DNA of 51,874 nucleotides, taken from the NCBI GenBank assembly GCA_015489595.1, contig WFZK01000002.1, positions 1-51,874 of the forward strand, in the 5' to 3' direction. Below are positions 1 through 51,874 of this stretch, piece after piece (the first letter of the stretch is position 1; each line of letters opens with the position of its first letter). This DNA comes from Candidatus Dojkabacteria bacterium. GTDB lineage: Bacteria > Patescibacteriota > Dojkabacteria > GCA-002793355. A program made the translations under genes and the position numbers. Under the pieces are notes generated by a model. That model was not told the DNA's origin. It saw only the letters and a program-made list of their open reading frames with translations, and searched no databases.

Positions 1-318
1 CCAGATGAGATAGCTACTCAAGAGATTCTAAAGCACGATGTAATGCAACTTTTAAAGGAGCTTCCAGATCGCGAAAGAAGAGTGTTAGAGCTTAGATTCG
101 GGCTGGTTGACGGGGTTGTTAGGACTTTAGAAGAGGTTGGGAGAGAATTTGGTGTGACTCGCGAAAGGATAAGGCAGATAGAGGCAAAAGCTTTGGCCAG
201 ACTTAGACAGATAGCACTTAAGAAGAAAAAGAAGGAGAAAAAAGAAGCGGAGCAAAAACAAGAAGAGGCCGTAAAGCAAGCTAGGGAAGAACTAAAAGCT
301 AAGACAATCAAAGTGTAG
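1..318 (+). CDS. rpoD: Primary sigma-70 factor, C-terminal part (region 4), 5' truncated by window edge
   Basis: Frame open from base 1 ([15 protein letters not shown]...); region 4 [42 protein letters not shown]. Confidence 0.85.
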
Positions 319-837
319 ATGAAAGCTCTAAAGATAATCACGGTTCCTGATTTTGAGAAGGAGTTAAGGAGAAAAAGTAAGCCGGTAGATCTGAACAAGT
401 TAGATGATCCTGAGCTGCAAGATTTTTTTGACGATTTACTTTTTACCATGCTTAATGCGGAAGATCAGGTGGGAGTAAATGGGGTGGGTATTTCGGCTGT
501 ACAGGTTAACCGCCATATAAGGGTTTTTTGGGCTCTGGATGTTAAAAAAGATAAGCCCAGATTGTATATAAATCCCGAGATTGAGGTCTTAGATAGTACC
601 ATTGTTGTTGGGAAAGAGGGCTGTTTGAGCATTCCAGAAGTTTACGGAATGGTACCAAGAGTTAGAAAGATTAGAGTGAAGTATTTTGATAGGAAAGGAC
701 ATCCGCACACAGTAGTGCTTTCTGGATTTAACGCTAGGATAGTGCAACACGAATATGATCATTTAGAAGGAATACTTTTTACGGACAAGATGGTTAAGGG
801 GCCTGCCCAAGGGTCAAAACAGGTGGATTTCGCATGA
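319..837 (+). CDS. def: Peptide deformylase
   Basis: Motifs GVGISAVQ, EGCLS, QHEYDHLEG. Confidence 0.97.
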   Translation: MKALKIITVPDFEKELRRKSKPVDLNKLDDPELQDFFDDLLFTMLNAEDQVGVNGVGISAVQVNRHIRVFWALDVKKDKPRLYINPEIEVLDSTIVVGKEGCLSIPEVYGMVPRVRKIRVKYFDRKGHPHTVVLSGFNARIVQHEYDHLEGILFTDKMVKGPAQGSKQVDFA

Positions 838-851
838 GCCCCTAGCGTTGG

Positions 852-1277
852 CTATTCTCCGATTACCGTTACAATAATTTCTCGTCTCCTTGGTCTGTTG
901 TCAAAATCGACAAGAACGATCTGCTGCCATGTGCCCAGTTTTAGCTGGCCGTCTACAAACGGAACGGTTAGGCTAGGCTTGATGAAGCTGGCACGTATGT
1001 GTGCATGGCCGTTTCCTGTGTCAGAACCTCGATTGTGTGCATATTCAAGAGTAGAGGGGAATAGTCTTTCTAGAGCCTGATTTAAGTCTTCTATAAGTCC
1101 TGGCTCGTATTCAATAGTAGTAACTCCAGCAGTGGAGCCCGTTACAAAGATGTTTACGATACCTTGGGTTTTTTGGCTTTTCTTGAGGATTTCCAATACT
1201 GGATCTGTGATATCTATGATGTCGTTGAAACCTTGGGTCTGGATAGCGATGCTTTCCGCGTAGGTAATAGGATTCAT
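852..1277 (-). CDS. yjbQ: YjbQ/UPF0047 family protein
   Basis: GSTAGVTTIEYE, NGHAH, LGTWQQI...DFD.RPR motifs. Confidence 0.92.
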   Translation of the reverse strand: MNPITYAESIAIQTQGFNDIIDITDPVLEILKKSQKTQGIVNIFVTGSTAGVTTIEYEPGLIEDLNQALERLFPSTLEYAHNRGSDTGNGHAHIRASFIKPSLTVPFVDGQLKLGTWQQIVLVDFDNRPRRREIIVTVIGE

Positions 1278-1537
1278 CGAGTATTAGATGGGGTTGGAGT
1301 TATCTCTTCTTTTTCGAATTCTTCTACTTTTATTTGTAAATACTTTTCCCTGTGGGATGTTTCGTCTAAAACTTGATGGTCAAATCCGCTGGGGAGGGGA
1401 CGTAAATACGGTTTTACATCTTCGAGAGGATTTTTCTTACTGCCGATAGCAAGAAGTATTTTTACGATTACAGTAAATACCCCAAGTGCAATTGCTAGGC
1501 TTAACAAAAGTCGTAAATTTGGACTTTTCCTATTCAT
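1274..1537 (-). CDS. Small single-TM protein in pilNO operon
   Basis: N-terminal hydrophobic helix; overlaps neighbours on both sides, suggesting translational coupling. Confidence 0.65.
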   Translation of the reverse strand: MNRKSPNLRLLLSLAIALGVFTVIVKILLAIGSKKNPLEDVKPYLRPLPSGFDHQVLDETSHREKYLQIKVEEFEKEEITPTPSNTR

Positions 1538-2102
1538 TTAGGTTGTATTTGAATTTATACACTACGAAAACAATTGAATAGTCTAGGGTCAAAGAGTTTT
1601 TGGGAGTATAGCTTAAAGTGATGATTTTAGGGTGAAACGGTGTGTTTTCCCAATGTCGCATGAATTGGGAAAGAGTAGTGCTAGGCCCTTTGATATTGCA
1701 GCTAAAAGTAGTGGGGAGCAAATAATCATAGTTTTTAGCCATTTCAGCTGCGATTTTTTTGTTTATCTTTTCTGAAAATTTGACACTAGATAGCCTGAAA
1801 TTATAACTGTTTAAAACTCTATGTAGGTTATCGACCAGGAAGGAATAATCGCTGTTATATGGGAAATAGTAGGAGAATTTTTTAAGCGTAGGTCTAAGGT
1901 TTTCATACTGTTGCGAGAGTTCAGTTAGTCGTTCGTTTTTCTCTTGAAGCTCTTTAAGAGTAGTTTTATAGGTTTTGATAGTTTGTTTGGTTTTCAGTAT
2001 AGTATCAATCGTTGGTTTTATAGCGCCCCAGAATACGATATTTAACATAAGGAGTGTAAGTATGGCTGTAGAAAATGCTTTTTGTTGGCTAGTAGCGGCC
2101 AT
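1530..2102 (-). CDS. PilO-like type IV pilus alignment protein
   Basis: N-terminal TM, coiled coil, ferredoxin-like C-terminal region; follows PilN-like gene; ATG at 2102 preferred over track start 2117. Confidence 0.65.
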   Translation of the reverse strand: MAATSQQKAFSTAILTLLMLNIVFWGAIKPTIDTILKTKQTIKTYKTTLKELQEKNERLTELSQQYENLRPTLKKFSYYFPYNSDYSFLVDNLHRVLNSYNFRLSSVKFSEKINKKIAAEMAKNYDYLLPTTFSCNIKGPSTTLSQFMRHWENTPFHPKIITLSYTPKNSLTLDYSIVFVVYKFKYNLNE

Positions 2103-2640
2103 TCCGTTTAAATTCAAAATTTATAGCAAACAGTATAGATCCCCCTTGTCGCTGATTTGTTGAGGTTACAATGGTGTCTTTGCCAATTGCAGAAGAGTTG
2201 TTAAGATTATCAAGGAAAGTTTTAAGGGCATCATAGCTTCCTGCTTCGCCGTTAAGGCTTACGGATTTGTATGTGATATGGACACTTTTAAGTTTGATGC
2301 CTTCGGGGATAAGTTTTAGGAGATATTCGTATGATTTAGCCATGGATTGCTTGTCTTCGTAGAGATTTTGTAGCTCCTCTAGTGTTTTAGCTAGGATAGT
2401 AACCCTTTTTTCTTCGTTGCGTCGGTTTTTAAGAAGAGCCACCTGAGCCTTGATCTGATCTTGCATTTTATCTAGCTTATGATCATAAATAAGGTGCACG
2501 ACAAAGGTTATAAGAAGAGCAAGTTGAGCTAAAATTAAGAGGTACTTGGCAACATCGGTTATCCACAGATAGATTTTATCCCACCGATCCAATGGGATAA
2601 GGTTATCGTATAGCAGATTTACACTGGATTTTTTAGCCAT
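2089..2640 (-). CDS. PilN-like type IV pilus alignment protein
   Basis: N-terminal VNLL motif, TM, coiled coil, IPEGIKLKSV...SLNGEAGSYDAL..F..NL PilN pattern. Confidence 0.8.
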   Translation of the reverse strand: MAKKSSVNLLYDNLIPLDRWDKIYLWITDVAKYLLILAQLALLITFVVHLIYDHKLDKMQDQIKAQVALLKNRRNEEKRVTILAKTLEELQNLYEDKQSMAKSYEYLLKLIPEGIKLKSVHITYKSVSLNGEAGSYDALKTFLDNLNNSSAIGKDTIVTSTNQRQGGSILFAINFEFKRNGRY

Positions 2641-2662
2641 TAAAATAGTATAGCACAGTTAA

Positions 2663-2716
2663 AAGGGGGGCTGGGGAGAAAATCCAAGGAGGTCGATTTT
2701 CTCCCCAGCCCCCCTT
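2663..2716. repeat. Dispersed palindrome family copy 1
   Basis: Perfect 22-bp arms AAGGGGGGCTGGGGAGAAAATC / complement, 10-nt loop. Confidence 0.95.
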
Positions 2717-2861
2717 AATTACCATTTGTCTGCTGTTCTAGATTACCCTGCTGGCAGGCAACTTCCCAGTACCATGGAAAAGTAGGCTACTTTAGGGCGC
2801 GTAGAAAGATCTAGTATCTGTGCGCTTCTCCTAGCATCCATATGTCTTGCCTGTTTTTTTC

Positions 2862-3242
2862 TTAGAGAGGCGTAAGTACCATCTTAGCGAATATGACCAT
2901 CAGCCCTATGATCCAAACAGACCACCACATCATCGGGATTAGCTCGAATTTAAAGGCAGGTTTAAACTTAATAGCCAAGTGGATGAGATTTAGTAAAGTA
3001 AGGATCGTAGCTGACAGGCCTGCTGCTATTTCTGAGATGATGAGGCTCATGATACCTATCCTCCTGTAGAATTTCAGATGAGTTTCAGGATCGTATGGAA
3101 TAAAATGTGGGTTATTAATCAGCCCGATAAAGGTCTGAAAAAAGATAATAGTGAGGATTAAAATAAAACCAATGAAGCTTGCGGTCTGAGAGGATAGATG
3201 TATTCTAAGTTTGAGCCTAAGTCGGGAGAGGTACTTTTGCAT
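2862..3242 (-). CDS. Hypothetical membrane protein (about 3 TM)
   Basis: Three hydrophobic segments; start moved to ATG 3242 because the track ORF extends into tRNA-His. Confidence 0.65.
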   Translation of the reverse strand: MQKYLSRLRLKLRIHLSSQTASFIGFILILTIIFFQTFIGLINNPHFIPYDPETHLKFYRRIGIMSLIISEIAAGLSATILTLLNLIHLAIKFKPAFKFELIPMMWWSVWIIGLMVIFAKMVLTPL

Positions 3243-3253
3243 GATAGTAGCTG

Positions 3254-3326
3254 GGTGACCAGCGGGATTCGAACCCGCGACCACCTGTTCCACAGACAGG
3301 CGCTCTACCACTGAGCTATGGTCACC
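3254..3326 (-). tRNA. tRNA-His(GTG)
   Basis: Cloverleaf GGTGACCATAGCTCAGTGGTAGAGCGCCTGTCTGTGGAACAGG...GGTTCGAATCCCGCTGGTCACC; encoded G-1 opposite C73; full CCA not encoded. Confidence 0.97.
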
Positions 3327-3386
3327 AGTGTTTGTAATTATAACACGGCTTTGCTACACTAGAATAATTAATATGGAAGGTTCTAT

Positions 3387-4520
3387 GTGGGAAGTTTGAA
3401 GATTTTTCTGCGTACCATCAATGGTAGACTTGTAGTCTTTCTTTTGTTCTTTAGTGTAGCTTTAATGAGCTTAGCAATTGCCTTCCCTGGACCTTTTAAC
3501 AAGGCTACTGGCGGTGTATGTGCAGGCATCATACCGGGAGGGAAGATCAGTACCGAAGATGTCATCTTAGGGTTTTTTAATTTAGAGGAGGCCGAGATTG
3601 AATACATCCCGCCGGTTGCGGCCGAACGTCTTCAGTCAAGAGTCGTGGTCGAAGGTGACGCTTTAGAAATTTCCATAAAACTGAAAGACGTAAATTTCTA
3701 CGGCTATCAGGGAGATATCGGATTCAGAGAAATAATTTATTCGGGGAAGGATTACATTAAGCCGGAAGGCTCTGACCCCAAGCGGATGAGGGAAGTTCTA
3801 ACAAGACTTTTCTTCAAGAGGGTGAACCCTAAAATGATGGCGTTTTTGAAGACAAATCTGCCATATTCTTATATCTTTGAGGTTCTTGAGGGTAAAAGAT
3901 GGCTTAGGATGAATGTGCCTAAAGATCAGGCACAGTATGTTAAATTTACTGATCAGGATACGAGGCGGCTGGCTAGAATTCTTTCTCAAGCCGTCGAAAT
4001 AAAACGCGAGACTCGAATGAAATGTTGCGTGAACCTAGAGCTGAGTCTTAGCAAAAGTGGTCTTCTTAAAGCCTTGCAGGATTTTAAGGATGATCCGTTA
4101 TCTGAGAAGTTTGCAAAAAAGTTTAAACGTACTCCGACCGAGTTTAAGAGCTCCCTTGGAGCTGCGATAGAGATGGTTAAACGTGAGCCTAAAGAGAGCA
4201 TAGAAGCCTTCAGAGTTGTTGCTAAGATAAGAAGGGTCTGGGGTAAGGTCGTACCTGTGAGTCTTAGGGGTTATATGGTGATAAACCAACAGATCGCCAC
4301 CTCGATGCGGAAGGAGCTAGCTTCTACGCAGATAGAAGAGTTAGAGAAACAGCTAGGAAAGGAGTTGGCTTCTGAGATTATCATCTACTTTAATGACGCG
4401 GTATCCCAGGGTAAGCTGGATTTCGGAGAGCTGCGGATAAAAGTTTCTCGCGATCTCCCCTCTATTACTCCTCCGACTCCGTATGTAGACTTGGAGGAAA
4501 TAATAGGCAGTCTCCCTTAA
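3387..4520 (+). CDS. Exported/membrane-anchored hypothetical protein, paralog A
   Basis: N-terminal hydrophobic helix; colinear similarity to 4667..5833. Confidence 0.8.
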   Translation: MGSLKIFLRTINGRLVVFLLFFSVALMSLAIAFPGPFNKATGGVCAGIIPGGKISTEDVILGFFNLEEAEIEYIPPVAAERLQSRVVVEGDALEISIKLKDVNFYGYQGDIGFREIIYSGKDYIKPEGSDPKRMREVLTRLFFKRVNPKMMAFLKTNLPYSYIFEVLEGKRWLRMNVPKDQAQYVKFTDQDTRRLARILSQAVEIKRETRMKCCVNLELSLSKSGLLKALQDFKDDPLSEKFAKKFKRTPTEFKSSLGAAIEMVKREPKESIEAFRVVAKIRRVWGKVVPVSLRGYMVINQQIATSMRKELASTQIEELEKQLGKELASEIIIYFNDAVSQGKLDFGELRIKVSRDLPSITPPTPYVDLEEIIGSLP

Positions 4521-4666
4521 TTTAGGTGAGGTTGGTTCTTGCGCGGTCAGGTCACGGTGCGAGTGGGGGCAGATACAATTTTTGCTTCACGCCCGCACTG
4601 TATTTGTAAATAGCTTGTGGCTTTGCTATACTAGATTATCTAAGAACTAAATTAAGAGTCAGTTTT

Positions 4667-5833
4667 ATGGAAAAAGTAAAAGCTTTTCTGAATACCACGC
4701 TGGGTAAGCTCGTTGTGATAGCTGTAGTTTTTGTTGCAGCTTTGGGTGGTCTAGCTTTTGCCTTCCCAGAGCAGTTTGACCAGGCTACAGGAGGTGTCCT
4801 CTCGAATGTGTTACCAGGCGGACAGGCCAAGATAGAGAGGGTCCTAGAAGATATTGCAGAAGTTAAAAGAGTAGAGATTGAGTATGTACCTCCGGTTGCT
4901 TCTAAGTATGTCGAGTTTAAAGTCGTTAGTAATAATTCCGAGGTTGGGTACTCCAAGTTCACTCTAAAGCTTAAAAATTTGAATATAATGGGATATAGCG
5001 GCGACATAGGTATAGAAGAGATTACAGGGCGCAAAGAAGTTTTCTTAAAGCTTAATCTGTCTAATCCACAGGTGGTTGAGCAGTTGCTTTTGCAGCAGTT
5101 GGGGGGAAGAAAAGTTGATCCCCGTGCACTTGCGTATATAAAGAACACCCCACCCTATTCATACATTTTTGAGGTTTTGGAGGGTAAAAAGTGGATAAAA
5201 ATGGACGTGGAGTCATTGGCAGGCATGGTCTCGACTGGCTCCTCAAAGTTTCCCAACAAGCCTATAAAGCTAAGCGAGGAAGAAAGCAAAAGACTTATGA
5301 AGATGTTTGCTAAGGTGTTGGTGGTCAAGCAGGTCTCGCATGAGGATTGCTGCACTAAGTATAAGTTAGGGCTAGATAGACAGAAGCTAATAGAAGCTTT
5401 AAAAGAGCTCAGAGAAGATCCTATAGCCAGCAAATTTGAGCAGAGTTATGGGAATTTTAAAAAGGCATTAAATCAGATGATTTCAGAACTGTCCAAGGCT
5501 TCTGACAGCGAGTTTGAAAACACCACTATGGTGCTAGGTGTAAGAAAGCAGGGAGGTCATTTCGTGCCAGTGATGATGCGATTTTATGTAGCTTTAAATC
5601 AAAAGGCTGTTGATAATCTACGTAAGTCTTTAGCCCCAGAAAAGGTTGCTGAGTTAGAAAAGCAGGTGGGTAAAGAACTGGCCTCAGAACTTAAGAACTA
5701 CCTTAATAGAGCAGTCTCGGAGCGCCGAATGGATTTAGGGGAGATTAGATTCAGCAAGGTGAATAACGTGCCTCAGGTTACACCGCCCAGCAACTTTGTG
5801 GATGCTAAGGATTTGATGCGAGGGTTAAAATAG
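4667..5833 (+). CDS. Exported/membrane-anchored hypothetical protein, paralog B
   Basis: Shares ATGGV, IEY.PPVA, GY.GDIG, PYSYIFEVLEGK.W, CC and ELEKQ.GKELASE blocks with paralog A. Confidence 0.85.
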   Translation: MEKVKAFLNTTLGKLVVIAVVFVAALGGLAFAFPEQFDQATGGVLSNVLPGGQAKIERVLEDIAEVKRVEIEYVPPVASKYVEFKVVSNNSEVGYSKFTLKLKNLNIMGYSGDIGIEEITGRKEVFLKLNLSNPQVVEQLLLQQLGGRKVDPRALAYIKNTPPYSYIFEVLEGKKWIKMDVESLAGMVSTGSSKFPNKPIKLSEEESKRLMKMFAKVLVVKQVSHEDCCTKYKLGLDRQKLIEALKELREDPIASKFEQSYGNFKKALNQMISELSKASDSEFENTTMVLGVRKQGGHFVPVMMRFYVALNQKAVDNLRKSLAPEKVAELEKQVGKELASELKNYLNRAVSERRMDLGEIRFSKVNNVPQVTPPSNFVDAKDLMRGLK

Positions 5834-5855
5834 AGACGTGTTCGATAAATAAAAA

Positions 5856-6554
5856 TTGAGCAGGGGGCTGATGTCGTTTAAGAAAAGGTTCGCAATGTCC
5901 ACGGTCAAGAAGAGTAGAGTCGCCACTAAAAGGCGCCTCTATATTTTGGGGGATCAAGCGGAGAAGGAACTTATAAATAAAGGGGTTCTAAACAAGGTGG
6001 TTTTTAAATGGAAGGCTCCCGATAGGATAGCCATTGATAAGGATAACTTTAAGTTTGCGAGCCTTGGAGGTGTTCTTTTTTTGGTGGGGCTGTACTTTCT
6101 TTGGATAGGGAAACCCCTATTTGCGGTAGCAGTGGCGGCTGTGTTTTTTCTTTATTATGTTTTGTATACAACTCCAGCAAGGGAGGTCGAGCATTCGATA
6201 GAGCTTTTGGGAATTAGGAGTTTTGGGGTGCTTTATCCCTGGGATAATCTTATTAATTTTTGGTTTGCTGAAAAGGACGGCAACCTGGTGTTGTATGTTT
6301 CGACTACTTTGGCTTTTCCTACAAGATTGATGATGGTAGTTCCTTCGAGAGAGGAGGCTCAAAAGATTCTCCTCTCTTTGGTGAAATATCTCCCCTACCG
6401 TAGATTGATCAAGAAGCAGTCCTGGTGGGATAAGACTGTTTACGGAAGATATCTGCCTCCTGAAGAGATAGTAGATGAGGATACAGTTGCGGAATTGGTA
6501 GACGAGTATAACAAAATAAAAGCCAAGGTTAGAAAAAGAAGAAAGAGTCCGTAA
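5856..6554 (+). CDS. Hypothetical membrane protein (2 TM plus PH-like soluble region)
   Basis: TM hairpin followed by GI...G.LYPW..L..FW pattern typical of bacterial PH-like domains; exact start uncertain. Confidence 0.65.
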   Translation: MSRGLMSFKKRFAMSTVKKSRVATKRRLYILGDQAEKELINKGVLNKVVFKWKAPDRIAIDKDNFKFASLGGVLFLVGLYFLWIGKPLFAVAVAAVFFLYYVLYTTPAREVEHSIELLGIRSFGVLYPWDNLINFWFAEKDGNLVLYVSTTLAFPTRLMMVVPSREEAQKILLSLVKYLPYRRLIKKQSWWDKTVYGRYLPPEEIVDEDTVAELVDEYNKIKAKVRKRRKSP

Positions 6555-6569
6555 GTGCTATAATAATAC

Positions 6570-7232
6570 ATGAACTTCACCTATCAAGGCATTCAGTTTG
6601 CACTTTACGAGCACGATACCGCCTACGTAGGGTATCAGGGGAGGCACTTTTATTTTGATCCTTTTAAAGTACCTGAGGGATTGCCCCCTGCTGATGTTAT
6701 CTTTATCACCCATGATCATTTTGACCACTTTTCACCTGAAGATATAGATAAGCTAGCCACAGAAGCTACATCTCTTGTCGTGCCTGAGAGTATAGAAACC
6801 GTTGTAAAACAGAAGGTTAATCTTCGCCTCTATTCAGTAGAGATCGGCGAGACGTATACCCTTTTTGATCTAGAGATAACCCCTATTCCGGCCTACAACG
6901 TGAACAAATTTAAGGCTCCGGGAGAGGTTTTTCATCCTAAAGCTGCGGGATACGTGGGATACTTTGTGAAGTTTGGTGAAGTAGGAGTTTACTTTGCAGG
7001 GGACACCGATGCTATCCCAGAGATGCAGCAGCTTAAGGGGAAAGTTGATGTGGCATTCTTACCAATATCTGGGACTTATGTAATGACTATGGAGGAGGCA
7101 CTAGAGGCTGCAGAGATGATTGGGCCGAAGATTATTGTTCCTATGCATTATGGAGCAATCGTAGGAGAGCCAGATATGGGCCGCAAGTTTGCTCAGATGG
7201 TTGGTGATAAGTATATTGTTTATCCTAAATAA
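6570..7232 (+). CDS. MBL-fold metallo-hydrolase (UPF0173/UlaG-like)
   Basis: THDHFDH, YFAGDT, PMHYG motifs. Confidence 0.92.
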   Translation: MNFTYQGIQFALYEHDTAYVGYQGRHFYFDPFKVPEGLPPADVIFITHDHFDHFSPEDIDKLATEATSLVVPESIETVVKQKVNLRLYSVEIGETYTLFDLEITPIPAYNVNKFKAPGEVFHPKAAGYVGYFVKFGEVGVYFAGDTDAIPEMQQLKGKVDVAFLPISGTYVMTMEEALEAAEMIGPKIIVPMHYGAIVGEPDMGRKFAQMVGDKYIVYPK

Positions 7233-7744
7233 TGCAGAAGTTTATCCGCCAGGCTTATCAGAAGCACAAGCGCGATCTGTATACATATGTTTTTTACCGT
7301 GTGAAAAATCAAGAATTAGCAAGAGATATCGTGGCAGAGGTTTTTCTAAGGCTTACCAAAAACATCCACAAGCCAGGCGTAAAAAAATATCTAAGGGCTT
7401 GGCTTTTTAGAGTGGCTAGAAATTTAGTTGTTGACTATTATCGAGATGCTTATTACTCCAAGAGCCGCTCTTTGAAACAGGGTTTAGTAGAAGACGATGC
7501 CTACGCCAAGATAGAGAGCAAGATAGATAGTGATAAACAGCTTAAAATGTTATCTAAGTGCTTTAAGTTGCTAAGCCCAGCCTATCGGGAGATTATTGAG
7601 TTCAGAGTTTTTATGGGGTTACCCTACAGGGAGATCTCCGTTGTACTTAATATAAGTGAAAGCTCAGCCAAAATGAGGTACAAGCGAGCAATCGATAAAC
7701 TAAAACAGTTGTGCAGTGATGAAAAGATTAAGTCAGCTGCTTGA
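7232..7744 (+). CDS. ECF RNA polymerase sigma factor
   Basis: Region 2 (ARDIVAEVF...AWLFRVARN...DYYR) and region 4 (LPYREISVVLNISESSAKMRYKRA). Confidence 0.93.
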   Translation: MQKFIRQAYQKHKRDLYTYVFYRVKNQELARDIVAEVFLRLTKNIHKPGVKKYLRAWLFRVARNLVVDYYRDAYYSKSRSLKQGLVEDDAYAKIESKIDSDKQLKMLSKCFKLLSPAYREIIEFRVFMGLPYREISVVLNISESSAKMRYKRAIDKLKQLCSDEKIKSAA

Positions 7745-10700
7745 GAGATTTTTTAAAGAGTTTAAAGATGAGGTTCAGCAAAGCTTAGACGGAGAGGCCT
7801 TAGATGCGGTAGTGGAGCGCAAACTGGGTTTTAAGCTCTACCCTAAACCTAACTATTTTAAGTATGTGGGTTTTTTGTTCGGGATGCTGATAGGGTTTGT
7901 TTTTTTAGTTTGGTACATCCCTCAACTAAGATCCTATGTGTTGGTTTCTACAGGCGTATATAGATATGCTACTGTACACGAGCTTAAGACAGCAGCTAAA
8001 GTAAATCCGAAAGATTCTGTAGGTACGGTTACAATAGATCTAGGGAAGACTCCGGTTTCTGATAGTATTAGGAGTTTCGTAGAAGTAGTAGCCTATGAGA
8101 AGAATAAGAGAATCCCTGTAAAATTTGATGTTTCGAGTAATGGTCCACGTGTAAAGCTTACGATTCGTGACCCTGCTTATGACTTTGTTGTTGTTCGTAT
8201 TAAGAGGGGACTGATGTTTACTGATAATACAGTGTTAAAAAATGATCTGTCTCGTTTGATCTTTTTAAGGCATCGGCCGTGGTTTAATCTGGTAGACTCC
8301 GGATTTGTGCCGGCCTCTTTTCGCGTGATTGAATTCTGGTATGATCATGATTTTTCACGGAGTCAAGATAAGGCACGTTCCCTTAACGCTAGAGGCGATT
8401 TTAAGCTTAAGACTGGGCAGAAACATTTTGCAGAATACGATGCAAGCAGACTTTTCTCGGTCGCAAGGCCAGCTTCGCTTAATATAGATGGGATTGCTTT
8501 TAAGGTCTATCCGGTTCCGGCAGGAAAGTATGTAAAACCCAGGTTTACCTATGTCTCAGATGGGGAGTTTCGTTTTGGTATGCGGGGAGGTGACTTTGGG
8601 CCTTTTCAATTTAAGCTGTACAAGGCAGATTTAAATCAGCTTGAACCTTATTGGTCTTCTTTTGCGCAAAAAGATATTAAGCTTAACACAGGGCCTCCTT
8701 TTAAGGCCTATAGCAGTGCGCAGCAAGAGGTAAAAGTTCCGTACGGGTTGTATATTTTAGAGATTAGCTCAGAGAGCTTTAGCGAGAAAGTCCCAGTGGT
8801 TTCTACGCCCCTTAAGGTATGGAGCTTTTATGATTCTAGCTCTCGAGTTTTGTATTTTGCAGGTTTAGAAAAGAAAGAGCCGCTTACTCAGTATTCAGCT
8901 AGGGTTTATGTAAGATACCTTGATGGCTCTACTGAGGCTAGAGATCTCAGGGTCTCCAACACATTAGGTTCTTTAGAATTCTCGAAACCTTTGGCAGATT
9001 ACGCAGTGCTGGTTTTCTATAAAAATCGCTATGGTTTTACTTCCAATGTGGCTGAAGACAACTATCAAAAAGCTCTGTCTTCTCTAAAACCGGTATCTGA
9101 TTCTGTTATTTGGTTGGCAGGTGGTCGTGTAGCTCAACTCCTCAGGCGTGACGGTAGTTTTGAGCTTTACGGAAAGCAGGTAACAAGCGTAGGTTACTGT
9201 GTGTTGCCTCCTGGTAGGGTAAGAGGGCTAAAAAAACCATATCTTGAACTCTTTAGACAGAAGCTACGTGTAGACAATTTGTTCGGAGTTGTCTTCGTTC
9301 CGGCAGATAAGCTTTCAGAAGCCTACCAGTCGTGCGATGGAGCTGTTTATGTAGGTGTGTATGATGGGGACAAGCTGGTTGGCATACATAAATATTCAGA
9401 ACCTGCAGAAAGGCGTGATCTGCCGGCGCTGTTTATTGATCCTAGCTTAAAAGTAGTTAAAAAAGATCAAAAGGTTAGGGTGGCAATTGTTAGGGTACCT
9501 TATGCAGAAAACAAGCTAGATTCGCTTGTGCTGTCGTTTTACAGGTTAGATATCAGGCGAGGGCAGATCTTTAAGGGTGAGTTTATTTCTAAGAAGACTT
9601 TTAAGCTAGGAGAAGATCAGCAGAGCTTTGTTTTTGAACCTGCCAATATGATTGGAATTCCAGCCTATGTTGAGGTAACAGGTCTAAGAGATGGGCAGGT
9701 TGTGGACACAGAGGTTGTATACTATCTCCCCGAACCAGTGTTGTCAGTGGATCTGTCTAAAGGTGGATTTATAAAGAGTGTAGTTGACCCCGTGAGCGTA
9801 AGATTTAGTTCTTACAGTGGCGAGCTTATAGGAGCAATAGAGATTATAAACCACAAAGGTGAGATAGTAAAGCCCTTAGAGGGGGTTCATAAAGATTATA
9901 AGCTAGATTTTGTTTCTCTTCCTGAAGGAGAATATTATGCTAGGGTATACAAGAATAAACGGCTGTTGCAGGTTCTTTACTTAGGGAAAGTCATAGGCAG
10001 CGCTCAGAAATCCCAGATCCATGTTTCTGAAGATAAAAATCGTGTGGATTTTGGGATTCCTCAGACCGGCACTACAGAGTTTCTTGCGCTAATAAGAGAC
10101 GGGGTTTTGGCTAGTTGGACCAGGCTTGATCTGACCAATCCTTACATTGGCAAATTAGATTTTAAGAGGGATTACACGATTTGTCTGGGGAACTCCTGTG
10201 TAAAGAATGTCAGAACCGTTCGGGATTTTGCGTGTGAATATAGAACGAAGGCAAATGATTTGGTGATTGAAAATCTACCGGTAAATGCTGGTATGGCAAT
10301 CGTTAAAATAGGCGATCTTGTGCATTCTTATAAGATAAAGCAGGGAGTTTTAGAGATTAGCGGTCGAGGGGTTCAGTTGCCTCCTGGCCTGTATAATGCA
10401 GAAGTTTACCTTCTAGGTAAAGGGATAGGGGTATACAGATGTAGAGTAAAGATCCCTGTAAAAGCAGGAGTATACTTTAAGGTAGAGGGCCAGAAGGTTT
10501 TGATCTTTAACAACACGGCTAGCTCATTTGGAGATACACTTGTTTTTAGACAGAAGAATCATTTTGTGCCTTTGAAGATCGCGCCATTTAGTACTGCGAT
10601 GGTTAAATTGCCTTTTACTCCAGAGAAGCTTGAGTTTAAGAAGACTAAAGATGCAAAGCTACTGCCTGAATATAAGTTAGCCCAAGTCCTGCGCAAGGAT

Positions 10701-10871
10701 ACCTTATCGACCCTTTATAAAGATGTAGATTGGCTTGTTGCCCAGATAGTTGAATCCCTGTATGCTCGTGATAAGGAGCGGTTGGATAAACTTCTTCAGC
10801 AGCTTAAGCCTTTAAGCTATGAGCACTGGCTGAGGTTTAAATATTATGAGCAGAAGGTATTGGGAGAGTAA
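7716..10871 (+). CDS. Large single-TM protein with ~980-aa extracytoplasmic beta-rich region; putative anti-sigma/sensor
   Basis: Overlaps ECF sigma 3' end; short N-terminal cytoplasmic segment, TM at about residues 47-67; start may be ATG 7719. Confidence 0.75.
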   Translation: MMKRLSQLLERFFKEFKDEVQQSLDGEALDAVVERKLGFKLYPKPNYFKYVGFLFGMLIGFVFLVWYIPQLRSYVLVSTGVYRYATVHELKTAAKVNPKDSVGTVTIDLGKTPVSDSIRSFVEVVAYEKNKRIPVKFDVSSNGPRVKLTIRDPAYDFVVVRIKRGLMFTDNTVLKNDLSRLIFLRHRPWFNLVDSGFVPASFRVIEFWYDHDFSRSQDKARSLNARGDFKLKTGQKHFAEYDASRLFSVARPASLNIDGIAFKVYPVPAGKYVKPRFTYVSDGEFRFGMRGGDFGPFQFKLYKADLNQLEPYWSSFAQKDIKLNTGPPFKAYSSAQQEVKVPYGLYILEISSESFSEKVPVVSTPLKVWSFYDSSSRVLYFAGLEKKEPLTQYSARVYVRYLDGSTEARDLRVSNTLGSLEFSKPLADYAVLVFYKNRYGFTSNVAEDNYQKALSSLKPVSDSVIWLAGGRVAQLLRRDGSFELYGKQVTSVGYCVLPPGRVRGLKKPYLELFRQKLRVDNLFGVVFVPADKLSEAYQSCDGAVYVGVYDGDKLVGIHKYSEPAERRDLPALFIDPSLKVVKKDQKVRVAIVRVPYAENKLDSLVLSFYRLDIRRGQIFKGEFISKKTFKLGEDQQSFVFEPANMIGIPAYVEVTGLRDGQVVDTEVVYYLPEPVLSVDLSKGGFIKSVVDPVSVRFSSYSGELIGAIEIINHKGEIVKPLEGVHKDYKLDFVSLPEGEYYARVYKNKRLLQVLYLGKVIGSAQKSQIHVSEDKNRVDFGIPQTGTTEFLALIRDGVLASWTRLDLTNPYIGKLDFKRDYTICLGNSCVKNVRTVRDFACEYRTKANDLVIENLPVNAGMAIVKIGDLVHSYKIKQGVLEISGRGVQLPPGLYNAEVYLLGKGIGVYRCRVKIPVKAGVYFKVEGQKVLIFNNTASSFGDTLVFRQKNHFVPLKIAPFSTAMVKLPFTPEKLEFKKTKDAKLLPEYKLAQVLRKDTLSTLYKDVDWLVAQIVESLYARDKERLDKLLQQLKPLSYEHWLRFKYYEQKVLGE

Positions 10872-10923
10872 TTTAGGGGCTGGGGCCCCAAAGGAAGTTA
10901 GCGATAACGGACTGTCCTGTATG

Positions 10924-10953
10924 TTGACTTTATAGGGTTTAATGGTATATAAT
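10924..10953 (+). promoter_or_regulatory. Sigma-70 promoter for small peptide gene
   Basis: TTGACT (10924-29), 18-nt spacer, TATAAT (10948-53). Confidence 0.65.
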
Positions 10954-11036
10954 ATCTTGTACTTTGAAAAGGGGAGGGGAAAGGAGTTAGTAGGATGTCC
11001 TATTTCTCCTTTTGGAAGAAAATAAGGAGGTGAACC

Positions 11037-11126
11037 ATGATACTGCTTGTTTTCCTGATATTGATAATAGTTGGAATAGCCATATTTGTAGGATACATGC
11101 GCTGGATCAGCCAATTCTTCGAATAG
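11037..11126 (+). CDS. Unannotated 29-aa hydrophobic peptide MILLVFLILIIVGIAIFVGYMRWISQFFE (type I toxin-like)
   Basis: Perfect SD AAGGAGGTGA at 11024-33, upstream consensus promoter, single TM helix. Confidence 0.75.
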   Translation: MILLVFLILIIVGIAIFVGYMRWISQFFE

Positions 11127-11215
11127 GTCATTTAGCCCTGTATGAATAATTTAACCCCCTCCCCTTATTCTCTCTCTGGAGTCTCTAATACTTATTGAGC
11201 GTTTGAACCTTTAGG

Positions 11216-12538
11216 TTAGCCTCTTTTTACTGCCAAAAAGTAAGTAATGTTATCTTTCATGTCTTCTAGGTTCGATTCAACTACTGTAAGGTTGTACAGC
11301 TGGCTTAGGGCTATAGGGCCTAAAATGGCTGTGGTTTTTGGGAGTTTTCCTTTAACTAGGGCGTGGGCCGCCTTTGCAGTGTCAATGAGCTCTCCTTTCC
11401 CTGTAATCTGTTTAAGATGTGGATACTTTTGTTTTAGACTGTTTTTGCATTGCTTAAAGACTTGGGGATGGGCCATAATGGCTTTAAGTTCTGAAGTTTT
11501 CACGTCTTTGAGCTTCATAAGATGATGATGAATCGGGATTCCGAATTGGTCTATTATCTTTGCCTTAAATCTTGATAAGGCTTCAACCGACTCCCAGACC
11601 ATCCCTCCGTGAGAATTAAAAGCTGCGAATATTCCAATGTCTATATCACCGTAGTTTAGGGCTTTAAGCACATTGGCTGTGGTGTACAGGTACTTTATTT
11701 TGGGTTTGTTTATCTTTTTAGCTTTGATAAATTTTGTCGCTGCGATCTCGTTAAAACTTCCGGGTCCTCCTTGGATTCCAATGGTTGTGTATGGGGGATT
11801 GGCTTTGGTGGACAGGACTTTATTGTGAATTTTTTCAATCGCTTGCATTAGTTTTATGCGCATAGCCTTGGTGTAAGGGTTGTATCTTTGTAGGTCTAGG
11901 AAGAGTTCCATGGTATCATTGGTGGTCTGAACTGTGAGCTCGTACAGTTTTTTAGCGCCCATGGTATCAATCGGTGTGGGTTTAAGTCCGAATTTGGCAA
12001 GGGATCTACCTAAGAAATGTACGACTCCTTGCGAGAAGGCAGCCATCTTGTCGTGCTGTTTTGGGGTAAGTTCAATTACTTTAAGTCCTAGGCTTTCGAG
12101 GGTACGCTTCCAGAATTTAAATTCGTCTGAAGGGGCCGATAAGTTATGGATAACCCAAGGCAGTTCATCAAAACCGTGTCTGCTAGAGTCAGGTCCAAAC
12201 ATTGGATGGTTTAAAATTACTTTTCTAGGATACTTTTTGATGGCTTGCCTTAGCACTTCATAAGGGTGCATCTTGACAGAGAGAACATCAAAGATCGTGG
12301 TATCTTCAGGTACATATGGTAGGTGTTTTAGTAACACGCGTTTGAATTTTCCGATAGGTACAGCGAAAAACACTGCTTTAGGATTGTGGCTATAGAGGCT
12401 TTTAATTGAAGTAACAATGGTTACATTTTTTACCCTTTTTACGTCAGGATCAATACCAATAAGTTTGAATTCTGGTGACAGGAGTCTTGCCAGTGTTTTT
12501 CCGAAGCGGCCGAGGCCGACTATGGCGATTGTGTCCAT
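11216..12538 (-). CDS. Prephenate dehydrogenase-prephenate dehydratase fusion (TyrA-PheA, no ACT domain)
   Basis: N-half GLGRFG, DVLSVK, HPMFGP, HDKMAAFSQ; C-half QGGPGSFNE.A, NSHGG.V, HPQVFKQC, TAKAA, N.TYF. Confidence 0.88.
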   Translation of the reverse strand: MDTIAIVGLGRFGKTLARLLSPEFKLIGIDPDVKRVKNVTIVTSIKSLYSHNPKAVFFAVPIGKFKRVLLKHLPYVPEDTTIFDVLSVKMHPYEVLRQAIKKYPRKVILNHPMFGPDSSRHGFDELPWVIHNLSAPSDEFKFWKRTLESLGLKVIELTPKQHDKMAAFSQGVVHFLGRSLAKFGLKPTPIDTMGAKKLYELTVQTTNDTMELFLDLQRYNPYTKAMRIKLMQAIEKIHNKVLSTKANPPYTTIGIQGGPGSFNEIAATKFIKAKKINKPKIKYLYTTANVLKALNYGDIDIGIFAAFNSHGGMVWESVEALSRFKAKIIDQFGIPIHHHLMKLKDVKTSELKAIMAHPQVFKQCKNSLKQKYPHLKQITGKGELIDTAKAAHALVKGKLPKTTAILGPIALSQLYNLTVVESNLEDMKDNITYFLAVKRG

Positions 12539-12556
12539 TAGGTATTGTAGTGCAAT

Positions 12557-12607
12557 TTAGGGCGTGGGGCAAAATGCGGGAGTAGCGCATTTTGCCCCAC
12601 GCCCTAA
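12557..12607. repeat. Dispersed palindrome family copy 2
   Basis: Perfect 22-bp arms TTAGGGCGTGGGGCAAAATGCG, 7-nt loop. Confidence 0.95.
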
Positions 12608-12683
12608 GGTGGGCTCGTCTTTCATGGTGGAGGAGAGTCGCTATACGTAGGGTTATTCAAAAAAACTTGGGAGGGAAGCAATT

Positions 12684-12735
12684 TTAGGGGGCTTACGCAA
12701 AATCGGCTTTTTTCGATTTTGCGTAAGCCCCCTAA
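12684..12735. repeat. Dispersed palindrome family copy 3
   Basis: Perfect 22-bp arms TTAGGGGGCTTACGCAAAATCG, 8-nt loop; includes the stop codon of the O-antigen ligase-like gene. Confidence 0.95.
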
Positions 12736-14105
12736 TTTCGTCTTTTGTCCCGATGTATTCCCCACCACCAGGTAAGAGGGTCCCAGAATCCGAAGTAGAA
12801 AATGGTTGATACGGATAAGAAAGGTAGGGCTAGAGAAAGCGCGGTTGTAAATGCGCTGTCAGCGGAGGGTTTGTCTAAGGTAATCTTTATTTGTCTTATG
12901 TAAAGAACCCACAGATATATAAGTATAGCCACATAAACCACAAAGCCGGGTAGGCCTTGTTCCATAATAAGGGTGGCATAAAGTGAGTGGGCAGATGCTC
13001 CAAATTTAGCTTTAGGATCGATCTTCTCAATGTACACCATGGGAAAACTCCCTAAGCCCCATGGGATAAGTTTGTGAGACAATGCAAGCTTTACAGCTAT
13101 TGAGCTTAGACGCACATGGGTTCTTGCTGAGGCATCTCGGGTTACAGAGAATACGGATTTTACATATCTTGTGGTTGTTTTAATTACTTGAGATCTTACG
13201 GGTGTCATAAGGATAAGGCCTACTATAAAAAGTGTGGTAAGAATTGTCCTTACTGCAACCAATTTAATCACCGATAGCGCTATTGAATGTTTCTTTACAA
13301 TTCCGTAAGCTACCAGTGGGGCCATCACGGCGATAAAGCCCAGCAGTGCACTTCTTGAGAATGTAAAGATGTAATTGCCTATTGTCAGTATTTGAATCTT
13401 TGTGAGCCAGTCGCTGTAATTTTGTTCAAGCTTAGGAGAAAGATAAAGTACAACAGAGATCGCAAGTACGATAAGTAGAAACATCGCATAAACGTTTGTG
13501 TCGCCTAAAAGACCAGGGGGACGAAGAATATAATGCTTGTAGCTTAGATATTGGGCAAGGGGCTTGTCTATAAAGTAGCCGTTGAATAGGAACTTTCTAA
13601 ATAGCAGTGGAAGTTTTTTGTATCCTGATCTGAATCTGTATATAGTGTAGACCTGTAGGATACTTAGAAGAAAGCCGTAGGCCACGATAAAAAACATCGC
13701 CTTTATCCAGAGTCCAATAATCTTAAGTTTTAGCCTGGATTTTATAAGCCATCTAGCCCAGATTGATGTGGCAAATCCCAGGAGATAGCTTATATGAAGA
13801 TAGGCGAGCATACTTATGCTCAAAGAGAGGTATTTACTAAACACTAAGCTTATGAAATTTACTAAGCTAAGAGAACCGAAGATTATCACTTGAATTTTGT
13901 ATGTTTGTAAAAATTGTTTTAGCCCAAGATCAGCGATTTCTAACAATACTATCACTGCAGCGATCGCACTTAAGAGTAGGAGCCCTGGATTTATATGTTT
14001 GTTTAAGGAGCTAATAGATATGGTAACCGTAAAGGCTCTAAATAAAAGTAGTATCGGAGAAAAAGCCCACAATATAAGCATCGTGCGCTTTAGGGATTTT
14101 TTCAT
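12732..14105 (-). CDS. O-antigen ligase/Wzy_C family membrane protein
   Basis: Multi-TM; R..G..GD.N, TFSRSA, WG.G.F, AHSLY...E.G..G motifs; start placed at 14105 by -10 position. Confidence 0.88.
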   Translation of the reverse strand: MKKSLKRTMLILWAFSPILLLFRAFTVTISISSLNKHINPGLLLLSAIAAVIVLLEIADLGLKQFLQTYKIQVIIFGSLSLVNFISLVFSKYLSLSISMLAYLHISYLLGFATSIWARWLIKSRLKLKIIGLWIKAMFFIVAYGFLLSILQVYTIYRFRSGYKKLPLLFRKFLFNGYFIDKPLAQYLSYKHYILRPPGLLGDTNVYAMFLLIVLAISVVLYLSPKLEQNYSDWLTKIQILTIGNYIFTFSRSALLGFIAVMAPLVAYGIVKKHSIALSVIKLVAVRTILTTLFIVGLILMTPVRSQVIKTTTRYVKSVFSVTRDASARTHVRLSSIAVKLALSHKLIPWGLGSFPMVYIEKIDPKAKFGASAHSLYATLIMEQGLPGFVVYVAILIYLWVLYIRQIKITLDKPSADSAFTTALSLALPFLSVSTIFYFGFWDPLTWWWGIHRDKRRN

Positions 14106-14292
14106 TTTAAATTCTAGCATAGAGAGTGGAGTTGGTGGGGATGCAGGGGGCTGGGGTCTCCAATGGTAAATGACGATTCTATCTTCTGCGCCTTTAATTG
14201 TTTTATCGTTCTAGGAGGCGATTTTCTCAGGGTGCCAAATAAAACATATTTTGACGTGCAGGGTTTACCCTATTTGCCCGCGCCTGCAACCG

Positions 14293-15000
14293 TTAAGCCT
14301 CCGGTGGCTCTTCGGGGGGCGGTGGGACTGGTAGAGTGGATTTCATTCTGTATGCTACGTAAGCTACCTGAATGGCCTGAGTCTTATCTCCAGGTGGAGG
14401 TGGAGCAAGTTCCTCTTTACCTTCTTGTTCTGCTTTTAGTATTTTCGCGAGGTAATCTAGAGCGGCGAGAAGAAGGGGCGAAGTCTGCTCTTGGTCAGCC
14501 CAAGGTGGTGTTTTAGTTACTATCTCTCTTATCTGTAAAATTGTGGAGGGGTCTGGCGGAATCCGCCCTATGAAGTCTATATAGGGCATTCGCCTCTCCA
14601 TGAGTTCTCTTACGATTTTTGCCGCTTCTTGAATTTGCTGGTTGGGGGCCTTTGATAACCTTTCCCTTACTTCAGTAGGAGATAGGTGAGATTGGAATAA
14701 GGGATCTTGTAGCAGGCTCAGGAGGAGCTCTCCGAGAGTGGTTGCATACAGCATTATTTTAGATAACCTCTCTGAAAGATCGATTACCTCTTCAGGCGCT
14801 GTCTCTATACAGGCGACTAAGGTGTCCCATTGTCCGATAGCCTGGCGTATATCTGAGATGTCTTTTTCCGTTAGTTCAGGGAAATGCTCTGAAAGAAAGT
14901 TGGGAGCAGCTCTTTGTGTAGCTAGTTCAATTATTTTCGCTAGCTCTGTGGGGGTAAGAGTTGGTTGAGTGGTTTCTAGTTCTGTTTTGGATGGAGACAT
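14293..15000 (-). CDS. Hypothetical protein (helical, Pro-rich C-terminus)
   Basis: 235-aa ORF filling the gap; no recognised motif. Confidence 0.6.
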   Translation of the reverse strand: MSPSKTELETTQPTLTPTELAKIIELATQRAAPNFLSEHFPELTEKDISDIRQAIGQWDTLVACIETAPEEVIDLSERLSKIMLYATTLGELLLSLLQDPLFQSHLSPTEVRERLSKAPNQQIQEAAKIVRELMERRMPYIDFIGRIPPDPSTILQIREIVTKTPPWADQEQTSPLLLAALDYLAKILKAEQEGKEELAPPPPGDKTQAIQVAYVAYRMKSTLPVPPPPEEPPEA

Positions 15001-15273
15001 AGTCTTGGCTTATAATTTTATTATATAGGTCTTTTCTATTATAACACAACTTTTAGATTTGAAAGCATCTAGGTAAGGTAAAGAGCGTTTAACGATTCGA
15101 AGATTTATGTTTTGCAGGGACCTTTTATATGTGGTGTCAGTGGGTAGCAGAATTTTTATCTACTACGCCTTGAATTGGTTCCCTGAAAACCTCGACTAAG
15201 GTTATTAGGATGCGAAGAATATTTCCTGATCTTTTATTTTGCCTACTTTTAAAGCTGATGCTTTAATACCAAA

Positions 15274-16551
15274 GTGAGGGTCGCCATAGTACATGATAAA
15301 CTTTGTGAGCCCGGAGGGGCAGAGTTTATTCTTAAGATACTTATGAAAATTTTCCCTAGCGCCGACATTTACACATTATTTTATGACCGGACGCAGTATC
15401 CTTTTCTTAAGGAGAGGCGTGTGATTACTTCTTTCCTTGACGTGATATGCAAGGTGCCCCTTCTAAAATCAAGATACAGGTTGCTGTTTCCTTTTGTATA
15501 CTGGGCTTTTTCGAGTTTTGATTTAAGCGCCTATGATGCGGTAATTAACATCAGTTTTATAGGTGGACACACTGCTGGGGAGAAGGCTTTAAGTTCAGAT
15601 GTAGCAAAGCAGAGTAACATGCGGCGAGTTTTAGGTTCTGTAGACGGGTTTGCCGTTGGCAAAAAATCTGATGCCGGTTTACAGATTCATACTAACGGCG
15701 GTATTCCTAACAGAAAGCCTTTAAAAATTGTATATTTCCAAACTCCTCCTAGACATCTGTGGATAGAGCAAGACAGATATTTGTCGTCTGTTCCGGGAAT
15801 TTTTCTCCCCATTGCAAAGAAGGTTTGGAATTATCTAAAAGCGAAAGACTTAAATGTGGCCCCGTCGCTGTGGTATGTTTTAGCTAATTCTACAGAGGTA
15901 AAAAAAAGGGTTGAGAAGGTCTACGGCATAGACAACGTGCAGGTGCTTTATCCACCAGTTGAGGTAAGAAAAATAATTAAGGCGAGGCAGGTGCGCCGGG
16001 TTAAAAAAGGCGATTTCTATCTTATTCTTTCAAGGCTTATGGAGTATAAGCGTTTTGATATAGCAGTTTCTGCGTTTGCGTCTCTAAGGGTAAAAAGATT
16101 GATTGTGGCAGGGACAGGGCCAGAACTCGCTAAACTCAAGCGTATAGCTTCCGGGGCGAAAAATATAGAATTTTTAGGCCGTGTCGACGAAGCTACTAAG
16201 CTAGATCTGTTGGCAAGGGCAAAGGCATTGATTTTGCCTGGAAGGGAAGACTTTGGGATTGTGATGGCAGAGGCTTTGGCTGCAGGGACCCCAGTGATTG
16301 GGTACTACAAAGGAGGGGCTGCCGAGATACTTACGGGTAGGCAAGCAAATGTTGCCGAACCTGGCCTTCAGCCTGGTGGCGTTTTGATTGAAGACCAAAC
16401 TGTTAAAGGAATTGTTTCAGCTATTAAGCTAATAGAGAAGCAGCGCTGGCCTGTTAGAAAGCTTCAGGCTTTAGTTGAAAAATATGATGTCTCAAACTTT
16501 GTGGAGAAGTTTAAGGACGAGGTCTTTAAGGGGCTTGCGCCGGAATCGTAG
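15274..16551 (+). CDS. Glycosyltransferase family 4
   Basis: RVAIVHD...GGAE, YKR.D, EDFGIVMAEALAAGTPVI motifs. Confidence 0.93.
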   Translation: MRVAIVHDKLCEPGGAEFILKILMKIFPSADIYTLFYDRTQYPFLKERRVITSFLDVICKVPLLKSRYRLLFPFVYWAFSSFDLSAYDAVINISFIGGHTAGEKALSSDVAKQSNMRRVLGSVDGFAVGKKSDAGLQIHTNGGIPNRKPLKIVYFQTPPRHLWIEQDRYLSSVPGIFLPIAKKVWNYLKAKDLNVAPSLWYVLANSTEVKKRVEKVYGIDNVQVLYPPVEVRKIIKARQVRRVKKGDFYLILSRLMEYKRFDIAVSAFASLRVKRLIVAGTGPELAKLKRIASGAKNIEFLGRVDEATKLDLLARAKALILPGREDFGIVMAEALAAGTPVIGYYKGGAAEILTGRQANVAEPGLQPGGVLIEDQTVKGIVSAIKLIEKQRWPVRKLQALVEKYDVSNFVEKFKDEVFKGLAPES

Positions 16552-16596
16552 GGTTGGGGGCAAAAATCGACTTTTCTCGATTTTTGCCCCCAACCC
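16551..16596. repeat. Dispersed palindrome family copy 4
   Basis: Perfect 20-bp arms GGGTTGGGGGCAAAAATCGA, 6-nt loop; begins at GT4 TAG stop. Confidence 0.95.
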
Positions 16597-16757
16597 CTAA
16601 CATGTCTCTAAGCTGGTTCGAATTAGCCTGCTGGAGGAGTAGCCATGCGTTTGGCTGGGAGGATGTGTTTGTTTGGATCTGTTTTTGGCCGCTTGGATAA
16701 GAGCTGCTAGAACCAGGGGAAAGTTGTATTCATTACCTAGAAGACTAGTTCTGGAGT

Positions 16758-18047
16758 TTAAATGTTGTATCTAAGCTCAATAAGTGAAAGATAATAAACG
16801 GAGGAGATAAGGGCTACTAAAATATCTGTATAGACTATCCCTGCTACGCCGAATTTGGGGATAAACAGTATGGCGAGCAAAAGGGTGAGTGGAGTTCTAA
16901 CGGCCGTAGTAAAAATTATAAGAGCCTTTTGTTTCTTTGCCATCTCTAGGGTGGTGACAAAAACATTTTGAAATACATTGATAATACCGTTAATTATCTG
17001 AAGATCCACTATATAAGCAAATTTAACGTATAGTGGGCCTATTTTAGAAAGCAGAGGACCTTTGATAATAATCAGGCCAGCGGCCAGTGGGACCATCATT
17101 CCTAAGCTGAGTAAAATTGATTTGTATCGTAACTTTCTTAACCTGGCTCTGTCTTGGGTTTCAAGGGATTCAACTAAATGCGGAATAGTGGTATTAACCA
17201 CAGCATTCGCAGGTATTCCTAAGACCCCTAAAATTCTCTGAAGGCTTACAAGAACTCCAAGCTCTACTATCCCTGCTAGTCTTGCTTTGATCGAACTGTA
17301 GAGAAAATTCGAGATGTTAGAGACTATGCGGAGCAGGTATATTCCGCCTCCAAAGCTTAAAAGATCATCTGGTCTGTATCTAGGATTTAGACTAGGTTTA
17401 AACTTTAAGGAGGCTTTGTGTTGGAAATAAGCTCCTGCGATTATCGTAGTAAGCCACGCGGAGATTACAGAGATAAGATTGTAGACATAGGACGGTTTAG
17501 GGAGGTGCAAAAGCTCAAGGAATATAAGTGAAATTAAGCTGAATGTTGGAATAACTGCGGAATCAAATGTGGTGGAGGCTACTATTAATCCTTTGCCCCT
17601 TAACCCTCGGATAAAGAATGTTAGGAATATCCAGGGCGTGACACCCACCATTATGATCCTAAGCGGGGTAGCAAGCGTTGGTTTGTGTAAAATCTCTGAG
17701 GCTACGAATGGGGCAGAAAGTTCGAATATAAACGTGATGATTACACCGCTTGTAAGAAGCAGCCCTGTGACGTATGAGTAAAGTTTTTGGAGCCTTTGTT
17801 TGGGTGGATTTGTAGAGATGTGGCGCATTATATATACGTCCATTCCTAGGGTGCTGAAACTAAACACAGAGTCTAGTATCTCCTTTGAGATGGAGTAGAC
17901 TCCAATAATAAAGTCGCCTAAGATCTTGATAGCTACTATTCTTAAGATCAGGCTAATAAATTTTCCTGTGGTTCGAACTGTTGCCGCAGCTACGCTTCGC
18001 CTGAAGATACTGGAGCGTAGGGATTTTTTTATTAATCTTTTTATCAT
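16758..18047 (-). CDS. Wzx/MOP-family oligosaccharide flippase
   Basis: About 12 TM; LG....GVY and IPKFG..G patterns; glycan-cluster context. Confidence 0.8.
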   Translation of the reverse strand: MIKRLIKKSLRSSIFRRSVAAATVRTTGKFISLILRIVAIKILGDFIIGVYSISKEILDSVFSFSTLGMDVYIMRHISTNPPKQRLQKLYSYVTGLLLTSGVIITFIFELSAPFVASEILHKPTLATPLRIIMVGVTPWIFLTFFIRGLRGKGLIVASTTFDSAVIPTFSLISLIFLELLHLPKPSYVYNLISVISAWLTTIIAGAYFQHKASLKFKPSLNPRYRPDDLLSFGGGIYLLRIVSNISNFLYSSIKARLAGIVELGVLVSLQRILGVLGIPANAVVNTTIPHLVESLETQDRARLRKLRYKSILLSLGMMVPLAAGLIIIKGPLLSKIGPLYVKFAYIVDLQIINGIINVFQNVFVTTLEMAKKQKALIIFTTAVRTPLTLLLAILFIPKFGVAGIVYTDILVALISSVYYLSLIELRYNI

Positions 18048-19267
18048 GTCTTAAGAAGCTGGGTGATGTAATCTTCTAGTTGTCGCACATCGGCGTATTT
18101 GAGATAGGCCTGTATCTGTTTTTCTCTTAGCAGCTTTGCTTCTTTGTTTGATAAGAGATATTTTAAAATAAGTAAAGCGAGCCTTTCGGGATCGTCGGTG
18201 TTTGGGATTGTTTTCGTAAGCCCTGCCGGAAGGCCTTCTAGACCTTTCGTGGTAGATATCGTAGGGATTCCCATCTGTAGGTTTCTTAAGATTTTGATCT
18301 TTATGCCTGATCCCATCCAGATTGGGGCTATTGCCAAAGTGGCTGACCTGAAAAATTCCTTTACTTTATCTTCAGGAATAAACCCTGCCAGGCTGACCCC
18401 AGGGGCACTAGACACCGCCTTTTTTAAAACCTCAGGAGCATTTTTACCTGCGATTACGAATTGAGCATTCGGTGCCTTGGCGTAAATTATGGGCCAAGTT
18501 TTTTTAAGGAACCTTAGTATTCCTTCTAAGTTAGGATACCACTTAAGGTTAGAGAGGATCTTAATCGTTGGAGTTTTTCCTGGACTATATGTTACAAAGT
18601 CTGGTTTGAAGAATCCCGGCGGGTACGTCTCCACATTTTTTATCCCCCAGCTTTTAAATGTCTGAGCATCTTTTTGGCTGATAGATGTGACCAAATCGAA
18701 CTGTTGCAGGAAATATTTCTCATTTTTTTGAGCTAAGAAAAGTTCAAGATATAAAGGCAGCGTTGTTAGTTTTTTGATTCCAGAGGCATAAACAATGTAG
18801 TCCTTAATCAGGTTAGATTCTACGTTGTGAGAAAAGAATATGAATTTTGGTCTAGGCGAACTTCTGTTGATGACTTTTCGAATGTGAGGAGCGAAAACCA
18901 GGGGGACAGCTTTATCTATAATAACGTGGGTAAATCTTTGAGATTTGATAAGTTCGACAACTGTGCTTAGAAAGCGCTCGGAATAGTCGCGATAGAAGTA
19001 GTATGATTTGCCGTGAGTCCAGAAGCTAAGCATGCGTGATCTTGGGGCCCTTGTCCATTTGACCAGATATATCGGCAAATCTTTAAACTCCTGAAGGTGG
19101 GCTTCTTGAGGTTTAAAGACGTCTTCCTGAATATACGTAACTACTGTTGGATTCGTGGTCTTTTTTATAGCGCGAAGAATGCTGGCCGTTACGTTTCTGC
19201 CTCCGTCTGTCTCTGGAAATGGCCAGAAGCTTGTTATAAACAAAACTTTGGGTGCTTTAGAAGGCAT
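18044..19267 (-). CDS. Glycosyltransferase family 4
   Basis: P.P..DGG, HNVE, W.PN.EG, P...GSGIKIKI...G.P.IST..G.EG. Confidence 0.9.
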   Translation of the reverse strand: MPSKAPKVLFITSFWPFPETDGGRNVTASILRAIKKTTNPTVVTYIQEDVFKPQEAHLQEFKDLPIYLVKWTRAPRSRMLSFWTHGKSYYFYRDYSERFLSTVVELIKSQRFTHVIIDKAVPLVFAPHIRKVINRSSPRPKFIFFSHNVESNLIKDYIVYASGIKKLTTLPLYLELFLAQKNEKYFLQQFDLVTSISQKDAQTFKSWGIKNVETYPPGFFKPDFVTYSPGKTPTIKILSNLKWYPNLEGILRFLKKTWPIIYAKAPNAQFVIAGKNAPEVLKKAVSSAPGVSLAGFIPEDKVKEFFRSATLAIAPIWMGSGIKIKILRNLQMGIPTISTTKGLEGLPAGLTKTIPNTDDPERLALLILKYLLSNKEAKLLREKQIQAYLKYADVRQLEDYITQLLKT

Positions 19268-19269
19268 GA

Positions 19270-19285
19270 TGCTATAATTATACCA
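19270..19285. promoter_or_regulatory. Overlapping bidirectional extended -10 promoter
   Basis: TGCTATAATTATACCA reads TGnTATAAT on both strands between divergent starts at 19267 and 19289. Confidence 0.7.
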
Positions 19286-19288
19286 GCA

Positions 19289-20662
19289 ATGACGAGAATT
19301 TATCAGGCCATGCGAGATTTAATTGGTGGGATTAGCCCGCGAAGGTTTTTCAGATCACTAAAAGGCGCAAATAGAGTTGCGGATCATAGCCTCTGGCTTG
19401 CCTTATTTAAGGCAGGCCTGTTCTGGTATCTTTTAACGTTTGCTTTAATGAATCTGATATTTTACGTTTTAAGCCCCTGGCTTACTCCCACCACAGCAAA
19501 GTTTCTAGTTTTAGCAAGAGATGCCTTAGCTTGGATTATGCTAGTGGGGTTTGGCATTTTGTATGTTTATAAAAATGGTTTAAGATTCCCTACTTTGTTA
19601 TGGGTAATTTTTGGGCTATGGATCTATCTTACTGGATCGCTTTTTTTCTCAGATAGAAGTTTTAGTGCCCTTTTTTATTTCAGGGCTTTTGTGCAGCCGT
19701 GGGCGCTTTTTGTTTTAGGTTATGTTCTTAGCAAGCTTTATGACTTTAATTTGGAACGTTGGCTAATGCTTACTTTTTGGATTATTGTTATCTATGGCTT
19801 GGGTTCTTGGTTGGTATTTGCATTCCCGCATGTTTTTCTAAGCCGTACCCTTTTGGAGCTTTATGGAAAGATTGCAATGAGGCGCTATGATTTAACCTTT
19901 CAAGTGTTTGGAAACGCTATCTCATATGAGCTGCTCGGCTTGGTAGGTTTACCCGTGGTGCGTCTTTATGGTTTGATGTTTGATCCACCTATTAGTGGGG
20001 TTTTTTTAGGCTTGGCTTCTGTTTATCTGTTTTCTAAGCGAAAGATCACAGCGATTCTTTTAGTGCCAGCAATAGTGGCGGGAATATTAACACTCTCAAA
20101 AGGGTTTTTGTTCCTTTACATAGGTACAGTGGCGGGGATGATTGTTTTATGGGGCCTTAACCTGGTACTTAAACCTTCTGTTTTTTATAAAACGGTTTGG
20201 TTAGGAATTTTCGGGGTACTATTGGCAATGGTTTTTATAAGCCTTGCAGCCACCGTTTTAGGGCCGAGTTGGATTACTACGTCAGTTTACAACCATTCAC
20301 TGGGTCTGGTAAATATATGGAAGGTGATTTTGCACAATCCTTTAGGGACTGGATTAGGGACCCAGGGGAACTTTGGTCCTAGGGAGGCTTCTATCAAAGA
20401 GAGTTTTTGGGGAGCTTTTATTGGTCAGTTTGGTTTTATAGGTCTTTTTGGGGTTGGATTTTTACTCTATGGCTTAGTGAAGATTTTCTTGGCTACCTTA
20501 AGAAGATTTGGATTTTCTGCCTTTAGCGCTTTTGCTCTATACATACTGCTAGTGTTTCTATCGGCTTTTTTGAGCGAGTCCTCTCTAGCAATTCGTGGAG
20601 TGGCTCTGTCTTTTTTCATGTATGGAATTCTCTATGCTAAAATCGTAAATAAATTAAGGTAG
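19289..20662 (+). CDS. Wzy-like polymerase / O-antigen ligase-like membrane protein
   Basis: Multi-TM; R.YG...DP, TLSKG, H, P.G.G.G, ES...Q.G..G; start moved from 19097 to avoid overlap with the divergent GT. Confidence 0.75.
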   Translation: MTRIYQAMRDLIGGISPRRFFRSLKGANRVADHSLWLALFKAGLFWYLLTFALMNLIFYVLSPWLTPTTAKFLVLARDALAWIMLVGFGILYVYKNGLRFPTLLWVIFGLWIYLTGSLFFSDRSFSALFYFRAFVQPWALFVLGYVLSKLYDFNLERWLMLTFWIIVIYGLGSWLVFAFPHVFLSRTLLELYGKIAMRRYDLTFQVFGNAISYELLGLVGLPVVRLYGLMFDPPISGVFLGLASVYLFSKRKITAILLVPAIVAGILTLSKGFLFLYIGTVAGMIVLWGLNLVLKPSVFYKTVWLGIFGVLLAMVFISLAATVLGPSWITTSVYNHSLGLVNIWKVILHNPLGTGLGTQGNFGPREASIKESFWGAFIGQFGFIGLFGVGFLLYGLVKIFLATLRRFGFSAFSAFALYILLVFLSAFLSESSLAIRGVALSFFMYGILYAKIVNKLR

Positions 20663-20668
20663 AGGAGT

Positions 20669-21436
20669 ATGTTAAGAAAGCAGAATTTATTAAAACGTGC
20701 TCTTGGCAGTTGGTTATTATTTGTTGCGATTGTAGGGATCTTCGCAATAATAGGTGCAGGATTTGGAGCTGTAGCCTTTAAGCTGCAACGTCCTAGGTCT
20801 ACGGTTACAGCAGTATTTGCTTATTTTCCACCGATTAATTACGGAGCTGATTCCCCGGACTTTAAGGCTCTAGGTTCTCCCTATGTTTCAGCAGCAGTGC
20901 GTGCACTCATACGGGACAGAATAAGCAGCACTCTGTCTGAGGCTGACCCAGATGTTAGGGTTGTTTTTGAAAATTTAGGTTTAAAAGACGACTTCCCTTT
21001 TAGGGTAAAGATTGTCACTGCTGCTCCTGATAAGGCTAAAGAAGAATTAGTAAAAACCGCCGCTGAGTTAGAGAAGGGTAATAGCTATATGGGGGCTCTA
21101 TCATCTTCGTATAAGAATGTTTTAGATAAGTGGCTCACCACTTATAAGAGTTATAGGGAGAAAGTTAACAAGAATTTTGGGGCAAAGAGTGTAGACTCTT
21201 TGCGCCTGTCTTTGTATCTTAACGAAAAGATATCTGCAATTGAGACTTTAAGAAGACTGCCTGTGGGGGTAAAGATGATAACTGGACCTAAGGTTTCTAA
21301 ACCCGTGTTGCCGGTTCTGCCTCTTTATTTGCTAATTGGTGCTGTAGTTGGAGCGAGTATAGGGGTAGGTTTTACATTCGTAGCATTCGCTTTAAGCCCT
21401 AAGGGAGCGGTCCGAGCCCGTGGGAAGTTAATTTAG
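20669..21436 (+). CDS. Wzz-like chain-length determinant/polysaccharide co-polymerase
   Basis: N- and C-terminal TM, coiled central region, Pro-rich segment before Gly-rich TM2; follows wzy-like gene. Confidence 0.6.
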   Translation: MLRKQNLLKRALGSWLLFVAIVGIFAIIGAGFGAVAFKLQRPRSTVTAVFAYFPPINYGADSPDFKALGSPYVSAAVRALIRDRISSTLSEADPDVRVVFENLGLKDDFPFRVKIVTAAPDKAKEELVKTAAELEKGNSYMGALSSSYKNVLDKWLTTYKSYREKVNKNFGAKSVDSLRLSLYLNEKISAIETLRRLPVGVKMITGPKVSKPVLPVLPLYLLIGAVVGASIGVGFTFVAFALSPKGAVRARGKLI

Positions 21437-21437
21437 G

Positions 21438-21488
21438 GGGCTTAGGGGGGCAAAAATCTACCTTTCTCGATTTTTGCCCCCTAAGCCC
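21438..21488. repeat. Dispersed palindrome family copy 5
   Basis: Arms GGGCTTAGGGGGGCAAAAATC / GATTTTTGCCCCCTAAGCCC (one bulge); between convergent stops. Confidence 0.92.
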
Positions 21489-21960
21489 TTACCCAGGAGT
21501 CAAGGTATTTTATAAGCTTTGCTTTAGAATTCGACGGCTTTATGGGCTTAGGGCGCCTGCGTATAAGTTCTACCAGATCTTTGAACGTATAAGCCACCGG
21601 AAAATAAGGATTGTCGTTTTTAAGCGCGGACACTAACTCTAGTTGTTGATCATCTAGGTGCTCTTTTAGTTTCGCTTTCCTGGGAACTACTATAAGCGGT
21701 TTGTTTAGAGTGACCACGTCTAGTATGGTACCTACTCCTGCGTGAGCTATTATTAGGGAAGCTTTTTTTATTGTGTTTTTATAATCGCTGTAGCTTAGAT
21801 AGTCTACTGATTGAATTTTTGAGCTTTTAAATTTATATGATGTAGAGCCGGTCTGAACCAAAACTGCCTGCGCTGTGATTTTTAGCTTAATAAGCTTATC
21901 TATATATCGACACAACCTGTAGAAGGGGAATTTTTCAGTGCCTAAGGTTACAAATATCAT
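21481..21960 (-). CDS. PssE/Cps14G (Alg13-like) glycosyltransferase subunit
   Basis: MIFVTLGT..PF.RL, HAG.GT, VPR....EH.DDQQ. Confidence 0.92.
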   Translation of the reverse strand: MIFVTLGTEKFPFYRLCRYIDKLIKLKITAQAVLVQTGSTSYKFKSSKIQSVDYLSYSDYKNTIKKASLIIAHAGVGTILDVVTLNKPLIVVPRKAKLKEHLDDQQLELVSALKNDNPYFPVAYTFKDLVELIRRRPKPIKPSNSKAKLIKYLDSWVRA

Positions 21961-22466
21961 AAGACTTTTCCAATGTATTTAGCTCTTTTGTATCGTTTAG
22001 CAAGACTTGGCCATTGGACTAGGAATTTGTCTGCAACATAGTAATTTAGCCAGCCACTGAAGGAGAGATTCTTGCTTCGTGTTAGAGACTCTATAAATAT
22101 GCTCCTTATTCTGCCTAGATACAATATTTTGGCCGTCCATATGGCACTTACTCCAGGAGCAGCGCCTGTTGAGATAACGTGGGTGAAGTTAAATTTAAGC
22201 ATAGAGTACCACAGGATTGGGACGTTTATAAAACTGTTGATGGCATTTTTCATATCTTTTATAGATCTAACATTTGTTGGGTGCTTAAGCCAAACTACTT
22301 TTTCGTTTTTTAAAAGGTCTAGAGTCTGGGGGGTTTTATACGTTGCCCATATGCGGGGGTATTTCGACCAAAATTTTTTAAGAGCAAACAGTTCAATAAT
22401 ATGTCCACCTGAGGAAGCAGCAAGAAGAAGCCGAGGGGTTTTAGATGTGTGCTTTTTAGTAAGCAT
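21957..22466 (-). CDS. PssD/Cps14F (Alg14-like) glycosyltransferase subunit
   Basis: SSGGH..E, ISTGA, FIES, FLVQW, Y.G motifs. Confidence 0.92.
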   Translation of the reverse strand: MLTKKHTSKTPRLLLAASSGGHIIELFALKKFWSKYPRIWATYKTPQTLDLLKNEKVVWLKHPTNVRSIKDMKNAINSFINVPILWYSMLKFNFTHVISTGAAPGVSAIWTAKILYLGRIRSIFIESLTRSKNLSFSGWLNYYVADKFLVQWPSLAKRYKRAKYIGKVL

Positions 22467-22559
22467 TTGGAGATTTTAGCAAGAGGAGAACAGCGAGGCA
22501 AAAATGGTGGGGGCTGGGAACCTTAGGATCTGTCTTCTATCGCTGTTGTGGTAAGGCTT

Positions 22560-23252
22560 TTATTTCTTTAGCACGCCTTTTAGGTACTTTTTGAGCTTCT
22601 TTTTTGCCTGATCCGAGTGGGGTTTTCCTATAAATACTGAGGTTGCATCTTTGCCACAGTGGGGAACAATGGCATCTTTACCTCCGGAGTGGCTACTGAG
22701 GAGTTCGGTCACGTCATAGACTTTATTCTCTATGATTATCCAGCAGTCTCTTTCGCTATTATGGGTTGCTACCTCATCCCTTGTATATTCTGGAAGCTCC
22801 TTGTGATTGTTTAAGGTTTTTACATATTCAAGTACTTCGGCTGCATGCCCTTGGGGCTTTACACTATGCCAGGATTTAATCATATCAAGCTCAGGGAGCT
22901 TTAGGAGAAAACTGCTTCGGTCTACTGTAAGGTAGGTTCTGCCCCCTACTGTCTTCTTTTTTAGTACATTGAAGGCTTTCAGGAGTTTAGCCTCAGGGTC
23001 GGACAGTAAGTGTATTGTAAGATTATGTTTCTCTATGAATTTTTTGTGTGATTCTTCAGAATTCTTCGAGACCCCTATGAGAAGTGTATCTAGTTTTTCA
23101 AATTGTTCCTTAAGCTGTGAAAATTCTTTAGCTTCAGTTGTGCACCCTGGAGTGTTGTCGCGAGGGTAAAAGTAAACCAGGATGTATTTATACCCTTTAG
23201 TATTTATGTTGCTTTGCCTGAGAAATTCTTTTAGGAGTTCGGTGTGAGACAT
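22560..23252 (-). CDS. bcp: Peroxiredoxin Bcp/PrxQ fused to cytochrome b5-like heme domain
   Basis: YFYPRDNTPGCTTEA; C-terminal EVATHN...DCWIII..KVYDVT...HSGG...GKDAT..F...HS. Confidence 0.9.
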   Translation of the reverse strand: MSHTELLKEFLRQSNINTKGYKYILVYFYPRDNTPGCTTEAKEFSQLKEQFEKLDTLLIGVSKNSEESHKKFIEKHNLTIHLLSDPEAKLLKAFNVLKKKTVGGRTYLTVDRSSFLLKLPELDMIKSWHSVKPQGHAAEVLEYVKTLNNHKELPEYTRDEVATHNSERDCWIIIENKVYDVTELLSSHSGGKDAIVPHCGKDATSVFIGKPHSDQAKKKLKKYLKGVLKK

Positions 23253-23391
23253 GTAAAGATTATACAGGGACGGTTGAGATTTTCCAATCCTAAATGGATG
23301 GTTTTTGTAGGGGGGGTATTCAATGGGATAAGGGAGGCGCAGTTTAAATAGGGCGTGGGCAGCTTTCTGTATAGATGGAGATATCTATGTA

Positions 23392-23442
23392 AGGGGTGCG
23401 GGGGAGAATTTGTTAAGTTTCAAATTCTCCCCCGCACCCCCT
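23392..23442. repeat. Dispersed palindrome family copy 6
   Basis: Perfect 21-bp arms AGGGGTGCGGGGGAGAATTTG, 9-nt loop; between divergent genes. Confidence 0.93.
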
Positions 23443-23498
23443 ATTTGCATTTAAGAATTTCTTCTGATATACTACCTAAGCTTTTAAGAATTTGGCTC

Positions 23499-24368
23499 AT
23501 GAGTAGATCCAAAAATTCACAAACCCAGGCTGATTACATCGAAATAACAATTAGTCCGTGGGTAGCTTTTTCGGTAGTGGCTATTGTTGCCATTATTGTT
23601 TTTGGGGCGGTTTATATCTTTACTCATAAAGGTGGTAGCCAAAACCAGAATGGTGGATCTCAGGCCCAGGCTCAGCAAGCACAGAATAAAATAGTATTTC
23701 CTGCTAAGGTTGAGAATTCCCCTGTCTTGGGTAAGGATTCTGCACCTATTACGATTTTTGAGTTCAGTGATCTGGAGTGTCCATTTTGTAGAGCTTTCTA
23801 TTATGGAATGCCAAGCCGAGGAATAAAAGGAGCGTGGTCAGAGATAGAGAAGCTCATCAAAGAGGGTAAGGTTCGATATGTTCACAAGAATTTTGTTGCT
23901 GTGCCTAGCCATAATCCAGCTGCTAAGCTAGAAGCAAAGGCCACTTATTGTGTTTATAAACTTGGAGGGACTGATAGGTATTATGAGTATATTCATAAGG
24001 TGTTTGAAAAAGCTGGCAGGGTCGGAGCTGGGTACAATGGAGCGTATCAGTCAGGTGGAGAAGGGAAGCTTAAAGAGGAGTTGGCTAAATTGGCATCAAG
24101 TATGAAGATTGATAAGGATAAATTCTTAGCATGTATTAATTCTGCCGAGTCTGAAAAACTCTACAAGCAGGATGAGAAGTACATACAAAATGTCATTGGT
24201 CCCAAGGCCTCGCAGTATATGCAACAGGGCAAACTTGATGGTTTGGGCACTCCAATGTTTATAATCTGCAAGACTCCAAAAGATAATAATACCGAATGTC
24301 AGGGGGAGGTCTTGATGGGGGCTTATCCTTTTAGCTACTTTGAGAGAATTATCAATAAATTAAAATAA
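23499..24368 (+). CDS. Membrane-anchored DsbA-family thiol-disulfide oxidoreductase
   Basis: TM anchor, AP.TI.EFSDLECPFC, GTP cis-Pro loop, GAYP; start at ATG 23499. Confidence 0.9.
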   Translation: MSRSKNSQTQADYIEITISPWVAFSVVAIVAIIVFGAVYIFTHKGGSQNQNGGSQAQAQQAQNKIVFPAKVENSPVLGKDSAPITIFEFSDLECPFCRAFYYGMPSRGIKGAWSEIEKLIKEGKVRYVHKNFVAVPSHNPAAKLEAKATYCVYKLGGTDRYYEYIHKVFEKAGRVGAGYNGAYQSGGEGKLKEELAKLASSMKIDKDKFLACINSAESEKLYKQDEKYIQNVIGPKASQYMQQGKLDGLGTPMFIICKTPKDNNTECQGEVLMGAYPFSYFERIINKLK

Positions 24369-24379
24369 GCAAATTTATT

Positions 24380-27300
24380 ATGGCGAAAGTAAGGCAGAGG
24401 ATTGACCTGTCTTTGAACAAGTTCATGTTAGATTTTCCGGGATTTTATGAGGCGCATTTTAGATCTTATGATCGCTTCCTAAAAGAGGGAATTCGAAACG
24501 CCCTAGAGAGTGTAAACCCTATCACAGACACTTTAGAGAAGATGTGGAAGTTGGAGTTTATAGATTACTATTTTAAAGATCCTCCTTATACGCTTGAGGA
24601 GTGCATGGATTACGATCTAACCTATGCTCGGCCAATGTTTGTTAAGGTTAAGCTTACTAGTTTGAAAACAGGTAAAACTCAAACTCAAGATGTTTACTTT
24701 GCGGATATCCCTATCCTTACCGAAGGAGGGTATTTCATAATAAATGGTGTGGTCAGGATGGTAAGGCTTCAGATTATAAGGTCTGAGGGTGTAATCTTTG
24801 AGGAAGCAAAAAATGTTAGCCCCAACGCAATAAATAGGTATGTAGCCAGGCTTATCCCCCAAAGAGGGGGATGGTATATGTTTGATATAAGTAAGAAGGG
24901 GGTAATTACCGTGGCTTTAATCAGGCAAAGAGTTAAGGTTTTGTTTACCACTCTACTTAAAGCTCTAAAGGGCTATACGGATTCAGAGATTTTGGCAATG
25001 TTTAAAGATGTTGATAAGAAGCATGGTTATATCAAAGCGACTCTAGAGCACGATAAAACCAGGAGTAAAGAGGAGGCTATTATGGCTATTTATTCTAAAC
25101 TTAGGCCAAATGAGCAGGTTACGCTGGATAGGGCCAATAGGTACATTCGCGGCTTCTTCTTTAATAGTAGGAGGTTTTTTCTTGGTGAAGTGGGTAGGTA
25201 TCAGATAAATCAAAAGCTCGGGCTATCATTTAAGGATCCTAAGATTCATGTAAAGGATCTGGTTGAGATCGTAAGGTATCTGATACGTGTGAATAATAGA
25301 GAAGCAACTCCAGATGATATAGACAGTTTAATGAATCGACGTGTTCGTACTGTGGGAGAGATTCTGGAGGAAGTTATGGAAGAGGCTATGCTTAGATTTG
25401 AAAGACATGTTAAAGATAGAATGAGTAGACTTGGGGCAGATGTTGATGTAAAACCTGCGGTTTTCGTACATACTAAAGTTGTATCTGCTCACTTGGCATC
25501 ATTTTTAGGGTTAAGTCCGCTCTCTAAGTTTATGGAGCAGCAGAATATCTTTGGTCATATTGAAGAGCTAAGAAGGATCACAGCGAAGGGTCCTGGTGGG
25601 CTCACTGGTAAGAATGCTACTATCAGTGTAAGAGACCTTCATGTGTCTCACTATTCAAGGCTTTGTCCTGTCACTACTCCAGAGGGATTAAACGCAGGCC
25701 TTATTAATCACCTGGCTATCTTTGCTCGTGTCAATAAGTATGGGTTTATTGAAGCCCCCTATCGAAGGGTTAAAAATACAGTAAAGAACAAGGCTAAAGA
25801 TCTAGAAAATAGGATCCTTAGGGAGGATCTGAAGGTAGGGGGTAGAACAATCAAAAAGGGGACATTTATCGATAAGAGTTTGGCTTCTAAGATCGCAAAG
25901 GAGATAAAGAAGGAAGAGATCAAGGTTTATCCGTATTTGACCGATAAGATCGACTACCTGAGTTATCATCAGGAAAGGCAGCACTATATTGGTCTATCTA
26001 CCTATGCGCATGATGAATACGGGAACTTTTTGCCAGGTGTAGTTTATTTAAGACATGACGGTGACTTCGTGTTTACACCTATAGATAATATGGACTACGT
26101 TGATGTAAGAGGTTGGCAGATAGGTAGTCTAGGGCTTACGCTTATTCCGTTTGCAGATAGAACTTATGCTTACCGCGCTATGATGGCTTCAAACATGCAG
26201 AGGCAAGCTGTGCCTTTGGTGTTTCCTAAGGCCCGCCGTGTAGGTACAGGTATAGAAAAGCTCGTAGCAGAGCATAGCGGTAAGATGGTTTATGCAGAGG
26301 CAGATGGCGTGGTTGAGTACGCAGATGCAAATTATGTGATTGTTAAGTATAAAAATGGCAAGCGCAAAGAGTACAAGGTAGAGAACTTTGTAAGAACCAA
26401 TGACAACACAGTAAGCACCCAGATAGTAAGGGTTATGCCAGGAGATAAGGTTAAGAAGGGGGACGTACTTATCGATGGTCCAAGTATGGATCATGGTGAG
26501 CTAGCTTTAGGTAAAGACGTGCTTGTGGCTGTGATGCCTTATGAAGGTCTAAACTATGAAGATGGTTTGGTTATTTCCGAGAGACTTCTAAAGGAAGATA
26601 CTTTTACCAGTTTACATATTAAGCTATATACCCAAGACTTAAGGGAGACTCAAACAGGCCCTGAGTTGTTAACTCCTGATATCCCGAATGTAAACTATAA
26701 GCTTTTGCGAAATCTTACCGAAGAAGGCGTAGTCAGAGTAGGTAGCATTGTAGAGGGCGGAGATATTCTTGCTGGTATTGTCTCTCAGAAGGCTGAGAAA
26801 CAGCTATCCCCAGAGGAAGTACTCTTAAGAGCTGTATTCGGAGAAGCAGCAAAAGAGGTTAAGAATAACTCACTTAGAATGCCACATGGTTCCCGTGGAG
26901 TTGTGATTAAGACTCAGGTTTTGTCTCGTGAGGATGGGGTATCTTTGCCTGCTGGAGTTTTAAAGAGGGTGAAGGTGTGGGTGGCTGAGCTAAAGAGAGT
27001 GTCCTACGGTGACAAGTTTTCAGGGTATTATGGAGACAAGGGTACAGTCTCAAGAATTTTGCCAGAAGAAGACATGCCCTTTTTGCCAGATGGAACTCCA
27101 GTGGATATGATAGTTACACCTCTTATTGCTAAGCGAATGAACCTGGGTATTCTCTACGAGATTATGCATGCTACTTTAGCTAAAGAATTAGATGTCTATC
27201 TTAGTATTCCTAATTTCGAGCCGTACGATCAAAAGTGGATAGAAGATAATATGAAGAAGGTAGGGATTGGAAAGTTTAAGAAGCAGGTGCTTTATGATGG

Positions 27301-27688
27301 TAAGACGGGACGCAAGTTAGATAATGTAGTTACCGTAGGATGGAAGAACTTTATGAGGCTTAAGCACATAGCTTCCGATAAGATGCATGCAAGGTCGACA
27401 GGTCCGTACTCTGTTGTTACTCAACAACCAGTAGGTGGTAAATCTCATATGGGTGGTCAGAGATTCGGTGAGATGGAAGTGTGGGTACTTGAAGCTCACG
27501 CAGCTGCTTATACGTTGCAAGAGATGCTTACAATTAAATCTGACGATGTGAGGGGCAGAACTGCTGCTTATAAGGCTATCTTGCAAGGTGAGAAGATTAA
27601 GATGGAGAACGTTCCTGAAACATTTAATGTTCTGCTCAGAGAGCTTAACTCGTTAGGCGTTAAAGTAGAAGTTGAATTAAAGAAATAA
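24380..27688 (+). CDS. rpoB: RNA polymerase beta subunit
   Basis: GYFIING, GPGGL, TPEG, NMQRQAVP, GDK...KG, HARSTGPYS, GGQRFGEME. Confidence 0.99.
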   Translation: MAKVRQRIDLSLNKFMLDFPGFYEAHFRSYDRFLKEGIRNALESVNPITDTLEKMWKLEFIDYYFKDPPYTLEECMDYDLTYARPMFVKVKLTSLKTGKTQTQDVYFADIPILTEGGYFIINGVVRMVRLQIIRSEGVIFEEAKNVSPNAINRYVARLIPQRGGWYMFDISKKGVITVALIRQRVKVLFTTLLKALKGYTDSEILAMFKDVDKKHGYIKATLEHDKTRSKEEAIMAIYSKLRPNEQVTLDRANRYIRGFFFNSRRFFLGEVGRYQINQKLGLSFKDPKIHVKDLVEIVRYLIRVNNREATPDDIDSLMNRRVRTVGEILEEVMEEAMLRFERHVKDRMSRLGADVDVKPAVFVHTKVVSAHLASFLGLSPLSKFMEQQNIFGHIEELRRITAKGPGGLTGKNATISVRDLHVSHYSRLCPVTTPEGLNAGLINHLAIFARVNKYGFIEAPYRRVKNTVKNKAKDLENRILREDLKVGGRTIKKGTFIDKSLASKIAKEIKKEEIKVYPYLTDKIDYLSYHQERQHYIGLSTYAHDEYGNFLPGVVYLRHDGDFVFTPIDNMDYVDVRGWQIGSLGLTLIPFADRTYAYRAMMASNMQRQAVPLVFPKARRVGTGIEKLVAEHSGKMVYAEADGVVEYADANYVIVKYKNGKRKEYKVENFVRTNDNTVSTQIVRVMPGDKVKKGDVLIDGPSMDHGELALGKDVLVAVMPYEGLNYEDGLVISERLLKEDTFTSLHIKLYTQDLRETQTGPELLTPDIPNVNYKLLRNLTEEGVVRVGSIVEGGDILAGIVSQKAEKQLSPEEVLLRAVFGEAAKEVKNNSLRMPHGSRGVVIKTQVLSREDGVSLPAGVLKRVKVWVAELKRVSYGDKFSGYYGDKGTVSRILPEEDMPFLPDGTPVDMIVTPLIAKRMNLGILYEIMHATLAKELDVYLSIPNFEPYDQKWIEDNMKKVGIGKFKKQVLYDGKTGRKLDNVVTVGWKNFMRLKHIASDKMHARSTGPYSVVTQQPVGGKSHMGGQRFGEMEVWVLEAHAAAYTLQEMLTIKSDDVRGRTAAYKAILQGEKIKMENVPETFNVLLRELNSLGVKVEVELKK

Positions 27689-27708
27689 GATTATAAGGTT
27701 AAGAACCT

Positions 27709-30700
27709 ATGGAAGATATTAAATCCTTAAAGTTTTTGCTAGCGTCGCCAGAGGATATTTTGGCCTGGTCTTATGGTGAGGTAGAGTTACCAGAGACGAT
27801 TAATTACCGTACTTTAAAGCCAGAACCTCGCGGATTAATGTGCGAGAGGATTTTTGGTCCTACGAAAGATTATGAATGTTACTGTGGTAAATACAAAAAG
27901 ATCAAGTACAAGGGAATCGTTTGTGATAAGTGTGGTGTAGAGGTAACTACCAGCAAGGTTAGACGTGAAAGAATGGGGCATATTAAATTAGCAGTCCCTG
28001 TAGTTCATATCTGGTATGCATATGGAGTACCTAATAAGCTCTCTATTTTGTTAGATATTCCTATCAAAAAGTTGGTCTCTGTGATTTACTACATTCAGTA
28101 TGTGGTTATAGGGGTAGATGAACAGAAGCGTCAAGAAGTCCTTAAAAAGATAGAGGAGATTAGAAACACAGAACTTAGCGCCATTGAGGATTCATATGCA
28201 GAAGATTTAAAGGCTGCAGAAGAAGAGTACTCAAAGCTTAAAGAGAAATTAGAGAGTGGCAAGCTTAAGGAGAGTGAGATGTTTAAGCTCGAGCGTGAAC
28301 TCGAGAAGGCTGCTGCACGACTCGCCTCTGTAAGGAGAAAGATAGCAGAAGATAAGGCGGAAGCAGAAGAGAGATTCAAGAAGCTTTTAGAGCTTACAAA
28401 TACGATCAAATATAAAGAGGTTTTAAGCGAGGACGATGTTAGGCTCTTTGATGAGTATGGGCTTCGGTTTTTTGACGTTGACATGGGAGCTCCTGCTATA
28501 AAGAAGCTACTTTCTGATCTAGATCTAGAGAAAATGCGCGATGAGCTGAGAAAACAATATAATTTGGCTCGAGGCGCAGCTGAGAGGAGAAATATTGAGA
28601 GGAAACTTAAGTACGTAGAGGGCTTTTTGAAAAACGGCACGCGTCCAGAATGGATGGTCCTTGAGGTATTGCCTGTGCTTCCTGCAGACTTAAGGCCGAT
28701 TATTGCGCTTCCGGGAGGTAGATTTGCCACTCATGATCTTAACGACCTTTACAGGAGGGTCATCAATAGGAACAACAGGTTAAAGGAGCTAATGGAAATT
28801 GGTGCTCCAGATATTATTCTCCGTAATGAGATGCGAATGCTTCAAGAGGCTGTTGATGCTTTAATAGACAATGAGCACAGATTTAATAGGCCAATTGTTG
28901 GGCGTACGGGAGTGCCGTACAAGTCCCTAACCCAGATGTTGCGTGGTAAAAAGGGTAGGTTTAGAAGAAACCTTTTGGGTAAAAGGGTAGATTATTCTGG
29001 CCGTGCTGTTATTGTACCTGATACGAGTCTTAAGCTATATCAATGCGGTTTGCCTAAAGATCTGGCTTTAGAGATCTTTAAACCATTCGTGATTCATAAG
29101 CTAATCGATAAGGGCCACGCTGTTACAATCAAAGATGCTCAGGAGCTAATTGAGCTAAAAGAAGATATTGTTTGGGATATTTTAGAAGAGATATTAAAAA
29201 CCAGGACAGTGCTTCTTAACCGCCCGCCTTCACTTCACAAGTACAGTATTCTTGCTTTTTATCCAGTCTTGGTAGAAGGTAGTGCCATTCGTATCAATCA
29301 GTTGGTAACACCAGGGTACAATGCAGACTTTGATGGTGACCAAATGGGAGTCTTCGCAGTGCTTACGGATGAAGCATTGGAGGAGACTAAAACTCGAATG
29401 CTTGCGCGTTATAACCTTATCAAGGTTGCGGATGGTTCCCCTATAGTATCGTTCGGTAGAGATTTAGTTATTGGGATTTATCATCTTACCTATATGCCTG
29501 ATAAGTACGATGAGAAGAAGCTTAAAGCGTTTGCTACTCCAGAAGAGGCTATCGCTGCGTACCATTTGGATAGGATTTCGCTTCAGCAGCCGATAGCTAC
29601 CATAGTCGATGGCAAGCGCGTCGTTACAACTGCAGGTAGGCTGATGTTAAACTCTTTATTGCCAGATGATTTTAGGTTTGTTAATGAGACTCTAGATAAG
29701 AAAAAGGCTAATGCTCTTTTAAGGGAGATCGTGTTAAATTACGATCCGATTACAGCTGAGAGGTTCCTAGATAATGTTAAGCTGTTAGCTTTCAATTATG
29801 CCACACTTTCGGGCTTTTCTGTGAGTGTCGATGATTTTATCGAATACACGAAGAAAGAAAAATATATAGAAGAGGGGAAGAAGAAAGCGTATGAGATCGA
29901 GCAGCAGTACCAGATGGGATTGATGACAAAGCAAGAAAGAGATGCCGCGATTATTAAGCTTTGGAGAGAGATTAAAGAGAAGATGTTCGAAGAAGTTTGG
30001 AATAAATTGCCGGATGATAATCCTCTAAAGCTTCAAGTGGTAAGCGGTGCTAACGGTAGTGAGGCTCAAGCTGGGCAGATCGTGGCGATGTTGGGTATTG
30101 TGCAGGATGTAAGGGGTAGGCCTGTGAAAGTACCGATTTTGCACAGCTATTCTGAGGGGCTTAACCCATTTGAGTACTTCTTGTCCAGCTATGGAGCTCG
30201 AAAGGGGATGTTGGACACAGCTCTTAATACAGCAAACAGCGGTTATTTCGCACGTAAGCTTGTGGATGTAGCCCAAGACGTAATAGTGCGAATAGAGGAT
30301 TGTGGTTATGATGGTCCAGGTATTAAGATTAGCAGGGACCAGAAGAGAAGTTTAGGGTTTGTAGAAAGAATTACAGGTCGATATGTCACAGCGGATGTTA
30401 AGGATCCTAAGACGGGTGAAGTGTTGGTCAAAAAAGGAGAGCTAATTGACGAGAAAAAGGCCGCAGAGCTTGACAAACGTGGAGTAGAAGAGGTTTGGGT
30501 ACGAACCCCAATGTATTGTAAGTCTCCTCTAGGGGTTTGCCAGAAGTGTTATGGTTATGACTTTGGAAAGTATCAGGTTGTTGGATTAGGTGAGCCGGTT
30601 GGTATATTGGCTGCGCAGTCTTTGTCGGAGCCAACCACCCAGATGACACTTCGAACCTTCCACGCTGGAGGTGTAAGTGCGGACATTACCTCAGGCCTTC

Positions 30701-31572
30701 CTATGTTGCTAGAGTATTTTGAGATGAGGACTCCTAAGAGACCTGCTATCTTGTCGCCTCTCACGGGGCAGGTCTTTGTAAAGGGTAGAAAGGTAAGGAT
30801 CGTAGGTACTAGAGAGGCAACTAGGACTTATGTGCTTGAGGATTCCTATACTGTGAAGGTAAAAAATGGTGATAAGGTCAAAAAAGGTGATGTACTATTT
30901 GAGATGCAAGAAGGTCAGGTAGTTAAGGCTCCTGCGGATGGGACTATTGAGCTTATGGGTAGGGTATTGAGATTAAAGGCAAAGGTGAAAGAAACAGTAA
31001 GTTTTGATATCCCTGATTACGCTGAGATTGTGGTAAAAGATGGCCAGAAAGTTTCTCCAGGAGATAGGATCACAGACGGAAGAATTGATCCTAAAGAATA
31101 TAATGAATACTTTGGTACTGAGGCGACTCAGCAGTTTTTGTTAGATCAGATTCAGGCCTTGTACCATGACTACGGAGTTGACGTACACGATGTGCACATT
31201 GAGGTTATTCTAAGACAGATGAGTAAGCTTGCTAAGATAATTGATCCTGGAGATACAGGCCTTATCAGAGGTACGTTCCTTAACAGGTTTTTGGCAGACG
31301 TTAGGAATCAACTTCTCGTCAAGGAAGGTAAGAAACCAATTGTGTATGTAAGTAGAATGCTTGGTATTACAGTAACAGCGATAAATGCCGAGAGTCCGCT
31401 TGCAGCTATGTCATTCCAGGAAGAGGTGCGAGTTTTATCTGAGGCAGCTATCTTAGGTCGGAAAGATTACTTGCGAGGCATTAAAGAGAACGTAATTGTG
31501 GGGCATTTGATACCAGTAGGTGAACGTGCTATAATCAGTGACGTTACTAAGCTAGACGAAATGCACGAATAA
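27709..31572 (+). CDS. rpoC: RNA polymerase beta' subunit
   Basis: Zn finger CYCGKY...[28 protein letters not shown]. Confidence 0.99.
31507..31535 (+). promoter_or_regulatory. Internal sigma-70 promoter for rpsL within rpoC 3' end
   Basis: TTGATA, 17-nt spacer, TGC-TATAAT. Confidence 0.7.
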
Positions 31573-31988
31573 TGCCGACTATATCGCAGTTAATTCGAAA
31601 GGGGAGAAAACCCAAGAGAGAAAGAAAGCCAAGGCGTCCAGCGTTGGCTTTTGCATTTAATAAGCTTAAAAATAAGCCTACTTATTACTACTCACCGTTT
31701 AAGAAGGGCGTTTGTACTAAGGTCTACATAATGACCCCTAAGAAACCGAACTCTGCGCAGAGAAAAGTTGCAAAGGTTAGGCTCTCAAATGGTGCACATA
31801 TTATTGCATATATTCCAGGTGAGCAGCATAACTTGCAGGAGCACTCAGTGGTGTTAGTTCGTGGTGGTAGGAGAAGAGACCTGCCGGGTGTGAAGTATAC
31901 AATTGTAAGGGGTGTTTACGACGCCGCTGGTGTTCCTGGAAGAAAGAGAGCTAGATCTAAGTATGGTGTTAAGAAAGAAGAGGAATAA
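31572..31988 (+). CDS. rpsL: 30S ribosomal protein S12
   Basis: [29 protein letters not shown]. Confidence 0.99.
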
Positions 31989-32005
31989 TATAGAGATTTA
32001 AAGTC

Positions 32006-32476
32006 ATGAGAGGTAAGCGAGCACCTGTAAGGAAATTGCCGCCTGATCCTGTTTATAATTCGCCTATTGTTACGAAGCTTATTAATTTCGTAATGAAAGA
32101 TGGTAAAAAATCTATTGCTCAAAAGCTTGTTTACAGCGCATTAGAAAAGGCTGCAAAATTGGTTAATAATAAAGATGCCTTAGAAGTGCTAACTACGGCT
32201 CTAGAGAATATAAGGCCTCAAGTGGAGGTAAGACCTCGGAGAGTTGGTGGGGCAAATTATCAGGTGCCGGTTCCGGTAGATGAGCGCAGAGGGTTGACTT
32301 TGGCTGTAAGATGGCTCGTTGCTGTTTGTCGTGAAAAGCAAGGAAAGCCTTTTGATGAGTTTTTAGCAGAAGAGATTGCAGCGGCCTATAAAGGTGAGGG
32401 GGATGCGGTCAAGAAGAAAGAGATGGTTGAGCGGATGGCTGAAGCTAATAAGGCTTTTGCTCAGTTTAGATTCTAG
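32006..32476 (+). CDS. rpsG: 30S ribosomal protein S7
   Basis: PDP.YNS, DGKKS, RRVGGANYQVP, MAEANKAFA. Confidence 0.99.
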   Translation: MRGKRAPVRKLPPDPVYNSPIVTKLINFVMKDGKKSIAQKLVYSALEKAAKLVNNKDALEVLTTALENIRPQVEVRPRRVGGANYQVPVPVDERRGLTLAVRWLVAVCREKQGKPFDEFLAEEIAAAYKGEGDAVKKKEMVERMAEANKAFAQFRF

Positions 32477-32479
32477 TTT

Positions 32480-33193
32480 ATGGTTAAGCTTAAGGTAAGT
32501 AAACGCACACTTTTAGGCAAAAAGACTAAAAGGCTGCGTCGGCAAGGGATTGTTCCTGGTGCTATTGCGCGTTATAAAAAAACTACGATCCCTGTACAGA
32601 TCGAAGAGAAAGAGCTGTTGCCCTTGGTTAGACTTAATCAGGTAGAGAAGATTCAGGTAGAAGTTGAGGGTGAAAAAGAGCCTATAGAAGCAGTTGTTAC
32701 GGAGATTGTTGTAAATCCATTGAATAACAAGATAGAAAGTTTTTTGCTTACAGAAGTAACGCCGAAGTCTCATGTTATAGTACATGTGCCGATTAGAACA
32801 AAAGGGGAATCCCCAGCAGTAAAGAACAATATCGGTGTGTTGGTTTTCAGCTCACATTACGTAAGGCTGGTGGTAAACAGCGAGAATATAGTGCCCTATA
32901 TTGAGGTTGATATCTCTGGTTTAGATCAAGTAGGCCAAAGGATCCTAATAGGCGATCTCGAGTTGCCAGAAGGAGTAAAACTGGCCAGTGCTAAGGATGC
33001 TCAACTTACGGTGCTTACTATAAGACCTCCTCAGAAGACACTTGCTGAAGAGAAGGCTGAAGAAGAGGAAGCAGCTGCTGAGGCTGAGGAGGTTGAGGAA
33101 GGTGAGGCTGCTGAGACCACTGTCGAAGGTGAGACAGCCGAGGGCGTAGAGAAGACTGAGGAAGGCGCTGAAGATTCTGCTCAAGAGGGTTAG
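32480..33193 (+). CDS. rplY: 50S ribosomal protein L25/Ctc form with acidic tail
   Basis: R..GK..KRLRRQG.VPG, VP....GESPAVK..GVL, I.VDIS.L..G..I...DL.LP; Glu/Ala-rich tail. Confidence 0.9.
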   Translation: MVKLKVSKRTLLGKKTKRLRRQGIVPGAIARYKKTTIPVQIEEKELLPLVRLNQVEKIQVEVEGEKEPIEAVVTEIVVNPLNNKIESFLLTEVTPKSHVIVHVPIRTKGESPAVKNNIGVLVFSSHYVRLVVNSENIVPYIEVDISGLDQVGQRILIGDLELPEGVKLASAKDAQLTVLTIRPPQKTLAEEKAEEEEAAAEAEEVEEGEAAETTVEGETAEGVEKTEEGAEDSAQEG

Positions 33194-33196
33194 GCT

Positions 33197-34324
33197 ATGC
33201 TCTATTATATCCGCTATTCTGAGGTTGGTTTAAAGGGTAAGCAGGTAAAAAGGTTTGAGAATATTCTTCGGGAGAATTTGTTGACCCAGTTGCCAAAAGA
33301 GATATCTCCCAGGATAGAGTTTAAACAGAAGCGGGGATTTCTTTATGTTGACGCTGATAATTTTAAGGCGGTAGAAGAGGTTTTATCCCGTACCTTTGGG
33401 GTGGCTTGGTATGGTCCAGTAGAGGAGTTTAAATTTAAGAACGTCGACGATATTTTAAAGCACATTGAGCCTTTTAGAAGTTTCTCTGTAGATATTAAGC
33501 GCTATGATAAATCTTTACCTTTTACTTCTCTAGATCTTTTTCATAGGATCTCTGCCAAATTTGCGGGGAGGGTTAGTAAAGAGGCAGAGATCAAGATTAA
33601 GATCTTTTTATATTCTGCGAATGTAGCTCATATTGTAGTTTACAAACCCGGTCCTGGAGGTTTACCGGTTGGCAGCAGCGGTCGGGGTATTGTTTTATTT
33701 TCAGGTGGCATAGACAGTCCGGTGGCCGCTTATCTTTTGGCCAAGAGAGGAATAAGATTGGATTTGCTACATTTTCATAAGCCCGGAGTTGACATTGACA
33801 AGATTAAAAGATTGGCTAAGATTTTGTCAGGGTATATACCTGGTTTGCGGTTGTTTTCGGCAAGTACAAGATATTTTAGAGAGGCAGTAATAGAGAAAGA
33901 GTTTGCATATAAGTTACAGGTTTTCAGAAGATTTATGATACTCGTGGCTTCTAAGCTAGGATGGCGAAAGTTTAGAAAGTCATTTGTGATCGGCACAGGT
34001 GATAGTTTAGGGCAGGTTGCATCTCAGACACTCTCTAATCTGGTTGGAGTCACATCGGTTTTGTGTGATTATGGCATCAATAATGTGTTTATCGCTAGGC
34101 CCTTAGTTGGCTTGGATAAAGTGGAGATTATAGATCTAGCTAAGAAAATAGGAACGTATAGGATAAGTCTTGAACAATACCCAGACTGCTGTGCTAATGT
34201 AGCTGCTTTTGGCGTAAAAACGGTGAGCAATACTCAAAAGATTAGGGAATTTGAAGCACAGATTGATCTAGAGCAGCTTGCAAACTCTACCGTCGAGGAG
34301 ATAAAGCAGGTACAATATACGTAA
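33197..34324 (+). CDS. thiI: tRNA 4-thiouridine synthase ThiI (THUMP + PP-loop, no rhodanese domain)
   Basis: IRYSE.GLKG, GGLPVGS.G, SGGIDSPVA, TGDSLGQVASQT, RPL.G.DK.EI, DCC. Confidence 0.93.
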   Translation: MLYYIRYSEVGLKGKQVKRFENILRENLLTQLPKEISPRIEFKQKRGFLYVDADNFKAVEEVLSRTFGVAWYGPVEEFKFKNVDDILKHIEPFRSFSVDIKRYDKSLPFTSLDLFHRISAKFAGRVSKEAEIKIKIFLYSANVAHIVVYKPGPGGLPVGSSGRGIVLFSGGIDSPVAAYLLAKRGIRLDLLHFHKPGVDIDKIKRLAKILSGYIPGLRLFSASTRYFREAVIEKEFAYKLQVFRRFMILVASKLGWRKFRKSFVIGTGDSLGQVASQTLSNLVGVTSVLCDYGINNVFIARPLVGLDKVEIIDLAKKIGTYRISLEQYPDCCANVAAFGVKTVSNTQKIREFEAQIDLEQLANSTVEEIKQVQYT

Positions 34325-34719
34325 TGTTTTGGAAGAGAAAGAAAGCTCACGATTTTGGTAGATTTTATAAGCAGATTTTGCAGCTTAAGATTAAGCTAAA
34401 AAGAGGTGAAAAGAGCTTAGACTTTTATTCTCTGCGGGAGTTGTTTATTTCTATCGACGGTTTGATGTTTCATATCTTTACGGCTTTAGGTGTAAGCGCT
34501 GAATCTGTTTCGGCCCAAATAAAAGCGGCTGTTGAGAAGGGAATTTTATCGCGGCATGCATATGCTGTGCTTGATAAATTTCATCAAGTACGTAATAAGG
34601 TCGCTTACGAGGACTATGTGCCAGATAAAGGAGAGATCGATTTAGGGTTTAGGGCCTTAGATGCTTTAGCTGAGCTAATTCAGCCTAGGGTACATAAAGG
34701 GTTGGTGAAGGGCAAGTAG
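34324..34719 (+). CDS. HEPN/DUF4145-like protein
   Basis: Helical 131 aa with RNKVAY, a variant of the HEPN R-x4-H motif. Confidence 0.55.
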   Translation: MFWKRKKAHDFGRFYKQILQLKIKLKRGEKSLDFYSLRELFISIDGLMFHIFTALGVSAESVSAQIKAAVEKGILSRHAYAVLDKFHQVRNKVAYEDYVPDKGEIDLGFRALDALAELIQPRVHKGLVKGK

Positions 34720-34908
34720 AGTGGGCTATGACTCTTTCAGGGGGTTCACCTTAGGAAATGGCTGAGTTTCCCTGAAGGTGCTTTGGGATTGTGGTCTGTC
34801 TCTACTTCTATTTATGCAGTGCTGGTAGGCTTTTAAGGGAGTGGATGGAAACGATTCTTCTTTTCCTCTGATATTTTGCTGGCCGTTTTTTATGAAGTAT
34901 AATAAACT

Positions 34909-36837
34909 GTGAAGGTCACCAAAGTTTTAATCTTTATTCTGCTGTGGATAGGATTACTCTTTTTTAGCCCTTCAATAAAGGCTGGTATAGAAGATGACGT
35001 AAAAGATGCGGTATCCCAGGCTCAACTTAAGCTGGCTTCTGAGCCTTCCCGTGTTTCCCTCCAAAAACCTGTCTATCATGCTTTCGTAGGTAGACTTTCA
35101 GCACAAGAGAACGCAATGCATGTTACAGAGATAATAGCGGTAGTGAATACCTCGAGAAATCACGGCGTGTTTATAGCCTTGCCGCTTAGTGCCTATCTCT
35201 CAGATAAAAAAACATTCCATGTTGTTGATGTAAAAGTAGATAAAGCTTTAAAGTATGATGGTCAGAGGCCAGTAGAAGCTCCGTTTTTTACACAGATTGA
35301 GCCTGTTGGTAGGTATGGTGAGAAGGCGTTTTTTATCTTTGTGGGGGATAAAAACAAAACCGATCCTGGCAAGCATACCTATGTAATTTCATATACTGTT
35401 TATAATGTATCTGAGACTGTAGGTAACGTAGATGTGGTGGCATATGACTTGGCTCGGGTTAGAAAGGGTAGCTTTATTTATCCTTCAGAGTTTTATGTTG
35501 TGTATGTTCCTAAGAGTTTGAGAGAATTTCATATATATCTTGATGAGTTCGAATATAATGAGCATGTGGTCAAACAAGATGTCGGGACAGAGGTTAGGAT
35601 AGACTTCCCAATAAAAGGCGGAACTTACGATGTACTTACATTTTCAGGGAAATTCCCTGCCGGCACCTTTGCTGTCACGGATAAGATCAAAAAGCTACGG
35701 AGCCAAGGAGATACTATGATTCGGAATATTAAGCTAGGGAAGGCTTTGAGAAAATTGGTATTGTGGGGCTCGCTGGCCTATGCAGCCTGGCTTATCTTTT
35801 CTATCTATAGCTTTTATCAGAAATATGGCAAAGAGCGCTTCACAAAGGCTTTCCCTCCTGTTTATGTGCTTAGTAAAAAGTTGAGATCTATAAGTCCAGC
35901 CTTGGCGTCCTTTATTTTTTATTATGAAAATAATCTTAAACTTCAGCGTGTTTTAACTTCTCAAATCTTAGAATGGGCTGTCTCTAAGGTTTTAGTTATT
36001 AATAAAGAGCCAAAGCAACCTACCCAACTTACGCTTCTTAAAAGGCTTGAGAGCTTTAGAGATAAAGCAGAGGAGCTTGTGTTTAATCTGTTTTTCAAAG
36101 ATAAGGATACCTTTACGGTGGCTCCTTCTTCTTTTACCAGGGGAGAACTCCTGTCGATGATTGGAGGGATTCGTCGGGAGTTTAAAGAGCGTTTCTTGGA
36201 GCATTCAGGAGATAGTGAAAGGAAAAAACTCACAGTTACTGTTTTTCTGATAGCTTTTGTTGGTCTTGTGGGGCTGTTTTTCGCCTATCCTGTCTTTGAG
36301 TTAGCCGGAGGAGTTTTAGCCCAGGTGGCAAATGGCAATGAGCTGTTTTTAGCGAGTCTTACTCTGATGGTCCCTGGGGTAGTTTGGCTTATTTTCTCTA
36401 GATACATGGGTAGACTAAATCAGGAGGGAATTGATCTGTACAGAGAGCTTCATGGTCTCTATCGATATATTAAGGCTGCAGAGGTTAAGCGGATAAAGTT
36501 TTTTAATGATCCTGACAAGTTGGTAAAACATTTTGAAGAGCTTTTACCCTATGCTGCGATGTTTGGGTTGTTTGATAAATGGGTAAAAGTATTTAAAGAT
36601 ATCTTTAAGCTAAAGAATATTGATTATCAGGCATACTGGTTAAGGGGTCAGACCTTAGGCAGTGTAGAAGCAGCGACTGATGCTATAGATTCTGTGTATG
36701 AAAGCGTAGATTCTGCGATCTCTAAAACCGTGGAGTCAATGGTAAAAGAAAGCGGAAGCTTCTCTTCAGGAGGCGTCTCAAGTTCTGGCGGCTCAGGAGG
36801 AGGTTTCAGCGGTGGCAGCAGCAGCGGCGGGTGGTAG
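34909..36837 (+). CDS. DUF2207-family membrane protein
   Basis: Signal peptide, VTE.I, Y.ISY.V, TMs, FE.LLPYA..FG...W, Gly/Ser tail ending GGW. Confidence 0.88.
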   Translation: MKVTKVLIFILLWIGLLFFSPSIKAGIEDDVKDAVSQAQLKLASEPSRVSLQKPVYHAFVGRLSAQENAMHVTEIIAVVNTSRNHGVFIALPLSAYLSDKKTFHVVDVKVDKALKYDGQRPVEAPFFTQIEPVGRYGEKAFFIFVGDKNKTDPGKHTYVISYTVYNVSETVGNVDVVAYDLARVRKGSFIYPSEFYVVYVPKSLREFHIYLDEFEYNEHVVKQDVGTEVRIDFPIKGGTYDVLTFSGKFPAGTFAVTDKIKKLRSQGDTMIRNIKLGKALRKLVLWGSLAYAAWLIFSIYSFYQKYGKERFTKAFPPVYVLSKKLRSISPALASFIFYYENNLKLQRVLTSQILEWAVSKVLVINKEPKQPTQLTLLKRLESFRDKAEELVFNLFFKDKDTFTVAPSSFTRGELLSMIGGIRREFKERFLEHSGDSERKKLTVTVFLIAFVGLVGLFFAYPVFELAGGVLAQVANGNELFLASLTLMVPGVVWLIFSRYMGRLNQEGIDLYRELHGLYRYIKAAEVKRIKFFNDPDKLVKHFEELLPYAAMFGLFDKWVKVFKDIFKLKNIDYQAYWLRGQTLGSVEAATDAIDSVYESVDSAISKTVESMVKESGSFSSGGVSSSGGSGGGFSGGSSSGGW

Positions 36838-36847
36838 TATAATAAAT

Positions 36848-37372
36848 ATGCAAGAGATAAGGGATCTTTTAGAGCTTCCTTCACCCATTTTCCATATTAT
36901 TTTTGATCTTAGTAAGGTCATAGTTCCAGTTAAGTTGAAGCAACAGATGCTAGAAGCTGAGACTGGGGGGAGTACAGGTTTTAAACCACCGCCCTGGTAT
37001 CTTAACTTAATCTCTTCACTTAAAACTAGATTTACCTTTGGGATTTTGTCTAATACTTCAGTTCCAGATCTTTATCTTAAATATCTTAAACTAGATAAAT
37101 ATTTCAGTCCTAGGATCTTTACCCTCTGGGAAGCCCCACCTAAGCCACATCCGGATGCATTCAGAAAATATCTAGAGAAGGTAAAGATGCCAGTCGAAAA
37201 TATTGCCATGATTGACGATAAACCACACAACCTGGTTGTGGCTAAAAGTTTTGGAATCTATACAGTTTGGGCAAGACTCCCAGAACAAAAGGATCCTGAT
37301 ATTGTTCATCAACCACTCCTTGATGCCTGGATTGAGTGGCATGCTTATTTGGACAGGCTAACAGAGAGGTAG
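36848..37372 (+). CDS. HAD-superfamily hydrolase-like protein
   Basis: IIFDL..V, ILSN, KP.P..F, IDD...N...A...G; motif I reads DLS rather than DxD. Confidence 0.75.
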   Translation: MQEIRDLLELPSPIFHIIFDLSKVIVPVKLKQQMLEAETGGSTGFKPPPWYLNLISSLKTRFTFGILSNTSVPDLYLKYLKLDKYFSPRIFTLWEAPPKPHPDAFRKYLEKVKMPVENIAMIDDKPHNLVVAKSFGIYTVWARLPEQKDPDIVHQPLLDAWIEWHAYLDRLTER

Positions 37373-37405
37373 AGAACGGCTAAATTCTGTTCGCGGGGAA
37401 TGCCT

Positions 37406-38128
37406 CTAAGTAAAGTTCGTTTTGGTTAACTCTATTAGGGCATTTATGTCTCCTTTGTTTTTAAAAATTAGGTTACCAACTTTTTGTAAGAATGGGCGAA
37501 GTTGTGGATAAAAATTCGCATCTGAGTATGAGATTTTATTTTCTGGCCAGAGTCTCGTCACCACTATTCGGTCTATATAAGAAAGATTGAATGCAATTGC
37601 TTCAGTTAAGGCCCATCGCTGTTGATCACTTAGCTTAGCTTTAAGCTTGTTTAGATACGCATGAATATAAGATTCTATAAATTCGATCGCGAAAATAGGT
37701 AACCCTTTTGGTTTAGCATGCTTGTACCAAACGGAAAACACGCACCCTTCCCATGCGCTTGTAGAGAAAAATCCGCTAATGACGCATACAAAAGGAAACG
37801 GATTGAAGGAGTAATGGATGGCAAGTAGGGTGTTAACCCTGGAGACTAGAAATTTTAAACGTTCGGGAGTGTAGAATATTTTGAAAAACTTAAGGGCAGA
37901 AGAAAGTTCTCTTCTGTGAGCCTTGTGGAATTTTTCTACAAAACTATAAATTAAATCCCATTTCTCTTCGTTTGACTTGATGGATCTAAATTTGCGAATA
38001 AGAGAGTAGGGTATATTGCGGCCCTTTAGCCTTTTTTCTTCATCGGCCGGGTCATGAGGAAGTTGCTCTATAATATTCCACAATATGTTAGCATCGCTTG
38101 TGCAGGAGGTTGTAAAACGTACCAGCAT
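37406..38128 (-). CDS. Hypothetical protein
   Basis: 240-aa ORF with no clear family. Confidence 0.65.
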   Translation of the reverse strand: MLVRFTTSCTSDANILWNIIEQLPHDPADEEKRLKGRNIPYSLIRKFRSIKSNEEKWDLIYSFVEKFHKAHRRELSSALKFFKIFYTPERLKFLVSRVNTLLAIHYSFNPFPFVCVISGFFSTSAWEGCVFSVWYKHAKPKGLPIFAIEFIESYIHAYLNKLKAKLSDQQRWALTEAIAFNLSYIDRIVVTRLWPENKISYSDANFYPQLRPFLQKVGNLIFKNKGDINALIELTKTNFT

Positions 38129-38260
38129 ACTGCTATAGTATTCTATACGATTTTTAAGGTTTTGTGGTTTAAGGAGTGGTGGTATAAGTTTAGGGTGGGG
38201 GATCGCTGTTTGTTAGATAGGGGGAGAAGGCAGGAGTCTGTTTGAGAGCTTGGTGAGATT

Positions 38261-39541
38261 ATGAAAAAGCTTGGAAGGATTTTCCTGACAATAATCATAA
38301 TCTTTACTTTCCTGGTAAATATTTTACAGAGTTTTGTGGCGGTAGAAATAGTTAGGTGGCATCTAAAGAAGCAGGGTTATGTAGGTAAAAAGAGTATGCC
38401 TTCGTCCCCTGTAGGTGTTGTTGGAGCTGCAGGAGTAGTGAGGCTTTATACTCATTCATGTGTTAGGTTTAAAGTGCCTGCCTTTGACGTGACTGAAAGG
38501 TTAAGCTTGGCTGGGAAAGCGTATACAGTATGTTCAGAAGGGGAGGGTACTGGATTTGCAGTCACTAAAGATTATATAGCAAGTGCGGGGCACGTTTTGA
38601 TGCCGTCGAGTAAGGGTATCTTTTATGGATATGCAGCCTATCTTTTGGCCTTTTTATCTAAAGGGAGAGCACTCCCCGGATATTTAGATAATGGTTTTTC
38701 CAGTGATCTTTTAGCTGCAGGTAGAAGGTTGGGATACTCCAGACCTGGTTCCACATTTTACAAGAAGGTTCTTAAACAGATTGCAGATAGGTTAAGCGAG
38801 GATAGCTTTACTTTGGCTAAGCATAAAGTTTGGGCAACTCTTGGAGCTTCTGTAACTTGTACGCCTACCGGGCGGTGTAATTCGTTTTATCATAAAGTGG
38901 TTCAAGTAATTCCTGTAGATGGATATGTTCCCAAGGCGAATTTTAACTGGAAGATCGGGGCGCCCACGACGGGGGGAGTCTTGCCTGATTTGGCAGTTGG
39001 TAAGCTTACGGAGCGACTTGGTGTGACTCCCTTGCAGCTAGGGGATTCACGATACATTGATGTTTCCGAAAGATTAATCCTCGTTGGTTTTTCTCCTCTC
39101 GTAGATTCTTCTCTCCCCGATGGAGTAATCTTACCTCACGTACAGGAGGGGACGTTATACACCTCTGAATACTCCCCTTACTTTATGTTTTCTGATTTTT
39201 TAATAGTAAAAATGCCAGGGTTTCCAGGTGAAAGCGGTAGTCCGGTCCTTAATTCCAAGGGAAAGGTCGTGGGTATATGCGCCTTGGGGGAGGTAGAGGG
39301 GATACTATCATCTGAAGATGAGGTGATGATGGCTGTAAAGGTTTCGCTTTTAAAAGAGCTTTTGGACAAACACGGCATAAAGTACAACCATTCTTCTTCG
39401 TCTGAGGTGTTATTAAGAAGTCTTCAGACCTCTAGTAAACATTCGAGGAATAAGCTTGAACAGTTTATAAGATTCGAGCCAGCGTATTATTCTGAGCTTT
39501 TAGGGCATTACTTTTCCGTTAGGGAAGACAGGCCTAGGTGA
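38261..39541 (+). CDS. Membrane-anchored trypsin-like (S1) serine protease
   Basis: GTGF, SAGHV (His), PDLA (Asp), PGESGSPV...G.VVGI (Ser). Confidence 0.88.
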   Translation: MKKLGRIFLTIIIIFTFLVNILQSFVAVEIVRWHLKKQGYVGKKSMPSSPVGVVGAAGVVRLYTHSCVRFKVPAFDVTERLSLAGKAYTVCSEGEGTGFAVTKDYIASAGHVLMPSSKGIFYGYAAYLLAFLSKGRALPGYLDNGFSSDLLAAGRRLGYSRPGSTFYKKVLKQIADRLSEDSFTLAKHKVWATLGASVTCTPTGRCNSFYHKVVQVIPVDGYVPKANFNWKIGAPTTGGVLPDLAVGKLTERLGVTPLQLGDSRYIDVSERLILVGFSPLVDSSLPDGVILPHVQEGTLYTSEYSPYFMFSDFLIVKMPGFPGESGSPVLNSKGKVVGICALGEVEGILSSEDEVMMAVKVSLLKELLDKHGIKYNHSSSSEVLLRSLQTSSKHSRNKLEQFIRFEPAYYSELLGHYFSVREDRPR

Positions 39542-39643
39542 CAAGAGTTTGGATTTTACCTTACACTCGAGAGTACACCTATTTTTTTATGATAAGCGCT
39601 ACTTGGCTGCAAGATAATTCTAAGCGGCAAAGGGGAAAAGGTG

Positions 39644-39699
39644 GTAGGGGGGCTGGTGGCAAAATCGTAGAGACTCGATTTTGCCACCAGCCCCCCTAC
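39644..39699. repeat. Dispersed palindrome family copy 7
   Basis: Perfect 24-bp arms GTAGGGGGGCTGGTGGCAAAATCG, 8-nt loop. Confidence 0.95.
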
Positions 39700-39747
39700 G
39701 TTGCCTTTTATCTTCTGAGCCTGATACTATTAAAGTGTATGGGCTCT

Positions 39748-39999
39748 ATGCTTATCTTAGTGCAAGTCAAGCCGAAATCAAGGATGTATAAAGTAGAAAG
39801 ACTTCCAGACAATGCTGTGGTGCCGTTACCGGGGTTTTCAGGAAAGGTCTCTGCTATGTATAGGGTTTTCCTAAAGGAGCCTCCTGTTGACGGGAAGGCA
39901 AACACAGCGTTGGTCAAGTTGCTTTCAGATTACTTTGGCAAGCCTGTACGGATTTTAAGGGGGAAAGGTTCAAGGATTAAACTGATGCAGGTGGGGTAA
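39748..39999 (+). CDS. DUF167/YggU family protein
   Basis: V.VKP.S, PPVDGKAN..L..LLS.YF, I.RG..SR.K; start moved downstream of the palindrome (39748 or 39739). Confidence 0.88.
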   Translation: MLILVQVKPKSRMYKVERLPDNAVVPLPGFSGKVSAMYRVFLKEPPVDGKANTALVKLLSDYFGKPVRILRGKGSRIKLMQVG

Positions 40000-40045
40000 G
40001 GGGCTGGGGCGAAAATCGACTTTCTTCGATTTTTGCCCCAGCCCC
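40000..40045. repeat. Dispersed palindrome family copy 8
   Basis: 20-bp arms GGGGCTGGGGCGAAAATCGA with one G.T mismatch, 6-nt loop; immediately after TAA stop. Confidence 0.93.
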
Positions 40046-40113
40046 GCCCATGTGTAGAGCAGTTCTTGCGAAAGGTGTATAATCAGTGAGCTTAATTTGT
40101 AAATTGCCTGGAG

Positions 40114-41631
40114 ATGTTAGGGCTTTTGTCAGTTTTGTTTGCTATCTTGATCTTAGTCTTGGATGGTACCCTCATGAATGTCGCTATGGTTAATGTAGCG
40201 GCTGATTTGAAGATTTCGCTATCTGATCTTCAGACTCTTATTACCTTTTATTCCCTTGTAATGGGGGCCCTCATGTTGCTTGGAGGGAAACTGGCAGATG
40301 TTCTTGGTAGAAAGAAGATTTTTATGCTAGGAGTTGCACTGTTTGGGATAGGCAGTCTAATTTCAGCCTTGTCGTCAAAATCATGGCAGCTTTTATTGGG
40401 TTGGAGTATTATAGAGGGTATTGGAGCAGCTTTAATGATGCCTGCCTCAACCTCATTGATAGTGGACTCATTTAAAGGTAAGAAGCGGGCTTTGGCATTT
40501 GGCTTATGGGGTGGGATAGCTGCCGCAGGGGCTGCTCTAGGCCCAGTGGTTGGAGGCTATATAACAACGTATTACTCATGGCGCTATGCTTTTTTGATGC
40601 AGGTGGTTGTCGCAGTTTTTGTGCTACTCGGAGCATTTAAATTGCGAGAGAGTGCTCCACTTAAAGGAACCAAGATAGATTTCATCGGCGCATTGCTGGC
40701 TGGATTAGGGGTAACATCAATAATCTATGCTTCTCTTAAGGCTTGGGAGTATGGTTGGTTTAAAGCTAAAAAGTCCGTCGAGATAGCCGGAATAAATTTG
40801 GCTTTTTTTAATATCTCTTTGACTTTTTGGCTAATGGTAGCAGGGGTCATCCTTTTACTTTTGTTTGTTGTGTGGCAGAGAAGGTGTAAATATCCTTTGC
40901 TGAATCTGGAGATCTTTAAAAATTGGGACTTTACTAGCGCCATTGTATTCGTGACCGTGCTGAATTTAGCCCAGGCTGGTTTGTTTTTCGTTTTACCTAT
41001 CTATTTCCAAGTCCTTTTCAATCTAACACCTCTTAAGGTAGGTCTCTATTTGCTCCCTATCACAGTTGGCGTTTTGCTTACCTCTGCTATAGGTTCACGC
41101 TGGTCTAGGAGTTCTAAGTTCACCATAGTTCTAGGTTTAATTCTCTCTTTAATAGCTGGAGTAATACTATTTAATATAATTGATACCAAACTTGAATACG
41201 TTAAATTTGTTCCAGTGTTTATTCTCCTCGGGGCTGGATTGGGTTTCGTAATGTCGCAGATAACTAATGTAATTATGTCTGCCGTCCCTGCCAAATATGC
41301 TGGGGAAGCGTCTGGCGTTAATAGTACTCTGCGTAGGATCGGCAGCTCTCTCGGCACAGCACTAGTAGGGACGGTCTTTTTCTCTTACACAGAGGATAAG
41401 CTAAGACCGCTTGCAAATACTCTCCATCTTCCGAGTCTTGATGTGAGAATTGTCGCCGAAGTTATAAGGCATCTGCCTGCGGCGGTGAGTGCTAGACTGT
41501 TTGATAGTTTTGCGGTCGTGGTAGTTGATGGGATCAAGCGGGTTTCTATCTTTACGATTGTAATACTTTTTGTAGTGGTGGTCTGGGCTTTGTTTGTGCC
41601 CTTGAGGGTGGAGAATAATGATAAGAGTTAG
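40114..41631 (+). CDS. MFS drug:H+ antiporter, DHA2 (14-TM) type
   Basis: LD.T.MNVA, GKLAD.LGRK motif A, G.A.GP..GG motif C, WR. Confidence 0.92.
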   Translation: MLGLLSVLFAILILVLDGTLMNVAMVNVAADLKISLSDLQTLITFYSLVMGALMLLGGKLADVLGRKKIFMLGVALFGIGSLISALSSKSWQLLLGWSIIEGIGAALMMPASTSLIVDSFKGKKRALAFGLWGGIAAAGAALGPVVGGYITTYYSWRYAFLMQVVVAVFVLLGAFKLRESAPLKGTKIDFIGALLAGLGVTSIIYASLKAWEYGWFKAKKSVEIAGINLAFFNISLTFWLMVAGVILLLLFVVWQRRCKYPLLNLEIFKNWDFTSAIVFVTVLNLAQAGLFFVLPIYFQVLFNLTPLKVGLYLLPITVGVLLTSAIGSRWSRSSKFTIVLGLILSLIAGVILFNIIDTKLEYVKFVPVFILLGAGLGFVMSQITNVIMSAVPAKYAGEASGVNSTLRRIGSSLGTALVGTVFFSYTEDKLRPLANTLHLPSLDVRIVAEVIRHLPAAVSARLFDSFAVVVVDGIKRVSIFTIVILFVVVVWALFVPLRVENNDKS

Positions 41632-41666
41632 GGGGATGTCCGGCTTTAGTCTAGCTGCGGGGTGTG

Positions 41667-42698
41667 CTATTTTACTCCGGTTCGATGTAAAGCGTCCAAA
41701 GCTTTCTTGGCTGCATCAAGTGCGGTAGAAGCTTTAAGTTTTGCAGCCGAAGCATTTTTGTGTCCTCCCCCTCCCAAGGCCATCGCTGCTTTGCTTACAT
41801 CTACAGTCGGAATTGATCTAAACGATATGGAATAAAGATTTTTATCTTTTAGCTTAGGATAAACAAAAAAGAAAGCATGGATCGCAGGGATAGATTCGAG
41901 GATTTTGTGCAGTGTAAAGAGTTTAATAGCTTGAAGCCGAGAGGGATTTTTAACCTCGTCAGTGTCGATAAATGTGTACGCGATCTTGCCGACTATTTTG
42001 ATGTGCTCTAGGATGGTTTTTATTTCGTCAATAGTCTCAGGGAACAGTTTCTCTTCTGTGACGGTGTAGATATCGCGGATCGAGAAGTGATTTTCGCTGA
42101 ATTTGAGAAGTTTTTTAAACAGAAGACAAGTGGAGAACCGGTTGTTTGTGAGGTATTTAAAACCTCGAGTGTCTGCAAGAATGCCAGTAGCTAGATTAAA
42201 TGCGACTTTCCAGCTTATTTTAAGCTTAAGCTTCTCAACAAAGATCTCTGACAAGATCGTGGCCGTAGCACTGCAGATGTATCTAAATACCAGGTCGGCG
42301 GGTTTAATTTTGATCTTGATGGGAGTAGCATGGTGATCAATAAGAACAAGCTGTTTACTAAAGATCATTTTCTCAACTTCGGGGTGGTCGAAGGGAAAAG
42401 TCCTGTGCGGTTCTGCCACATCGAGGATAAACACTACATCCGCAGCGTTTAAGACTTGTTTTAGGGTGGCTGTGTTTGGTTTAACTAGAGTATTTGGGGG
42501 AGCAGGGAGCCCTTCTATTGGAGGTTCAAATAGGACAGAGGCGGTGCGTTTTTTGAAGTTTTCCGTAAGGATAAAGTTGAGCCCAAAAGAGGAGCCATTG
42601 GCATCTGAATCAAGACCTGTGTGCGTAAAAATTACAAAGTTATCGTGGTCTCTTATGAGCTTTTCAAGACTCTTAAGCTTGTATGATAAAATACGCAT
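41667..42698 (-). CDS. nrnA: DHH/DHHA1 phosphoesterase (NrnA-like nanoRNase/pAp phosphatase)
   Basis: H...D.D..GS, LD, IDHH, DT, SFRS, GGGGH..AS; start placed at 42698 by -10 position. Confidence 0.85.
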   Translation of the reverse strand: MRILSYKLKSLEKLIRDHDNFVIFTHTGLDSDANGSSFGLNFILTENFKKRTASVLFEPPIEGLPAPPNTLVKPNTATLKQVLNAADVVFILDVAEPHRTFPFDHPEVEKMIFSKQLVLIDHHATPIKIKIKPADLVFRYICSATATILSEIFVEKLKLKISWKVAFNLATGILADTRGFKYLTNNRFSTCLLFKKLLKFSENHFSIRDIYTVTEEKLFPETIDEIKTILEHIKIVGKIAYTFIDTDEVKNPSRLQAIKLFTLHKILESIPAIHAFFFVYPKLKDKNLYSISFRSIPTVDVSKAAMALGGGGHKNASAAKLKASTALDAAKKALDALHRTGVK

Positions 42699-42801
42699 AG
42701 AGGATTGTATCACTTTGGACGGTTTGATGGGGATATTGGCTAAAGTTGGCTAAGGCGCAGCTGGTGATAGGAGTATAGAAGCAATTCGTTAAGCAGCGCA
42801 T

Positions 42802-42875
42802 GGGCCCATAGCTTAATTGGCTAGAGCGTCCGCGTCGCATGCGGAAGGTTGCGGGTTCGAGTCCCGCTGGGTCCA
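42802..42875 (+). tRNA. tRNA-Ala(CGC)
   Basis: GGGCCCA/TGGGTCC acceptor with G3:U70, anticodon arm TCCGC-GTCGCAT-GCGGA, T-loop TTCGAGT, A73; CCA not encoded. Confidence 0.96.
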
Positions 42876-42938
42876 GGGGAGCCTTCTAGACCTTGTGTAT
42901 TTGTCCTTCCGCAAATATTAAGTTGGGTTAGAAATCCT

Positions 42939-45644
42939 TTATGTATATCTTCGACTTCTGTATGGTCTGGCGAATGCATTAGGTCCGGTAATTGGAGGGG
43001 GCTTAAGTCGTCGTTTTGTCCATTTTGGTCTGTTTAGTGGGGGTGGACGCATTGAAGTTTGACCTTGGGGCTGATTGCTTTTTCCTTTTCTCAGCTTGTT
43101 TAGGTCTATTACATATATGTTTTTCTTCAACCCCCCGCCCCATACGTGTGCCCCTGTGATGTTGTTGTTTTGTCGTCCTGCCCACGTACTCTCGTATACG
43201 ATGCCTTTAGTTGGGTTTCTGCCTTCTAGCCATAGGATAGTGTATATGCTTTGCCCATTGTCATCTACGACTTTAACAGGGCCTAAAATTCTAAGCCTAT
43301 ACCAGTTTCTTATGAATTCTTCCGCCTCTTCTTGAGTATTAAACGCTACTAAGGCTGTGGCAGCAAAGGTGTGAATGCTTCGGTTGTTAATTGTAGCTTC
43401 TGTAAGTTGGGTTTTAAAAGAGATCGTACTGCCAGGTGGAGGCTCAATACTAGGGGCATACTGGCCGTCGTATATTGTAAGATCCATAAATGGCGGCAAA
43501 CCAGAATTCTCTAGCGGCACTGGGCCTACATAGAATCCAGCTTTACCATGTGAGGAGAGTTTAGGATCTTCTAGATATGGTTGTACGCGCTTTATCCATT
43601 GTGTCGTTGTTTCATTACTGTTGGGGATTGCTTTGATAAGCCAAGCTAAATTCCCTACCGGTGTCGTAGCGGCACAGATGCCAAAAGCATTGTGGGTAAA
43701 TTCGTTAGCTTTCGGATTTGTGGCAAAGAAGATTTTGTTTAATCTCTCGGGTTCAGTAACGTAGGTGTTGTTTAATGCATAAGAAGCTATTTCAAGATTG
43801 TGCATCTTGAAGTTTGGCCATAGTACTGTCCATTGTGCATCTGTGGTAGTAATGGGACCAACTTCTACTACATATTTACCGGCTAATGGGCCTTCTTTCA
43901 TAAACCCTGCGAATCTTACCATTTCAGTTTGATATGCGGTTTGTACCAGCTGAACAAGAGTCTTGCCTTTTTTATCTTTGGCGTTAATCGTAAAGTAGTC
44001 GGAGAACTGTTCTTGACTGTAAGAGGTGGAGGAGCTCTCTGTAGCTTCTGTAGCTAAAGGTACATAGACGGTTTGGAGCTGTTGGTCTTTAGTAAGAATT
44101 TGCATCTCTGCGAATGGAATAGTAGCTTGAATGTAGGTGTTGGGTTCGTTCGCAGGAATATATTTTGTTACCCTCACTATATTTTCCGGAGTTATATAGC
44201 CAGAAAGTAGGGTTACATTCTTTATTGGTGTTTGACTAAAAGGTGAAGAGTAGATGTTAATCTCTCCGTGGGGGTCAAGGGGCCTCACATAGATAGGCTC
44301 GCCTTCATAAGGGATTCTTTCTATTTCTTTCGCTGTAGGCTTTTCCCCTGCCGGTAGGGTGACAACTTCAAGTTTGGGTGACAAAATATCGCTTTGTGAT
44401 AGGTATTCTGGCAAGGAGAGCCGTTGCTCTTCTATTTGTATATCTATTTCCGGCCCTTTAGCTTCTAAGCTAGGAGTTTTTTGCTCTAAGGACCTTTTGG
44501 GGGTACTTGTTTCCGGGGGTTGTGGAGAAATTTCTGGTGTAGGGGTAGGGGATGAGGTCGTGTCTTGGAATACTAGTTGTGGAGTTGGCGTCACTTCTGA
44601 CGAGTGCTCGGGCTCCGGCGTCGGGGGAGGGATTACTGTAGTCGGGGTAGGACTTGGCAATGGGCTGTGTATTTGTTGTGTGGGGATAGAGGGCTCTACC
44701 GTCGTCCGTGAGATGGGAGATAAAGATTTAGCAAAAACGCTACTTAGATTATTTCGTGTGACTAGAATTAGGGTCAGGGCTAGAATGAAGGTGGCTATAT
44801 AAGTACTAAGTCTTGGGGAATATATTCGGAGTTTTTCAAGAAAACTAGGGACCTGAGCTCGTTCCTGCGGGTTGAGATTAGGTTCCCCTTCTTGATCTTG
44901 TGCGGTGGTCTCTTCTTTTTGGAAAGAGCCTTGCTGTGTGATCTTTTGGAATAGAGCAGTAAGCTGCTTTGCAGGGGATGTACCTTTTAGTTTTTGAATC
45001 TCTTGTCCACTGAAATATTTCTGCTTTGCCATTGTAACCATTTTGGCTACTTTCGCAGCACCGTGTAAACCTTCCGGTTCGGGCAGCCCCGCAGTTGTAG
45101 CAATTTTTACCCCCATAAGGTAAAGAATTGTGCCTTGAATCATTCTGCTAAATCTTAAGGCTTCCTCAACTTCTTTTGGGGTTTGAGCTTGTTCTTTACG
45201 CTTGTGATAAAAAAGTGTGGTGGCCTCATAGAGCCTCTCTAGAAACTTAAGGTCAGCTTGGGAAAGTTGTCTGGCCTCCTCTTGGTTGTATCTTAGTAGG
45301 CGGTAAGTTCCTTCCCGAAGAACCTCCTTTAGGTTTTGTTGATTTTCCTGAGCTGCAGTTAGGGCAGTCTCTGTAAGAAATTGGGCTAGTCTTCTTCTGC
45401 CTGGTGCCTTGGGCTCTGGAGCATCAGGTTTGCTTTCTCCTTCTGGGGGAGGTGAGTAATATCTGGCGAAGAGTTCCTCGAGGGGAATTACAAGCTGTTG
45501 GGGAGTGATTCCTACTTCCCCTTCGGCGAAGGGGGATTCTCGATCGGGGCCACTGTTTTGGGGTGGTGTTACTCCTTCGGTGGGATTTGGTGCGAGGGCT
45601 CCTACCTCAGGTCGAGCATCAGTTTTACTGGCCATGGCTTCCAT
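42939..45644 (-). CDS. Large single-TM protein: cytoplasmic N-domain, Pro/Thr linker, extracellular region with possible divergent VanW domain
   Basis: TM at about residues 279-296, PTPTP linker, VanW-like motifs near C-terminus. Confidence 0.75.
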   Translation of the reverse strand: MEAMASKTDARPEVGALAPNPTEGVTPPQNSGPDRESPFAEGEVGITPQQLVIPLEELFARYYSPPPEGESKPDAPEPKAPGRRRLAQFLTETALTAAQENQQNLKEVLREGTYRLLRYNQEEARQLSQADLKFLERLYEATTLFYHKRKEQAQTPKEVEEALRFSRMIQGTILYLMGVKIATTAGLPEPEGLHGAAKVAKMVTMAKQKYFSGQEIQKLKGTSPAKQLTALFQKITQQGSFQKEETTAQDQEGEPNLNPQERAQVPSFLEKLRIYSPRLSTYIATFILALTLILVTRNNLSSVFAKSLSPISRTTVEPSIPTQQIHSPLPSPTPTTVIPPPTPEPEHSSEVTPTPQLVFQDTTSSPTPTPEISPQPPETSTPKRSLEQKTPSLEAKGPEIDIQIEEQRLSLPEYLSQSDILSPKLEVVTLPAGEKPTAKEIERIPYEGEPIYVRPLDPHGEINIYSSPFSQTPIKNVTLLSGYITPENIVRVTKYIPANEPNTYIQATIPFAEMQILTKDQQLQTVYVPLATEATESSSTSYSQEQFSDYFTINAKDKKGKTLVQLVQTAYQTEMVRFAGFMKEGPLAGKYVVEVGPITTTDAQWTVLWPNFKMHNLEIASYALNNTYVTEPERLNKIFFATNPKANEFTHNAFGICAATTPVGNLAWLIKAIPNSNETTTQWIKRVQPYLEDPKLSSHGKAGFYVGPVPLENSGLPPFMDLTIYDGQYAPSIEPPPGSTISFKTQLTEATINNRSIHTFAATALVAFNTQEEAEEFIRNWYRLRILGPVKVVDDNGQSIYTILWLEGRNPTKGIVYESTWAGRQNNNITGAHVWGGGLKKNIYVIDLNKLRKGKSNQPQGQTSMRPPPLNRPKWTKRRLKPPPITGPNAFARPYRSRRYT

Positions 45645-45873
45645 GGGAGTTTATAAGCTTAATTGTTTCTTCTTCAATAAATTTCTCTAATTTCCCTTCC
45701 AGTTGGGGTATTAATTTTTTAGCCAATTTGATAGCTTCGTCGTGCCTGCCTTGGGATACGAGAGTCCTTATGTGTTCGAGCTCCTCTGGGTGAGTCCTTT
45801 GTATTTCTTTATAAATGTAAAGCAGAATCTTTTCTCCTAAATATTGTTCTGCCGTTTCAATTATCCGATACAT
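45625..45873 (-). CDS. Small hypothetical protein
   Basis: 82 aa, overlaps start of downstream gene; -10 TAAAAT 5 nt before ATG. Confidence 0.65.
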   Translation of the reverse strand: MYRIIETAEQYLGEKILLYIYKEIQRTHPEELEHIRTLVSQGRHDEAIKLAKKLIPQLEGKLEKFIEEETIKLINSHGSHGQ

Positions 45874-45971
45874 ATACTATTTTATAGGATAGATGCATTC
45901 AGGACAAATAATAAGAAAGGTTTGGGTCAAAGTCGTATTTGCTCCAGCCCCAAAACAAATGTCTTTTCACT

Positions 45972-46763
45972 TTAGCTTTCTGAGAGATTTAGCACGTTGT
46001 TTTGAGTGCCCAGGCGCTTCGCGATTTTCTTTAACTTCCGTATTTCCATGTAAAGTCGAATCGCAGCTGGGATCGCTCTCAGCTTAAACGGCCCGCTAAT
46101 TGCAGCAATAGGATCGAAATTCAGTAACCGATGATTTTTAGGATCAAAACCTACGTTTGTAAGCAGATCAGGGAGTGGTGCCTTAAGTGGATCTTTATTG
46201 TGCCCGTGGCCTAGCCAGTCTAAGACTATTCCAGTAGAGCGAAACACTTTTTCTGTAGTATCCATAATATGTTTTATATCGTTGCTTGTTAATTGAGTAA
46301 ATAATCCTGGATCTCGGGAGAGTTCAGGGGTGTACCATACGTAAGTACTTTGATCTGGTGGATAAGCGAAAATGATTGTAGGAAGGTATCTGGCAACGTC
46401 TTCGTGTGAATATAGTGTAGTTAACGCACGTAGCACTGCTCTTGGATTGCGGCCTGTGATGGTTTTTAAAACCGCAGATTTAAGCCTAGCTGCTGCTCTT
46501 TCTCTAAATGATCGCTTCTCTGTTGTGGTCGCTTCAACCGAGGTGGTTCCCTCATTGGGTTTACAAATTCCCTGGGGGGATTTCTTTATAAACGAATCTG
46601 AATTGATCCTTTCACCCGCGGTTGAGGTTAGGGTGATGATTCGCCAACCTTGGTTTTCGAGTTCCTCGAGTTCAGCCTGGAGTTGAGCCGAATTAATTCG
46701 TTCTATGTATTGGTGTTCAATCCCAGGCTCAAGGGATACACCTCTATTTTCTAAACCTCGCAT
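45972..46763 (-). CDS. Hypothetical protein, possibly atypical kinase-like fold
   Basis: FIKK, LDWLG...TNV, LLNFDP order resembles kinase motifs; weak. Confidence 0.55.
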   Translation of the reverse strand: MRGLENRGVSLEPGIEHQYIERINSAQLQAELEELENQGWRIITLTSTAGERINSDSFIKKSPQGICKPNEGTTSVEATTTEKRSFRERAAARLKSAVLKTITGRNPRAVLRALTTLYSHEDVARYLPTIIFAYPPDQSTYVWYTPELSRDPGLFTQLTSNDIKHIMDTTEKVFRSTGIVLDWLGHGHNKDPLKAPLPDLLTNVGFDPKNHRLLNFDPIAAISGPFKLRAIPAAIRLYMEIRKLKKIAKRLGTQNNVLNLSES

Positions 46764-48564
46764 AAACTCTTCTTACCCCTTTCCCTACGCTTTCTTGTTT
46801 ATATATCTCAATAGGTGGTATCTCTTTTGTATTTTTTACGTGTGGGCCTCCGCAAAATTCAATGCTTACAGCTTTATCTAAAGATTCCCCGATAAAGTAT
46901 ACCTTAACCTGGGCTGGATACTTTTCACCAGGAATATATTTCGCCCCAAGCTTTTTGGCCTTCTCAAGCGGGAGCACAACAAATTGCACAGGTAAGCCCT
47001 CGTTGATCTTAGAATTTACCCAGTTCTCAAGCCACCTTATTTGTTCTTCCGTTAGAGGCTTATCATAGGGGAAATCAAATCTAAGCCTCTCATTGGTGAT
47101 ATTGCTTCCCTTCTGGTGAATCTGAGGTCCTAGTAGCTCTGTTAAGGCAGCATGTAGTAGGTGGGTGGCAGTGTGATACTTGATGATTGTATCAGTATGT
47201 GCAGCAAGGCCTCCTTTAAATTTCTTTTCTGCCCCTTTGCGAGAGATCTGCTTGTGTTTTTCAAACAGTTGTGAGTATAGGTTTTTGAACTTGTCCTCGT
47301 CGAATTTTATGTTTTTATGCTTTAAGTCTTCGATAAAGATCTCCGGTGGGTATCCATCACTTTGGTAAAGATCAAAAGCGATCTGGGCAAGTTGATTTTC
47401 ATCTAGCTTAGAAGTAGTACTTAGATATTTATCAACTTTAGGCTGAACCCTTTTTAAAGTAGCGTTAAACTTAGATTCTTCTTGATCAAAGATCTCGCTA
47501 ACATCCTTTTTCTTATCCTGCCACCAGGGATAGAGCCACTTAAGCATCTCTACTGTTGGATCAAGTAGGGTGGATGTAAGGTGAGAGTCTACTCCCAGGT
47601 GCCAGCCGAATCTTATCATTCTACGCAGAAGCCTTCTGAGCACGTATCCTTGATCTTTGTTGCTAGGAATCACCCCATCCATGGCGATAATTGTGGCAGC
47701 TCTCATATGATCGGCTATTACCCTCATGTGATAGGTATGATCTTTGTAGGCTTTGCCGGTTAGCTTCTCAAGCGCTTGAATAATAGGATAAAACATGTCT
47801 GTATAAAAGATATCGTATTTTTGCTGGACTATCATAGCTATACGTTCTAGTCCGCCGCCAAAGTCTACATTTTTTTGTTTAAGGGGCTCCCAGCCACTTT
47901 TGGTTTTAACGTATTGCATGAACACGCTGTTGCCTATCTCTAAGAATAAATCCTCATGAGTTTCTGGATTCATGCCTGGCTTCGGAGGTTTTTCTCCTAG
48001 GTAGTAAAAGATCTCGCTGTCTGGGCCTCCTAGTTCGCCGATAGCGTCACCTCTTTGCCACCAGTTGCTTTTGCGTCCGAAAGTAAATATTCGCTCTCCT
48101 TCTTTGGCTTCTATACCGTACTTGGCAAATATCTGTTTTAGAATCTCGATTGATTCTTCGTCTTTTGGAATTTTTTCGTCGCCTGCAAATACGGTAGCAT
48201 AGAGTTTTTCAGGTGGGAGTCCAAGCTCTTTGATAAAAAATTCATAGATCCACTCAAGCTGTTCTTTTTTAAAATAGTCGCCTAGGCTCCAGTTTCCGAT
48301 CATATGGAAAGCTGTTGTATGCCTTATGTCTAGCCCTACTTCTTCTATATCTTCGAATCTAATAGATCTTTGGACATTCATAAGCCTGGTGCCTAAGGGA
48401 TGAGGCTCTCCCATGAGATAGGGTACTAGTGGGAACATCCCTGAGTTTACAAAGAGTAAAGTAGAGTCCTCTTGCGGGACTACAGACACATTTGGAATCT
48501 GCTTGTGGCCTTTCGATCCTAGAAATGAGAAGTATTTGTCTAAAATCTGTTTTGAGCTTAGCAT
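46744..48564 (-). CDS. alaS: Alanine-tRNA ligase, short form lacking C-Ala
   Basis: D.TLLF.NSGM, GN.S.GDYFK, D.G.GLER, editing HTATH and E.CGGPH. Confidence 0.97.
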   Translation of the reverse strand: MLSSKQILDKYFSFLGSKGHKQIPNVSVVPQEDSTLLFVNSGMFPLVPYLMGEPHPLGTRLMNVQRSIRFEDIEEVGLDIRHTTAFHMIGNWSLGDYFKKEQLEWIYEFFIKELGLPPEKLYATVFAGDEKIPKDEESIEILKQIFAKYGIEAKEGERIFTFGRKSNWWQRGDAIGELGGPDSEIFYYLGEKPPKPGMNPETHEDLFLEIGNSVFMQYVKTKSGWEPLKQKNVDFGGGLERIAMIVQQKYDIFYTDMFYPIIQALEKLTGKAYKDHTYHMRVIADHMRAATIIAMDGVIPSNKDQGYVLRRLLRRMIRFGWHLGVDSHLTSTLLDPTVEMLKWLYPWWQDKKKDVSEIFDQEESKFNATLKRVQPKVDKYLSTTSKLDENQLAQIAFDLYQSDGYPPEIFIEDLKHKNIKFDEDKFKNLYSQLFEKHKQISRKGAEKKFKGGLAAHTDTIIKYHTATHLLHAALTELLGPQIHQKGSNITNERLRFDFPYDKPLTEEQIRWLENWVNSKINEGLPVQFVVLPLEKAKKLGAKYIPGEKYPAQVKVYFIGESLDKAVSIEFCGGPHVKNTKEIPPIEIYKQESVGKGVRRVYARFRK

Positions 48565-48683
48565 GAGGTATTATAGCAGAGAAGGGAGGCTGTCTTTTTA
48601 AAGGTTGGAGGTTGTTTAGCAAGGTCTAGATTGGTTTACTAGGGCGAAGCAGAGTGTGTGATTTTTACGTTTAGTCTCAATAC

Positions 48684-49331
48684 CTATCCCTCTTGGGCAA
48701 GTAAGGCAGCTAGCCTTTTAATTCGTCTTTGTCTTCTGACGAAGTATTCTTTTGGTTTTCTGAAGCGGCTAAAGAAGTTCTCCCAGCGTCTGACTTGTGG
48801 GAATAGGTTCGGATGTACGTAAAGCCCTAAACGTTCGTAGAAATAAAAGTCTTTTGGGTCTAGGAGGTATTTTTGAATTTCTTGTAATGTAAAAGTGAGG
48901 CTTACCACAGCCCAGATGGGGGGTTGAGGAGAGAAGCTTTTCACTAGCTTTCCGGTCTGGGCAAAAATATCTCCTATAGTACTTTTAGGGTGGGCGTCAA
49001 AAGGGAAAAAGACTGTGCCGTCTGGGAGTAGTTTACCACGTCTTAATGCCGTTCTCATGTTCTCCCTTGTGAGGGTACTGAAGTCTATTATGAGATATGG
49101 GGCCCTTTCCGGATCAGTAGCGTCTAGTCTATTTGCGGAAGAAGCAAGAGTTTGGATGCCGCGTTCCCACAGTAGGGTGCATGCTGGTACTAGTGGGGTC
49201 TCTACTAGAAGAGGGATCTGTGCAGGTGAGGTTATCATTATTCCTCCGCTTTCTCGTATTTGAGGTACTTCTACCAAGGGTTTTTCTTGGATTCTCTCCT
49301 CCAGACCTAGAAATAATTCCCTGCTAGCCAT
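48684..49331 (-). CDS. Hypothetical protein
   Basis: 215-aa ORF; extended -10 TGA-TAGAAT 5 nt before ATG. Confidence 0.65.
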   Translation of the reverse strand: MASRELFLGLEERIQEKPLVEVPQIRESGGIMITSPAQIPLLVETPLVPACTLLWERGIQTLASSANRLDATDPERAPYLIIDFSTLTRENMRTALRRGKLLPDGTVFFPFDAHPKSTIGDIFAQTGKLVKSFSPQPPIWAVVSLTFTLQEIQKYLLDPKDFYFYERLGLYVHPNLFPQVRRWENFFSRFRKPKEYFVRRQRRIKRLAALLAQEG

Positions 49332-49431
49332 ATTCTATTCTATCATTATCGTGGAGACGTACTTGTTAATTGTATGTACGGGTCCAAAAAGAGTTGAGAC
49401 AAAAACTGGAAGCTCTGTGCTATAATGTTAC

Positions 49432-50571
49432 GTGACTACTAATCAAAATACACCTCAAAATTCAAATTCTCCTAGAGTTGGATTTTTTGGGCTACTTTTA
49501 GCGACAGTTGCAGGAGCGGCAATCGGAATCGCCGGATGTTTCCTTATTGGGATAGGTCGCCTGCAAGAGACAGTTCATAGTTTAAGACCTCAAAGATTTG
49601 AAGAAAATAGGGCAGTAGAGAAGTCAGAAAGATCGGTCTCTAACCCGCATCCTGTGATGGCCATGAAGTGGAGGGTGTATAAAGACAGAGATAACCCTTG
49701 GGTCTATATTCCGTATCCAGAAGGAGGCAAGGTGGCCGTGTCTTCTCCTTACCAAGGCCAAAAGGGTGCAGGAACCCAGGCAAAGATATGGCAGATGACT
49801 TATAAAACCTCAGATTATTCAATCGCATTTAAGCTTGAGGAATTAAGAGGTATAGGCGGGGTTTCTACAACCATGCATAAGCCTTATTGCGTAATTGCTG
49901 GGAATGATTTTACCGGTGTTTCAAGATTTGTAGAGAAAAAAGCAGAAAACGAGGTGGAGTATTCGTATGCTTATCATCGTAATGGACTTTATCACTTTGG
50001 CCCGATGATTAAGAATTTCGTTGTTAAGGCTAAAATTAAGGCAGAAAATCCAGAGGCTTTTGCAGTTGCAAAAAGGGTTCTGCAGGAGATTATGAGAAGA
50101 TTTATAGCTTTTGAGTACCCAACCCTTAAGTTTCTTGAGACGCCCAGCGCTGGTAAGTTGTTTATAGCTAAGAAAGATAAAAATAGTGTAGTGTTTTATC
50201 GCAGTAAAACTCAGCCTTGCGATCAGGCGACAAATCCTACCCAGTTTAAGCCAGACAATCTTCCTGCATCGTATCAGCCTGAATTTGCGACTATAAGTCC
50301 CTATACTCAATATGCGATGTTAGGGTATTCTTCTAAGGGGGGTGATTATAGGTTTTATTTTATTAAGCTAGAAAACGGAGAATTGATAAAGTGCGCAGGC
50401 AAGAGGTTTTTAGATTCTAAAGTGTTCCCAGCGCCTGTATGGGTAGGCCCAGCTACAGTAGCCTGGAGCGGAGGCGGCGAGACTCAGTTTTGCAATCTAA
50501 GAACCCATAAGTTCTGGGAAAGCAGCGACACTGTAAACGCCTACGATGTGTGGGGAGTTTATAGGGAGTAG
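49432..50571 (+). CDS. Exported/membrane-anchored hypothetical protein
   Basis: N-terminal TM, W..Y.......I.YP motif, beta-rich C-terminus; TGC-TATAAT 5 nt before GTG. Confidence 0.75.
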   Translation: MTTNQNTPQNSNSPRVGFFGLLLATVAGAAIGIAGCFLIGIGRLQETVHSLRPQRFEENRAVEKSERSVSNPHPVMAMKWRVYKDRDNPWVYIPYPEGGKVAVSSPYQGQKGAGTQAKIWQMTYKTSDYSIAFKLEELRGIGGVSTTMHKPYCVIAGNDFTGVSRFVEKKAENEVEYSYAYHRNGLYHFGPMIKNFVVKAKIKAENPEAFAVAKRVLQEIMRRFIAFEYPTLKFLETPSAGKLFIAKKDKNSVVFYRSKTQPCDQATNPTQFKPDNLPASYQPEFATISPYTQYAMLGYSSKGGDYRFYFIKLENGELIKCAGKRFLDSKVFPAPVWVGPATVAWSGGGETQFCNLRTHKFWESSDTVNAYDVWGVYRE

Positions 50572-50684
50572 AGAAAGCATAGCGAGATCAAGTGGACTAG
50601 TTAATACATAGAACCTAACCACGAGAGAGGAACAAGTTGAGTGCATTAGGGTGTTTAGGGGCTTTTAAGTTGGTATAATCCCTT

Positions 50685-51874
50685 ATGACCTCTGAAGGCG
50701 AGGTTCGCGCAACTTTAAAAAAACAGCTATGGTCAATCGCGAATATACTTAGGGGACGTATGAATGCGGATGAGTACAAGGTTTACATCCTAGCTTTCAT
50801 TTTTTATAAGTATCTCTCTGAGAAGTTCGAGAGGTACGCTAATCAGGTTCTTCAGCATTTCGGTGGGAAACGTCCTTATGTCGATCTTAGAGGAGAGGAG
50901 GACATCCTCGGCACGGTCAAATATCTTGTTAAGAGTGCATTAGGATTTGAGTTAGAACCGTATGAATTGTTTTCTTATATAGTGAAAAAGGGAAAAGGTG
51001 AAATCTCGGGGACAGATACTTTTATACTCGAGGATGTGAGAGCTGCCTTTAATAAAATTGAGCAATCCGCAATGGGAGGCGTGGCAGAACACGCTTACGT
51101 TGGTTTATTCGATGATGTAGATCTAAATTCCACAAAATTAGGCAAGTATCCAAAAGATCGCAATAGAATTGTTGTAGAAGTGTTAAATAAATTAGCAGAA
51201 ATAGATTTTCATATAGATGAAGCTGAGTCAGATGTACTTGGCAATGCTTATGAGTATCTTATTGGAGAATTTGCAAGTGAAGCAGGCAAAAAGGGCGGAG
51301 AGTTTTATACACCAGCTCAAGTATCTAAATTACTTGCAAAGCTAGTTACTGTAAACTTGCAACCAGATAAAGATGGCAAAAAGCGTATTCATAAGGCATA
51401 TGACCCTACTTGTGGCTCGGGCTCTTTGTTGCTAAAACTAAAACAAGAAACAGAGGTCGTTGATTTTTATGGCCAAGAACTAAACCCAACCACTTACAAC
51501 CTTGCACGTATGAATATGCTTTTGCACGACATTCCGCCAGCTAATTTTCATATTGCACAGGGCGACACATTAGAAGACGATCAATTCCCAGATTTAAAAG
51601 CAGATGTAATTGTTGCTAATCCCCCTTTTTCTGCAAAATGGCGTTCAGACGATAATCCGTTATTTAAAGATGACCCTAGATTTGCTCTGTATGGTGTTTT
51701 AGCGCCAAAATCCTATGCAGATTATGCTTTTGTAACCCATATGCTTTACCATTTGCAGGAGAATGGTTATATGGCAGTAGTTTTACCCCATGGAACACTT
51801 TTTAGAGGTGGAAGAGAATATAAGATTCGCAGATACTTAATTGAAAAAGCAAATGTAATAGATGCAATTATCGG
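50685..51874 (+). CDS. hsdM: Type I restriction-modification methyltransferase subunit M, 3' truncated by window edge
   Basis: Own translation (absent from track): LW.IAN.LRG, G.AYEYLI..FA..AGKKGGEFYTP, YDPTCGSGSLL, GQE, NPPF, VLPHG.LFRG. Confidence 0.97.
   Translation, partial: MTSEGEVRATLKKQLWSIANILRGRMNADEYKVYILAFIFYKYLSEKFERYANQVLQHFGGKRPYVDLRGEEDILGTVKYLVKSALGFELEPYELFSYIVKKGKGEISGTDTFILEDVRAAFNKIEQSAMGGVAEHAYVGLFDDVDLNSTKLGKYPKDRNRIVVEVLNKLAEIDFHIDEAESDVLGNAYEYLIGEFASEAGKKGGEFYTPAQVSKLLAKLVTVNLQPDKDGKKRIHKAYDPTCGSGSLLLKLKQETEVVDFYGQELNPTTYNLARMNMLLHDIPPANFHIAQGDTLEDDQFPDLKADVIVANPPFSAKWRSDDNPLFKDDPRFALYGVLAPKSYADYAFVTHMLYHLQENGYMAVVLPHGTLFRGGREYKIRRYLIEKANVIDAII

Follow-up and report, generated by a model that had tools for sequence, protein, structure and literature searches.

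The palindromes dispersed through the stretch of the Candidatus Dojkabacteria genome analysed here (51,874 nt, referred to below as the window) are probably end modules, or in decayed copies all that is left, of a MITE-like element that is non-coding, non-autonomous and specific to one lineage. Roughly one in three of the larger intergenic gaps of one very small bacterial genome contains a copy. An earlier note on this DNA had taken the unit to be a palindrome of about 50 bp, but this misjudged its extent. What moves is a composite unit about 175 bp long, in which a conserved spacer separates one hairpin (A) from a second (B).

A search for inverted repeats over the window returned 12 pairs, which included seven of the eight palindromes that had been claimed, with loops of 6–10 nt. 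The eighth (21438–21488) was read in the sequence and has a one-base bulge, with six G against five C. The other five pairs were short overlapping palindromes (72–86%) not related to the family. By our own arithmetic, chance would give about 1e-6 perfect 20-bp inverted repeats with loops of 3–12 nt per 52 kb. All eight palindromes exist as claimed, six of them perfect over 20–24 bp and the other two having a single defect, and they have the common frame that had been described, namely a G-run, a middle that differs between copies and an A-run with TCG beside the loop. The lack of U-tails also held up for seven copies, with only one of the eight copies (12686–12733) passing a scan for a stem followed by a T-tail.

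Two of the palindromes, at 12557 and 12684, form the two ends of one full composite (12544–12744, minus strand in the A-to-B direction), identified by an nhmmer match (E=1.7e-46, profile positions 23–221) and by alignments with other copies. Its B end is a B-type hairpin at 12557–12607 (copy 2; 22-nt arms, 100% complementary, 7-nt loop), its A end is an A-type hairpin at 12684–12735 (copy 3; 22-nt arms, 100% complementary), and between them lies a conserved spacer of variant 2 (12608–12683, minus strand), which aligns with the spacers of other composites. A putative 5-bp target-site duplication (TSD), AATTT, was found on the left at 12554–12558, 1 nt outside the G-run, and on the right at 12734–12738, 1 nt outside the C-run; in the scoring, which allowed 1 nt of slack, it was read from the minus strand as AAATT. 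The stop codon of an ORF at 12732–14120 (minus strand; ORF coordinates here and below are rough gene calls made in this analysis) falls inside the base of copy 3. Copy 1, an A-type hairpin at 2663–2716 (plus strand; 22-nt arms, 100% complementary), belongs to a composite extending from 2657 to about 2835. In this composite the spacer is recognisable and the B hairpin (about 2795–2832) has decayed, as judged from an nhmmer match (2657–2801, profile 22–167) and direct reading.

The remaining copies are solo hairpins. Copy 4 (16551–16596, A-type; 20-nt arms, 100% complementary) is found between convergent ORFs, adjoining the stop codon of the ORF at 15274–16551, and copy 5, the A-type hairpin with the one-base bulge (nhmmer match 21424–21493), fills the gap between convergent ORFs at 20669–21436 and 21481–21960. 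Copy 7 (39644–39699, nhmmer match 39643–39713) is A-type and has 24-nt arms that are 100% complementary, while copy 8 (40000–40045, A-type; 20-nt arms, 95% complementary) begins right behind a stop codon at 39997–39999. Copy 6 (23390–23443; 23-nt arms, 96% complementary, inner 20 bp perfect) is of a divergent subtype and gave no nhmmer match at E<=1e-3. As had been stated, it is located between divergent ORFs, at 22560–23252 (minus strand) and about 23460–24368 (plus strand). The window showed no ORF for a transposase, with 10 of its ORFs covered by a Pfam scan.

When a profile was used to scan the whole source genome (825-kb assembly, 93.49% complete), 159 non-overlapping loci were found, bearing out the suggestion of a dispersed REP/MITE-like family. 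Classed by coverage, 63 loci are full, 38 are partial and 58 consist of a hairpin only, and the family as a whole covers 20,148 bp (2.44% of the genome). A locus is present in 115 of the 332 intergenic regions of at least 50 bp. Identity between copies reaches 95% at most, with a median of 61%, a range that shows a spread of insertion ages.

The composite measures about 175 bp between an outer G-run and an outer C-run, and comprises hairpin A (about 46 bp), a spacer of 70–86 nt and hairpin B (about 45 bp). Alignment through the spacer was possible for 25 A/B pairs, and a larger alignment included 40 copies. The outer arms of A and B are inverted with respect to one another (G-run, variable middle, GCAAAAT) and are thus terminal inverted repeats of the kind that characterises MITEs. 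Each terminal repeat also pairs with an internal complement, making a hairpin at either end. Conservation drops abruptly at the outer G-run and C-run, with the profile consensus at 28–47% in the outer flanks, 67–94% in the terminal G/C runs and 56–94% in the inner flanks. The unit has no room for a transposase ORF and falls within the size range of MITEs (under about 400 bp).

Direct repeats of at least 4 nt at the exact boundary were found for 6 of 48 full copies, where permuted flanks gave an expectation of 0.74 (p=1e-4). When 1 nt of slack was allowed, 8 of the 48 had direct repeats of 4–6 bp, against an expectation of 1.62 (p=1.9e-4). The duplications are mostly of 5 bp and all eight differ in sequence, as is expected of the TSDs of a MITE. 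All eight duplicated copies rank within the 24 highest-scoring, and hence best-preserved, copies. The other 40 of the 48 full copies have no duplication of at least 4 nt, and these presumably had one at birth. Among solo hairpins a duplication was found in 1 of 52, with about one expected; since they show no excess, we infer rather than observe that solo hairpins derive from composites. Insertion would have been the work of a DDE-type transposase that makes staggered cuts and acts in trans, after which the spacer and the B end may decay, producing partial copies and in time solo hairpins.

The family appears to be restricted to this lineage. The source genome has 39 occurrences of the exact arm pattern and 40 relatives have none, a DNA search with the composite gave no match in any of 220 other genomes of the class, and there was likewise no composite match in JGI metagenome contigs, plasmids or phages. 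This DNA was found in the source sample only, and neither an empty site nor an insertion polymorphism was observed. Hairpins of at least 13 bp numbered 2 and 1 in 200-kb samples of two genomes of the same family, compared with 55 in 246 kb of the source genome. In a comparison of orthologous intergenic regions, 85 syntenic gene pairs were examined, five of which have an element in the source genome. The relative's gap was shorter in four of these five, by 65 to 231 bp, and the median gap difference for the 80 element-free pairs was −5.5 bp. Many dispersed copies that vary in presence between relatives are a further feature of MITEs.

An enzyme that could move the element was sought with seven Pfam families in the 93.5%-complete assembly. 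No parent IS or transposase with matching ends was found in the assembly among the families searched. There was no match to the Y1 transposase and RAYT family (PF01797) in the source genome, though 6 of 14 control genomes were positive, and none to TnpB (PF07282), to the Tn3 transposase (PF01526) or to a reverse transcriptase. The ends of the rve-type IS are unlike the arms. The lone IS5-family gene is a truncated remnant with no relative in the 220 class genomes or in metagenomes. An arm-like 21-mer lies 135 nt beyond its stop codon and its other end is missing; because one in three of the larger intergenic regions carries an element, this 21-mer could be a chance neighbour. The responsible transposase may have been lost, may be unassembled or may be foreign.

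The layout of A/B heterodimers with a spacer, together with solo units, is also that of REP dimers, and a REP/REPIN/BIME family would be made up of heterodimeric REP units that a RAYT, either lost or lying in the unassembled 6.5%, had dispersed in the form of single-stranded hairpins. REP units are described as single or as heterodimers 20–100 bp apart with conserved spacers, singletons being remnants of dimers, and as lying downstream of genes and being lineage-specific (PMC3733652), all of which matches what is seen here. A TTAG-like tag whose conservation is confined to the inner side adjoins the G-run, the nhmmer scan revealed five head-to-head double composites with a common hairpin, reminiscent of mosaic clusters, and a requirement for a single-stranded hairpin would account for the co-varying arms. 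However, neither PF01797 nor TnpB was detected in the 93.5%-complete assembly despite the positive PF01797 controls, and duplications of varied sequence flank the full units; to our knowledge, HUH-type elements make no TSDs. Units of 45–55 bp with perfect 20–24-bp stems are moreover longer than REPs (20–40 bp, imperfect), and the tag is often mirrored outside and in many copies palindromic, unlike the unpaired GTAG or CGTC that a REP has at one of its ends. We therefore consider a REP origin unlikely, and the earlier proposal that the palindromes are REP/RAYT substrates was not supported. A short unit with a hairpin of its own type at each end could also be left over from IS200/IS605-type ends (palindrome-associated transposable elements, PATEs). 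This is highly improbable, as neither TnpA (Y1) nor TnpB was found in the 93.5%-complete assembly, duplications are present and the end hairpins are alike and symmetric.

The earlier note had also claimed that the arms co-vary, and this was confirmed. Arms are 89% complementary within a copy, compared with 46% for the arm of one copy and the arm of another, and 133 compensatory cells were counted against 44.6 in shuffles, a number reached by none of 500 shuffles. Paired cells made up 90%, against 37–52% for slid partners. Perfect stems were found in 24 (A) and 18 (B) of 51, where about two would be expected from the divergence of nearest-neighbour spacers (mean 0.216; our own arithmetic), and in A stems breakage hardly follows spacer divergence (rho=0.09). 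The constraint appears to act on DNA, in line with the earlier note. In 3261 stem pairs, G.T (33) and A.C (34) mismatches are equally rare, and perfection is independent of transcriptional context (21/39 stems in divergent, 53/111 in tandem and 14/42 in convergent regions; p=0.34). From this we infer a DNA-level cause for the perfect stems.

Two candidate causes are compatible with the MITE-like reading. Replication template-switching at quasipalindromes may copy one arm onto the other, which would yield 'compensatory' changes without selection, or the hairpin may be required for mobilisation. The earlier idea of an intra-strand correction of the arms fits the data. We know of no demonstration that template switching acts on a whole repeat family. 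It is an established mutational route for the correction of quasipalindromes, in which imperfect inverted repeats are made perfect by arm copying (PMC7202029; Ripley, Lovett laboratory).

The palindromic ends might instead reflect a mechanism not yet described, either a non-HUH/DDE enzyme that acts on hairpin or cruciform ends and makes short duplications, or exapted host DNA sites (topology, nucleoid proteins) as proposed for BIMEs. Both ends are long palindromes that stay perfect whatever the age of the copy (see rho for the A stems above), and no known transposase with matching ends emerged from the seven Pfam families. In addition, the spacer contains a 5-bp helix that covaries from one spacer variant to the other and has many U.G pairs on one strand only, and this helix is left unaccounted for by the transposon model. 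On the other hand, there is no positive sign of a new enzyme, and template switching combined with the loss of an ordinary transposase covers the same facts more simply, making such a mechanism unlikely.

The location of the hairpins relative to genes could point to a use by the host at the RNA level, as tail-less terminators, 3'-end stabilisers or processing sites merely delivered by the repeat. In 27 of 148 cases a hairpin edge is no more than 3 nt away from a stop codon, compared with 2 of 153 for start codons, composites are oriented B-to-A along the flanking genes more often than the reverse (39:18, p=0.0075), and in tandem contexts loop polarity follows gene direction (32:10). Canonical stem-plus-T-tail sites in the window are not enriched over shuffled sequence (19 vs 17.7 and 17 vs 15.0), and the genome may therefore be without ordinary terminators. 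Intrinsic terminators were nevertheless rejected as an explanation, given the single window copy with a T-tail and the hairpins in 31 of 113 divergent regions. Convergent regions hold hairpins just as often (31/113), and the copies have sequence and a spacer in common, in keeping with the earlier view that they are not simple terminators. Further points weigh against a mainly RNA-level role: stems in divergent regions are at least equally perfect (21/39), there is no G.U excess on the sense strand (G.T 19, A.C 16), seven of the eight window copies lack a U-tail, and the two same-family relatives with similar small genomes manage without such hairpins. The spacer shows no stable fold (mean z −0.4, reverse complement −1.0) and no Rfam family was matched at threshold. 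A primary role in RNA thus seems very unlikely. The RNA stabiliser that the earlier note offered as an alternative found no support, and under the preferred MITE-like reading effects on neighbouring mRNAs, for example from 3' hairpins beside stop codons, are possible side effects.

Several known systems resemble the element in part. Bacterial MITEs such as Correia/NEMIS, RUP and MITEAba12 are described as small, non-coding, intergenic and multicopy, with TIRs and TSDs, and as mobilised in trans (PMC3184786). The Dojkabacteria unit is likewise a small, non-coding, intergenic multicopy unit with terminal inverted repeats and TSDs. However, the ends of a classical MITE pair together into one long hairpin, whereas here each end is its own palindrome, and the families searched yielded no parent IS whose ends match. 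The ends of Tn3-family elements start with GGGG, as do the ends here with their G-run, and the duplication of about 5 bp is shared with TIMEs, but the Dojkabacteria genome contains no match to PF01526 and the copies number about 100 or more. The Tn3-derived TIMEs are presented in PMC4133298 as non-coding elements of about 260 bp with 38–40-bp Tn3-type ends and 5-bp AT-rich duplications that are mostly single-copy, with transposition immunity as the suggested cause. Template switching would, as a candidate process, yield exactly the co-varying arms of this family, but it is a mutational mechanism and not a family of elements.

REP, BIME and REPIN sequences share with the element the palindromic heterodimers with a conserved spacer, the solo units and the lineage restriction, and differ in that here no RAYT was found, duplications flank the unit, and the palindromes are longer, pair perfectly and have no unpaired GTAG or CGTC on one side. 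The same overall layout, going by its published description (PMC3184786), is that of bcr1 of the Bacillus cereus group. There bcr1 is portrayed as a non-coding element of about 155 bp with 5-bp direct repeats, scattered unevenly among related strains, with two stem-loops that form independently and are maintained through compensatory changes and, in that account, no assigned transposase. The two are probably unrelated in sequence, the host here is not a Bacillus, and the structure of bcr1, an element of the B. cereus group, was described at the RNA level, whereas the Dojkabacteria element has perfect stems of 20–24 bp, no wobble signature and common solo hairpins, in a host with a genome of less than 1 Mb. 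The family is thus best read as a lineage-specific MITE-like element that is laid out like bcr1 or REP dimers.

All eight palindromes of about 50 bp that the earlier note had described, from sequence alone, as a REP/MITE-like set are present in the window. An inverted-repeat search returned 12 pairs, seven of which are the claimed copies (arms of 20–24 nt, loops of 6–10 nt), and the eighth (21438–21488), which has a one-base bulge, was read from the sequence directly; the other five pairs are short overlapping palindromes (72–86%) irrelevant to the family. The arms are 100% complementary in the copies starting at 39644, 12684, 2663, 12557 and 16551. In the copy at 23390–23443 they are 96% complementary across 23 nt with the inner 20 bp perfect, and in the copy at 40000 they are 95% complementary, so the original tally of six perfect copies and two with a single defect is correct. 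By our estimate, about 1e-6 perfect 20-bp inverted repeats would be expected by chance in 52 kb. A scan for stems followed by a T-tail picked out a single one of the eight copies, and the number of such sites in the window was not in excess of that in shuffled sequences (19 versus 17.7 and 17 versus 15.0). The copy at 23390–23443 sits between divergent ORFs, as had been stated.

Other features of the window were recorded alongside. In one contig from the source sequencing run, the loop of the hairpin at 2663 (2685–2694) is the exact reverse complement of the loop in the window, which reflects either a flip-flop polymorphism or an ambiguity of palindrome orientation in the k=31 graph. The called starts of ORFs 23355–24368 and 39538–39999 lie upstream of hairpins that these ORFs could not contain, and the true starts are therefore probably later. 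A 149-aa ORF (2862–3311, minus strand) overlaps the tRNA-His gene (3253–3325, minus strand) and is probably spurious, and the ORF at 22560–23252 (minus strand) combines AhpC/TSA peroxiredoxin and cytochrome b5-like domains. GC skew across the window is very strong and uniform (+0.01 to +0.28 per 2-kb window, mostly about +0.2), and genome-wide about two-thirds of rough ORF calls are co-oriented with it.

The genome assembly that contains the window (G000; 825,502 bp in 47 contigs, 93.49% complete, 1.67% contaminated) was scanned for hairpins with at least 15 matched pairs, at most one mismatch and a loop of 3–12 nt. Nearly all of the 162 hairpins found are family members, and a looser scan with a motif filter assigned 152 of 205 hairpins to the family. 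They are of two types, A with a AAAAATCG-like inner stem and B with an AAAATG(T/C)G-like inner stem, which are often 67–105 bp apart and separated by a spacer that is conserved both in an alignment of 25 pairs and in one of 40 composite copies (A1). A profile of this composite, built from 22 A/B pairs, identified 159 non-overlapping loci in G000 that sum to 20,148 bp, or 2.44% of the genome. At least 150 profile positions are spanned by 63 of these loci, a further 38 span 90–149 positions, usually A and the spacer, and 58 consist of a hairpin only. Based on rough ORF calls, 115 of the 332 intergenic regions of at least 50 bp contain a family locus, and family sequence accounts for 20.1 kb (about 29%) of the 68.3 kb of intergenic DNA. 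In the window, the copies at 12557 (B) and 12684 (A) are the ends of a full composite detected by the profile. The copy at 2663 is the A end of a composite, recognized by profile match and sequence reading, whose B end has decayed, and the other five copies are solo hairpins.

Five head-to-head double composites sharing a common middle hairpin, in a BIME-like mosaic, were found in G000 (C26:35978–36324, C36:41253–41511, C25:1222–1541, C17:28067–28316 and C7:8304–8598), and at two places (C16:1069–1347 and C36:41116–41311) a tRNA gene is flanked by two family-type hairpins. Many G000 contigs share exactly 151 bp with a neighbouring contig (100% identity), indicative of cuts in the assembly graph, and several contig ends overlap across 350–919 bp at 94–98% identity, probably representing strain variants.

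The family is real, abundant and lineage-specific, and probably represents a MITE-like element whose ends are hairpins. Column conservation falls from 67–94% to 28–47% at the outer runs (G in A, C in B), and the inner flanks of the hairpins remain 56–94% conserved. In alignments, the outer arm of A is the inverted repeat of the outer arm of B, giving the unit inverted terminal repeats. When boundaries were taken from the profile alignment and the expectation from permuted flanks, direct repeats of at least 4 nt were found exactly at both ends of 6 of 48 full copies (0.74 expected, p=1e-4), or of 8 of 48 when an offset of 1 nt was allowed (1.62 expected, p=1.9e-4). The eight all belong to the 24 best-scoring of the 48 copies, and the duplicated words are all different and mostly 5 nt long (AATTA, TGTAA, AAATT, AGTCG, TAGTT, GGTA, AATT and TTTC). 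A cruder method of setting the boundaries gave duplications in 4 of 25 copies versus 0.58 expected. Solo hairpins had no duplication signal (1 of 52, about 1 expected). Among the copies, the best pair is 95% identical and the median identity is 61% (54% in spacers), and by this measure of sequence divergence the copies are old. No empty site, and no joint skipping an element, was seen in the contigs from the source run, where paralogous copies pile up cover.

The claim that the arms co-vary, with structure conserved over sequence, holds across the genome. The 18 pairs nearest the loop average 89% complementarity within a copy, compared with 46% when the left arm of one copy is set against the right arm of another, and these 18 pairs are perfect in 65 of 128 A and 25 of 70 B stems. 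In A1, 90% of cells pair, versus 82% when shuffled and 37–52% with slid partners; two-sided changes occur at 30 of 42 pairs and in 133 cells, versus 44.6 in shuffles, and none of 500 shuffles reached 133. The mean spacer divergence between nearest neighbours is 0.216, at which drift is estimated to leave about 2 of 51 stems perfect; 24 A and 18 B stems were observed. Taken together, the pairing, the covariation and the comparison with drift indicate that perfect symmetry is maintained after insertion. Breakage of A stems is unrelated to spacer divergence (rho=0.09), and stems are mostly either perfect or badly broken.

PMC7202029 describes a mutational route at quasipalindromes in which the growing strand changes template, so that one arm is copied from the other and the repeat becomes more perfect. 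By analogy, template switching at the family hairpins would generate 'compensatory' arm changes without selection, and it fits the upkeep of the arms. An alternative is that mobilisation requires hairpin ends. We consider it unlikely that perfection is kept by a dedicated DNA-level system, whether an enzyme of mobilisation that recognises hairpins or cruciforms and belongs to none of the known HUH and DDE families, or a host use of the roughly 200 palindromes, with template switching as a genome-wide 'arm-correcting' drive. If either were true, this tiny genome would be a natural test bed for the persistence and spread of perfect palindromes.

The constraint maintaining the stems looks to act at the DNA level, as the earlier note had proposed from the rarity of G.T pairs. 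Among 3261 stem pairs there are 33 G.T and 34 A.C mismatches, and on the sense strand in tandem contexts 19 and 16, respectively, so wobble pairs are tolerated no better than A.C. The fraction of perfect stems does not differ significantly between gene contexts (p=0.34): divergent regions have 21 perfect stems of 39, tandem regions 53 of 111 and convergent regions 14 of 42. Hairpins are found in 31 of 113 divergent and 31 of 113 convergent regions. These observations count against an RNA-level role, which the hairpins may nevertheless have: of 57 composites in tandem contexts, 39 run B-to-A along the genes beside them (p=0.0075), and the edge of a hairpin comes within 3 nt of the stop codon in 27 of 148 relations to a neighbouring gene, compared with only 2 of 153 for start codons. 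The orientation bias and the nearness to stop codons may reflect such a role or sites that tolerate insertion. Distances from hairpin to start codon peak at 30–80 nt, and loop polarity tracks GC skew less than gene direction.

The spacer was also considered as a possible structured small RNA, a reading that was rejected because folding energies were not distinct from those of shuffles and RNAalifold returned the two hairpins only; a spacer that does not fold stably also speaks against a role in RNA. A 5-bp spacer helix (A1 columns 104–108 with 129–133; window about 12636–12665, minus strand) covaries between two spacer variants, with U-A versus C-G at three pairs; numerous U.G pairs occur in it, only on the A-to-B strand. 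This covariation represents only one or few independent events. No Rfam family fits the elements, which likewise counts against an RNA role: the search returned only two tRNAs at the gathering score, and permissive E-values added sub-threshold matches to generic hairpins.

The exact arm pattern matches G000 39 times but none of 40 relatives, which include 10 same-family genomes. With the composite as DNA query, none of 220 other genomes of the class and no plasmid or phage record matched, and the B-hairpin pattern found no match in JGI metagenome contigs. A GTDB-wide scan for the exact arm pattern, excluding G000, returned at least 93 stretches. Of these, 80 were listed; nearly all are lone matches in unrelated genomes, the exceptions being one MAG with matches in three contigs and two MAGs with matches in two contigs each, and among the 80 nhmmer found no extension into the composite. 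The family has no sequence relatives in the collections searched, and the scan of relatives that had been proposed leaves it abundant in one genome and not found in the others. Hairpins of at least 13 bp numbered 2 and 1 in 200-kb samples of two same-family genomes versus 55 in 246 kb of G000, and this near-absence means that long hairpins are no common functional feature of these small genomes. Of 85 gene pairs whose adjacency is shared by G000 and a relative, five have an element between them in G000, and for four of the five the gap in the relative is 65 to 231 bp shorter; the median gap difference for the 80 element-free pairs is -5.5 bp. Among sequencing runs, the source sample alone matched, and no RNA run and no second sample with this DNA was found. 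The literature covered on repeats in small genomes contained nothing on the family, although a similar one may be among the REP families listed with PMC3733652.

The RAYT/IS200 partner suggested in the earlier note was not found. G000 contains no match to Y1_Tnp (RAYT/IS200), the TnpB zinc-ribbon, Tn3 transposase or RVT_1, each of which was matched in control genomes, and the expectation that RAYT-mobilised repeats lack duplications fails in the eight duplication-bearing copies. An rve-type (IS3/IS481-like) IS is present at 96–99% identity at no fewer than five contig ends (C8:1–500, C46:1–331, C45:1–226, C23:8988–9142 and C22:9998–10161) and, from sequence, looks recently active; it was rejected as the parent element as its end is unlike the hairpin arms. 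The one IS5-family transposase gene (C22:8014–10161, ORF 1468–2088 of that locus, minus strand) is truncated, matching NF033581 only over profile positions 137–284, and its 5' part has been replaced by the rve-type IS. An arm-like 21-mer lies 135 nt past its stop codon (about 1313–1333 of the same locus). The remnant is a possible lead to the parent element, a weak one because a third of the larger gaps contain an element, and its protein has no relative in the 220 class genomes or the metagenome contigs. Two tyrosine recombinases adjoin elements; given how many larger gaps are occupied, they were accorded no weight as partners.

Streamlined genomes are usually poor in such repeat elements, and this one, about 0.85 Mb in size and sampled at a hydrothermal vent, gives 2.4% of its DNA to one family not found in its relatives. 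The most interesting side of the family is the upkeep of perfect palindromes: spacer identity has fallen to about 54% by drift, but close to half of the 18-bp stems remain perfect regardless of context, which makes this a clean natural data set for separating hairpin selection from mutational arm correction. The family also matters for annotation, because its hairpins overlap with stop codons and lead to inflated ORF calls.

The family has the defining features of classical MITEs in common with them. In classical MITEs the two ends pair together, whereas here each end folds on itself. It resembles TIMEs in its 5-bp duplication, but TIMEs are described as mostly single-copy (PMC4133298) and this family has 159 loci. 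REP dimers and BIMEs, as described in PMC3733652, share the plan of a dimer with a spacer and of singletons as remnants, and differ in that here no RAYT gene was matched and duplications are present. Compared by description, the closest in layout is bcr1 of the Bacillus cereus group, which according to PMC3184786 is about 155 bp long, is flanked by 5-bp direct repeats, has no assigned transposase and contains two independent stem-loops kept by compensatory changes.

Follow-up and report, generated by a model that had tools for sequence, protein, structure and literature searches.

A candidate gene for a 29-residue membrane peptide, with a message predicted to close on itself, in a CPR/Patescibacteria-like genome

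The longest intergenic gap of the window (the whole stretch of 51,874 nucleotides that was analysed), 344 nt between an orphan membrane protein gene and a convergent gene of aromatic amino-acid biosynthesis, raises the question of whether it harbors a small gene of its own and, if so, what the product of that gene might do. Based on four independent signals found within 250 nt, namely a promoter, a Shine-Dalgarno (SD) sequence, a hydrophobic open reading frame and RNA structure, we propose, with a probability of about 0.55, that it holds a genuine stand-alone gene, which codes for a lineage-restricted, single-pass membrane peptide of 29 residues in the genome of an ultra-small CPR/Patescibacteria-like bacterium, and whose mRNA is closed by a long-range stem. 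The listed sequence features together exceed chance.

Signals and product of the mini-gene

The features of the locus are the following.
7716 to 10871, forward strand: orphan 1051-aa membrane protein, the upstream neighbour, overlapping an ECF sigma-factor gene (7232-7744)
10924 to 10953, forward strand: sigma-70-type consensus promoter, TTGACT-18-TATAAT, 11/12 matches, one of 10 genome-wide
10960 to 11036, forward strand: predicted 5' leader of about 77 nt
10966 to 10979, forward strand: GAAAAGGGGAGGGG, the 5' arm of the long-range stem, made up of an A-tract and a G-rich run resembling an SD; duplex energy -24.0 kcal/mol
10980 to 11012, forward strand: predicted leader hairpin, AAAGGAG (10980-86) with CUCCUUU (11006-12), with an inner 6-bp stem
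11018 to 11054, forward strand: predicted hairpin over the translation start region, -10.7 kcal/mol, at every transcript length of at least 100 nt
11024 to 11033, forward strand: SD sequence AAGGAGGTGA, 6 nt from its GGAGG core to the ATG
11037 to 11126, forward strand: open reading frame of the 29-aa peptide MILLVFLILIIVGIAIFVGYMRWISQFFE, with a predicted transmembrane (TM) helix at residues ~2-21 and a short polar/aromatic tail
11156 to 11170, forward strand: CCCCTCCCCTT.ATT, the 3' arm of the long-range stem, then a U/C-rich tract; 30 nt after the stop codon
11216 to 12538, reverse strand: convergent fused prephenate dehydrogenase/prephenate dehydratase gene (tyrA-pheA); Pfam PDT 2.4e-34, PDH_N 1.5e-11

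The promoter, the leader hairpin, the SD sequence, the reading frame with its one predicted TM helix and the complementarity of the two ends had all been claimed in a preliminary description of this DNA, and each of them was found where that description had placed it. The promoter scan recovered TTGACT (10924-29) and TATAAT (10948-53) across an 18-nt spacer with 11 of 12 consensus positions matched, while the other three promoter-like sites in 10000-12800 match at 9/12 each; the count of such sites in the region, four against 5.6 expected from shuffles, is not above that of the shuffles. Across both strands of the 825,502-bp genome the pattern TTGAC[AT]-N16-18-TATAAT occurs at 10 sites, the promoter of the mini-gene included, where our own composition estimate would predict about two. 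All 10 face a downstream gene, and one of them lies 184 nt before the 16S rRNA; others precede genes that we take, by eye, to be GroEL-, S6- and ThrRS-like. From the position of the -10 box, we infer that transcription starts at about 10960, which would give the leader of about 77 nt.

The signals for translation are comparably uncommon. The SD 10-mer has only two copies in the whole genome and can form an 11-bp duplex of -15.9 kcal/mol with the 3' tail of the genome's own 16S rRNA (...ACCTCCTTA), whereas an SD of at least 5 nt precedes only 39 of 613 long open reading frames. Promoter, ribosome-binding site, start and stop follow one another in the correct order and at the correct spacing. 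The peptide itself, with one run of ~20 hydrophobic residues within its 29, has a hydrophobicity of 3.54 and ranks first among 1642 ATG-initiated frames of 25-40 codons, the next value being 2.99; it is also one of only two intergenic small frames in the genome that combine an SD with a TM segment. Five of its last 13 residues are aromatic (Y, W and FF among them), with FF standing just before the stop. Since the promoter, the SD, the extreme hydrophobicity and the mRNA structure with its 5'-3' pairing are independent signals, they support a tightly organised small membrane-protein locus; this part of the earlier inference stands, while the type I toxin that had been proposed along with it was drawn by analogy and is not established. 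A 100-aa reverse-strand frame (10812-11114) was considered as the true gene and rejected, as it has neither a Pfam family nor a credible relative in 220 other genomes of the class; likewise, no frame of the region in the other frames or on the opposite strand belongs to a Pfam family.

Predicted fold of the message

The two ends of the predicted transcript are joined by a stem of 14 bp, which includes a perfect 11-nt inverted repeat (I14), AAGGGGAGGGG at 10969-79 with CCCCTCCCCTT at 11156-66, 176 nt apart. In ensemble folding the arms are paired with a probability of 0.99 (0.01 unpaired). The forward strand of 10959-11175 folds at -70.4 kcal/mol (z = -4.45, with 0/200 shuffles as stable), the reverse strand at -53.7 kcal/mol (z = -2.04), and the interior without the arms is mildly structured (z = -2.19). 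When the 344-nt intergenic region was shuffled 300 times with its dinucleotides preserved, a perfect inverted repeat of at least 11 nt appeared in five of the shuffles; at the scale of the window I14 is not exceptional, given that four such repeats with arms more than 100 nt apart (I9, I12, I14, I16) occur in 51.9 kb and about three are expected by our own estimate.

The long-range stem engages an SD-like decoy at the 5' end rather than the SD itself. In the folds the nascent 5' arm pairs first with the CU-rich tract of the leader and only afterwards with the 3' arm; the partner of that CU-rich strand is the upstream decoy and not the SD, and the local fold of 10978-11014 has an energy of -15.7 kcal/mol. 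The preliminary description had envisaged the leader CTCCTT as the alternative partner of the SD in a regulatory switch. The folds speak against this: the SD is expected to form 0.0-0.13 base pairs with the CUCCUUU tract of the leader at all transcript lengths tested, and a fold forced into the alternative lies ~13 kcal/mol above the minimum, a value that is indicative only, since the pairs imposed were shifted by one position, an error of which the ensemble pair counts are independent. The comparison of full-length and 3'-truncated forms, put forward as a check of the same idea, places the SD in the same -10.7 kcal/mol hairpin both times, with a mean unpaired probability of 0.40 and 0.41, respectively. 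Because the SD never pairs with the leader CUCCUUU and sits in the same hairpin in both forms, no SD switch appears in silico.

Instead, the folds suggest that the SD is partly masked by the start-region hairpin, and constitutively so. Part of it is predicted to pair with a U-rich tract inside the reading frame, CUUGUUUUC, with the AUG left in a 13-nt loop; thermodynamic prediction gives an unpaired probability of 0.30-0.34 for the SD core and of 0.94 for the AUG. This hairpin is more structured than 96% of 603 crudely defined gene starts in the genome, 4% being equally structured, and its energy is lower in magnitude than that of the duplex between SD and anti-SD (-10.7 against -15.9 kcal/mol). 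The open AUG, together with an SD accessibility that is the same upon 3' truncation, argues against the message being an inert toxin mRNA, as far as modelled folds can be trusted. A start-region hairpin of -10.7 kcal/mol would also suit a toxin-like message whose translation is deliberately damped, and was counted against our preferred reading.

In the reading that we prefer, transcription would begin near 10960 from a consensus housekeeping promoter, and the 30S subunit would be recruited via the unusually long 11-bp match of SD and anti-SD, in competition with the moderate hairpin on the SD. The peptide would enter the membrane with its N-terminus out and its C-terminus in, an orientation suggested by the single Arg after the helix. 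The C-rich 3' arm, once made, would pair with the G-rich 5' arm, both lying outside the region covered by ribosomes, and the mRNA of ~205 nt would thereby be closed into a compact structure. The stem, in a terminator layout with the gene as its loop, might protect both RNA ends and help define the 3' end; we propose that it probably stabilises or ends the message. Should it truly do so, the mini-gene would offer a compact model of mRNA end-protection in a minimal genome.

Distribution and surroundings of the locus

Judged from its sequence, the mini-gene is a well-formed orphan and a single-genome case. At the DNA level, comparison with 40 relatives returned only chance fragments of at most 40 nt, and the best non-self match of the peptide in 220 other genomes of the class (E = 0.007) is among TM-like chance matches, 27 of 30 non-self matches falling in open frames of at least 117 aa; the relatives searched stand at genus-plus distance, so that absence from them says little. 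Synteny was followed from both neighbours: tyrA-pheA has a match in six of 10 genomes of the family, none of them with the mini-gene, and the upstream 1051-aa protein in 0/10. No such frame lies beside tyrA-pheA in the relatives G003 (59% identical) and G006, and no comparable downstream frame accompanies 10 metagenome tyrA-pheA loci of 42-51% identity. The peptide matches no Pfam or NCBIfam family at E <= 1, and its best PHROGs match is a family of unknown function at E = 0.027. A degenerate pattern of its last nine residues has 0 matches in genome contigs and 0 in viral contigs, and the exact peptide is absent from a collection of 15 billion proteins; small membrane peptides routinely escape gene callers.

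The pattern of the two arms, AAGGGGAGGGG-N160-190-CCCCTCCCCTT, was found in 71 stretches of genome contigs, all from unrelated phyla, with hosts that include Bacteroidales, Sphingomonas, cyanobacteria and Desulfobacterota-like MAGs. These stretches belong either to multi-copy repeat families, distinct from one another, or to short palindromes in tandem, and 0/73 arm-pattern segments resemble the interior of the locus in the window; the shared 11-mer, a common hairpin or repeat motif, was therefore rejected as a sign of homology. Among sequencing runs, this stretch was found in one DNA run, the probable source, with no RNA run listed, and the reads over 10900-11215 showed no variant, a comparison that covers only the contig of that probable source run.

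In its own genome the locus is single copy, and MITE status was rejected on that ground; the check for paralogous loci proposed in the preliminary description likewise found no paralogue of the mini-gene. A foreign-cassette origin was also rejected, the GC content being 0.39 at the locus against ~0.41 around it. A tblastn search against plasmids and phages, in which the low-complexity filter may mask the peptide, gave no sign of a plasmid or phage association. The upstream 1051-aa membrane protein is, by inference, a likely anti-sigma factor.

Role of the peptide and other readings of the locus

One class of stand-alone bacterial small membrane proteins, of fewer than 50 aa, modulates transporters, kinases or respiratory complexes. 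The mini-gene is like this class in size, in its one TM helix followed by a short polar tail, in having its own promoter and in its strong ribosome-binding site, and unlike it in having neither homology to a curated family nor an adjacent partner gene that would suggest a target; to our knowledge, an mRNA closed 5' to 3' is not a described feature of the class. By default we take the peptide to modulate a membrane protein or to be a subunit of one, with a toxin as the main alternative. Because ultra-small symbiotic bacteria have few spare genes, yet this mini-gene is equipped with rRNA-grade expression signals, it is probably important to the cell.

The toxin alternative envisages a type I toxin-antitoxin-like module, in which a membrane-damaging peptide would be made from a stable folded mRNA that is checked by an antisense RNA and activated via RNA processing; we consider it unlikely. 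At 29 aa the peptide is well below the limit of 60 aa for the small hydrophobic, membrane-targeting peptides of type I systems, and its top rank in hydrophobicity and single-TM character fit the class, as do the long leader, the pairing of the 5' and 3' ends, the partial trapping of the SD by a downstream anti-SD in the -10.7 kcal/mol hairpin and the several CU-rich anti-SD-like tracts of the transcript. A narrow distribution and orphan status, both seen here, are typical of type I toxins.

Against this, no RNA antitoxin with its own promoter was recovered in silico by scans that could miss a weak promoter or read-through from tyrA-pheA. The reverse strand of 10300-12540 has no promoter of at least 9/12 with a usual spacer, and the best relaxed candidate, TTATCA-19-TATCAT at 11067, has an unfavourable spacer and a quality that occurs at the background level of one match every ~50-100 nt. 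There is no second locus complementary to the mini-gene mRNA in the 93%-complete genome, and no toxin or antitoxin family matches in Pfam, NCBIfam or Rfam, curated models of the known type I families (Hok, Ldr, Fst, TisB, Ibs and others) included; at gathering score Rfam finds only two tRNAs over the window and no hammerhead or antitoxin RNA. The preliminary description had itself been unable to identify an antitoxin RNA positively. Moreover, as seen above, the long-range stem leaves the SD out, 3' truncation leaves it as it is, the AUG is open, and the duplex with the anti-SD is stronger than the masking hairpin.

Among known toxin systems, the locus is nearest to aapA/IsoA and hok/Sok. SD-trapping hairpins and 5'-3' long-distance interactions are outlined as hallmarks of aapA3 and hok (PMC6733600; PMC5416894). 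As the Helicobacter pylori aapA/IsoA systems are outlined in these accounts (PMC5416894, PMC6733600), the mini-gene appears like them in a peptide of ~30 aa, CU-rich anti-SD-like tracts in the 5' UTR, an SD in a local hairpin and a 5'-3' long-distance interaction in the full-length mRNA. In aapA3, however, according to the outline in PMC6733600, the long-distance interaction itself sequesters the SD, which is freed by 3' trimming, whereas the stem of the mini-gene is predicted to pair a 5' decoy and truncation has no effect in silico. The mini-gene also differs from aapA/IsoA in having no IsoA-like antisense promoter opposite its leader, in being single copy and in the lack of any sequence similarity found. 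With hok/Sok of plasmid R1 and enterobacterial chromosomes, whose mRNA is outlined as stable and highly folded with a metastable 5' structure (PMC6733600, PMC5416894), it would share a small TM peptide, a folded mRNA with paired ends and, in the folds, a comparable metastability of the 5' arm, which pairs first with the leader CU tract and then with the 3' arm. Unlike hok/Sok, it has no Pfam Hok match, no mok-like overlapping frame with an SD, no Sok-like promoter, no Rfam antitoxin and no plasmid or phage association.

The possible sources of an antisense RNA would be an sRNA not recognised in these scans or the convergent tyrA-pheA gene, between the stop of which and the mini-gene the terminator scan detected no terminator-like site on the reverse strand, so that read-through is conceivable. 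The specific version in which a 29-aa membrane toxin with a self-closing mRNA has the read-through 3' end of tyrA-pheA as its antidote, with no dedicated sRNA, is in our view very doubtful; if it held, the peptide would rise when the genes of aromatic amino-acid biosynthesis are switched off. A full-text literature search yielded no paper on type I toxins in CPR/Patescibacteria, and a type I module here would, if real, be the first of its kind in an ultra-small bacterium of the CPR/Patescibacteria type; a toxic peptide would bring a major uncultured radiation within the reach of type I toxin-antitoxin biology.

Another reading regards the locus as mainly an RNA or termination element with an incidental reading frame, which would separate the anti-sigma-like gene from tyrA-pheA as a bidirectional terminator or insulator, or else be a structured non-coding RNA; we think this quite unlikely. 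As in intrinsic bidirectional terminators between convergent genes, an A-rich tract, a GC-rich stem and a U-rich tract follow one another in both orientations; elsewhere in the genome (C5, ~18690-18720) the C-run of the 3' arm recurs as the 3' half of a terminator-like hairpin that has a short loop and is followed by a T-run; the interior is mildly structured; and the long perfect hairpins present between other genes of the window are missing from this convergent pair. Yet the stem has a loop of 176 nt, which holds a complete gene with its SD and is far outside the norms of terminators, the usual hairpins of this genome having stems of 14-24 bp and loops of 4-16 nt, and on the reverse strand no free U-tract follows it. 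The terminator scan reported nothing in 10900-11215, in spite of the stem and its A/U tracts, and no Rfam family matches the locus at E <= 1 (only chance matches of E = 2.4-4.3 in 10800-11300). An RNA element would also leave unexplained the consensus promoter aimed inward, the 11-bp SD at ideal distance from the ATG and the most hydrophobic small reading frame of the genome. The 176-nt loop makes the stem no canonical terminator under our preferred reading of a membrane-peptide gene either, and was counted against it.

It could alternatively be supposed that the locus is an antisense or interference unit, in which the strong promoter drives transcription into the 3' end of tyrA-pheA and translation of the aromatic tail tunes read-through past the long-range stem and hence aromatic amino-acid biosynthesis, a proposal that we hold to be highly improbable. 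It is suggested by the convergent layout, with no canonical forward-strand terminator until about 12472-12735 in the terminator scan, by the aromatic residues crowding the end of the peptide and by the product of tyrA-pheA, which makes the precursors of Tyr and Phe. By our reasoning the logic would nevertheless be reversed, for stalling upon Phe shortage would favour read-through and thus repress pheA; stalled ribosomes would cover neither arm, the 3' arm lying 30 nt past the stop; TM peptides normally have aromatic residues at the ends of their helices; and neither G003 and G006 nor the 10 metagenome loci keep the linkage to tyrA-pheA.

Finally, the motifs might have come together by chance in a spacer that has no function. 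The unremarkable standing of the inverted repeat at window scale and the count of promoter-like sites would agree with this, but it deserves hardly any credence in view of how rare the promoter (10 per genome), the SD 10-mer (two per genome), the top-ranked hydrophobic reading frame (1/1642) and the repeat (5/300) are in combination, all in correct order and spacing, and of a streamlined genome with short spacers that has the longest gap of the window at this very place.

The probable mini-gene and its surroundings

The genome that contains this contig (C2) amounts to 825,502 bp in 47 contigs, with a completeness of 93.5% and a contamination of 1.7%, and the sole public sequencing run in which the stretch occurs, a DNA run labeled hydrothermal vent metagenome, is probably its source. 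Loss of ribosomal protein L30 is associated with the CPR/Patescibacteria radiation; L30 finds no match in this genome, whereas it is present in 13 of 14 control genomes. Together with the small genome and the sizes of its class relatives (0.5-2.3 Mb), this fits an organism of the CPR/Patescibacteria type. The mini-gene locus lies inside a 344-nt gap with convergent genes on either side, the longest gap in the window between listed ORFs of at least 120 aa:

Features of the locus and its neighborhood
7232-7744, + strand: ECF sigma-factor gene, 170 aa (Sigma70_r2 1.6e-13, Sigma70_ECF 4.1e-6)
7716-10871, + strand: upstream neighbor, an orphan membrane protein of 1051 aa, overlapping the ECF sigma-factor gene
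10924-10953, + strand: promoter, TTGACT-18-TATAAT
11024-11033, + strand: Shine-Dalgarno sequence (SD), AAGGAGGTGA
11037-11126, + strand: 29-codon ORF for a predicted membrane peptide
10969-10979 with 11156-11166: perfect 11-nt inverted repeat
11216-12538, - strand: downstream neighbor, a fused prephenate dehydrogenase/dehydratase gene, tyrA-pheA (PDT 2.4e-34, PDH_N 1.5e-11)

The best reading of the locus, judged from its sequence, is a real mini-gene that would be translated, namely an orphan small membrane-protein gene with a predicted structured mRNA. In its favor, the promoter is of the top tier, the SD is maximal and ideally spaced, and no other small ORF in the genome is as hydrophobic; these signals coincide in the largest spacer that this streamlined window has. 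All the elements listed in the preliminary description are present; its interpretation of them as a type I toxin-antitoxin-like or tightly regulated small membrane-protein locus is partly supported.

The promoter matches the consensus at 11 of 12 positions. Sites of the form TTGAC[AT]-N16-18-TATAAT occur 10 times in the genome on both strands, against about two expected from a base-composition estimate, and every one has a gene downstream (10/10). In one case the 16S rRNA follows 184 nt downstream, and others precede genes that we take, by eye, to code for proteins resembling GroEL, ribosomal protein S6 and threonyl-tRNA synthetase. Three end just 5-7 nt ahead of a start codon (C8 17938, C19 20645 and C39 4688, on other contigs of this genome), which suggests leaderless mRNAs at these places. 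The SD 10-mer has two copies genome-wide and pairs with the 16S 3' end of the same genome (...ACCTCCTTA) in an 11-bp duplex of -15.9 kcal/mol; SD use is rare in this genome, as just 39 of 613 ORFs of at least 150 aa have an SD of at least 5 nt near a candidate start. In hydrophobicity the ORF ranks first among 1642 ATG-ORFs of 25-40 codons, its best 18-residue window scoring 3.54 against 2.99 for the next, and just one other intergenic small ORF of the genome, unrelated to it, likewise combines an SD with a TM-like segment.

The 1051-aa upstream protein has its N-terminus in the cytoplasm, followed by a single TM segment and a large ectodomain that is an orphan. Pfam gives it no family above the cut-off, and 10 family genomes have no match to its C-terminal half; the protein is probably a giant anti-sigma factor. 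Nearly all of window positions 1-46000 displays a + strand GC skew of +0.14 to +0.28 regardless of gene orientation, an unusually strong strand asymmetry.

Folding of the transcript and the type I toxin alternative

Folds were predicted for full-length, 3'-truncated, 5'-truncated and nascent forms; these are equilibrium predictions for one sequence, in which kinetic traps are possible. The predicted + strand transcript folds at -70.4 kcal/mol (z = -4.45), with none of 200 shuffles equally stable, and this stability is strand-specific, since the - strand reaches -53.7 kcal/mol with z = -2.04. Most of it comes from the closing stem: the interior without the arms has z = -2.19, and the duplex of the 5' arm (10966-10979) with the 3' arm (11156-11170), predicted in full-length RNA with an unpaired probability of 0.01, has an energy of -24.0 kcal/mol. 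As a sequence feature, the inverted repeat underlying this stem is statistically the weakest element of the locus: when the gap is dinucleotide-shuffled, 5 of 300 versions contain one of that length, and the four long-range repeats of such length in the window are about the number expected by chance.

The proposed AAAGGAG/CTCCTTT leader hairpin is there, and with an inner stem it is predicted at -15.7 kcal/mol. The SD is predicted to pair instead with the in-ORF tract CUUGUUUUC, in a third hairpin (11018-11054, -10.7 kcal/mol) that forms at all lengths of at least 100 nt and whose loop contains the AUG (0.94 unpaired). The suggested pairing of the SD with the leader CU tract is essentially absent (0.0-0.13 expected pairs); a forced alternative fold lies about 13 kcal/mol above the MFE, a figure that is indicative only, its enforced pairs being one position off register. 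In the 81-nt nascent leader the CU tract pairs with the 5' arm (7.7 expected pairs), which the 3' arm captures later. At full length the SD has a mean unpaired probability of 0.40; a cut before the C-arm or at the stop codon gives 0.41 in both cases, and the C-arm reaches the SD only when the 5' arm is removed (SD core unpaired probability 0.09). Of 603 crude gene starts, 96% are less structured than the start region of this ORF; among 36 starts that bear an SD, the share is 83%. The folds of the arms and of the SD hairpin thus point to an mRNA whose 5' and 3' ends close on each other and whose SD is masked in part, but in these predictions the fold-back would not gate the SD.

These predictions bear on the most interesting rival, that the locus is a type I toxin-antitoxin-like module. 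In peptide class, leader, end pairing and throttled SD it shares hallmarks given for type I loci in two accounts (PMC6733600, PMC5416894). However, no processing-dependent switch appears in the predictions, no antitoxin could be identified, and the gene is without paralogues or family membership, and we consider such a module unlikely. A consensus scan of 10300-12540 found no - strand promoter matching at least 9/12 positions; the best - strand candidate of a relaxed scan, TTATCA-19-TATCAT at 11067, is equaled every 50-100 nt on both strands. The locus is single-copy, complementarity to it beyond about 18 nt occurs nowhere else in the genome, and its best Rfam match has E = 2.4, with none to a ribozyme; its base composition gives no hint of a foreign origin. 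As the - strand has no terminator-like site between the tyrA-pheA stop and the ORF, antisense read-through from that gene, a source suggested earlier, is possible. Full-text literature searches returned no paper joining type I toxins with 'candidate phyla radiation' or 'Patescibacteria'.

For a translated small membrane-protein gene, the long-range stem can coexist with translation because both arms lie beyond the ribosome-covered region, 58 nt separating the 5' arm from the AUG and 30 nt the stop from the 3' arm. Its A-tract, GC-stem and U-rich segment are laid out much like a terminator whose loop would be the gene, and on contig C5 the C-run of the 3' arm recurs in a terminator-like hairpin with a short loop, where it makes up the 3' half. 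Based on these three points, we propose that the stem might protect both transcript ends and help set the 3' end. On contig C6 (26427-26496) another GGGGGAGGGG / CCCCTCCCCC inverted pair, its arms 49 nt apart, lies directly 5' of TGCTATAAT and a start codon, presumably that of a UvrA-like gene.

Distribution among relatives

The locus DNA yielded chance fragments only against 40 relatives, and the peptide's best match in 220 other genomes of the class had E = 0.007, 27 of its 30 non-self matches falling within frames of at least 117 aa. Behind the closest tyrA-pheA fusion (59% identical, in relative genome G003) comes a gene for 167 aa that runs in the same direction, and behind a tyrA-pheA fragment in G006 an unrelated ORF; none of 10 metagenome loci with 42-51% identity carries a comparable ORF downstream. 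The exact peptide is absent from a collection of 15 billion proteins, belongs to no Pfam or NCBIfam family, reaches E = 0.027 at best in PHROGs and has no tblastn match in plasmids and phages; a degenerate pattern of its C-terminal nonapeptide has 0 matches in genome_contigs and 0 in viral_contigs. The locus may simply be confined to a lineage from which a single member has been sequenced. The fusion itself is common to the window gene and genus g4 (G003); in G001 the tyrA and pheA halves lie at separate places, and in G004 and G010 the match is limited to the dehydratase half.

Recurrence of the arm 11-mers was rejected as an indication of homology: with a gap of 160-190 nt between them, the arms are matched in 71 stretches, every one in other phyla. 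These belong to distinct repeat families of many copies or to short palindromes in tandem, and their interior is unlike that of the mini-gene, so G4AG4/C4TC4 is a commonly reused hairpin motif. These AAGGGGAGGGG / CCCCTCCCCTT pairs (loci L049-L119) come from Bacteroidales, Prevotella, Sphingomonas, cyanobacteria and Desulfobacterota-like MAGs; some elements have 16-31-bp terminal inverted repeats and are MITE-like, others being tandem short palindromes.

Repeat hairpins of the genome

Perfect hairpins with a stem of at least 14 bp number 142 in this genome, most belonging to two related types, ...GGGGCAAAA plus ATCGA..TCGAT and GGGCGTGGGGCAAAATG..CATTTTGCCCCACGCCC:

Hairpin sites
In the window: 12557-12735, 2663-2716, 16551-16596, 21438-21488, 23390-23443, 39644-39699, 40000-40045
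Elsewhere (examples): C4 8916-9092, C5 12782-12959, C36 14873-15047, C41 3422-3601

Immediately 3' of the 1051-aa gene, TTTAGGGGCTGGGGCCCC (10872-10890) resembles the left arm of this family; it folds into a 5-bp GC hairpin only and may be a decayed member. At all 14 places examined, two such hairpins are close neighbors. Most of these places have one hairpin of each type on the two sides of an approximately 80-nt spacer, conserved across copies in two variants, and the whole amounts to an intergenic repeat element of about 190 nt. An Rfam E-value scan of three copies gave only below-gathering chance matches to miRNA hairpins. Candidate identities for the element are a terminator module, a MITE and a small-RNA family, and it could be of greater interest than the mini-gene.
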